From Aplysia californica (taxonomy: Eukaryota), in assembly GCF_000002075.1 (NCBI RefSeq), contig NW_004798290.1, positions 4,906 through 68,905 on the forward strand: a stretch of 64,000 bases of DNA, read 5' to 3'. The notes beneath the pieces are model-generated. The model was given only the letters and a program-made list of their open reading frames with translations. It did no database searches and was not told the origin of the DNA. The translations under genes and the position numbers were made by a program. Positions 1 to 64,000 of the stretch are shown here, one piece after another (the stretch's first letter is position 1; each line of letters opens with the position of its first letter).

Positions 1-230
1 CCCGAAAAAAGCATTATCCAAAAAAGAGACCAAAAACAAAAGCCGAAAGTATTTTTTAAAAAACAACAAACCAATCACACAAACAAAGAGCCAAAAATTA
101 AAAATACAAAAAAACCCAAACAAAAACAAAATAAAAACAGGACCAAAAATAAAATAAAGAATAGGCAAACACAAAAAAAAACGAAGTAGAAAAGTGAAAA
201 CAATCCCAGCTAAAAGTCGCACTCTGCCGT

Positions 231-1751
231 CTACGTCGCGGGCTCACCTCGGGGCTCCAAACGACACTTGTAGTCTTCCGGAGATATCACTACCCCCGGC
301 TTCCAGTCTGCCGGGTTTGCTGACGGGAGCGGAACATCCTCCGGGGGGAGGAACCGAAACTTCTGGAGCAACGTGACCACGATGAAAAACACGCGGACTC
401 TGGCGAAGTTTTCCCCGGGACAGAGTCTTTTGCCAGCTCCGAACGCGAGAAGATTTTGCCGTGTGGGATGGTCCGTCTCCAGGACTTGACCGTCGGAGTC
501 GAGGAACCGCTCAGGTTTGAAGGCCCAGGGATCTTCCCACAAGTCCTCTCTGTGATGAACGCACCACGAGTTGAGGATTAGGAACGTGCCTTTAGGGATG
601 AAATGTCCCTCAAAATGAATGTCCCCATTGGCGTAATGAGGTAGCAGAAGAGGTACGATTGAGGAATATCTCAAGGTCTCCAGGATAGTTGCTTCTGTGT
701 ACGGCATGTGGCGTTTGTGTTCAAAGCTGGGGCTTTCATCTCCGATCACTTCACATATCTCAGCATACACGCGGTCCTGAAGCTTTTGGTCAACGAGGAA
801 CTGCAGAAACAGTGACGTCAGAGTCCCTGCCGTGGTGATGTAAGCAGCTGCAGCGATGTCCTGGACCATGCCCAAAATGTCATCGTCTGTCATGTCCTGG
901 AAGTTCCCGCTCTTCTGTAGCTCCGCCTGCTGCTCCAACAGGTCAGCCACGATACTGGTTGTCTCCCCTGCCCGGAACTTGTCCCGCACCGCCATAAAGA
1001 TGCGCTCCTCCAGCTTCCCCCGGGCGGCCTGGACCTCCTGGATGGCCTTCCGGTGCCACAGCCCTGGGATGTACGGCACGAAGGGAAACGTTTCTAAAAA
1101 TATCTCCGTCTCAAATGTAGCTATTACGTTTGCTTTCTCAATGAACCCGATCATGGCGTCTAGATCCTCCTCGCAGGTTTCATCTCCTTTAAGAAGGAGT
1201 CCGACAACCCAGCGGATGTAGCGAGTGAGCTCGACAAACAAAGATACGTCTCCTTCGTACCGAGTTAGACGATGGCACAGTTCTTTGGACGTAGATGTCA
1301 TCAGTTTTTCAAAGTTGTTGACGCCTTGACCGTAGAACTTTAGCACGTGATGGAAGATCTTTCTCCTCTTAAGCAATTCTTTATTGTAGCGCCCAAATAG
1401 CATGTCCTTATAGTTATAGAATAAAACTCTTCCAGTGTACGACGGGGGCCGGTCATTGCTGAGTTCCCTAGTGCTGGGATCATTGAACAGTTTACGGCAC
1501 AGCTCGGCGTTGTTCACGAAGACCACTTTACGAACGAGCGCGTTGACAAAGACCAGGTCGCCGTAACGGTCGGCCCACTTGGACGCGCACAGATGTATAG
1601 CTTCCTGTTTTACGCTTTGGATGAGCTCCCAGACACCCCGGAAGAACGGTGGCCCAGGGATTGTCTTTGTCTTCTGGCTCTTTTTCCATTCCAATCCCAG
1701 GAAGAGAATCGCTACGAGAACCGTCAGGGTGATCAGAAACTCGGCGATCAT
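231..1751 (-). CDS. Cytochrome P450, microsomal, clan-2-like (CYP1/2/17-like), intronless CDS, 506 aa; divergent paralog A
   Basis: N-terminal TM anchor and PGP hinge; I-helix DIAAAAYITT; K-helix ETLR; PWAFKPERF; heme motif FGAGKRLCPG; uninterrupted ORF. Confidence 0.96.
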   Translation of the reverse strand: MIAEFLITLTVLVAILFLGLEWKKSQKTKTIPGPPFFRGVWELIQSVKQEAIHLCASKWADRYGDLVFVNALVRKVVFVNNAELCRKLFNDPSTRELSNDRPPSYTGRVLFYNYKDMLFGRYNKELLKRRKIFHHVLKFYGQGVNNFEKLMTSTSKELCHRLTRYEGDVSLFVELTRYIRWVVGLLLKGDETCEEDLDAMIGFIEKANVIATFETEIFLETFPFVPYIPGLWHRKAIQEVQAARGKLEERIFMAVRDKFRAGETTSIVADLLEQQAELQKSGNFQDMTDDDILGMVQDIAAAAYITTAGTLTSLFLQFLVDQKLQDRVYAEICEVIGDESPSFEHKRHMPYTEATILETLRYSSIVPLLLPHYANGDIHFEGHFIPKGTFLILNSWCVHHREDLWEDPWAFKPERFLDSDGQVLETDHPTRQNLLAFGAGKRLCPGENFARVRVFFIVVTLLQKFRFLPPEDVPLPSANPADWKPGVVISPEDYKCRLEPRGEPAT

Positions 1752-1764
1752 TGTTCAGACACGG

Positions 1765-1790
1765 CTGAAATAGAAATAAAATATCATCTG
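1765..1790 (-). promoter_or_regulatory. 3' splice acceptor of a 5'-UTR intron, 13 nt upstream of the CYP A ATG
   Basis: Minus strand reads atattttatttctatttcAG|ccgtgtctgaacaATG; equivalent acceptors precede the other paralogs. Confidence 0.65.
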
Positions 1791-1794
1791 TTGA

Positions 1795-2055
1795 CTAAGA
1801 GACAGGATTTTGCTATCAGACATGGCACTGGAGACCAAATGGAAAAAGAAGAAGTCGTAGACTAATTAACACGTATAGAAGCATGATCAGGAATGAGACA
1901 ATCACCTAGGACCTGGATGTGTCAAGGCTAGAGGAAGTGGCCGGGGGTAGACAAGTGTGGCATCCACTGTTCTCTGTCTTGTGGAGAGAGTAGGTCAGTA
2001 GGTCAGTTGGTCCGTAGGTCAGTTAGTCAGTAAGTCGGTAAGTCAGTAGGTAGAT
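1795..2055 (+). mobile_element. RTE-clade LINE 3' fragment
   Basis: Similar to 47935-48164; degenerate (gtaa/gtag)n tail. Confidence 0.6.
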
Positions 2056-2071
2056 AATCAAAAGAAGACAA

Positions 2072-2221
2072 CGTCACGGTTTCAAAGACTTAGTCTGATC
2101 TGACTGCCTCACATCACGGTTTCAAAGACTTGTCTGATCTGACTGCCTCACGTCACGGTTTCAAAGAAGTCTGATCTGACTGCCTCACGTCACGGTTTCA
2201 AAGACTTAGTCTGACTGCCTC
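2072..2221. repeat. Minisatellite, about 4 units of 37-40 bp
   Basis: cgtcacggtttcaaagacttagtctgatctgactgcctca repeated at 2072, 2112, 2151, 2188. Confidence 0.9.
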
Positions 2222-2280
2222 CCACAAACGTGATACACCTGATAGAGCCCCGGAGATAGAACAAAAACGAAATAGACTTC

Positions 2281-2719
2281 TTAACCCTATCTGTACGTCG
2301 TGTTTTACAGTTGTATCCATACGACGTGGGGAACTCTGTGCCACCACGTAACCCTATCTGTACGTCGTGTTTTACAGTTGTATCCATACGACGTGGGGAA
2401 CTCTGTGCCACCACGTAACCCTATCTGTACGTCGTGTTTTACAGTTGTATCCATACGACGTGGGGAACTCTGTGCCACCACGTAACCCTATCCGTACGTC
2501 GTGTTTTACAGTTGTATCCATACGACGTGGTGAACTCTGTGCCACAACGTCCCAGAGAAGAAATTTACTCGTTAATCCTGTACGCACGCCTTGCATAGCA
2601 GTCTGTCAAAATGATTTTTGAGAAATACTGAAAGTTTCAAAAAAGACCTTCGCACTAGAAGTAATTCTAAAATGTGAAAATTGCAACAAAATGACCCCGG
2701 GGCGTACGGAGAGGATTAG
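2281..2719 (+). mobile_element. piggyBac-like MITE with 4 x 67-bp tandem left terminus (copy 1)
   Basis: TTAA-CCCTATCTGTACG ... CGTACGGAGAGGA-TTAG; units start at 2281, 2348, 2415, 2482. Confidence 0.8.
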
Positions 2720-3297
2720 ATAGAGTTGAAAAGACTCAATTAGCTCTTAAATATACTTCTGGGTTTTTGATATACCTCGTTTTCTCAAAGTTTTGGAAGC
2801 ACAAGATTATTTCTCAGGGAAGTAAAGAGTAGGCTTGCTGATCATTTTGTACAGATCATAGAGGAAGAAGTAGCAAGTATCATTTATTCTCTCTTACAAT
2901 TCCGTTTCAAGAAACAGCTGAGCATATCATCAACCTCCCACGGTACTGGAACAGAAGAGCCATTGCCTTGCTAAAACCTCATAGCCTTCCATTAAATGAC
3001 AATCTCAGTGGGTGGAAATTAATAAACTCACCCTTATGAGAGAGGTGCAACTCTCATGAAATTGAAGAGGAATTTCACTTTATTTTCTATTGTCCATATT
3101 TTGTCCATCAAAAGAAATTATTAATTCCTCCCAGCCTGACTCGGCCCAGTGACAGAAATAAACAATGTTTGACCCATTATAAGAGATACGTTCGCAGCCT
3201 GTACTCTTTCATTATGCAAACTTTATTAACCAAGGAGTGTTTTATGATGCCATGTTGGTCAATGGCCTTAAACACTGAATACACCTACTTACAAACT
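2720..3297 (+). mobile_element. RTE-X-like LINE 3' end (decayed)
   Basis: Homologous to 60762-61075 (SLPLN..L..WKL..SPL.ERCNSHEIE); ends ggccttaaacactgaata..(ttac)n. Confidence 0.6.
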
Positions 3298-4075
3298 TAA
3301 GAAAAGGAAAACTCCGAAATGAACCTTCAATTGCTTCTAGATACTGTTGTAACAGAAAATGAACGTAAAGGATTATTGTTGAATGTAAAGAAAACAGAAT
3401 GCATGGTAATATCCAAAAAAGCAGTAAATCTTAGTTGTAATCTCATTAGCAAAGGTGAAAAGATCAAGCAAGCCCAACAGGTTAAATATCTAGAATATAT
3501 GATAACATCTGGTGCCAAGTGTTCCACAGAAATAAAAAGGAGAACTACAATGGCTAAGTCCAATTTCAATAAAAATGAGCTCGATCCTGAAAAATAGAAG
3601 CATCTCAATAAACACCAAAATGAAAGTCCTGAAATGCTATGTTTGGTCAACTCTTCTATATGGCTGTGAATGCTGGACAATCACTAAAGACAGTGAAAAT
3701 AAAATAGAGGCAACAGAAATGTGGTTTCTTAGGAGACTGTTAAGAGTATCGTGGAAAGAAAAGAAATCAAATGAGGTAGTGCTTGATGAAGCCCACGTGA
3801 GACGCTCAATGTTAAAAACAATCAGGAACTGACAAATGCAGTTTTTGGGACACCTGAATAGACATAAGGGTCTTGAACATCTTGCTCTCACTGGCAAAAT
3901 TGAGGGCAAGCGAGGCAGGGTAGGCCCAGAACAGCATACTAAGGGAACCTGAACAAATGGGTAACAGGGAAAGATCAGGGAAACATAGCTTTTTTGAAAG
4001 CATCCGAGCAAAGGAATGAATGGAGAACCATGATCGCCGATGTCCGTCGCAGATCTGGCACTGGATGATGATAAC
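3298..4075 (+). mobile_element. RTE-clade LINE 3' fragment
   Basis: GLLLNVKKTECM, KYL, CYVWSTLLYGCECWT, EMWFLRRLL; (tga)n tail; frameshifted. Confidence 0.85.
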
Positions 4076-4119
4076 AAACTTAATAAATTTACTTCCTACT
4101 TATAGAGCTTAGTCATGAT

Positions 4120-7100
4120 GTCATATTCTGTGGGAGGACGCTGTGGTAGAGAAAGCACAGTGGAACAAACCCACACCCCAGCTCCAGCTCCAGGAACATT
4201 TCTGTGACTATGGAGAGGACACTTCATCCTGGCTGTGATAAGCAAGGGAAAAAAACACGGGACGTGGCAGTGTACGGGTCATAAGACATCCTTCTTTGGC
4301 GAAACAGGATGTCGCCAATGGTCACCTTTGACAATGAGAGGGACTACTCAGTCGCACTGATCTGCTACCACCCGTCTCAAACTGGGCAGCCCCCAGTCAG
4401 TACGGTGCTGATCCGTCACGTCTGTTTGTTTCTATGGGTGTGTGGAGCAAGGACAAAAACCTGAAAGGCAGACGTTAAATCCAGCACCAGGCAAAAAAAG
4501 AGTAAAACTAACCCCATGGAAACTGGGGACCTGGAATGTTAGAACAATGACATCCGGATTGGACTCTATCAACCTGGAGAAAACAGAGGACATCAGAAAG
4601 ACAGCAATCATAGACAGGGAGCTCACACGACTCAATGTAGACATCACTGCCCTGTAAGAGACCAGACTTGCTAACTCTGGTACCATCAGGGAAAGAAACT
4701 GCACATTCTTCTGGAAGGGTCATGGGGAAGATGAAATAAGAATCCATGGTGTGAGCTCTGCAGTACACAACAGATTGCCAAACAGGATCAGCACACTCCC
4801 CCCCACCCCCCAAGGTATATCCAAACGTATCACTGTCATGGAAATGGATACCGAAACTGGAACGGCTCACTTCATAAGCGCCTGCTCCTCAACCCTAACT
4901 ACAGAAAATGAGAAAAAAGACCAGTTTTACGAGGAACTTCATGATGCTATCAATAACGTCCCAAAAGCAGACCAGCTGTTTCTCATGGGCGACTGCAATG
5001 CAAGAGAAGGAAATGCAAACAAAGTATGGCCCACCTGCCTGGCACCTTTAGGGCTGGAAAATTAATGAGAATGGTCAGAGACTCTTAGAGTGCTGCAGAA
5101 ATAACAGCCTTTGCATCATTAATACCTTCTATAGTGGCAAGGACAGACACAAGGTTTCTTGGTGCTATCCAAGATAAGGCCATTGGCACCAAAACAACTT
5201 CATCTTTGTCAGAAAGAAAAACGACAAGACGGTAAAGCAAACAAGATCTTTCTACAGCACAGACTACCACGCAAAGCACCTTTTCTTACAGCTAAGGCAA
5301 AGATAGTCACACAAAAAACCCACCAAGAGCTGAAAGACAAAAGAAACGTAAGATCAACGCAAAAATACCAAAGACACAGTGTTATGGGCAGGTGGGGCAC
5401 CTAGAAATCGTGTTTTGGGGTCACATTATTCAAATTGGGGTTATCACATATTATAGTACCTGGACATTTCCTGAACAATATCCAGAAACGTATGTAAGCC
5501 TTGCTACACAGTACAGGTTTTCCAGTCTTTTCTTACCTTTATCGGCTATTTTCTCACAATTCTATTATTTCACACATTATCCCATTTTTCTGCTCTGTTT
5601 CCAGTTCAATTTCAAGGTAACTTTCACAGGATACCAACAACACCTAGTTCTCAATTTTGGCTTGTTGAATTTTTTATTAATGGAGCAGTTTTTGATTTAT
5701 GGGCTACAAAGCATGAATTTTTCACTTTTCCCCCTTTTTTGCAACAACCCAATTGTAAGTGTCATGAAATAAAAACTAAAGCATATATCAAAAATTCAAC
5801 AGCCCAAATTTAAGAGCTACATATTTCCTTTTGAAAATGTCAAATTAGACATGAATAAGGTAATAAATAAGGGAATAAAATGGGATTGAAAAAGGTATAC
5901 AAAATCCAAAATGGCCACCGTTTCCATAGCAACCGATTCACAAAATACTTTTAAAACTATTGATTTAAAATTCCCAATAGCATACAATGTCCTACAGTAA
6001 ATATGAGCACTCGATGCCTTGTAATAGCTAAAAAAAAAAAAAAAAGACCTGTGGCCCACCAGTCCTTAAAGGCAAAATTCCAAGAACATGTTAAAGAACA
6101 GCTACAACATCTAGATACTTATCCCCAGACAACATGAAATCAACGATTTATAATTTTACGTCAATTACCTTTGGAATAGAAAGACCTCACAAGGAGGACT
6201 GGGTTGAAGCCAGCGCACCATCACGAGCACCATTACTCGAGAAAAAGCGTAAGTTCCTGATAGAACACAGCACAAATCCAACAGAGAGTACAAAGCAACA
6301 ACTACGTGCTGCTAAATCCAAAAGTGCGTCAATCAGTACAGGGACAAATTATGCTCAGAAATCCAACAGGCAAGCGATACAGGTAATATCAGGAGTATGT
6401 TAGACAATATCAGAATTGCTATTGGACCGACAGCAAACAAAGTGGCACCTCTAAAGTCTCCGATAAGCGAACAGCTGGCAAACAAGAAGAAACAAATGGA
6501 AAGATGGATGGAACATTATTCAGACTTATCCTCACAAGAGCGAAATGTTGATAGACAGCTACAAGAGGCCATTCGTCAGTTCTCCAAAATCTCAGAACTT
6601 GACACAACACCAACAGAAGAAGAACTCTCTACTTCAATCGATGAACTCGCTTGCAGAAAAGCAGGACGAAATGACTACATACCTGCTGAAGTGCTGAAAG
6701 AGAGCAAAAAGACCCTCCTCCCATATCTCTACAAGCTACTAACGACTTGTTGGCGGAAAGCAAAAATTCCACATGACATGAGAGATGCCAAAATCACCAC
6801 ACACTACAAAAACAAAGTTGACAAAGGAGATTGCAACAACTACAGAGGTATCTCACTGCTAAGCATCACTGGAAAAGCTTTTGCTAGGATCATCCTGGAG
6901 CGACTTCAGAAACTATCTGAAAGAGTCCTTCCAGAGAGCCAGTGTGGTTTCAGATCAAACCGCTCAACAATGGACATGATCTTTATTATTCGTCAGCTAC
7001 AAGAAAAATGCAGGGAGCAACAACTGCCATTACATACTGCGTTCAGAGATCTGACAAAGGCTTTTGATACAGTCAGTAGATCAGGACTGTACATGGTGCT

Positions 7101-8340
7101 TGGAAAAATTGGCTGTCCCCCAATACTGCTTCAGCTCATCATTTCTTTCCAGGTAGCAAGATATGAAGGCCACCATTCAGTTTGACGGTTCAACATCAAG
7201 CAGTTTCAACGTCGATGGTGGAGTAAAGCAAGGTTGTACCTTAGCACCAACCCTTTTTGGCATTTATTTTGCTGTCTTACTGCAATGCGCATTCAAAGAG
7301 TCACCTGGGGATGTTTTCCTCCTCTGGAGAACTGATGAGTTGATCTTAAATCTTGCTCGTCTCCGAGCTAAGACCAAGGTCAACAAAACCACAGTACGAG
7401 CCCCCCCCCCCCTTTCGCCGATGACGCTGCCCTTGTTGCTCACAGGAAATCAACCCAACAAACAATGATGGACCGCCTATCAACAGCATGCAAGGTCTTC
7501 AGCTTGGTCATCAGTGGTAAGAGAACAGTCATCCTTACTCAGGAAGGTCCAGAGCAGAGCCATATTTGGCTGAACGACACGAAACTTGAGACTGTGGATA
7601 CGTTCTGTCACCTTGGGTCTACCATCAGCTCTACAACATCGCGGGATGATGAAATCAACACCAGGATAAGGAAAGCAGCAACAATGTTTGGAAGGCAGAC
7701 ACAGCAAGCGTGGGAAAGCACAAGATTAACCACCAAAACAAAGATTACGATTTATTAAGCATGTGTCATCAGCGCACTCCTTTATGGATTCTGAAACAAG
7801 GACCCTGTACAGCAGACAAGAAAAACGCCTCGACATCTTACATCTCAGATGCAGTCGCAAGATAAAAACACATTTTGTGGCTTGACAATGTTACTAATGT
7901 TGAAGTGTTGGCCCAGGCAAAACTTCAGAACATGACAACTATCCTGTGTTCAAGGAACTTGCGATGGCTGGGGCAGGGGAAGAGAATGGAAGACAACCAG
8001 GTTCCAAAGCATGTTCTTTATGGAGAACATGCCCAGGGAAAGAGACCAAGAGGAAGGCCAAAACTGAGGTACAGAGACACCTGCAAAAATAGCCTATCTA
8101 AGCTTGGACTAGATGTCTGCACCTTGGGGAGAAATAGCTGAGGACAGGAAAACGTGGAGGAAAATGATAAAGGAAAGAACTGAAATTCTAGAAAGCAGCC
8201 CCAGAAACAACCAGGCTGAGAAGCGCCAACAATGAAAGGAAAAACAGAGCTTCGATCCACCTCATTGGCATGCAAACACTGCGACAGAATCTGCGCTTCA
8301 AGCTTAGGAAGAATTAGCCATGAAAGAAGCTGAATGAAGA
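4120..8340 (+). mobile_element. Near full-length decayed RTE/BovB-type LINE (APE endonuclease + RT)
   Basis: GTWNVRT, MGDCNAR, NYRGISLLS..GK, PESQCGFR, DLTKAFDTV, GVKQGCTLAPTLF, ADD, C-terminal CxxC..SH; many stops and frameshifts; 5' boundary approximate. Confidence 0.92.
5382..6069. mobile_element. Kolobok-like non-autonomous DNA transposon inserted in the RTE
   Basis: TTAT-GGGCAGGTGGGGCAC ... GTGGCCCACCAGTCC-TTAA (imperfect TIRs, TTAA-type TSD); removal leaves contiguous KDTVLKAKFQE. Confidence 0.65.
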
Positions 8341-8399
8341 CAACCTTGAGTCCATCTCAATCAAAATTGGCCGTCTGCATACACGAAAAGAGCCTTACA

Positions 8400-8832
8400 C
8401 ATAAGCTGTACTTTATCAACAAATGGCGCTCGACAAAATAACAAAATTGGAGAAACAGGCATTTTCCCACCACTATCGCAATTTCAATTAAATTTTTGGT
8501 TTTTTGGTGAATCCTTTTTGTGTCCAAATATAAACACATTTCCTTGTGAACTGTGTTGATTTAAAGCTAATAAAAAAAAGGTATTATTTTCTGTTTTCAA
8601 GGACTCTTTAGCTATTGATGTTGCCAAACTTCGGTGGCGATTTTCTCGCTATTTTTACCGCGGAAACCAAGTGAACTTACCGCTTTCAATCACAAATATC
8701 TTCACTTCAGCTCAAGATAGATGGATATTTTTTCCATCGAAAGCAAGATAAATAAACAAGCTTTAAGATGATACCAATAACTCGACATGCACAAACATTG
8801 ACGAACGTCTGATTCCACCGCTCCGTGACACA
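8400..8832 (-). mobile_element. Divergent inverted copy of the TGTGAGG-TIR element family
   Basis: Reverse complement matches ...ggtggaatcag..ttcgtcaa..ttattggtatcatcttaaagcttg and ggtaaaa..agcgagaaaat. Confidence 0.65.
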
Positions 8833-9768
8833 CGTATATCTGTACCGATATTCCAACAGTCCAAGGGGTGGCTCCTGCCAGACCCAGTGAATATATGTAA
8901 CAATATTGTTACTGCTTCGTGATCCGTGTGAAACCTCTGTGACGGAGTGAGAGAGTGCAGGAGTGAAAGGATGAGGGGATGAGGGCGTGTGAAGGAGGTA
9001 AGGTGTGAGGAGGTAAGGGGTGTAGGAGGTGAGGGGAGAAATGATGAGAAGGGGAGGGCGTGAGATTTCAGAACACTTACAGAGTGCAGCAGGGTGCAGC
9101 AGAGTGAGACAGCTGGCCTTGAGAGGCGGTGTGCATGTGACAAATGGAAACTTGCAGAGAGCGCTGAGCCTCCACTTTGTACTGTCGGTGTAAAGGGGAC
9201 CGTGGAACGATGTCGTAGGTTTTTGACACCCCTCTCTGTTTGTTTTTGTGAACATCATCTAGATATCTAGGTCATTTTTCTTTCTTTTCTGCTGCCACGT
9301 CTACAAGTGTGCACTTGTGGGGACTTTCCAGGTTTTCCTTTCCCCCTTTTTTTTTCTTTCTCTGTTTGTTTTGGCTGCTGCTGGTTTTTGGCTTCGTGTT
9401 TTTAAATGGAGAAAAGTAAAACTCGCTTCCTGGACTGGAACGACCTTCATTATCTGTGGAGGATCTTCCTTGCACGAAGCCAGCGTGGGGCAGAGAGGAG
9501 AGGAAAACAACTGCACGCTAGCAACCCGCGATGATCACCAACGTCACAGCTCGCCGCGGGTACCAGTGCCTTCCTCCCCTTCCCGAGATTGTCTATTTGC
9601 CGGTACAGAACGATGAGCTATTAGTTGTTCTACCTTCTTATAGATCTAGTTACGCTTGTGACCTTCAAGCGCCTTTCTGTTTTTGAGAAGAATTTTCAAC
9701 AAACCAAGCACTTGTCGACTGTTGGGGCAAAATCAATGTCGACTTTGTGATGTCTTGATATAATAATA

Positions 9769-10204
9769 TGTGAGGCAGCGTGGTAGAATCAGCCTCTCGT
9801 CAATTTTTGAGCATATTCAGTTATTGGTATCATCTTAAAGCTTGTTCATTTGTCTTTGTTCGGATGAAAAATTTATCCATCTATCTTCAATTGACGGCGA
9901 GATATTTTGGATTGAAGGAGGTAGGGGTCACTTGGTTTAAGAGGTAAAATTAGCGAGAAAATGGCCGCCAAAGCTTGGTAAATTCCAAAGCTGGAGAGTC
10001 CATGGAAACTGTAAATTAATATTTTTGTGCCTTTAATCAACGTTTTTCGGTGAAATCCTCAAAGGAATGTATTTGTAAAGGGACATAAAAGTTGTTGAGC
10101 CAAAAAACAAAAATGTTATAAAAATTGCAAAGCAGGGAGACAACTGCTGTTTTCTTTGATTTCATTATTTTGACGAGAGCCTGATACCACCACGCTGGCT
10201 CACA
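9769..10204 (+). mobile_element. ~435-bp non-autonomous TIR element (TGTGAGGCAGCGTGG...CCACGCTG(G/C)CTCACA), subfamily A
   Basis: ~35-bp TIRs; near-identical to 51520-51956. Confidence 0.88.
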
Positions 10205-10261
10205 TATAAAACAATTAGAAACAACGACTATGAAATGTGTGTTTTGTATTCCCACCACGTC

Positions 10262-10500
10262 CCAGCGGTGTGTTGTGGTCAGGCACTTCGCTGTCGCACG
10301 CAGGAGGCAGGAGATCAATTCCCGTGAGTGTGAAAGGGGGGTGGGAGGGGGGAGATTTGAATCGAATATCTCGGTCTTTGCGCTGGGATGTTGAATCCCC
10401 CTCAGCCCAGGTTGGCCCTGGCAGGCAGGGTCGAAAGCCCACCTCCTAAATGATCTAAACTGTGACAATGGGGGTGTAAAAATGCCTACATTGAAAAAAA
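10262..10500 (+). mobile_element. tRNA-derived SINE
   Basis: tRNA-like head with B-box-like gatcaattcc; 3' domain ctcagcccaggttggccctggcaggcagggtc shared with 10630-10790 and 56962-57230. Confidence 0.55.
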
Positions 10501-10629
10501 AAATCCAATGCTCGGTGACAAGTTTACGAGTGACCTCTAGTCCGACAGAACATCATCAGGAACAAGAAAGTTCGCGAAGTCGTGTTTCCTCAAATATAAA
10601 ATTTATTAGTGAAATTGTAGATGTGTTGC

Positions 10630-10790
10630 CAGCCGGCCCTCACAGAGTAGATCATTTAGGAGTACAAAGGGGAGGGAGTGGTGGAGGGGTGGAGGCGGTG
10701 GGGGAGGACCTGGGGTGGGGGAGGGGAGGAAAGAACAGCTATGAGCCTGCCTGTCAGGGCCAACCCGGGCTGAGAGGGATACTCTATACT
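10630..10790 (-). mobile_element. Inverted partial copy of the same SINE 3' domain
   Basis: Reverse complement: ccctctcagcccgggttggccctgacaggcaggctc...ctcctaaatgatcta. Confidence 0.55.
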
Positions 10791-12740
10791 GAAAGCCATC
10801 ACACGCACCCCATCGTTCTCAGAGTCTATACACGTTTGTATCATATGGAGACAGATTAAAAGAAGTCTCTCTCTAAAATTTATTCATTTTCCATCATCCC
10901 CATGTGAACCATTTTGATCACATATTTCGACTGACTTTTATAGTGCCTTCTTTCTTTTGAAGTAGCCCCTTCAGACAAATTTGCAGATTTGGACAAATCG
11001 AAACTTCAAGATCTCTTTCCCTTAGTAAATTGTATGGCCATCATTAACATATCATATACAGACCGTGTGGATTTTACAGCAGTTCCAATATTTGTTGAGA
11101 AAAACTGTCCCACTTTTGTAACAGCGCGACCTTCAATTGCAGCAGATTCGCAAAACGGTATCTTGCACGCACTTTGCGTTTCAGGCAAGGATCTTACAAC
11201 CNNNNNNNNNNNNNNNNNNNNNNNNNNNNNNNNNNNNNNNNNNNNNNNNNNNNNNNNNNNNNNNNNNNNNNNNNNNNNNNNNNNNNNNNNNNNNNNNNNN
11301 NNNNNNNNNNNNNNNNNNNNNNNNNNNNNNNNNNNNNNNNNNCGCACGCCCATTGGAACTTGTTTTTTCTTTACAAAGGGTATGTAGTAGGGCTGGGCTA
11401 TGGGCTACGGTTTTGGGAGGGAGTATGTGCAAAAAAGAGGGATGACGACGGCGGGTCGGGTCTGAGAGAGAAAGATAGAGAGAGAAAAAGTTAANNNNNN
11501 NNNNNNNNNNNNNNNNNNNNNNNNNNNNNNNNNNNNNNNNNNNNNNNNNNNNNNNNNNNNNNNNNNNNNNNNNNNNNNNNNNNNNNNNNNNNNNNNNNNN
11601 NNNNNNNNNNNNNNNNNNNNNNNNNNNNNNNNNNNNNNNNNNNNNNNNNNNNNNNNNNNNNNNNNNNNNNNNNNNNNNNNNNNNNNNNNNNNNNNNNNNN
11701 NNNNNNNNNNNNNNNNNNNNNNNNNNNNNNNNNNNNNNNNNNNNNNNNNNNNNNNNNNNNNNNNNNNNNNNNNNNNNNNNNNNNNNNNNNNNNNGGGTGT
11801 CAGTCTGATAATGACTGTCTATGAACTTTCTGTTTTGATCCCCATGTTTACAAGTCGTAAAACACATTCTACCTGTAGTTTAAAAATCAAGAAAGGCGGT
11901 GGTTTAGAGGTTATAGGGAAGGGGAGGGGTGGAGACTCCCCCCCCTAAAAAAAACATATAAAAATTAATGAATTCATTATTAAAAAAAACAGTTGTCTTG
12001 TCTAGTAACAGAATATTATTAAACAGACAGGAGAGTAAATCTAACTATACTATAAGATCCTGCTGAAAAGATTCGATATTAAAACATACCACAAATTATC
12101 GAATTAAACAAAATGATTGCATGATTCAAGGGTAGAGCCATCACTAGCGTTCATGTGTTATGGTGAACGTAAAGAACTGTGTTGTTTTAGGTCTAGAAAA
12201 CATAGAAGGTAACAGACCTTCACTTAAGATAGCCGCGGCCTTCTCACAAGAACGTTATCCTCTACAATGGTGTTAACTATTGAAAAGGAAATAATAATTA
12301 CAGTATCCTTTGTCTTTTAAAATGGGATATAAATTTACAAACTCTATTGATGTGCGAATACTAGTCTTAATTGTTAGCTTGTGTCGTAGGATCCCTTAGC
12401 CTGTAAATAATAATAAAGCTTTATCTCACTCAATGCTCCCCCCCCCCCTTTACCTGTCAGGTATTTATTGCTTTCCTTCATCTCTGACCAATATCACCGC
12501 TCATATTCCGGTCGTAATTCATCATTGTGCTGTGAACGCAGAGATCAAAATTCGAAGAATGAAAGGCTGGCTCAACATTACACAGGTGCAAAGTCTGTCT
12601 CGCAAATTCGGATGCACACCAGTCCTGATAGATGGTTATGGAAACAAAAGCACCGATGAAATCCCAGTTCGATGTGATCCAATCTGACGCGATCTTGTTG
12701 GCCCTGCCTACCGAATCACGCCTGGCTGTAGTTCTAAGTT

Positions 12741-12797
12741 ATAGTTTTAGTAGAGGTTTTTCGGCGCTCGCTACTGCATAAGGTCATATGAGCGCCA
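12741..12797 (-). mobile_element. Isolated shared LINE/SINE 3' tail
   Basis: Reverse complement of ggcgctcatatgaccttatgcagt.gcgagcgccg.aaaac. Confidence 0.6.
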
Positions 12798-13654
12798 ATG
12801 CTGTGGTTCCATGTTCGGAGAAATCAATGACCTCGAAAAGTTCACACCTCGGTATGATCCTTTCTTTGTGAGGTTCCTGCGCCTGGGGCGAAATTAATTA
12901 TTGTACCAGTCGTCGAGAAATTTAGAGCGGAGATGTCATCGTCATGTTTGTACGAGTGCGGATGATCCATGAAGGTTTTTTTTGTTCAGTAAAACATGAT
13001 CTAAAATGCGGGAACTCTGCACTTCAGAGTGGGATCTTAGGGGTGACTTTTCTGTAATAAAATTTGCTGATTTTCGGAAGTTGTTTCTTTTTTCATTGTT
13101 GTTAACAACGGAATCTTAAGTGAACCGGGATCATAAACGATGGGATCTCTGGTGGAGACTACTATGATAGATTAAATCGGGTACAGTACTATTAAAGGAG
13201 ACCCAACTCTCTCCGTCCACCACCCCCCCCCCTTTCCTTTATCTTTCTTTAACAGAGAAGTTATTCGCCGTTGTTTTCAAGCAGGTACTGGATTTTTTTT
13301 TTAAATATGGAAACGCTAGGACATCTGTATTATTTTGACATCAGTAATAGTAATGAGATAAATGGATTTTAAAACATAAAATAAGTCTTCTGACTTTCCT
13401 TATCTCAAGGATCTAAGAATGAAACTCTCTTTCCCATCTAGATCTCATTGCGAGAGTCAGGCAGCGCGCAGTGCGCAGTGCAGGTTGACCATGGTTCCGC
13501 CGCGAGAGAGGGCTTCTATCCAGGCGTGCGTTGCCGCCCACAGTGCAGTCTCCATTACTGTAGAACTTCCTTGGTTTAAGGCCATGTCCTACAGGCGCTG
13601 TTGGAGACATGTCGGGTGCAAACACTTGTCAGTTCATGGCCTTCTTTTTTTTTT

Positions 13655-14050
13655 TTTGGTAAGTGTTTTACGGCGATGGCAACTGCATAAGGTCATATTA
13701 TTATGAGCGCGCGGGTCACATTGAACCCTTTCAGGTGGTGGGAAATTTTGAATTTTGCCCGGGTGGCGGCTGAAGCCCACTCTTATTGATTTTAGACCAT
13801 CAAGGGATCTTTAATGTGCATAACTTGCACATAGGCCCTCCAAGATTTTTCGCCCTTGTTCGAGAAGGCTAGGTGTAGATCTTTCCTACCTGAAGATCAG
13901 GGGTGTGGCTGAAAGATAGTAGTAAGAAGGAGCCAGGAGTAGCAGTAGAAAGGCTGCAGAACGAGTCAGGAGCCCAGAGGAGGGGGGGGGGACGCAAAGG
14001 AGATGAGGGGGTGGGGGCAGAAAGAGGAGACGAAAGAAGACGACAGCATG
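13655..14050 (-). mobile_element. V-domain-like SINE, 5'-truncated
   Basis: Homologous to 58801-59305 and 19150-19570. Confidence 0.75.
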
Positions 14051-14778
14051 ACCTTCATGTTATGACCTTCCAGAAACTGTTTTGTTTGTTACATGGGCAG
14101 TATGTGGGCAGGGGTGTCGTGTTGGATGACAGAGCGGTTCTGATTTTTTTCCTGTTTTTTCGTACAGGGAAGACCGCGCTCTTGTCGCGGATTCGTGACT
14201 AGCAGTCCATAATAAGGCGTTCTTGATCTAAGTCCTGAACGAACANNNNNNNNNNNNNNNNNNNNNNNNNNNNNNNNNNNNNNNNNNNNNNNNNNNNNNN
14301 NNNNNNNNNNNNNNNNNNNNNNNNNNNNNNNNNNNNNNNNNNNNNNNNNNNNNNNNNNNNNNNNNNNNNNNNNNNNNNNNNNNNNNNNNNNNNNNNNNNN
14401 NNNNNNNNNNNNNNNNNNNNNNNNNNNNNNNNNNNNCTGACTGATTGACTGACTGACTGACTGACTTACTTACTTACTTGATTACTTACTTACTTGCTTA
14501 CTTACTTGATTACTAACTTGGTTGGATTACAGGCATCGTTGCAGGCGGCGCAATGCCATAGCTGCTCCTCCAACCTCTCCAGGATCCATGAAAGGGTCTG
14601 CCTGCTGATCGTGCCAGTTATCAACTGTTGGATATTCTTGTNNNNNNNNNNNNNNNNNNNNNNNNNNNNNNNNNNNNNNNNNNNNNNNNNNNNNNNNNNN
14701 NNNNNNNNNNNNNNNNNNNNNNNNNNNNNNNNNNNNNNNNNNNNNNNNNNNNNNNNNNNNNNNNNNNNNNNNNNNNNC

Positions 14779-16645
14779 CAGCTTTCCTTAGTCTTTTCAT
14801 AGTGTGTGATGTGGTGCCTTCATCTCTCTGTGGCTGTTGAACCATTAAACTAAATGCTTTTTTCTCCCGTTTTGACAAAGGCAGTCCGTGTGACTTGCCA
14901 TGTGTGAACACCGACACAAAAGAAAATAATCCTGTTGTTGTTGAAGAACGTGAGGTTAGATGTGTGTTTGGACGTGTGAATGTGAGAAAGGCGTGTGGTC
15001 CAGACGGTGTGCAACCCAAAATTCTGAAAATGTGTTCAGCACAACTTAGTTTTATTTACACCTATATTATCAACCAGTCGTTGTTGACACATGCTATTCC
15101 CACTATTTGGAAATGTTCTGAAATCGTCCCCCTTCCAAAGAAAGAAAAAATTACTGAAATGAATGACCTGAGGCCAATAGCCTTAACATCGGTAGTTATA
15201 AAATGTCTAGAAAAAATTGTGCTAAAAAGACTACGAACGTACATAGAACCCACCCAGGACCCTCTACAATTTGCATATCGTCACGGGAGAAGTGTGGAAG
15301 ACGCCATTTTACTCTTTCTTGACAACATATATAGACACTTAGACAAGCCTAAAACATACTGTAGGATCCTGTTTGTTGATTTTTCGTCAGCCTTTAATAC
15401 TATCCAGCCAGCTATCCTTTTAAAGAAGTTAGAAAACATAGGTGTTAACGTCAATTTAATATCATGGATAGGCAATTCTCTGACCAACCGAACCCAGTAT
15501 GTAAAATTAAAACATTCTTCATCGACATACATCACAACAAATACAGGGGCCCCTCAAGGATGTGTTTTGTCACCAGTTTTATTCACACTATACACGAACG
15601 ATTGCCAAATAAGCAACAATAACATCAAGTTGATAAAATTTGCAGATGATTCAACTATAATTGGGCTAATTCAGGCTGACCATAACGAAACCGCTTACCG
15701 GAATTTTGTACTTAATTTTTCTGAATGGTGTGAAAATCATAAGCTGCTTTTAAATGTGAAAAAAACAAAAGAACTTGTCGTTGATTTTAGAATAAAGAAA
15801 CTGCCCCTGCAGCCACTCAAAATGAAATGTGAAAACATCGAACAAGTGTCAGACTATAAGTATTTGGGTGTTACAATAGACAACAAACTCAACTGGCGTG
15901 TCCAAACTTCTCTCCTGCATAAAAAAGTGAACAAAAGACTATTTTTTCTTAGAAAGCTAAAGTATTTTAAAGTTGATAAAACATTGATGTCCATGTTCTA
16001 CCATTCAACCATAGAAAGTATGATCAATTTTTGTATAACAGCATGTGCCGGGAACACAAGACAACAAGATAAAGAAAAATTAAATCGACTAATACGGAAA
16101 GCATGTAAAATTTCAACATCTTCATTCCCGTACTTGGATGAATTGTACATCACAACTTGCACTAAGAAAATTAATTCCATCTTTTTAGACAACAAACATC
16201 CCTTGTTCCCTCAAATAAAAACATCAGTCAGAAGTAAAAGACCCATGTTTCTGATCTGTAACAAAGAAAGATACAGAAGGTCATTTTTACCATAATCTAT
16301 CAAAATGCTTCCATCTTAACCATCTTGTTTAGTGTACTTACGACCTTAGAGCATGCATCAAAATAACATTGAGTGTGTATCTAGCTTACGATTATTATTG
16401 TTTATATTGCTGCTCATTTATATTATGTAGGTGATTGTAAGCCTACACTTGNNNNNNNNNNNNNNNNNNNNNNNNNNNNNNNNNNNNNNNNNNNNNNNNN
16501 NNNNNNNNNNNNNNNNNNNNNNNNNNNNNNNNNNNNNNNNNNNNNNNNNNNNNNNNNNNNNNNNNNNNNNNNNNNNNNNNNNNNACCAAACCAATGTGCC
16601 AGGATCTGGACAATAAAGATGTATCTTATCTTATCTTATCTTACC
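14779..16645 (+). mobile_element. Rex1/Babar-clade LINE; RT open over 14895-16295
   Basis: NDLRPIALTS, DPLQFAYR, ILFVDFSSAFNTIQP, TGAPQGCVLSP.LF.LYTND, KFADD, YKYLG; aataaa plus (tatct)n tail at 16610-16643. Confidence 0.9.
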
Positions 16646-16994
16646 GTATGCAGTTAATGCTGCCTTACACTGATCGCTGAAACATGTCCATGCACTCCGT
16701 GCATGCCTTGAGCTGCTGCTTTTGCAAGAAGGAAATGATTCCGCAGACGACAGTAAAACAAAGTCTGACATGGACAGGGCTGGTAACTAGACTGTCGTGT
16801 TCTTTGTCTATTCTGGACATTTCAAGAGTGTTAAGTTTTTTTGATAAGTCGAGGAACAATACACGCACTACATTTTGGCCGTCTTGCTGCTTCTCGGGCA
16901 GATTTTCCGCCTTGAACCAGGCGGACGCAAAATTAGAGGTAAGCTTCGATGAGCTGAGGAGTAGAAATTTTTAAAAATTGATTGTGGGTGGTTG

Positions 16995-17160
16995 GCAGGT
17001 GCTCTGGTGTGGTTTGCTTTTTCTTTCCTATCAAACATCTATCGTCCTTCTCTCCCCTCCTTCTTTTTTATGTGTGTTACTCTCTTGTAACACCTCTAAT
17101 CTTCTGGCGCTCAGATGACCTTATGCCGTTGCGAGCTCCGTAAAACCTATACTAAAACGA
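16995..17160 (+). mobile_element. Putative I/Nimb-type LINE 3' UTR with shared tail
   Basis: Near-identical to 56787-56945; ends ggcgctcagatgaccttatgccgttgcgagctccgtaaaac. Confidence 0.5.
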
Positions 17161-17601
17161 AAAATTGATTGGAAAAAAGCCAAACCTTTTGTTTGGAAAG
17201 AGCTACGTATCATCTTCCCAGGGAATAATGTTTTATTCAGTTGTATAGCGCCCAAAAAATACATTTTACTAAAGCATAGTTTTCTGTACTGGGTTAAAAA
17301 AGCACTCATAGAAATAGCAAAAACCGTGCAGGAGTGTGTGAACTTACATCTACACCCCCGTGTGTCCAAATCTCGTGAGAATCAGAGGATAATAATTTGG
17401 CTTTTATATAACATTTTGAAAAAGTCGCTTTGTTAATGTCGTTCTGTGGATCTCCTAGCAGCCAGATGGCGATAAAGGACGAGCAAGACACCCCCCCCCC
17501 CCCAAAATCAAGAGGTCACAACTTATGCGAGCCGCATCTACGTGGTACCACTACACCACAGGCGCCGAGTCTGGTATAGATAGGAGAGACGACGATGTCT
17601 G

Positions 17602-17835
17602 GTCATCCTCTCTGGGGATGACCTTCTCTTTGGCTGACCCTCTCTTTGGCTGATCCTCGTTGGGTCATCCTCTCTTTGCGTCATCCTCTCTTTGGGTCAT
17701 CTTCTCTTGGGCTAACCCTCTCTTTGGCTAATCCTGTCTTTGGCCGATCCTTTCTTTGGCTGATCCTCTCTTTGGCTGATTCTCTCTTTGAGTCATCCTT
17801 TCTGTGGCTGATTCACTTTGAGTCATCGTCTCTGG
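17602..17835. repeat. Degenerate 16-bp minisatellite (tgatcctctctttggc)
   Basis: About 14 imperfect units. Confidence 0.85.
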
Positions 17836-17859
17836 TGACCTGTGGGGTGAGGTTCAAAG

Positions 17860-18190
17860 ACAGATGGTTGGTGGGTGCTCTGGTTTGGTTTGCTCCTTCT
17901 CTCCTGTGCACCATCTATCGTCCATGTCCGATCACTTATGAGGTGGGCCTCCGACCTTCCCTGTCGGAGCCAACCCGGACTGAGATACAAGATCCTATAA
18001 AAAAAGAGCAAGATTTTGACTACCCGTCACGCTATCTGGCGTTTAGGGAAGCAAGAAAGGCTCTGTCTATTTGGGCCATCTTGGTCCCCCCAGAAGAGCA
18101 AGGTACTCGGTAACAATTGTCCCAACTCGGGAATCGAACTAAGGCCTGCTGTCTGTGAGGGCGAGGCGGCTAACCGCTCCAGCACAGAGT
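17860..18190 (-). mobile_element. tRNA-derived SINE
   Basis: Minus strand head gctggagcggttagcc...gttcgattccc (A/B boxes); 3' boundary uncertain. Confidence 0.45.
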
Positions 18191-19149
18191 CTGACCTCAC
18201 AGAGTGACCTCATCGTGTCAACAAACGGACGGTCAAGCTGTACCTCAGGTCGCCAGACGTCAATTTATAACCTGCTTGATTGTCTGACCTGTAAAACTGA
18301 CCCAGTTACCCCACCCCCCCAACTGGTCCGCTGATATAACTGATCCTGTAACCNNNNNNNNNNNNNNNNNNNNNNNNNNNNNNNNNNNNNNNNNNNNNNN
18401 NNNNNNNNNNNNNNNNNNNNNNNNNNNNNNNNNNNNNNNNNNNNNNNNNNNNNNNNNNNNNNNNNNNNNNNNNNNNNNNNNNNNNNNNNNNNNNNNNNNN
18501 NNNNNNNNNNNNNNNNNNNNNNNNNNNNNNNNNNNNNNNNNNNNNNNNNNNNNNNNNNNNNNNNNNNNNNNNNNNNNNNNNNNNNNNNNNNNNNNNNNNN
18601 NNNNNNNNNNNNNNNNNNNNNNNNNNNNNNNNNNNNNNNNNNNNNNNNNNNNNNNNNNNNNNNNNNNNNNNNNNNNNNNNNNNNNNNNNNNNNNNNNNNN
18701 NNNNNNNNNNNNNNNNNNNNNNNNNNNNNNNNNNNNNNNNNNNNNNNNNNNNNNNNNNNNNNNNNNNNNNNNNNNNNNNNNNNNNNNNNNNNNNNNNNNN
18801 NNNNNNNNNNNNNNNNNNNNNNNNNNNNNNNNNNNNNNNNNNNNNNNNNNNNNNNNNNNNNNNNNNNNNNNNNNNNNNNNNNNNNNNNNNNNNNNNNNNN
18901 NNNNNNNNNNNNNNNNNNNNNNNNNNNNNNNNNNNNNNNNNNNNNNNNNNNNNNNNNNNNNNNNNNNNNNNNNNNNNNNNNNNNNNNNNNNNNNNNNNNN
19001 NNNNNNNNNNNNNNNNNNNNNNNNNNNNNNNNNNNNNNNNNNNNNNNNNNNNNNNNGGGGGGGGGTTGAGAGAATATCAAGTTCTGTATTCATCTCGTCC
19101 TTCTTAAAATCATCTCCCCTTTCTTTAAAAAAATAACAACCAGAAAGAG

Positions 19150-19570
19150 CCAGGAGCCCAAAGTTCTGTCGTCTGTTTTCGTCTCCAGTTTCTACCCCCA
19201 CCCCTTCACCTCCTTTGCTCCCTTCTCTGGGCTCCTGTCTCTTTCTGCAGCCTTCCCACTGCTACTTCTAGGCTCCTTGTTACTGCTGTCTTTAAATAAG
19301 CAACACCGCTTATCTTATGGTAGGAAAGATCTAACACCTGACCTTCTCGGAGAAGGGCAAAAAATTTCGGAGGTCCCGTGTGCAAGTTGCATACGTTACA
19401 GATCCCTTGGTGGTCCAAAAAACGATGAGAGCAGGCCTCGGCGGCCACCTCGGCAAAATTCAAAATTCCTACCAAACTGAAAATGTTTAATGTGTCCCGC
19501 GTGCTCATAAGACCTTATGCAGTTGTGAGCGCCGTAAAACACTTACCACAAATTTAAAAAACAACAAAAA
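19150..19570 (+). mobile_element. V-domain-like SINE
   Basis: Homologous to 58801-59305; shared tail gctcataagaccttatgcagttgtgagcgccgtaaaac. Confidence 0.75.
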
Positions 19571-19589
19571 CTCCTCCAACGTTCTTCAG

Positions 19590-19730
19590 ACTTCTGTACC
19601 TCGGGAAAGACACTTTACCCGAACTTTCCACTTGGCTCGGTCCTTTCGGAGATGGACGTTAAACAAAGACTTCCCGCCCCTTAAACAACCTAATAGTGTT
19701 GATAGGGGCGTTAAACCCATACCATTTCAC
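19590..19730 (+). mobile_element. CORE+V-like SINE, 5'-truncated
   Basis: Homologous to 39105-39240. Confidence 0.65.
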
Positions 19731-19911
19731 CCTTTTCTTCCACATCTCTGACAGGATCCTTTTCTGAGCGACGTACGCCCCTGATCACGATGAAGCAGAG
19801 TGGCGGACGGTGTGAATTGAGCACGTTCGTCATGTTGACAAAAAGGGTGATCGAGGGGTTGGAGCTTCGCAGCAAAGAAAGGCAAAAGTTAAACAAACAA
19901 AAAAGGGCAAA

Positions 19912-20050
19912 ACACGTTACAGAACACTAAACACAAACCTTCAGATTCCAAAGACACGTTACAGAACACTAAACACAAACCTTCAGATTCCAAAGACACG
20001 TTACAGAACACTAAACACAAACCTTCAGATTCCAAAGACACGTTACAGAA
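19912..20050. repeat. 42-bp tandem repeat x3.3
   Basis: acacgttacagaacactaaacacaaaccttcagattccaaag at 19912, 19954, 19996, 20038 (partial). Confidence 0.92.
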
Positions 20051-20646
20051 GGCACAATCTCAAATAAACTAGATCTAGATCTAGTCCAAATTCCTGCCAA
20101 ACGCAGAGCAGTAAAAAAAAGTCAACCGACCTCGGCAGACGTCAAAACAGAAAATGACGTCGAAAAGGTCACTTCCAAGGACGAATTTATTGATCTCGGA
20201 GGGAGGGGNNNNNNNNNNNNNNNNNNNNNNNNNNNNNNNNNNNNNNNNNNNNNNNNNNNNNNNNNNNNNNNNNNNNNNNNNNNNNNNNNNNNNNNNNNNN
20301 NNNNNNNNNNNNNNNNNNNNNNNNNNNNNNNNNNNNNNNNNNNNNNNNNNNNNNNNNNNNNNNNNNNNNNNNNNNNNNNNNNNNNNNNNNNNNNNNNNNN
20401 NNNNNNNNNNNNNNNNNNNNNNNNNNNNNNNCACACACACACACACACACCCCGTTCTCGCCGTGAATATTTCCGTCCATTTTGTCATGGAAAGCTGTCA
20501 GATCCGCGCACTTTTTTTAAATATTTTTTTTTTTACTGATATCGAAATATGCAATCACTGATTACCAATAACATCCAAAGATTTAACTCCTCTCTTCGTG
20601 TTTCTGAGCTTGGGACCATGTCTGTTGTATTCATCCTGGGTATATG

Positions 20647-21076
20647 TGTGAGGCAGCGTGGTAGAATCAGGCTCTCGTCAATTTTTGGGCATGTATAGTT
20701 AGTGATATCATCTTAAAGCGTGTTCACTTGTCTTTATTTGGATGAAAAAAATATCCATTTATCTTGAATACAAGTCGAGATATTTGCGAAAAAAGGAGGT
20801 GGGGGTCACCTGTTTTCAGAGAGAGTAAATGGCCTCCAAAATTTATTTATTTCCTTAGCTTAAGAGTCCATGGTAACGGAAAATTTACATTTTTTTTTAC
20901 TTTAATCAACGCTTTAAAAAAAAAATCAACACAGAAATGAGTTCTTTAACGGGCATGAAAGGTGTTGAGCCAAAAAAACAAAAATTTGATCAAAATTCAC
21001 AAACCTGCGGGAAAAATGCAAGTTTCTTCACTTTGATTATTTTGACGAGAGCCTGATTCCACCACGCTGCCTCACG
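20647..21076 (+). mobile_element. TGTGAGG-TIR element, subfamily B
   Basis: Both TIRs present; close to 50735-51170. Confidence 0.88.
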
Positions 21077-21129
21077 TATTTTTTTTTCATTTCATAATAC
21101 TTCAGTAATGACATCTCCCAGTCTGTATG

Positions 21130-21645
21130 GCTCACGACGCGGTGGAATCAGGCGCTCGTCACTTCGTGGGCATATGGAGTTATTAGTGTAATCTTCAAGC
21201 TTGTCTGTTTGCCTTGATGTTGGGGAAAGAGACACCCATTCATCTCGCACAAAGGTCGAGAGATTTGCAATTGAAGAAGGTTGCGTTTTCTTGGTGTCAG
21301 ATCTAAAGTTAGCGAACAAATGGCTGGCAAAATGTCGTAACTTCCAAATTATAAATGTTCTTAGAAACTGCAGTTACACTTTAGGTGCCTTTGATCAAAG
21401 TCTGCTTATAGAATCCACACAGAAACATTGTGTTTTTAAATTGACATAAGAGGAGTTGAGCGACAGAAAAAATTCTATAAAGATTGACATGGCGCTCATA
21501 TGACCTTATTAATATGCAGTTGCGAGCGCCGTAAAACCTCTACTAAAAAGAAAAAAAAAAGATTGACAAACAGACGTGACAAAAATGTCGGTTTCTTTGA
21601 TTCCATTATTTTGACGAGCGACTGGTTTTCCCACAACCGCACACA
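21130..21645 (+). mobile_element. Old divergent TGTGAGG-family copy containing an inserted LINE/SINE tail (~21490-21560)
   Basis: gcggtggaatcaggcgctcgtca ... ttgacgagcg; internal ggcgctcatatgacctta..gcagttgcgagcgccgtaaaac. Confidence 0.6.
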
Positions 21646-22639
21646 AATGGTAATGTCTTGTCGGCAGGTGATAGAAGCGCGATGATTCTGTCACGTGTAA
21701 AGACATGATCCTAATGTCGCTGAATATAAATTATTTACATATGAACCATCCGCCCTTACAAGAACCACCTGTAGTCCTCCTATGAACCACACATCATGAA
21801 ACCATGTTTTGAAAGTGCTTTTTTGTAATGTTATTAGTGTTTGTTTCTTGACAGTATTTCAGTGACCAGAACAGCCCTTTTGGTACCGAACAATTTTCCT
21901 GCTTTTAAAATTTGGACCTGATTTCCAGTGTGATAAAACTATAGACTGTGTCTCTTCTCAAGACAGGAATCATATACGTTGCAAGTAGGCCTATATATAT
22001 AATCTGACAGTGTCAAGAAGGCTTTCTTCTAGATGTTATGATTGCCCACTGTCCTTATGAGAGTCCAGGTTATTTGAAACCTCATCAAGGGACAAGTAAA
22101 CTCAAATAAGCCTACACAACAATGCGGAGACAAACAGGGGAAAATACGAAGGGGTGGTTTCACCAGACCTTGTGGCCTAAATTTATTTTTGTTGAAGAGA
22201 ACAAAAAGGCAATTCAATGAGTAACCAAATACATGTACGCTATTGAAAATATGGAGAAACAAACTGTTGCAAGAACAAGATACTTGACATTGATAATAAG
22301 AACCTTTACAGTAAGAACAAGAATATAATATGATACACGAAACCATCTGACACATGTATTCATTTTTGGGAAGAGAACAAAGCAAGGTAACGTCAAGTCA
22401 ATGAGTAACCAATCACATAATTGAAAACATGAAGTTTAAAGAAGAACAAATAGGCACATGAAAAAGAAACATTGCTATATAAAAACGATTGCACAACAAG
22501 ACTAAAAGATAGGCCTACTAAGCGTAAGGCACACCACGAATCCTTACAAAGCCTCTCTCAAACTCCTCTGAATAGTTGAGTCATTTCTTCTTTCAATTAT
22601 TGTTGTTGTTGCCATGACTGTGGGAAAAAAGTAAACATA

Positions 22640-22902
22640 AACGAATTAGGAAACGACAAATGCAGTTTTTGGGACACCTGAATAGACATAAGGGTCTTGA
22701 ACATCTAGCTCTCACTAGCAAAATTGAGGGCAAGCGAGGCAGGGGTAGGCCCAGAACAACATACTTAGGGAGCCTAAACAAATGGGTAACAGGGAAAGAT
22801 CAGGGAAACGTAGCTTTTTTGAGAGCATCCGAGCAAAGGAATGAATGGAAAAATATGATTGCCGATGTCTGTCGCAGATCTGGCACTGTATGATGATGAT
22901 GA
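22640..22902 (+). mobile_element. RTE LINE 3' end
   Basis: Near-identical to 3820-4075; GKRGRGRPR; (tga)n tail. Confidence 0.85.
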
Positions 22903-24364
22903 ATCATTTTGCAAATGATATCTGATACCAAAATATGTGTTCATGGCGGTCCCTTTGATGAAGCATTATCATGAAAGTCCCTCGACAAAATTCTATGACT
23001 ATGCCCCCCATACAAATAACCACCTCTGCCCCCATTATAACAGCTCTGAAAGTGCCATTATATTCAGGGGCGGTTTGTTAACTGGTGCCGGTCAAATTTT
23101 TGTCAGCTAGACTGTTGACAAGAGATTTATTGCTGATGATGATTTTCATTCAGTTTTAAGTAAATCTGAATAAACATATATCAACATTCAAAAAGCACCT
23201 TGCAGATTTGAAGGCGTTCAAACAGACAAGTGGGATTCAATGCTGTTTTGTCGCGACAGAGCCTCATTCCTTCACCTTTGCTTATCGCACAGGCTCGTAA
23301 CTTTAAATCGTCTCCCACCAAGCCGTCACGTCGCGGAACTTCGTACGAGGACAAACGAACACGGCGGGTACAGCGATGACGTCAGTCCTATGGACAAATC
23401 CATCGACTGCCCTGAGAGCGAATATAGCATCCCTTGATTGCCAAATTGGCCTCCGTGTTGCTCACAAAATCAGCAATGAGACTGTCTTGAGCAGCACAGA
23501 CTCTTGCAACATGTACTTATTATTCAGCCTTTCTCTAACTATCATCAGAACATTTATTGTCAGCATGGCACCAATCTTTTTTGTGTATTGAATTTTTAGC
23601 CACCTATAGTTCCTGTTTGGTGACTATTCATCGCTTTCGCCCCACTAATAACATACCTGGCCCATATGAGTCTAGCCGGCGAAAAGAGGAATCGTCTAGT
23701 GAAGATGTATAAGGAGAATTATAACTAGAAATGAACTAAACGTAACAGCACCATACTCTGGCGTAGATCTAGAGATCTAGATCTCGGTTCATTACGGTGC
23801 CCATCATTTGACTCTATTTGAAACAAAATTAAGGGCACCGTAGATCTAGAAAGATTTGAACCTACACTCGACTATAAGAGACTGGTGTTTGGTTGCCGAT
23901 GGTGTGCGCGCTTTGCAGAGAAGTTTTTACGTTTTTACTAGATTTAGATTTAATCTAGATATCTAGATCTAGATCTAGGCTACTTTGCTTAGTGTGCTTA
24001 GCCTACACAGAGGGATAGAAGTAGAAGGCGAATATAGATCTAGTGCGCGGAGTAATTTATGCAAATTTTTATATTTCACGTGTGAAATATCAGCTTATAT
24101 TTCACTTGTGACATATAAGGATATATTTCACCGGAATTGCAATGCTAAAACAGCTCCAAGTATGGCATAAAAGCTGTTTCTCATCTCTCGTACCACTTAT
24201 TGGAGAGATTGCTGTCTCTCGGCTCTCGGTTAAATATCGTTAAAACAATATTGGATTACGGCACAGCCAGGTGCTGATCATATTGATGATTCAACCTTCA
24301 GGTATTCGGTTAGGAGGGAGGGGTCATGTTTTGAGGGCTGCTAGACGGTGAGTGAGGGGGGTGG

Positions 24365-24367
24365 GGA

Positions 24368-24438
<71 letters not shown>

Positions 24439-24573
24439 GGGGTGAGAGAAAGAGGGTGAGAGCAAGAGAGAGAGTGTGTGAGAGAGAAAGAAAGAGAGTG
24501 CGGGAGAGAGAGAGAGAGAAAGAGTGATAAAGAGAGAGAAAGAGAGAGAAAGGGAGACAGTAAGAGAGGGTGA
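24365..24573. repeat. (GA)n microsatellite
   Basis: Direct inspection. Confidence 0.95.
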
Positions 24574-26329
24574 NNNNNNNNNNNNNNNNNNNNNNNNNNN
24601 NNNNNNNNNNNNNNNNNNNNNNNNNNNNNNNNNNNNNNNNNNNNNNNNNNNNNNNNNNNNNNNNNNNNNNNNNNNNNNNNNNNNNNNNNNNNNNNNNNNN
24701 NNNNNNNNNNNNNNNNNNAGGGAGNNNNNNNNNNNNNNNNNNNNNNNNNNNNNNNNNNNNNNNNNNNNNNNNNNNNNNNNNNNNNNNNNNNNNNNNNNNN
24801 NNNNNNNNNNNNNNNNNNNNNNNNNNNNNNNNNNNNNNNNNNNNNNNNNNNNNNNNNNNNNNNNNNNNNNNNNNNNNNNNNNNNNNNNNNNNNNNNNNNN
24901 NNNNTCCTTTCACCGGTACACCTCTATGATCGTGTCATGCTTTTCCACACACTTGCAACACGTCCGTTTGGCCTCACACCACAAGTGATATTGTGGGCAC
25001 ACCCTGAACCACCAGAAACGAACCAGAAACCTTTCACGTCATTCTGATCGGTAGAGTGTAATTCATTAATCCTTTATCCCCCCCCCCCCCCCAAAAAAAA
25101 AAAGACCAGCCACCTTCTGATCCCATAAAATAGGAAAATATATACAGACCTTATAACCTATTGGATCAGGATTACCTACAAGTTTTTAAAGGAAATTTTG
25201 TTGGACAGTTTCCCGCCAGTTGGCTGATGAATTGGGGTCCACATCTTGTAAAAAACAGACCGTAAACTGATGGCCCGGTTACACGTAACGATAAATTGTA
25301 CAAAAACAGGACGATCTAGCGATCATACGATAAATCGTCAGGAGTAACCACAAAATCGACTTCAGAGAAGTTTACAGTTCGGCAGCGTCATCTCCGTAGG
25401 TCATCAGTGACGTAGCGTCTGATTAATCACTGCTTCCCTTCCTAATTTTGAAACATTGGCGCAATCAAATTCACCCATAAACGTACACCTCATAAATTAA
25501 ATGTAAAAAAGACCTTCATAATCAACAATGAACAGTATGCCTAACATTCAAAACTGTTTCACTGCCACAGAAATAGCCTGTTCACCCCTTTCGGGCCACT
25601 TCATAAATAGTCACAAGATTTGATTAAGTAAGCTTAAAGGGAAGCTGGAAGAGTCTACGAAAAGAGATGAAGGGAACATTAGCGCAACAGTCAAAACTGT
25701 TGCATTGCCACATACACCCTGTTCACCCCTTTCGGGCCACATTCATAAGCAGTCACAAGCACTGATTATGTAAACGAACTATTACACTGGTCGCGTCTAC
25801 CTCACAAATGTGAGGGCAACTAACTCCTAATAATCTCTTGATTGCTACGAGTGTTTGGTTGTTGTTTTTCTCGACTTTTTTCTGTTCTATAATCAGATCG
25901 TGACCCCGATTATGATATCGGCTCCTGGCCGCGAAAAGCTAGACAAAAACAGCCAAATGTGAAAAAAAAAAAGGATAATTGTTATGTTCTACCAAAGAGT
26001 TTAGACTCACTGGCATAAAATGTAGTACTGACCTCTCTGTTTCTTTGCTTTGTGTTTGTGTATTCAAATCTGAAGTTAAATTAAGTGTTAGTGGGAATAA
26101 ATATTTAATGAGATACTTTCCCGATTATTTTGGCGGTTAAACATACAATATGAATTCAGGATTTGCTTTCAATCACAACTCAGTGATGCGGTCTGGAGTA
26201 AGAATCCTAGTGATATCTCCAGGCCCTATTTGTTCCCGGCTCACTTTGATTACCCTGTCAAACAGGTCAGCCTTCGCCTCCAGTAGGTTAAAACGGAAAG
26301 ATGCAACAATAATTACGATATGCAATACT

Positions 26330-27040
26330 AATTTACTTACTCACTTCCTCTTTCCCTATGCAGCCAGGTACATAGACGGAGAGCAGTCGACACCACGCTT
26401 GTCTGTCCCTGGCCACCTCCTTCAATTTCAGCAAATCCAGGCCCTGGGCGATTGCCCCATCCCTTAGTGCGCATCTATAGCTTCCAGTTGGTCTTCCTCG
26501 TTCTCTTTTTTTTTTTTTAGTTGGTTGCCAGTACCAAGTCTGATAGGGCAATCTTGTCTTCGGCATTCTTAGAGCATCTCCTAGATATCTCCATCTTTTC
26601 CTTTCTATTGTTGTGTTGATATCTTCAATTACAGATCTTTCCAACACTTCATTATTTGTAATAAATTCGTTCCACTTTATTTGTAAAATTCTTTGTAATC
26701 ATTTTATTAGAAAGCTTTTTAATTTTCTTTGCAGTGTTTTGTTTGTTTTCCATATCTCTGAACCATACGTCAATACAGGCAAAATATTGCTATTATTTAT
26801 TTTTAATTTCGTCTTCGATGAAATGATCTCTGACTTCCAAATAGTTTTTAATTTCACAAAACCGATTGATGCTTTTTAAAGTTTTTGGTGGACGTCATCA
26901 AGGCGGTCTGCAGTGTTGGATATAATGCTGCCTAGGTACTTGAATTTACTAATTTCTGCAAGCACTTCTCCATAAAGAGTGATGGGCGTAGTTTCTGATT
27001 ATAGGCGTAGTACTTCTGTTTTAGATACATTTATCAATAT
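26330..27040 (-). mobile_element. RTE LINE 3' fragment ((gtaa)n-tail family)
   Basis: WRYLG..LRM...RLP, RGRP; homologous to 47400-48164. Confidence 0.8.
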
Positions 27041-27044
27041 CAGC

Positions 27045-28245
27045 ATCACCCAGTGCCAGATCTGCGACAGAAATCAGCGGTCATGGTTCTCTATCATACC
27101 TTTGCTTGGATGCTCTTAAAAAAGCTACGTTTCCTTGATCTTTCCCCTTTACCCATTTGTTTAGGTTCCCCAAGTAAGTTGCTCTTGGCCTACCACTGCC
27201 TCGTTTGCCTTGAATTTTGCCAGTGAGAGCAAGATGTTAAAGACCATTATGTCTATTCAGGTGTCCCAAAAACTGCATTTGTCGTTTCCTGGTTGTTTTT
27301 AACAGTGAGCGTCCCACGTGGGCTTCATCAAGCACTACCTCATTTGATTTCTTTTCCTTCCACTATACGCTTAGCAGTCTCCTAAGACATCACATTTCTG
27401 TTGCTTCTATTTCATTTCCACTGTCTTTAGTGATTGTCCAGCATTCACAGCCATATAGAAGTGTTGACCATACATAGATTTCAAAATTTCATTTTGGTTG
27501 TCATTGAGATGTTTCTATTTTTCAGTATGGAGCTCATTTTTATTGAAACAAACTTTAGCCATTGTAATTCTCCGTTTTATTTCTGTGGAATATTTGGCAT
27601 CAAAGGTTATCATTTATCCTAGATTTTTAAACTGTTAGACTTGTTTGATCACTTCACCTTTGCTAACGAGATTACAACTAGGATTTGCTGCTTTTTTATA
27701 TTACCATGCGTTCTGTTTTCTTTACTTTTAACTCTAATCCTTTACGTTCACTTTCTGTTACAACATTATCTAGAACCAATTGGAGGTCCTTTTGTGAGTT
27801 TTCTATTAAACCTGCATATCTGATGTTATTAATATTTTCTTCTTTTACTTTTAGACCTGGACATTCTTCTATGTTTCTAAGGATTGTTTCACTGTACATG
27901 TTAAAGAGGTCTGGTGACATAACACATCCTTGCCTCACTCCTCGCCTAATCTGCTTGCATTCACTGTATTCTCCATTAATTCATATAGCATTGCTTTGAT
28001 CCAAGTACAAATTTCTGATAATTCTTAGATCTTTTCCATCTATGTCTAGCTTTTCCAGTATTTTAAATAGCTCATCATGTCTAACTTTATCGAACGCCTT
28101 TGAATAATCTATAAAGCATAAATACAGATCTTTCTGTGCTTCAATACATCTTTCCATTTACATTGTTAAGGCGAGAATAACTTTTCTAGTGTCCTTGTCA
28201 GGAACAAAACTGAATTGTGTTTTAGATACCTCTAGTCTTTCATTT
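27045..28245 (-). mobile_element. RTE LINE fragment ((tga)n-tail family)
   Basis: CFIDYSKAFDKV, RQGCVMSPDLFN, NNIRYA; homologous to 3298-4075. Confidence 0.85.
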
Positions 28246-28689
28246 GATATTAAATACATATCCAAAATAGAATATTATTGTCTCCTCAATAAAGATGATA
28301 CTTTCAAACAGGTTGGAAAACAGAACAATTACTAATACCACGCAAAACCTGGACTTAACAGCTACTCGTGTTCATTAGTTTTAATGTTGTTTTTGTTTAA
28401 GAGCTATTGGTTTCGTGTCGAGCACGAAACGTTTTCTACATATTGAACTGTGTTAATTAAATTTGGTCTGAATCATCTGTCGGTGAAGAAAAAGAGGCAA
28501 TAAAACTGCTATGGTTTTGGGTGGCCATGGTAAAATGAACAAAACCCTCCCTCCTGAGAATCACCAGATAGCTTGGTTTAGTGGACTACATCGTGTAAGT
28601 GTTTGAACGTCATGTCTTACCATTATTTTCGCCATGGTGTCATTCAAGTAGACACCTGCCATGCCTGGCACAACATTTTCTCACAGGGT

Positions 28690-29393
28690 CATTGTCTCTA
28701 CACAATTTTTAAAAAACGAAATCATATCAACGTTGAAGTGGTCACCAATAATAAATAGCCTCGATATGAGTTCTTCAGGTGACGTGTGAAGTCCTATGAA
28801 ACAGCAGCTGAAGAAAAGCGACTTTGCACCCAATTCAGACCCTTTGTTGCAACTCTCCGGGACATTTGGGATGAAATGACAAATACTTATATTCAAAATT
28901 TTTAAAAGTCGATGCTCAAAGGGCTCATGCTCTACACAAAACCAATGATCCCTAAGCAAATTACCAATGAGCACATGTAATGTTGAGTCCAAGTTTTGTG
29001 TGGTATTTTATGATTGCTCTGTTGTCCGCTTTGTTTGAAACTATCGTGATAAAATATCGAAATGAAATATCATGTATTGCGAAGACAAAATTCTCCATTC
29101 ATTAGATATGGATTGTATGTCCATTTCTATCAATTCTGATGCTCCTCAATACACGAACGAAGTCAATTTAACATTTCTTTGATTTCGTAAAATTTTGTCA
29201 AACCTGATTTTTTAAGATCAATTTTGAGTGACCATATTTCGTCCTTTTTGAAAACATAGATAAATGATTAAAGTGGCAGACGAAGCAGACTTTATTTGGC
29301 TTTAAATTGGTATGCTGCATGGGAGGGTAATGCGAGGCTTTAACGCAATGATTGGCTGGTTACATTTTCAAGTTTCTTTTGGACGCTACTGTA
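28690..29393 (+). mobile_element. Tc1/mariner-like remnant (transposase C-terminal trace and TIR)
   Basis: LKWSP..SLDMS..V resembles WPxxSPDLNPIE; ends ttttggacgctactg-TA. Confidence 0.4.
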
Positions 29394-29803
29394 TATTTAT
29401 TCAAAATTATTAGTGAGATACTGTAACTTGTATGCAGGAAAAATGGCTAAAACGTGGATATTTAAATAGCCATCACCTCCCTAAGTTTATTTGGCAATGT
29501 AATTTGTGTATAAATGTCTTTCAATACACAAGTTGTGACTGTTTGGAATATAACAATGCTGTTTCTTAACAAGTTGCAAAATCTTTCGCTACACTCAATG
29601 TTGGTAGACTTTATTAAGACTTGATTTTTTTCGAGCATACCGGTTAATGTTTTCATATTGACAAATGTAACGTCCCCCTGGTTGAAATTAAAGCCAAATC
29701 TTTTTTGGAATTGGTCCAGAGATACCGAGTTGTTGCCCTTTCTTTATACACCAAGTCCTTGGAAGTGTTGATGGACTAATACAGTGGACATGTACACGAA
29801 CAG

Positions 29804-29925
29804 ACGACGTACACTGCTGAAACATGATCATACGTGAGTGGTGATGCTCAGTGCCACAGGGCAAACGACGTACACTGCTGAAACATGATCATACGTGAGT
29901 GGTGATGCTCAGTGCCACAGGGCAA
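29804..29925. repeat. Perfect 61-bp direct duplication
   Basis: acgacgtacactgctgaaacatg...ccacagggcaa x2. Confidence 0.9.
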
Positions 29926-30439
29926 AGACTTTACAGGAATATCTCAAAAGATCAAGGTCATGACCTTGGAGTGGCCTGGGAATGATCATGGTCATTGAAA
30001 GTGTTGGAATTCCTGGAATCCAAGGTCGCTGACAGCTGTCCAGGGCAACAGCCTGAGGGGATGGCGTCATGGTGCTCAATGACGGCTGGTTTGTTTGTTT
30101 TGTTTGTTTGTTTGTTTGTTTGTTTGCTTGTCTGAGTCAAAAGAAACACATCATCACAATAATGGCCACCTAATGCTGAGAAAAGTCAGACAGAAACAAA
30201 AGAGGGAAAGTAAAGAAGTTGAACCTACCTGTGACACCCTCCAGCCACTCACCACTGACAGATGAATATGTCCAATATCTAGCACTACGTGCAAAAAAAG
30301 AACATAAGGTGGTTCTTGTTCTTCACGAACCAATGGTTCCTATGTAAAATTTAAAAAGAACACATCAAATGTTATGTCCAGTTTTTTTACGTGGACGTAG
30401 TGACTGCACTGTTTTGCACTGTGTTTGCAAATTCACTGT

Positions 30440-30776
30440 ATCTGAATAAAACATCATTGTTCATTTTAGAGATAAACGTTTTCGTTCATTTGGTCTGCGA
30501 TACACGTCAATTCCAACAGCGTAGATGCTCCTCCATGCAATTGGCAACACGCTAATACGTTTCTCTCTTACAGAATTTTGGCAAGGCTGATTTTTTAAAG
30601 TTAAACGTGGGTGAACGTATCCCGGGCAACTCTTCTCATGGATCTAACATTTGTTTGTCAGATGATGCAAAATCTATGCAGCTTTCAATCTGCATGCTGC
30701 ATGAGTGGTAGTGCAAGGCGTGAATGCACAAGAGATTGGTGAATATATCTTTCAGTTTCTTTTGGATGCCACTGTA
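30440..30776. mobile_element. Tc1-like terminal remnant
   Basis: Ends tttggatgccactg-TA, related to the 29370-29393 terminus. Confidence 0.35.
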
Positions 30777-31335
30777 TATTCTACATATAGAGACACTCTT
30801 ACCCCCTTTTCCCAATCCCACACTCACTCACGCCTATCCATATCAGTATGTATTGACATGTAGGTGAACCATTGAAATTGCATTTGGATTGTCTTTGAGA
30901 ATATAAGCCNNNNNNNNNNNNNNNNNNNNNNNNNNNNNNNNNNNNNNNNNNNNNNNNNNNNNNNNNNNNNNNNNNNNNNNNNNNNNNNNNNNNNNNNNNN
31001 NNNNNNNNNNNNNNNNNNNNNNNNNNNNNNNNNNNNNNNNNNNNNNNNNNNNNNNNNNNNNNNNNNNNNNNNNNNNNNNNNNNNNNNNNNNNNNNNNNNN
31101 NNNNNNNNNNNNNNNNNNNNNNNNNNNNNNNNNNNNNNNNNNNNNNNNNNNNNNNNNNNNNNNNNNNNNNNNNNNNNNNNNNNNNNNNNNNNNNNNNNNN
31201 NNNNNNNNNNNNNNNNNNNNNNNNNNNNNNNNNNNNNNNNNNNNNNNNNNNNNNNNNNNNNNNNNNNNNNNNNNNNNNNNNNNNNNNNNNNNNNNNNNNN
31301 NNNNNNNNNNNNNNNNNNNNNNNNNNNNNNNNNNA

Positions 31336-31392
31336 ACCAATATTCCAAGATCTGGACAATAAAGATGTATCTTATCTTATCTTATCTTATCA
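31336..31392 (+). mobile_element. Rex1/Babar 3' tail (body probably in the adjacent gap)
   Basis: gatctggacaataaagatgtatcttatcttatc identical to 16603-16643. Confidence 0.75.
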
Positions 31393-32199
31393 TATTCCTG
31401 AAGGTTGCCAGTAACATAGAGTGGATTCCACAAATCTTACAGCTAGGATCAATGTCAGGCTTGCGTCAGGAATCGGCCATTAAAAAAACCGAGGATGACT
31501 AGCGGCCAAGAGTTTCCAAACAAAGATGAGGATCAAGTTCCGAGGCCGCGTGACCCATAAGTACTGGAGTCGGCGGAGGAGGCTGCTAGTGTACGCCATC
31601 CCTCAACGACAGCTGGGGTCTTGTCGGAGCTAACAGAAACATACTGAGTCGAGGACGGAACAGGAATACAGCAGAAAGTTTTGATTTGTTATCCGAGTTC
31701 TACTGTCAGGTAACTATTCAAATTATGTAGAAAAAAATTCTGATTTAGTTTCAGTTCACTATGGTAAAAATGTTTTACAGCGCTTGCAACTGCATCAGGT
31801 CAAGTGAGTGCGCGGGACACAGGGTGGATACTCCCACATTAGTTCATAGCACGCCGTGGTTCTACTTTGCAAGTTACAATGATTGAAGTATCTAAATATA
31901 TATTATGCTAAAAATCAGTTTTAAAAGCAGCAATTTGCATATTTAAAGGAACATCAAACTTTGGTGTAGAGACAACAAATGGTCCTTACTAAATCGAGAA
32001 TTCTGTTGGAGATCAACGATGGAAAACTCACTATTTAGATGAGTGCATTTATAATTATTTTCTTCGGGTTTCTTTTCAGCTAGGACATTTTCTTTGGATG
32101 TGCCTGATCGTAAATCTGTTATAGAATACCACACAAAAACTGATGGTTTTTCTTCTTCCTGTAGGAGGTATTTATTTGTCAGGGGGTACGTTCAATCTT

Positions 32200-33200
32200 T
32201 TGTTAAAACAACTTCCCCTCTTCTGGAGAGACTGGGAGCTTTCGTGGATCCATTTCGAGCACGATATTGTTGAGTTCGTGGATGACTTGTGCGCTCCAGT
32301 TTTCCTCCCACAGGCTAGGGGTGTAGCTTTTGGCCCTACGTTTAAAGTCTGTCTGCAGGAGGGTTTTCTCCGTTGGTCCCAACAGAAGGGACAAGGATTC
32401 CTTCTCCAGAAGTTCGACCTGCTCGTTTCCACGGATGTCTGTATGGCTACTAGTATTCATGCAAACACAATGCAAATTTATGCAGTCTTTGGTCAGTCAA
32501 GAAATGAATCCTCAACGGAAATCTAATTATTCAAAGGTTTAACAAACTGAAATTGGTGAGTAAAGTGAGACAAGAAAAGGAATCGGACAGGGTTGAAATC
32601 GGACAAGATTAGAAAATGTGATTTCAGAGAAATGTGTAGTCCAATGCTGTGTCAATGACAGTACGGAGCCTCCTGTGTTGAGTGTTGTTTGCGTGTACAG
32701 GGCAGCGGAGCCTACAGCTGAGCCAGATGTAGAGTCGTCTGTGAAGATTTTCTCTGTGTTGGGAGTTTGTTTGATGTGTTTTCTGTTTGCGATATTGAAG
32801 GTTTTAACGTGGGTGCATGATTTATTGCGTGTTGTCAGGTTTCAGTTTATCTTTGCCTTCGTGAGGTGCCACCTGGGAGAGATTGTGAAAAAGAAATTGC
32901 TGTCTCGTTTCTGAAAGTTGTTTGTTTATGAGGTCCTGAAATGTTCATCAAAAGGTTGAATAATTTTGTCGTTGTTTTTGCATTGGTTATCTTTATGCCC
33001 AGACCAGTTTGAAAAACACAGCAGTGTGCAGAGCTGTTGTGTGTTGAGCTTTGTTTGACTGCGCAGCGTAAAGAACGTTTTTGTTTTCTGATATTGTTAG
33101 ATGGGATGTTGACCCTGGCGCGGATAGGCCACATGACGAGGCGGAAGCTGTGCTCGGTTCTGTAGTGGGATCTTAGGCTTATTGGCACCTCACGGGAAGA
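32200..33200 (-). mobile_element. I-clade LINE remnants (RNase H and ORF1 traces)
   Basis: SHTDIRGNEQVELL...TDFK...W...W (RNase H C-terminus); PIRARVNIPSN resembles ORF1 VRxYIPNP. Confidence 0.55.
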
Positions 33201-33739
33201 TCTTCACTATGAGAGGTAATTTCTTGTCAAAGATAGTTCCGAGGAAACGAGCCTGGCCCTAGTCATGACTCCTTTCCCCGTAAAATGTCAAACATGGCTG
33301 CAGTACATGTCTGCTGAATCGGCAAAAGTGCACTTAAACCACTATGGACGGGGAACTTGTAACCGTTTTCATTTATCCAGTTTTCAAGTTTGAGCGGCTG
33401 CGTCTGGAGCTGTATTTCCTTAGATCTTAGTTGAGGATTTCTGGATCGGCAGCATATCAAAAAGATATCAACGTATACCCAGCTAGCTGTTCATGTTGTT
33501 TTGGAGGGTCTGAAAGATGAAGTTTCTTTTAAATTAAAAAAGGAAAGGGGAAATTATGCATCCTTGGGGAATACCTTCACCAGACAAAACCTACGTATGC
33601 AACGGGGGGTCGGGGTTGGGGGGGGGGGCTGCCTAGGCTCAGAGCAAGTAGGATGAGAGTGTGCAGGATACGTTACTTCCAGGTTGTGCTGATAGTTGGG
33701 GGTTTTTCGAGGTAGGAAAATATAGCCTTTTGCAGCCTC

Positions 33740-34693
33740 CTTCGACAAGGGGATCACGTTTAAAAGTCTCCAGTCGGACCAGGTGATCTAAAGTGGATGG
33801 AGTTTTCCTGAATCCGCAGTGAAGACCGCTCAGCGAGCCCGTCGTCTCCAGACACAATACGATTTGCGTGTTTATTATTCTTTCTACAAGTTTACTTAGA
33901 CAGCTCGTTAANNNNNNNNNNNNNNNNNNNNNNNNNNNNNNNNNNNNNNNNNNNNNNNNNNNNNNNNNNNNNNNNNNNNNNNNNNNNNNNNNNNNNNNNN
34001 NNNNNNNNNNNNNNNNNNNNNNNNNNNNNNNNNNNNNNNNNNNNNNNNNNNNNNNNNNNNNNNNNNNNNNNNNNNNNNNNNNNNNNNNNNNNNNNNNNNN
34101 NNNNNNNNNNNNNNNNNNNNNNNNNNNNNNNNNNNNNNNNNNNNNNGGGAACGGGAATGACATTGGAAAGCTGCCATTAGTCTAGGTACGGGTGTGATTG
34201 CCACAAGTTGTTGTGTGTCTCAAAGAAGCGTGAGAGTTTGTGCGGGAAGATGTCTGATGGTATGACTGCGTAGTTTCTCACGACCCGGGGCTGTACTGCT
34301 CACGTCCGAGATGTCTGACGTCAGATTGTCTTTTGTGAAGTCTGCGTTGTACATTTCTTTGTCGTTTTGGTTGACGTTTATGTGTTGTTCACTATTGATT
34401 TTGATGTTTTAAAAGGTGTTGTTGTAGTTTGTTTTGGGTGAATTTTGAGAAAGGGATGTGGCTATGGTATTTGCAATGTCTATTGGTGTTTTTTCTGAGG
34501 TGTTATCTAGGTTTTGGATGTGTCGGGTGGTGCCTAAGTTTTCACCTTTAAATTTTTGGTTGGTTTTAAAGACTGTGTTGATGGGTATTCGGTTATTTAT
34601 TTTGGAGATGTATTTTCTGAATGAATGTCGTTTATTCTTCCGGAGCTATCTAGGTGCCTCAGCTGGGGCTTTTTTGTGTGCCATTTTGTTGTC

Positions 34694-34737
<44 letters not shown>

Positions 34738-35990
34738 TTGTGTGTGTGTGTGTGGCAGCCTATCCGTTCGAAATGTTTGGAGCTCCGAAGAACGTGCTCT
34801 TTGAAAGGGCCACCCCCTCTCTTGGGTAGCGTGTGAGGCAGTCCAACCTCCCTGAATCCTCCCCAAAGAGATGCCACCGTCCGATAGTGTTGTTGCTGTC
34901 GTTGACGCTCTCTGACATACTGTCTTTTGTTTCTGTACGGCATCACCGCATTCCCAAGGGTACAGGACTTTGTCTTCCGGTGGTGGAGAGACGTTTTTGC
35001 AATGGGATTTTAACATATTCCGTAGTTGAGGCCGAACGTTGGGTTTAGAATTTGGGAGCATTAAGTAGCCAGCCCGTCCCTTTCTCTGAAGTTGAAGCAT
35101 TCTGAGATCAGGTCGTTTTGGAGGGTGGTCTTTGAGAAACAACTGGAGAAGTCCTGAACACAAGAAAAGCACTTGCGAGATGAAATGTCTGCGGGGAGCC
35201 ATAAACAAAACCAGATGGGACATGATCGGAAACAACAGTATCAGAGAAATGATGGGAACAACATCTGTTCTAAACTACATTTAGAGGCAACAAAAATATG
35301 GTTTGGACATGTGACACGTATGGACCCTCCCCCAGAGTGCCAGTAAAGAGTGCAACAAAAGGATATCAGGATACAAGACAAGAGGAAGACCAAGGAAGAC
35401 CTAGATCGAGGGTGTGAAGGACACTCATAAGACATACAACATACCACCTTGCCAGGCGATCCAGCTTTCCAGAGACCGAAAGCTCTTTCTCCCCTCGACG
35501 CCCTAGATGGTACAAGAGGACATCTAAAGTAAAGTAAAGAAAAGGAAAGTAAAGGAAAGTAAGTTGTCATGTATACGGAGTGGATCATGGTGGATCTGTG
35601 CAGGGAGACCGAGACGGCATTAGCCTGGAGGGTGGTCCTTAGTTGTGTTTGTCTGTGAACTCTGTTGTTGTCGGTGCTGATAACGGTTTTACTGGAAGTA
35701 ATGGGGTTTTCTGTGTGACTTCGATGATGCCCAGTAAATCATTTTCAGTCTTTGGTTGAAGCCGAGGCGAACTTTGCCTCCGGAATACAGGCAACAAGTG
35801 GGCAGTGTGGCCTGTAAGTCTTGCAATTTAGCAATGGAAGGGCGGGGTCCTCTGGTATTCAATTTCAGGACCGCCATAACTCTTGTTTTGTTTTGGAGTA
35901 AAAAAAGGCACCGGCTTAGATTAGCTCTGATGTGTTCTTGTGGGGAAGGCAGAGAACCTGTGTGGATGCGCCCTCCATAAGGTAGCGGCT
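33740..35990 (-). mobile_element. Fragmented I-clade LINE (RT start, ORF1 zinc knuckle) with an RTE 3' fragment (+, ~35160-35565) inside
   Basis: LTSCLSKLVERIIN...HCGFRKTPSTLDHLVRLET; frameshifted HC.NCK..GHTA near 35800-35840. Confidence 0.55.
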
Positions 35991-36039
35991 TGCATTTTTT
36001 AGGGGAGTGGGAGGTGAGGAGAAAAAAATGTAGGAATTC

Positions 36040-36071
36040 TCATTGTCATGATTGTTTTCCTCCTTTCTCAG
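36040..36071 (+). promoter_or_regulatory. 3' splice acceptor 16 nt upstream of the CYP B ATG
   Basis: ttgttttcctcctttctcAG|gtccctcactgtcacgATG; conserved at 45097-45130 and 49943-49975 on the minus strand. Confidence 0.7.
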
Positions 36072-36087
36072 GTCCCTCACTGTCACG

Positions 36088-37605
36088 ATGATCTCCGAGT
36101 ACCTAATAGCTCTCGTGGTCCTAGCTGCGATATTCCTGATTGGGTCAAGGTTCAAAAATCGAAAACCTACCACGGTTCCGGGCCCGTCCTTGCTGCAAGG
36201 TCTGTGGGACTTTCTGCAGAGCATGAAGCAGGATTCTCTCCATCTGACGGCAGCAAAGTGGGCCGACCAGTACGGCGATATCGTATCGTTAAACACGCTG
36301 TTTCGTCAGGTAATTTTCGTCAATAGTGCTGCGCTCACTCGTAAACTTGTGTGCGATCCAAGCACAAGAGAATTCTCCAACGACAGACCGCCCACTTTCA
36401 TGGGAACAGTTTTCTTCTATGGCGCCCAAGACATTTTGCTTGGCCGTTATGGCAAAGACTTGCTCAAGAGAAGGAAAATCTTTCATCACTTACTTAAGTT
36501 TTATGGCGAAGGTGTCCATAACTTTGAAGCACTGATGAAAACAACGTCCAAGGATCTGTGTCAGCGCCTAACTAAATACGAAGGAGACGTATCTTTATCG
36601 GAGGAGCTTGCCCATTACATTCGGTGGGTGGTCGGACTTCTACTCAAAGGACCAGAGACGTGTGAAGAAGATTTAGATGCCTTGATTGGGTTTATCGATA
36701 GAGCAACTGAATGTTTTATATTTGAAAAGGAAATAGTCTTAGAAACAGTTCCTTTTGCGCCTCACATCCCTGGACTGGGCCTGAGGAAGCTTGTGGGTGA
36801 TCTAAAAGTCGCCCAAGAAGTGATGAAACAGAGGTTTTTTCTGGCTATTCGAGAAACCTACCACAAAGGGGAAAGAACTGGTATAGTTACTGACATGTTA
36901 GACCAACAGGCAGAGCTAAAGGAGAAAGGAAACGCCTCCGAAATGCCTGATGATTTAATTCTTGGTTTAATCCAAGACATCGCTTCAGCTGCCTATGCAA
37001 CAACAGTAGGGACATTGAATTCCTTATTTTTGCAGCTTTTGGTGGACCAAAAGCTTCAGGAGCGCATACATGCAGAGATCTGTGAAGTAATAGGAGATGA
37101 AAGCCCCAGCTTTGAGCAGAGACGGCACATGCCATTCACAGAAGCAACTATCCTGGAGACCTTGAGATATTCCTCAACAGCGCCTCAGCTGCTACCTCAC
37201 TACGCATGTGGGGACATTCATTTTGAGGGACATTTCATCCCTAAAGGTACCTTTCTTATCCTGAACGCCTGGTATTTCCACCATAGAGAGGACTTGTGGG
37301 AAGACCCCTGGGAGTTCAAACCAGAGAGGTTCCTGGACTCAGATGGTCAACTCCTCGACCCAGAACATCCCACACGACAGAACCTTCTACCTTTTGGGAC
37401 TGGGAAAAGATCTTGTCCTGGTGAAAGTTTCTCGAGGATTCGTATCTTTTTCATCGTGGTCACTTTGCTTCAGAAGTATCGTTTTCTGCCCCCCGTTGAT
37501 GTACCGCTCCCGTCTACCAACCCAAAGGACTGGAAAACAAAGACAGTAATTTGTCCTGACGAGTTCAAGTGCCGAATGGAGCCCAGACTCACAGCAAAGG
37601 CCTAA
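36088..37605 (+). CDS. Cytochrome P450 paralog B, intronless CDS, 505 aa
   Basis: ATG at 36088 matches the paralog N-terminus MISEYLIAL; DIASAAYATT; ETLR; PERF; FGTGKRSCPG. Confidence 0.95.
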   Translation: MISEYLIALVVLAAIFLIGSRFKNRKPTTVPGPSLLQGLWDFLQSMKQDSLHLTAAKWADQYGDIVSLNTLFRQVIFVNSAALTRKLVCDPSTREFSNDRPPTFMGTVFFYGAQDILLGRYGKDLLKRRKIFHHLLKFYGEGVHNFEALMKTTSKDLCQRLTKYEGDVSLSEELAHYIRWVVGLLLKGPETCEEDLDALIGFIDRATECFIFEKEIVLETVPFAPHIPGLGLRKLVGDLKVAQEVMKQRFFLAIRETYHKGERTGIVTDMLDQQAELKEKGNASEMPDDLILGLIQDIASAAYATTVGTLNSLFLQLLVDQKLQERIHAEICEVIGDESPSFEQRRHMPFTEATILETLRYSSTAPQLLPHYACGDIHFEGHFIPKGTFLILNAWYFHHREDLWEDPWEFKPERFLDSDGQLLDPEHPTRQNLLPFGTGKRSCPGESFSRIRIFFIVVTLLQKYRFLPPVDVPLPSTNPKDWKTKTVICPDEFKCRMEPRLTAKA

Positions 37606-37699
37606 TCTTGTTCTACCTAAATGGAACCGTAGCTCAAGCATTTCAGAAATAATCATAGACTTGACAATGTGTTCTTTCTTTTCTTTCAAGGCGTTTTTT

Positions 37700-38990
37700 G
37701 TCCACTGTCGGATGTAACTCTTGGACAACCACCTCCACTCTATTTGTCAGCTTTTTCCGTGTCCAGGTTGCACCCTCTGTCCTCCTCATTCGGGTCTACC
37801 TCTAGATCTTTTTCCTGTTCTTTGTCTCCATTCGGTAAATTTTTTGTCCATCNNNNNNNNNNNNNNNNNNNNNNNNNNNNNNNNNNNNNNNNNNNNNNNN
37901 NNNNNNNNNNNNNNNNNNNNNNNNNNNNNNNNNNNNNNNNNNNNNNNNNNNNCTTTGTGGACTTTAACGCCCACTTTTAGGTTTTGATATTTATGATATT
38001 TCAGTTAATGTCCATAATTTGTTGTTCATAGTGCCAGACCGTGGGCGAATCTTACGTCTTCCGGGTGTTCTCTATTAATTAAAATTCCTTTACTGAAAGT
38101 TTCCTTTTTGAACATAATATCTTTGATTGCTGTTGTGAATAATCTGGGTGATATGGGGTCTCCTTGTCTCAATCCTTTTTCTATTGTTAATTTTTCTGAC
38201 TCGTGATTGTCAAGATGAATTATAGCTGACCCTGGATGTTTATCAAGAATGGAATTATGTCTTGTTAATGTTCATGTTCTTGGATCTTCAAAAATTGCAA
38301 AGTGATCGATGGAGTCAAAGGCTTTTTCATAATCAATGAAACCAACACAAAGCAGTAGATTGTACTCGCAGCATTATTCCGTTACTTGATTCAATGATGT
38401 AGATGGCCTGTTGTTGAGTATACTTTTCTAGATCCAGCCTGTTCTCTTTGAGCACTCTCATCTTTTTACTCTAGAGTCCCCTTGTAAACAGTTCATCATG
38501 TCGAGACAGTCAACTTATATTTATGGTCTACAGTTCTTTACGTTTCTTATGTTTCGCCTTTCATACAAGATTTATATTGCTGCTTCTTGCCAATATTCAG
38601 ATATTGTAGGAGTCTGTAACGTTTTATTGAATGCTTTAGTTCTAGAATGTTCTCGTAGTTTGAACTTGACATTGTGTGTAAGTCGTCAGTCACCCTGTCA
38701 TAGCAAGGCGCTCTCTTTCATACCTCTTTTCAGAGCAAGTTCTATTTCTTCTTTTTTAAGGGAGCATTTCTTCGATGTGTTCACTTGTTTTCAGAATTGT
38801 TTTTGGTGAGGTCAGTGATGTTTGTTACGGCTTTTTCTAGAAGTCTACACATACACCTGGTGTCTCCTCCCAATCGGAGGTTACTTCACCAGTTGTTTCT
38901 AACATGCTTGTGAATTTCTTTCGGCATCCGTGTTTGTATATATCATTAGGTCCTTTACCACTTTTTATTTTTTGTTCGATCTTTTCGAGT
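37700..38990 (-). mobile_element. Decayed RTE LINE immediately 3' of CYP B
   Basis: GKRSRGRP; GLRQGDPISPRLF; FIDYEKAFDSI on the minus strand; duplicated at 55560-56519. Confidence 0.75.
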
Positions 38991-39019
38991 ATAATTATAC
39001 ATGTTACATGAATATCGTG

Positions 39020-39240
39020 GGGTCGGTGGGCTAGTGGTCAGGCTAACAGAATCTCAATCGTGAGATTGCTGGCCCGGGGGTTCGAGCCTCAGTTCAGTCC
39101 GACGTTGTGTCCTTGGGAAAGACACTTTACACGAATTTCCAACTTGACTCGGTCCTTTGGGAAAAGGACGTTAAACTTGGAGGTCCCGCCTCTATAATAA
39201 CCTAACAGTGTTGATAGGGCGTTCAACTTTTACCATTTCA
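39020..39240 (+). mobile_element. tRNA-derived SINE with CORE-like and V-like modules
   Basis: A box tgggctagtgg, B box gttcgagcct; tgtgtccttgggaaagacactttac (CORE-like); ggacgttaaac..gaggtccc (V-like); tail gtgttgatagggcgtt. Confidence 0.7.
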
Positions 39241-40058
39241 CCATTGTCACATAGATATCTCTCTATCAACTCTGTGTGTGTGTGTCTCTCTCTCACTCTC
39301 TCTCTCTCTCTCTCACTCTCTCTCTCTCTCTCTCTNNNNNNNNNNNNNNNNNNNNNNNNNNNNNNNNNNNNNNNNNNNNNNNNNNNNNNNNNNNNNNNNN
39401 NNNNNNNNNNNNNNNNNNNNNNNNNNNNNNNNNNNNNNNNNNNNNNNNNNNNNNNNNNNNNNNNNNNNNNNNNNNNNNNNNNNNNNNNNNNNNNNNNNNN
39501 NNNNNNNNNNNNNNNNNNGCACGCTCTCCCACGGCGAAGCACGACTAACAGAGCTAGTCCCATATTTTCATTTCCCATATCCTTCTGTTAAATCCTCCCC
39601 CCCGGGGGGGGGCGGGCGCCCTTCGTTTTCTCTTTTTTCGGTGTATATGTGTGTGTTTTTTTTTTCCCCCCCCCAAGATACCCTGGGGGTGGGGGTCTCT
39701 CTTTGGGGGGGTTCGACAGATATCTCTATCTCTGTTCCCGTACGCCCACACGGGGGCCTTTCAAGAGGGNNNNNNNNNNNNNNNNNNNNNNNNNNNNNNN
39801 NNNNNNNNNNNNNNNNNNNNNNNNNNNNNNNNNNNNNNNNNNNNNNNNNNNNNNNNNNNNNNNNNNNNNNNNNNNNNNNNNNNNNNNNNNNNNNNNNNNN
39901 NNNNNNNNNNNNNNNNNNNNNNNNNNNNNNNNNNNNNNNNNNNNNNNNNNNNNNNNNNNNNNNNNNNNNNNNNNNNNNNNNNNNNNNNNNNNNNNNNNNN
40001 NNNNNNNNNNNNNNNNNNNNNNNNNNNNNNNNNNNNNNNNNNNNNNNNNNNNNNNNNN

Positions 40059-41138
40059 AAAAGAGAACAGATTGAATCCTGTATGGGGATATTGTATTTC
40101 ACTGTTTCTAGAAGATGAGAAAATGGCAAGGACGTGTCTTTAAAAAATCAGACGACTGTGGTAAAATGTCTAGGCTGTTCATCGTTGCTCGTTAAAGACA
40201 AGAGTTCCATTCCTGTGTTAGGAAGCTTATATTACTGAGTGCTTCCATCTGTCTGTTAGGATGTGCCAAGCCCGGGTTAGCGCTGACAGTTGTAGTCAGA
40301 GCCTTCCGCCTAATTAGTAACCTAAATTGTGTTGTTAGAGGCTGAAAACATGTAGAGTAAAGCATCCTACAAGGAGAAAACGAATGGTCCGTGTATTTGG
40401 GAGTCCTTCCTCTCCACGACAAACGCCAGAAGTGGTGGAATGTTCGGTAAGGCCATACAGTCGACCAGAAGTTCCAGATGACCTAACCCAAANNNNNNNN
40501 NNNNNNNNNNNNNNNNNNNNNNNNNNNNNNNNNNNNNNNNNNNNNNNNNNNNNNNNNNNNNNNNNNNNNNNNNNNNNNNNNNNNNNNNNNNNNNNNNNNN
40601 NNNNNNNNNNNNNNNNNNNNNNNTTTAAAAATAAATGTACATGCATTATGTATCTTTTCTTGCTGCTATATTTACGTTTCTTTTGTTTCTTTATTTGTTT
40701 GATTTTTTGTTGTTGTTGTTGTTGTTGTTTTCAACATTAGAATTTGAATCTCAGTCAAATATTTCTCAATCACATGCAATCGTTAAGAGAAATGAAGAAA
40801 CTGCAATAAAACATATTTAAACATTTGGGGCCTGGGACTACTATACAGTCTACAATAATATGATCTGCTCTGTCGGTTGTTTCAATAGGCAAGACGAGAA
40901 TTATGATAGATTCAAACAAGGAACTGTCATGGCTTTCAGTCTTTGCTCTCTATTAAAGAAAAACACTTTGCTCCTTCTGCGCACATTGGACGTGCAAACG
41001 AAAGTCAAAGCACTAGTCTCGCTTAAGTCAAGTGTCGTGAACAATATTTTTCCCTCTTGCCCTTCATTTAGTCCCAAACAGAGTCGAATGCTGCTCTCTG
41101 TAGTAAACAAGAATTATGTGAGAGTTCTCAGGCTTGGG

Positions 41139-41196
<58 letters not shown>

Positions 41197-41247
41197 GTGG
41201 AAAACTCAAGTCTATGGTTATTTCCGAATGCTTGAGCTCAATTCTCT
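40059..41247. repeat. 3' flank of CYP C, duplicated at ~42516-43547
   Basis: Colinear high identity; this copy has an expanded (AT)n at ~41143-41193. Confidence 0.9.
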
Positions 41248-42388
41248 TTACGTCTGACAAGTTTTGGCCTCTCCTTTGAGTCTGGGTTCCATTCGGCACT
41301 TGTATTCGTCTGGAGAAATCACTGCCTGTATTTTCCAGTCCCGTGGATGCACAGACGGGAGCGGGTCATCAACGGGGGGCAAAAACCGATACTTCTGAAG
41401 CAAAGTGACCACGATGAAAAAGACGCGAATCCTTGCAAAACTTTCACCAGGACAAGATCTTTTCCCAGTTCCAAAAGGAATAAGCTTCTGTCGTGTGGGA
41501 TGTTCTGGGTCGAGGAGTTGACCTTCAGAGTCCAGGAACCTCTCTGGTTTGAACTTCCAGGGGTCTTCAAAGGCGTCATCTCTATGGTGGAAGTAAAAGG
41601 CGTTCAGGATAAGAAAAGTACCTTTAGGAATGAAATGTCCCTCAAAATGAATGTCCCCATTGGCGTAGTGAGGTAGCAGAAGAGGTACGACTGAGGAATA
41701 TCTCAAGGTCTCCAGGATAGCTGCTTCTGTGTAATGCATGTGGCGTTTGTGGTCAAAGCTGGGGCTTTCATCTCCTATCACTTCACAGATCTCTGCATGT
41801 ATGCGGTCCTGAAGCTTTTGGTCCACCACTAACTGCAAAAACAATGTTTTCAATGTCGCTACCGTTGTGGCATAGGCAGCAGCAGCGATGTCCTGGACTA
41901 AACCAATGATTAATTCATCAGGCATTTCGGAGGCGTTTCCTTTCTCCTTTAGCTCTGCCTGTTGGTCTAACATGTCAGTAACTATACCAGTTCTTTCCCC
42001 TTTCTGGTAGGTTTCTCGAATAGCCAGAAAAAATCTCTGTCTCATCACTTCTTGGGCGACTTTTAGATCACCCACAAGCTTCTTCAGGCCTAGTCCAGGG
42101 ATGTGAGGCGCAAAAGGAACTGTTTCTAAGACTACTTCCTTTTCAAAAATGAAACACTCATTTGTTCTATCGATATACTCAAGCATAGCATCTAAATCTT
42201 TTTCACACGTCTCCGGTCCTTTGAGTAGAAGCGCGACTACCCACCGAATGTATCGAGCAAGCTCTATCGATATAGGTATGTCTCCTTCATACTGAGTCAG
42301 GCGATGACACAGTTCTTTGGACGTTGTTTTCATCAGTGTTTCAAAGTTGTGGACGCCTTGGCCATAAAACTTTAGAACTTGATGAAAG
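41248..42388 (-). CDS. Cytochrome P450 paralog C, C-terminal ~379 codons (5' part is at 49509-49926)
   Basis: FHQVLKFY...DIAAAAYATT...FGTGKRSCPG...CQT*; open frame up to the gap. Confidence 0.88.
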
Positions 42389-43547
42389 NNNNNNNNNNNN
42401 NNNNNNNNNNNNNNNNNNNNNNNNNNNNNNNNNNNNNNNNNNNNNNNNNNNNNNNNNNNNNNNNNNNNNNNNNNNNNNNNNNNNNNNNAGAGAGAGTAAT
42501 TCATATGTCTACACAAAAGAGAACAGATCGAATCCTGTATGGGGATATTGTATTTCACTGCTTCGAGAAAATGAAAAAATGGCAAGGATGTATCTTTAAA
42601 AAATCAGACGACTATGGTAAAATGTCTAGGCTGTTCATCGTTGCTCGTTAAAGACAAGAGTTCCATTCCTGCGTTAGGAAGCTTATCTTATTGAGTGCTT
42701 CCATCTGTCAGTTGGGATGTGCCAAGCCCGGGTTCGCGCTGACAGGTGTGGTCAGGGACTTCCGCCTATTTAGGGATCTGAATTGTGTTGTTAGAGGCTG
42801 AAAAATGTAGAGTAAAGCATCATACAAGGAGAAAACGAATGGTCCATGGACTCGGGAGTCCTTCCTCTCCACGACAAACGCCGGAAGTGCTGGAATTTCC
42901 GGTAAGGTATTACGGTCTACCAGCTGCTCCAGTTGACCAAACCCAGCACCAAACGTCCTCAGGAGAGAGAGAGAAGTGTTTTGTTTTTTTAAATAAATGT
43001 ACATGCATTATGTATCTTTTCTTGCTGCTATGTTTAAGTTTCTTTTGTTTCTTTGTTTCTTTCCTTTTTTGTTGTTTTCAACATTAGAATTTGAATGTCC
43101 ACCAAATATTTCTCGATCACATGCAATCGATAAGAGAAATAAAGAAATTACATTAAAAATAGTTAAACATTTGGGGCCTGGGACTACTATACAGTCTACA
43201 ATAAATTGATCTGCCCTGTCGGTTGTTTCAATAGACAAGACGTGAATTATGATATATTCAAACAAGGCACTGTCATGGCTTTCAGTCTTTGCTCTCTATT
43301 AAAGAAAAACACTTTGCTCCTTCTGCGCACATTGGACGTGCAAACGAAAGTCAAAGCACTAGTCTCGCTTAAGTCAAGTGTCGTGAACAATATTTTTCCC
43401 TCTTGCCCTTCATTTAGTCCCAAACAGAGTCGAATGCTGCTCTCTGTAGTAAACAAGAATTATGTGAGAGTTCTCAGGCTTGGGTATTATATACATGTGG
43501 ATAACTCAAGTCTATGGTTAATTCCGAATGCTTGAGCTCAGTTCTCA

Positions 43548-45080
43548 TTACGTCTGACAAGTACCGGCCTCTCCTTTGAGTCTGGGTTCCATTCGGCACT
43601 TGTATTCGTCTGGAGAAATCACTGCCTGTATTTTCCAGTCCCGTGGATGCACAGACGGGAGCGGGTCATCAACGGGGGGCAAAAACCGATACTTCTGAAG
43701 CAAAGTGACCACGATGAAAAAGACGCGAATCCTCGCAAAACTTTCACCAGGACAAGCTCTTTTCCCAGTCCCAAAAGGAATAAGCTTCTGTCGTGTGGGA
43801 TGTTCTGGGTCGAGGAGTTGACCTTCAGAGTCCAGGAACCTCTCTGGTTTGAACTTCCAGGGGTCTTCAAAGGCGTCATCTCTATGGTGGAAGTAAAAGG
43901 CGTTCAGGATAAGAAAAGTACCTTTAGGAATGAAATGTCCCTCAAAATGAATGTCCCCACAGGCGTAATGAGGCAGCAGAAGAGGTACGACTGAGGAATA
44001 TCTCAAGGTCTCCAGGATAGCTGCTTCTGTGTACGGCATGTGGCGTTTGTGTTCAAAGCTGGGGCTTTCATCTCCTATCACTTCACAGATCTCTGCATGT
44101 ATGCGGTCCTGAAGCTTTTGGTCCACCACTATCTGCAAAAATAATGTTTTCAATGTCGCTACCGTTGTGGCATAGGCAGCTGCGGCGATATCCTGGACTA
44201 AACCAATGATTAATTCATCAGGCATTTCGGAGGCGTTTCCTTTCTCCTTTAGCTCTGTCTGCTGGTCTAACATGTCAGTAACTATACCAGTTCTTTCCCC
44301 TTTCTGGTAGGTTTCTCGAATAGCCAGAAAAAATCTCTGTCTCATCACTTCTTGGGCGACTTTTAGATCACCCACAAGCTTCTTCAGGCCTAGTCCAGGG
44401 ATATGAGGCGCAAAAGGAACTGTTTCTAAGACTACTTCCTTTTCAAAAATGAAACACTCATTTGTTCTATCGATATACTCAAGCATAGCATCTAAATCTT
44501 GTTCACACGTCTCCGGTCCTTTGAGTAGAAGCGCGACTACCCACCGAATGTATCGAGCAAGCTCTATCGATATAGGTATGTCTCCTTCATACTGAGTCAG
44601 GCGATGGCACAGTTCTTTGGACGTTGATTTCATCAGTGTTTCAAAGTTGTGGACACCTTGGCCATAAAACTTTAGTACTTGATGAAAGATTTTCCTTCTC
44701 TTGAACAAGTCTTTTCCATAACGGCCAAGCAAAATGTCTTGAGAGTCATAAAAGAAAACTCTTCCCATGAACGTGGGCGGTCTGTCGTTGGAGACTTCTC
44801 TTGTGCTCGGATCGCACACAAGTTTACGCGCGAGCCTCGAACTATTGACGAAAACTACTTGACGTAACAGCGTGTTCACCGACACGATATCGCCGTACTG
44901 GTCCGCCCACTTTGCTGCCGTCAGATGGAGAGAATCATGACGCATACTTTGCAGAAAGTCCCACAGACCTTGAAGAATGGATGGACCAGGAACCGTTGTA
45001 GGTTTTCGATTTTTGATTTTTGACCCAATCAGGAATATCGCAGCTAGGACCACGAGAGCTATCAGGTACTCGGAGATCAT
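43548..45080 (-). CDS. Cytochrome P450 paralog D, intronless CDS, 510 aa
   Basis: TM anchor, PGP, DIAAAAYATT, ETLR, PERF, FGTGKRACPG. Confidence 0.96.
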   Translation of the reverse strand: MISEYLIALVVLAAIFLIGSKIKNRKPTTVPGPSILQGLWDFLQSMRHDSLHLTAAKWADQYGDIVSVNTLLRQVVFVNSSRLARKLVCDPSTREVSNDRPPTFMGRVFFYDSQDILLGRYGKDLFKRRKIFHQVLKFYGQGVHNFETLMKSTSKELCHRLTQYEGDIPISIELARYIRWVVALLLKGPETCEQDLDAMLEYIDRTNECFIFEKEVVLETVPFAPHIPGLGLKKLVGDLKVAQEVMRQRFFLAIRETYQKGERTGIVTDMLDQQTELKEKGNASEMPDELIIGLVQDIAAAAYATTVATLKTLFLQIVVDQKLQDRIHAEICEVIGDESPSFEHKRHMPYTEAAILETLRYSSVVPLLLPHYACGDIHFEGHFIPKGTFLILNAFYFHHRDDAFEDPWKFKPERFLDSEGQLLDPEHPTRQKLIPFGTGKRACPGESFARIRVFFIVVTLLQKYRFLPPVDDPLPSVHPRDWKIQAVISPDEYKCRMEPRLKGEAGTCQT

Positions 45081-45489
45081 CGTGACAGTGAGAGACCTGA
45101 GAAAAAAGGGAAAATATCATGATAATGAGAATTCCTATATTTTTTCTCTTACTACTGTAGGTGCACAATTGACAAAGGAAAGAATGGAATGTCCCAATTA
45201 TTTTGAACTTTGAGGACTTTTAAAAAGCCTTTGACAGATTTGATCGAACGGCCCTGAGGAAAATTCTTTCAATTTATGGCATCCCAACGAACACAATAAA
45301 CTGTATACCAAAGCAAGCCACTGTGTCCTGGTTGAAGGAGAACCATCTACACCCTGTGAAGTAGATTCTGGTGTTAGACAAAGCTGCATACTATCACCTG
45401 CACTTTTGGGAGGTGTGGTCGATTTTGTAATGAGACAGAGTAAATACATTGCAACAATCATTGGATGGGCAACTGGCATATATTTTGGA

Positions 45490-46265
45490 GATTTTGATTA
45501 TACGGATGACATCATGAAACACGGCAGTACTTGAAATGCATTTTTAAAAAAATGAATAAGCAAGAGCTGCAGAAAACGTGGGCCTTGCAATAAATTTGTC
45601 CAAAACAGAAGTGCTGCTATCATCACCAAAAACTACTCCCATCACTCTCTATGGAGAACCTCTTGCAGAAATCAGTAAATTCAAGTACCTTGGCAGCATA
45701 ATTCCAAAACTGCAGACTGCCTTGACAACGTCCACTAAAGACTTAAATATGCATGGGTCCCTTTTGTTAAATCAGAAAACATCTGAAAGTCAATTATCAT
45801 TTTAATGAAGACGAAATTAAAAATCTATAATAAAATGTTTTGGCCGTACTGGTGTATGTATTAGAGATACGAAGAACAACACAATTCAGTGGAAATCAAA
45901 AAGCTTCCAAACAAAACGTAAACGAAGAATTTTACCAATAAAAAGTAAAGAATTAATTACAAATAATGACGTGTTGGAAAGAGTCGGAATTGAAGATATC
46001 AACAAAACCATAAAAGATGGAGATATTTAGGACATGTTCTATGAACGACAAAGACAAGATTGCTCTATGAGACTTGGTATTGGAGAGTAGCTAGAAAAAG
46101 AACAAGAGGTAGACCTACTGAGAATTACAGAGGCACAATTAGGGATGAGGAAATCACCCAAGGCCTGGCGTGTAGAGATTGTAGAAGGTGATCGGGGACG
46201 GGCAAGTGTGGTGCCAATTGCTCTCTGCGTTCTGTACCTGACGGTATTGCCAGAGTAAGTAAGCT
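45490..46265 (+). mobile_element. RTE LINE 3' fragment
   Basis: DFDYTDD, GLAINLSKTE, FKYLGS; gtaa tail. Confidence 0.75.
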
Positions 46266-46499
46266 CACAGAAAGAGATTACTTTTACCATGTATGAAACT
46301 TAAAACAGTGGGTGAAAGGGCAGTAATGCATCATGGCTCCAAGAATTGAAACGCTTTGCCCAGTAGTTTAAGAGCGATGACATCTTTATATCCATTCAAC
46401 TGTCAGCTAAGTCAATTCTGTTCTTCAACCTGAGGTGAGCACAGTATGAATGTCATCATCATGGTGGACCAACTGAAGGTCCTTTACTGAGTTTGCATT

Positions 46500-47025
46500 T
46501 TAACAGTGACATCGGCGTGTCTAGTGTTACTAACATTTTCTCCTTTCGCATTGAGGTCTTGACTTTCTTATTTTTGAGGATTGTTTCACTGGAAATTCTT
46601 TTAAAGTCATGGTGTCATTATCCATCCTTGCCCAACTCCTCCTTTAATCTTCTCATATCCCTTGTACTCTTCCTCAATTCTCACAGCAGTTTTTCATCTC
46701 CAGTGCGAATTTCTGATAATTCTCAAATATGTTGCATGTGTTTAGCTCTTCCAAAATAGTAAATAGCACGTCACGTCTAAGTTTATCAAACCCTTAGGGT
46801 ACTCAGTGAAGCATAATAAATATTGATATTTCGCCTCTTCAATGTATCTTTCCATTCACATTGTTCATATACAATGTGAATATTGCATTGCTTCTAGCCT
46901 TCTTAGGAACAAATCCGAATTGAGTTTTCCATATCTCTGGCCGTAGACTTTTCCTCATTCTTTCCATTAGTTTTCGCAGCCAGGTTTGTATACACTGACT
47001 TTTAAGGCTTATTGTTCGATGCAAC
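46500..47025 (-). mobile_element. RTE LINE RT fragment
   Basis: RTISL...RMRKSLRPEIWKTQFGFVPKK..NAIF. Confidence 0.65.
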
Positions 47026-48164
47026 AAATCGAATAGATCATTTTTGAATTAGAAAGAAATTCAGAACACCTCTAATTGATGTCTGCACATATAGAAGGGC
47101 TGAGGTTGGATCGGACCATTTCCTCTGCATTGCAACTATCAAACTCAAACTAAAAAGACAAGTGAAGACAGACACCAAAAAACGCTTTGCTTCAACAAAA
47201 CTGAGAATTTAGAATAAAACTTTCGAACAAACACTGGTGTAAGACAAGGCTATATATTATCAACTGTACTTTTGTGATCGATTTTGTAATGAGACAGAGT
47301 AACTACATTGAAACAGACAATGGGCAAATGGCACATATTTGGGAAATCTAGATTTAGCGGATGACATCTGCCTATTAAACACCACAGTACATGAAGTGCA
47401 ATCAAAACAGACGAACTAGCAAAAGTGGCAGAAAAGGTTGGCCTTATAATAAATGTATCCAAAACAGAAATACTACGACTGTCATCAGCAAGTACGCCCA
47501 TCACTCTTTATGGAGAACCTCTAGCAGAAGTGAGTAAATTCAAGTACCTTGGCAGCATTATGTCCAAAAATGTAGACTGCCTTGACGATGTCCACCAAAG
47601 ACTTAAAAATGCATTGATCACTTTTGTGAAATTTAAAACTATATGAAAGTCAAAGATCATTTCATTGAAGACGAAATTAAAAAGATGTAATAGCAATATT
47701 TCGGCTGTATTGACGCGTGACGTATGGTTCAGAGATAAGGAAAGCACATTACATTTCAACGAACAATAAAAAGCTTCCAAACAAAATGTCTACGGAGAAT
47801 TTTACTAATAAAATGGAATGAATTTATTACAAATAATGAAGTGTTGGAAAGAGCTGGAATTGAATATATCAGCACAACAATTATAATAAAAAAGAGAAAA
47901 TGGGGATGTCTGGGACATGTTCTGAGAATACCAAAGACGAGATTGCTCTATCGGATATGGCATTGGAAACCAACTGGAAAGAGAAAGCGGGGAAGACCAA
48001 TTATAAACTGTAGAGGCACAATGAGAGATGAGGCAATCACCCAGGGCCTAGATGTGCCGAAATCGGAGAAAGTGGCTCGGGACAGACAAGCGTGGCGTCG
48101 ACTGCTTTCCGCCTAATGTACCTGACGGTATAGGGAGAGAGTAAGTAAATTTGTAAGTACGTAA
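47026..48164 (+). mobile_element. RTE LINE insertion (5'-truncated, internally deleted) with 12-bp TSD
   Basis: TSD gttcgatgcaac (47014-47025) / gttcgatgtaac (48165-48176); empty site at 50119-50130; (gtaa)n tail. Confidence 0.88.
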
Positions 48165-49330
48165 GTTCGATGTAACGTACCCTCTGTTGCACATGGTGTT
48201 TTTTGTAAGGCATTATACAACTGAATTAATCTTATTTCCTAATAACCGTAGAGCTGTCATAGATACAATCTGAGATCGTTGTTGCTAATTCAGGACCCAT
48301 CTGTGCTATACAACAACTTCAACTTGAATATATATTCAGGCCCTGGAGATTTTCTGTTTCAGTATCTTAGTGACAGGTTGTGCATTTTCTTTAAAAATTG
48401 GTGGTCCGTTAATTGAGAAGCTATTCTGTCTCTTCTGACAATGTTTAAAACATCCCTTTTGTCCATTTAAAATATTTTCTTCTTTTTCATTTCTTAACAC
48501 TGATCAATATGTTGATAATACAAACCGTTCAATCCAAGGGAAGTAAGCAAAGAAACGAACACAAACACCGTAGTAACGACAACAATCAACTTCACAAATC
48601 CAGGTCACAATGTTTGGAGGACCTAGTTTACCTCACTTGAATACAAAGAAAATCGGTCACAGAAGTCAGCGTGAAAGCAGTACGTGTGCAAACTGTTCTA
48701 TATTTTGTCCTTCATAATGGAAGGCATTCTTAGTGTTTTTAGTGGACATGATAAGCTACATACCTCGGTACGTTGCCAGAGTGTCCTATCTGCAAATGTA
48801 TTGTTTAAAGAAACGCTCATTTGAAATTGTGGTAGGAGCTGAAGCGAGGTGGTGGAAAAAGTGCAGAATTAGTTCTAAAAGCTTTCCTGTCCATTTTGGG
48901 AGATTTGACGAACTTGAAAAGAAAGAAGGGGCACTCGTTTCCAGTTTAAAGTCTCAATATTTGCATGTAGAACATAGCTGCTCTTTACTGGCAATTCTGT
49001 CGTGGCGACTTCATATTCTTTGAAACAAGTGTCAATGAAATAGGCAAAGGACCAAAAAGGCTATATAAATGCAATTATTATTATTATTGTTCGGACCATA
49101 CAGTGAAGGGTTTTTCATCTGCCACCACGGCGCACGTAATAAATCAAATACACAGATACATGTGCAGTAACAGCAGGGAACAAATCATATAAAACGTCAA
49201 GAGTTAAAAGCGCTGAAGCCAAAGAAGATGACTGCAACCTGCGTACATCCACAGGTGGAAAGGAAGGTTTTAAATAGGCTCAAATTGTGGCAAACATGTA
49301 TTTCTCTGCCAGGATTGGTTTCATTGCCCA
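48165..49330. repeat. Upstream region of CYP D, duplicated at ~50119-52090 (upstream of CYP C)
   Basis: Colinear homology interrupted by two TIR elements in the second copy. Confidence 0.88.
48630..48705 (-). promoter_or_regulatory. Candidate TATA-like box, short non-coding exon 1 and splice donor (also at 50571-50645)
   Basis: Minus strand: aaaatataga...ttcaa|GTGAG|GTAAAC (GTAAG|GTAAAC in the second copy); motif evidence only. Confidence 0.25.
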
Positions 49331-49508
49331 ATGCAGACGCATTCTTCTTGTGGTTAATATAATTATTATTATTACTATTAACATTATTGTTCTTTTTATT
49401 ATTGTTATNNNNNNNNNNNNNNNNNNNNNNNNNNNNNNNNNNNNNNNNNNNNNNNNNNNNNNNNNNNNNNNNNNNNNNNNNNNNNNNNNNNNNNNNNNNN
49501 NNNNNNNN

Positions 49509-49926
49509 CATAAAACTTTAGAACTTGATGAAAGATTTTTCTTCTCTTGAACAAGTCTTTTCCATAACGGCCCATCAAAATGTCTTGAGAGTCATAAAAG
49601 AAAACTCTTCCCATGAACGTGGGCGGTCTGTCGTTGGAGACTTCTCTTGTGCTTGGATCACACACAAGTTTACGAGCGAGCCTCGAACTATTGACGAAAA
49701 CTACTTGACGTAACAGCGTGTTCACCGACACGATATCGCCGTACTGGTCAGCCCACTTTGCTGCCGTCAGATGGAGAGAATCATGACGCATACTTTGCAG
49801 AAAGTCCCACAGACCTTGCAGCAAGGACGGGCCTGGAACGGTGGTAGGTTTTCGATTTTTGAATTTTGACCCAATCAGGAATATCGCAGCTAGGACCACG
49901 AGAGCTATCAGGTATTCGGAGATCAT
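49509..49926 (-). CDS. Cytochrome P450 paralog C, N-terminal 139 codons
   Basis: MISEYLIAL...HQVLKFY to the gap; 26-bp exact overlap with 42363-42388. Confidence 0.88.
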
Positions 49927-60761: not shown

Positions 60762-62195
60762 AGTAAGTAAGTTTATTCAGTGTTTAAGGCCATTGGCCCA
60801 CATCACATCGCACAAAACATTCATTTGATAAATAATGTTTCCATAATGAATAGGTAACGGTTGTGCACATATCTCTTATCATGAGTTAAACATTGCAAAT
60901 TTCAGTCCCTGGGCTGAGTCAGGCTGAGAGGAATTAACAATTTCCTTTGATGGACAAAGTGTGAACAATAGAAAATAAAATAACGTTCATCTTCAATTTC
61001 ATGAGAGTTACACCTCTCACATAATGGCGAATTAGTTAATTTCCACCGATAGAGATTGTTATTTAATGGAAGGCTTACTAAATGTTCTTGGTAAATTATT
61101 CTCATTCATATTGAATAGGAGACTGCAACAATGGTGTGATGAAGGTAACCTCATTCCTGAATCTCAGGCCAGTTTTAGACGAAATTACTCCACAATAGAT
61201 CATATATTTTCACTCCAGTCTTTAGTCCAAAAATATATCTTCAAGCCTGGCGGAAGGTTCTATGTTTGTTTTGTCGACTTTTTAAAAAGCATTTGACTGG
61301 GTTGACAAAGAAAAGCTTTGGACAGTATTGAGAAGTCTTGGCTGTTCTGGACCAGTGTATACCATTCTGAAAAATATGTATCGAAGTGTTCTTTCATGTG
61401 TTAAAGTCTGTTCAAATGAACGAGGATCCATGAGATCTTATATTACTGAATACTTCCAATGTACATCAGGTGTCAAACAAGGATGCATACTTAGCCCTAC
61501 ATTATTTTCTTGGTTTATATCTCAATTTGAAAAACACCTTTCAGATTCAAATACCATGCTATACAGGTATTGCCCAATGATGATGATGGTATTTCATGTT
61601 TAATGTACGCTGATGACCTTAATCTTTTTGACGACAATGTCAGAGGTTTACAAAAGAAAATCAATGTGTTACATGATGTCTGCCAGATGTGGGGTTTAAA
61701 AGTGAATACAGAGAAAAGTAAGATTGTTGTTTTTAGAAATGGAGGCTATCTCAAAAGATCTGAGAGATGGTATTAGGAAGATAAGATCTTAGAGACAGCA
61801 ACCTACTATAGTTACTTGGGCATTTCATTGTCATCGCGTCTATGCTGGAGACGAAGGCTGGAAGGTCGAGCTTGTAAAGCTCAATGGACTATTTCTCCAA
61901 CAAGAAGGCTGTTCGGTTCTTACCAATAATTAAATTTCGAAACAGCAAACAAAAAAACATTTTTGATATAAAGATTAAACCAATGCTGCTTTATGGCTCT
62001 GAAATTTGGGGTACCAAAACTTGGAACGTGATTGATAATGTTCAGGTAAAGTTCTGGAAAGCCTTTTTGGATCTTGGCAAAACTACACCCAAATGTTTAG
62101 TTCTAAGAGAAGTGGGAAGAATCAACTTATGTTCTGATTACATGCATTGTGTCATTAAATTCTGGTGCAGATGTAAGCGAATGCAGTCGTCGTGA
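60762..62195. mobile_element. RTE-X-like LINE: 3' end on minus (60762-61075) joined head-to-head to RT body on plus (61075-62195)
   Basis: ESQASFR..YSTIDHIF, GVKQGCILSP, LMYADDL, PMLLYGSEIWG on +; CERCN..EIEDE.YFIFYC and (ttac)n tail on -. Confidence 0.8.
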
Positions 62196-64000
62196 GTGAA
62201 GGCACGCAGACATCTGTGAGGAATGAGAAAAAAAGAGTACAGAATAGTAACAAATAATAATAAATAGCATCTGTATAGTGCATATCCCTACTAGAAAGCA
62301 AGCTTTATGCGCTTTACACTATATTATTACCCCAGCAGACCATAGAACACTCAGAAACATTTTCAGCTTCCCGGGAAGCATACTGTGCAAGTAGCTGGTT
62401 AGTTCAAACACTAACAGACTGACAGAGGAAACAATGCAGCGACTGTTCAGCGCACGTGACGACTTGGAAGAATCAACAACGCAAAGTTGTGAGTGAGAAC
62501 CAGAGAGGGTTGGTGAGAACCTAGATCTAGTTATTCAGAGGTCACGACTGCAAACACCACAATGTTCTGACTTAGAACGTGACTAGTCCTGTCTGTCGAC
62601 CCTGAGCCCCACACATTCCTCCACTCTCTCCGCGAGCTATGCAGGGGTCCCAGAGAAAAACAATTTTCTTGTGTGATCTTTGGGAAGGTCAAAAGGTCAA
62701 GTGTCTGTTTTTTTTTCTCTCGACTAAGTCAATAAACAGAGAGCAAAGTACACAGATGGCAGATAGCCGGAAACATCCCAGTCCCGAGAGATGCTGGAGT
62801 TAAGACGTGAGGTATATCGTCGGTGTCAGAGTCTAAGCGTGTATCTGCCACTTTAAGTTAGGCACTTTTTGTATCACATGAAATCATTCCCAACCGTCAG
62901 GGCAGCTTTACTGGTCTTACTCGAATAATGCGTTTGTTTTTGAAAACAATAAAACTAAAAACACTCTACACATAATTTTGAACACGTCTGATAGTTGATA
63001 ACAAATTACATTTTCCTTTCCATTTTTAAAATAAAAAATGAGTGTTCCTTGACATACACGGTTAAGGTCGGACATCAACAAAGTGGATCTTTCCCCCGGC
63101 CGCCAAGAACGACAAACACTTGGGGCTGAGGGAACACTACTTATGCGGTACCTACAAAGTGGGCTGATTGTGAACGCAAGCTGCTGCACAGATGACCTAC
63201 TTCCCAGTCCCATTTCAGGGGGAGGAGGTGGGGAGTCAGGGAGTGGGGCGGGGGTGGGAAGTCAGGGAGTGGGCAGGAAGTCGGGGAGTGGGAGGAGAGG
63301 GGGGTCGGGGAGTGGGTGGGAGTAAAGGGGAGTCGGGGAGTTGGGAGTAGGTGGGGATGAGGGGGGGGGGGGAGGTCAGGGAGTGGGGTAGGGAGAGGAG
63401 AGGGGGGTCGGGGAGTTGGGAGTGNNNNNNNNNNNNNNNNNNNNNNNNNNNNNNNNNNNNNNNNNNNNNNNNNNNNNNNNNNNNNNNNNNNNNNNNNNNN
63501 NNNNNNNNNNNNNNNNNNNNNNNNNNNNNNNNNNNNNNNNNNNNNNNNNNNNNNNNNNNNNNNNNNNNNNNNNNNNNNNNNNNNNNNNNNNNNNNNNNNN
63601 NNNNNNNNNNNNNNNNNNNNNNNNNNNNNNNNNNNNNNNNNNNNNNNNNNNNNNNNNNNNNNNNGTCGCCGTCACATTCATAGTTGTCTTCTCCCTCTTC
63701 TCAACAATCTGTACCCCCTCCCCTCCCCCCAAGACTTGTTGTCCGTGTTTTTGTGGAACTGTTTATCTGGGAGATTCCTTCTCTGATGCATTGACGAGAA
63801 AACCGTCAGATGTTGTTTTAGTCAAGGTTTTGTTTTGAGCCCGTAAACTTTGACTGCTGCACGCGTTTATTTTGTGCCGGGTGCTAAGTGTGTGACCCTG
63901 GTGAAGGTTTCACGGTCGCCGGACGACAAGGCCAACAACTCTACACCTCCAGACACAGACAGTGGCGGGGCGTAGTAAAGGGCTAAAGGGCTTGAGTCCC

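Follow-up and report, generated by a model that had tools for sequence, protein, structure and literature searches.

Acid-less clan-2 cytochromes P450 of Aplysia californica belong to an old mollusc and annelid clade and are probably ordinary monooxygenases

The 64,000-nt stretch of Aplysia californica DNA analyzed here (contig NW_004798290.1; below, the window) carries genes of clan-2 P450s with the coding region in a single exon, whose products depart from the canonical acid-alcohol pair of the I-helix in that the acid is missing and the Thr is retained. Judged from sequence comparison, the loss of the acid is old and marks a clade of mollusc and annelid enzymes. As human CYP2D6 and about 100 mollusc and worm relatives are also acid-less, ordinary O2-using detoxifying enzymes are likely, not new chemistry. 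We consider it probable that the window P450s are CYP2D6-style, membrane-anchored monooxygenases dependent on reductase, NADPH and O2, acting probably on dietary or foreign lipophiles. It is only gene expansion and the animal's diet that suggest the substrate class; according to one report, Aplysia feed on red algae rich in chemicals, whose metabolites they modify (PMC4771992).

As listed in Table 1, the acid-less I-helix that had been predicted for genes A, B, C and D was found in all four. The register of the motif is unambiguous, since it aligns without gaps to SAGMVTT of CYP2D6 and GAGVETT of zebrafish CYP17A2; by this alignment, Asp297, Ala304 and Thr305 of D correspond to CYP2D6 Asp301, Val308 and Thr309. 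The window proteins have the PF00067 fold, and the Thr, ExxR, PERF and heme-loop Cys are intact, as had been noted earlier. The replacement of the C-helix Trp by Leu was likewise seen in A, B and D, the corresponding stretch of C lying outside the assembly. The N-terminal hydrophobic anchor (mean hydropathy 2.4-2.6 over 19 aa) is followed by a PGP hinge. Synonymous divergence among the copies (dS 0.057 for C/D, 0.26 for B/D and approximately 1.4 for A/D) indicates that the four are not independent and that the motif is common to them by descent. From its sequence, C could represent a second allele or haplotype of D, or alternatively the 3′ half of E: C and E both terminate at a 100-N stretch and have 26 identical bases in common, and the RNA-like contigs are a mosaic of C and D letters, with 11 of 15 variant letters in the C range matching C. 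Fragment E, like F, does not include the I-helix, and a further full paralog, L002, lies about 15 kb past the window end.

Table 1. Positions of P450 genes, exons and motifs in the window (numbered from its first letter).
Feature	Position	Strand	Remarks
P450 gene A	231..1751	-	506 aa, one coding exon; spliced contigs in 3/4 runs
A I-helix DIAAAAYITT	831..860	-	Acid site Ile, Thr kept
A F-helix end F-E-T-E	1104..1115	-	First Glu aligns near CYP2D6 Glu216
A non-coding first exon 1a, 3′ end	8681..8710	-	GT-AG intron 8680 to 1765; runs X5, X6
A alternative non-coding first exon 1b, 3′ end	9081..9110	-	GT-AG intron 9080 to 1765; single low-depth contig, run X1
Candidate B first exon 3′ end, then GT donor	31696..31709	+	Similarity to first exon of paralog L002
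P450 gene B	36088..37605	+	505 aa, one coding exon
B I-helix DIASAAYATT	36976..37005	+	From sequence
P450 C, residues ~131-510	41248..42388	-	Truncated by N stretch
C I-helix DIAAAAYATT	41863..41892	-	From sequence
P450 gene D	43548..45080	-	510 aa, one coding exon; splice acceptor 45098-45097
D L-helix Arg452, clade marker	43725..43727	-	Arg in 95/103 clade rows, 0/66 outside
D I-helix DIAAAAYATT (Asp297, Ala304, Thr305)	44163..44192	-	Alignment with CYP2D6
D F-helix end F-E-K-E (Glu213, Glu215)	44436..44447	-	Possibly a relocated acid or a substrate anchor
P450 fragment E, residues 1-139	49509..49926	-	Terminates at N stretch
P450 fragment F, without I-helix	54995..55463	+	5′-truncated copy of B 3′ part, 96% over 701 nt

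A phylogeny with clan-2 CYPs, which had been proposed with the original prediction, placed the window P450s with CYP1/2/17/21 and recovered a monophyletic acid-less mollusc-annelid clade. Its FastTree support was 0.97 with the I-helix and 0.987 without the 24 I-helix columns, which rules out that the clade is an artefact of the motif; in a second tree of 64 rows the SH-aLRT support was 97.6. The acid is missing in 97 of the 103 clade rows and D/E occurs in 6, a share that is no survey of mollusc P450s, since the matches were gathered by a profile of 21 acid-less sequences. The motif had been thought lineage-specific. Acid loss was found also in gastropods, bivalves and annelids, and it is in print for Capitella, so that what looks lineage-specific is the Aplysia expansion alone (10 tree rows, support 1.0); the accompanying caveat, which allowed for acid-less clan-2 P450s being common in molluscs, was right. 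In the Aplysia genome, acid-less genes or exons number at least 27. Profile search of a large protein set gave no additional mollusc members, and the ESM Atlas search returned only generic fungal P450 clusters. The literature searched did not yield a description of the clade as such, a paper on these Aplysia genes or an assay of any clade member or CYP3052-type enzyme; this search covered neither the P450 nomenclature database nor subscription journals, so the family may already be CYP-numbered.

The alcohol is well kept: Thr or Ser is present in 97/103 clade rows, in all 16 family copies of the animal's own genome, where three codon families (ACN, AGC, TCC) encode it, and in 11/11 intron-containing sister exons of that genome. 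Further traits of the window P450s are not special. Gly, which is Ala in the window, still occurs in 65/103 clade rows, and Tyr before the acid site in just 22/103; the acid-bearing P450s of Capitella include AAVDTT, GAVETT and AGYETT. The C-helix Trp, lost in 15/15 own-genome copies with the site visible, is present in 35/103 clade rows and missing in 9/66 outside, and the C-helix Arg/Lys is found in 103/103. A single clade-wide replacement acid was sought and rejected, no family-specific D/E column reaching 70%. In the sub-clade that surrounds the Aplysia genes, 14 of 15 rows carry an acid at the Glu213 site, vs. 3 of 63 outside; clade-wide, acids occupy the Glu213 site in 23/103 rows and the Glu215 site in 46/102.

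The closest published counterpart is the Capitella teleta CYP3052-CYP3056 cluster, which belongs to clan 2 and for which a xenobiotic role was proposed by its authors (Dejong and Wilson 2014, PMC4229089). All 33 of its rows in Table S5 are without the acid and keep Thr/Ser, and of 18 rows examined for gene structure, 16 have a single exon (PMC4229089). In clan, missing acid, Thr/Ser and mostly single-exon genes, the cluster thus resembles the window P450s; it differs in keeping the Gly and the C-helix Trp, and in having Thr, Val or Ile, not Tyr, before the acid site. Capitella ELU17903.1, CYP3052A-like by eye, nests in the clade and has both clade markers, Arg452 and an HPxR before the heme loop. 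The line for a P450 family is at least 40% identity. With 27.7-28.8% identity to P0202, the sole CYP3052-type member compared, the window proteins fall under this line and were not assigned to the CYP3052 family.

To place the proteins among characterized enzymes we compared sequence and predicted structure (D, pLDDT 90.5). Human CYP2D6 was the top match both by PDB sequence (E 2e-45) and in Foldseek (TM 0.81), where it also accounted for every listed match down to rank 25. In VIA-align, CYP21A2 (Z 40.2, rmsd 2.5, 431 aligned) and CYP1A1 (Z 39.5) scored level with CYP2D6 (Z 38.7) or higher, which weighs against a special closeness to CYP2D6. CYP17A1, CYP21A2 and CYP1A are of the same fold and clan as the window P450s. 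CYP17, however, keeps the acid and falls outside the clade, and the automatic CYP17-, CYP21- and CYP1A-type names of the homologs are transferred and do not denote orthology. CYP2D6 shares with the window P450s a hydrophobic acid site (Val308), the Thr and the matching Asp301, and its Glu216 is probably matched by the window F-helix Glu, in an alignment where the Glu213/Glu216 pair adjoins a 3-residue gap. In contrast to them, it keeps the Gly and the C-helix Trp and belongs to another family; it is no close homolog, and its acid loss would be convergent with that of the clade. The line for the CYP2D subfamily is at least 55% identity, and the window proteins, at 26-27% to CYP2D6, were not placed in it. 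CYP2D6 takes basic amines, a substrate class that nothing in this analysis ties to the Aplysia enzymes.

Since the acid is missing in CYP2D6 too, it is no requirement for clan 2, and acid-less CYP2D6, a reductase-dependent monooxygenase, is a precedent for the window P450s. CYP2D6 V308E is entered in the PDB as a mutant; no paper on its kinetics was found in the literature outside subscription journals. The reductase contacts of CYP2D6, as given by a simulation, are Arg132, 133, 140 and 440 (PMC7864194). In D these align with Arg129, Lys130, Lys137 and Lys440. Across the clade, the four sites hold a basic residue in 103/103, 88/103, 71/103 and 63/100 rows, much as in the outgroups (64/66, 58/66, 44/62 and 48/65). 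In such an enzyme, P450 reductase would give two electrons at the basic proximal face and the kept Thr would hold in position the water that passes a proton to the iron-peroxo species. The carboxylate that is missing would be dispensable or supplied from elsewhere, F-helix Glu213/Glu215 and I-helix Asp297 being candidates, and the former acid site would now line the pocket as a hydrophobic surface.

A much less probable reading keeps the reductase and supposes that loss of the acid slows protonation and leads to ferric-peroxo or hydroperoxo chemistry (C-C lyase, deformylase, epoxidase). Substrate-supplied protons and endogenous substrates could also belong here. The acid site varies among L, V, I, A, T, S, G and F, and that it has stayed hydrophobic for so long, in 74/103 rows of an old clade, fits this reading. 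So do the clade's own polar features, Arg452 (Table 1) and HPxR (69/103 vs. 0/66 outside), and one paper describes how a disrupted acid-alcohol pair diverts the cycle, the examples there mutating the Thr (PMC9112060). Yet both hydroxylation and O-demethylation proceed normally in acid-less CYP2D6, and Arg452 is present in all 6 acid-bearing clade rows, which argues that it is no simple compensation. The neighbor of the clade also differs by tree: one sets it beside CYP17-like enzymes, as this chemistry might suggest, whereas the second has CYP2-like enzymes as sister. Repeated large expansions suit xenobiotic work over a single hormone step. In its widest form, for which the chances seem similarly small, a clade of about 100 clusters would have dropped the acid before the mollusc/annelid split and rewired O2 activation. 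Its gastropod branch would have shifted the carboxylate to helix F, helix L would have gained an invariant Arg, and the enzymes would use either a proton route of their own or ferric-peroxo chemistry.

It is quite improbable that the enzymes are peroxide-using or isomerase P450s like CYP74, CYP8A1 and CYP5A1, which need no O2 or redox partner. The I-helix of these three is also non-canonical, and the missing acid, the Gly to Ala change and the four paralogs with Asn two residues before the Thr point in this direction, as does the mostly intronless state of CYP74 genes. In CYP5A1, CYP8A1 and CYP74, however, the I-helix Thr is replaced, and they belong to other clans. The window P450s and their clade retain Thr/Ser and the basic reductase-contact residues, and their neighbors by sequence and fold are clan-2 monooxygenases. 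The nine-residue heme-loop insert, a mark of the CYP74 clan (PMC10813956), is absent from the window P450s; heme-loop spacing is canonical in these and in 93/103 clade rows. None of the three enzymes was among the 50 fold matches listed, an absence that does not amount to exclusion. The analogy with CYP5, CYP8A and CYP74 drawn in the original prediction is thus not supported, the best structural match being an ordinary acid-less monooxygenase.

That the genes are decaying duplicates or pseudogenes with a merely eroded motif, as fragments E and F, the likely allelic copy C and the higher dN/dS of young paralog pairs (0.25-0.53) might suggest, is very improbable and largely refuted by open frames of 505-510 aa, dN/dS below 1 in 17/17 paralog pairs (range 0.07-0.53; upper bootstrap bounds at most 0.72), spliced transcripts and the same type of motif in annelids. 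The pattern therefore appears maintained, as had been claimed, and neither dN/dS near 1 nor, for A and D, absence of expression, named at the outset as grounds against it, was found. Spliced public contigs were obtained for A and D. No run is recorded as RNA; splicing is the only evidence of transcription used, with no ranking of genes by depth. The D first exon has no match within the window, and its sole match in the genome, with 1 mismatch, is the first exon of L002. Substrate-recognition sites are more variable than the remainder (1.45 vs. 1.08 bits, a level matched in 5 of 467 shifts). Synonymous change is also raised there, and with a pN/pS of 0.41 vs. 0.35 elsewhere, no sign of positive selection at these sites was seen.

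An I-helix that lacks the acid but has its Thr intact is thus no evidence for exotic chemistry, which corrects an alarm raised by the motif. Many mollusc genes automatically named CYP17A1-, CYP1A- or CYP2-like belong to a single clade of their own, which can be recognized simply by the missing acid, an HPxR ahead of the heme loop and an Arg on helix L. This clade is relevant to ecotoxicology and to claims of molluscan steroid enzymes. If its proton route is different, the clade would offer the largest set of natural variants for testing what the P450 acid-alcohol pair is needed for, and natural acid-bearing members exist for comparison. Should O2 activation indeed have been rewired, the clade could include missing lophotrochozoan hormone or defence-compound tailoring enzymes.

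All four I-helix motifs lacking the D/E of the P450 acid-alcohol pair (the acid site) were found as the original prediction described them, three of the four on the minus strand. Besides the P450s that carry them (A–D), the window holds two extra P450 pieces, E and F, both without I-helix. Alignment of D with solved structures gave no gaps across the I-helix; by numbering counted from the printed alignment, the D residues Asp297, Ala304 and Thr305 fall at the positions of Asp301, Val308 and Thr309 in CYP2D6, and Ala304-Thr305 at the Glu-Thr pair in CYP17A2. The four motif copies are not independent, since there are 26 differences between C and D over 1138 coding bases, the cut ends of C and E have 26 identical bases in common, and C and D letters are intermixed in public contigs. 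For these reasons the window may contain three loci rather than four, with a possible haplotype duplication within the assembly around C, D and E. F is likely a truncated duplicate.

P450 copies and associated features (window coordinates unless another contig is named)
Feature	Position	Strand	Description
P450 A			506 aa, reading frame without coding introns
P450 B			505 aa, reading frame without coding introns
P450 D			510 aa, reading frame without coding introns
P450 C			no coding introns, interrupted by N stretch
C, D, E	41248-49926		C and E resemble halves of a single gene split by N stretches; near-identical D between
F	54930-55695		abrupt start after short tandem duplication; 96% copy of 3′ end of B plus flank
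A, first exons	8681-9110	minus	two alternative non-coding exons ~400 bases apart, in different runs
A, splice	1764-1765		contigs leave genome in 3/4 runs, resuming in exons at 8682 or 9081
D, acceptor	45098		contigs leave genome in 3/4 runs, same loose sequence each time
RVT_1 (reverse-transcriptase) retrotransposon frames	6316-7758, 14841-16295		inside and beyond first intron of A
Related retrotransposon pieces	near 26-27 kb and 45-48 kb
Paralog L002/L038	G000:C1020:83597-85126 (L002)		full length, 92% identity to D; first exon ~4.9 kb upstream

The window genes are a sea-hare expansion inside an old acid-less mollusc-annelid clan-2 clade. Searching the genome with D (84 candidates scored, 82 matches) revealed a close family of 16 copies over ten contigs, the named paralogs being from Aplysia californica. 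The acid was absent in 16/16, replaced by A, I, V or L, and Thr or Ser was kept in all of them through ACN, AGC and TCC codons, a pattern pointing to selection on the hydroxyl. In the intron-containing sister group all 11 exons were acid-less (11/11); their Thr is retained, and the residue before the acid site is His. The 12 other P450 I-helices from the same loci all kept the acid. These sister genes (L039-L048, L053) are clustered on contigs C45 and C478, with others elsewhere, and have an intron within the I-helix motif (both exon ends observed for one gene). Four close paralogs (L007-L010) carry Asn two residues N-terminal of Thr, three of them also Asn for Asp297, and judging from sequence would be the best candidates for an altered active site.

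A profile from 21 acid-less sequences was searched against 1.84 billion representatives, and the best 150 of 7758 matches (E up to 1e-30) were taken. The tree comprised 169 domain rows out of 219 proteins, each row having to span 400 or more aligned columns and contain the whole I-helix; 29 of the 32 proteins P0041-P0072, mostly plant CYP81, were left out. One clade of 103 rows, seed sequences included, had the acid in just 6 (97/103 acid-less), vs. 56/66 rows outside. Its support was 0.97, 0.987 with the I-helix removed, and SH-aLRT 97.6 on a 64-row subset; the sister group was not the same in the two trees. L-helix position 452 is Arg in 95/103 clade rows vs. 0/66 outside, where Glu is usual, and HPxR precedes the heme loop in 69/103 vs. 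0/66. Among 28 clade rows that were looked up, 14 had a known taxon. Ten of these are molluscs (Lymnaea, Physella, Haliotis, Saccostrea, Mercenaria, Mya, Solemya, Potamilus) and the other four annelids (Capitella, Owenia, Dimorphilus). A separate homolog search also found Pomacea and Littorina members. Acid loss is thus common to molluscs and annelids, and not confined to one lineage as had been proposed. Independent loss occurred outside the clade in P0073 (Batillaria) and nine other rows (10/66). Six clade members (P0120, P0136, P0139, P0151, P0209, P0127; Mya and Potamilus among them) have also lost Thr, to Asn, Glu, Pro or Ala; these, rather than the window genes, appear better candidates for non-standard chemistry.

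The motif had already been published: Table S5 of the Capitella CYPome lists 33 CYP3052-3056 genes with the acid in 0/33 and Thr/Ser in 33/33 (PMC4229089). The consulted portions of that paper describe the I-helix as the least conserved of the motifs and propose a role in xenobiotic metabolism, with no discussion of the missing acid; those of a cnidarian CYPome paper likewise describe I-helix variation as common (PMC8110760).

The window P450 genes are functional. Instead of unexpressed genes with dN/dS near 1, a case raised by the original prediction, we found spliced contigs for A and D and dN/dS of 0.07-0.53 across 17 paralog pairs (Nei-Gojobori; upper bootstrap bounds all ≤0.72), 7 of which have dS >1.3, close to saturation. 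None of the sequencing runs used is recorded as RNA; the contigs are spliced all the same. Both first exons of A are directly followed by a GTAAGT donor, and their presence suggests alternative promoters. Run X9, labelled as a second organism, contains D (99% identity) spliced in the same way; a label error or a mixed sample probably accounts for this.

The acid-less I-helix is a real feature of functional genes within an already known kind of P450. CYP2D6, likewise acid-less with Val at the acid site, was the best sequence match for D and the best Foldseek match for its model (TM 0.81; pLDDT 90.5); in VIA-align CYP21A2, CYP1A1, CYP76AH1, CYP2D6 and CYP17A1 all fell within 1.5 Z units. In simulation CYP2D6 docks P450 reductase via Arg132, 133, 140 and 440 (PMC7864194); D has basic residues at 4/4 of these sites, and the clade retains them about as well as outgroups. 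CYP2D6 is described as oxidising amines, which Glu216 and Asp301 anchor (PMC6104999, PMC13692739, PMC4030948). D has Asp at the 301 site and Glu at the 216 site, the latter adjoining a short alignment gap; this F-helix Glu occurs in 14/15 of the sub-clade around the Aplysia genes and 23/103 clade-wide. The simplest mechanism would be the normal P450 cycle, in which reductase would supply electrons, O2 would bind and Thr-held water would deliver protons; if a carboxylate assists, helix F or Asp297 would provide it. By analogy, CYP2D6 offers a human precedent for ordinary catalysis without the acid.

Ferric-peroxo chemistry with reductase is a possible alternative to the ordinary cycle, given that a hydrophobic residue has been favoured at the acid site over a very long time. 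Breaking the acid-alcohol pair can divert P450 chemistry, the examples given altering Thr (PMC9112060). The boldest reading, that oxygen activation was rewired across the whole clade, we regard as unlikely. Loss of the Gly (kept in 65/103 rows), the Tyr before the acid site (22/103) and loss of the C-helix Trp (kept in 35/103, the next Arg/Lys being invariant) were rejected as special features, as all vary within the clade. The I-helix Thr is replaced in CYP74, CYP8A1 and CYP5A1, whereas the clade keeps it. The peroxide chemistry earlier proposed from these enzymes is made less likely, too, by absence from the clade of the nine-residue heme-loop insert of CYP74, which needs neither O2 nor redox partner (PMC10813956); the consulted portions of PMC9961538, PMC13711265 and PMC11423352 held nothing further.

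The window P450s probably work as CYP2D6-style monooxygenases using reductase and O2. Substrate sites vary more than the rest of the protein, and a test for positive selection at these sites gave no sign of it. The gene expansion, together with what is described of the Aplysia diet (PMC4771992), suggests that the window P450s may have a dietary role.
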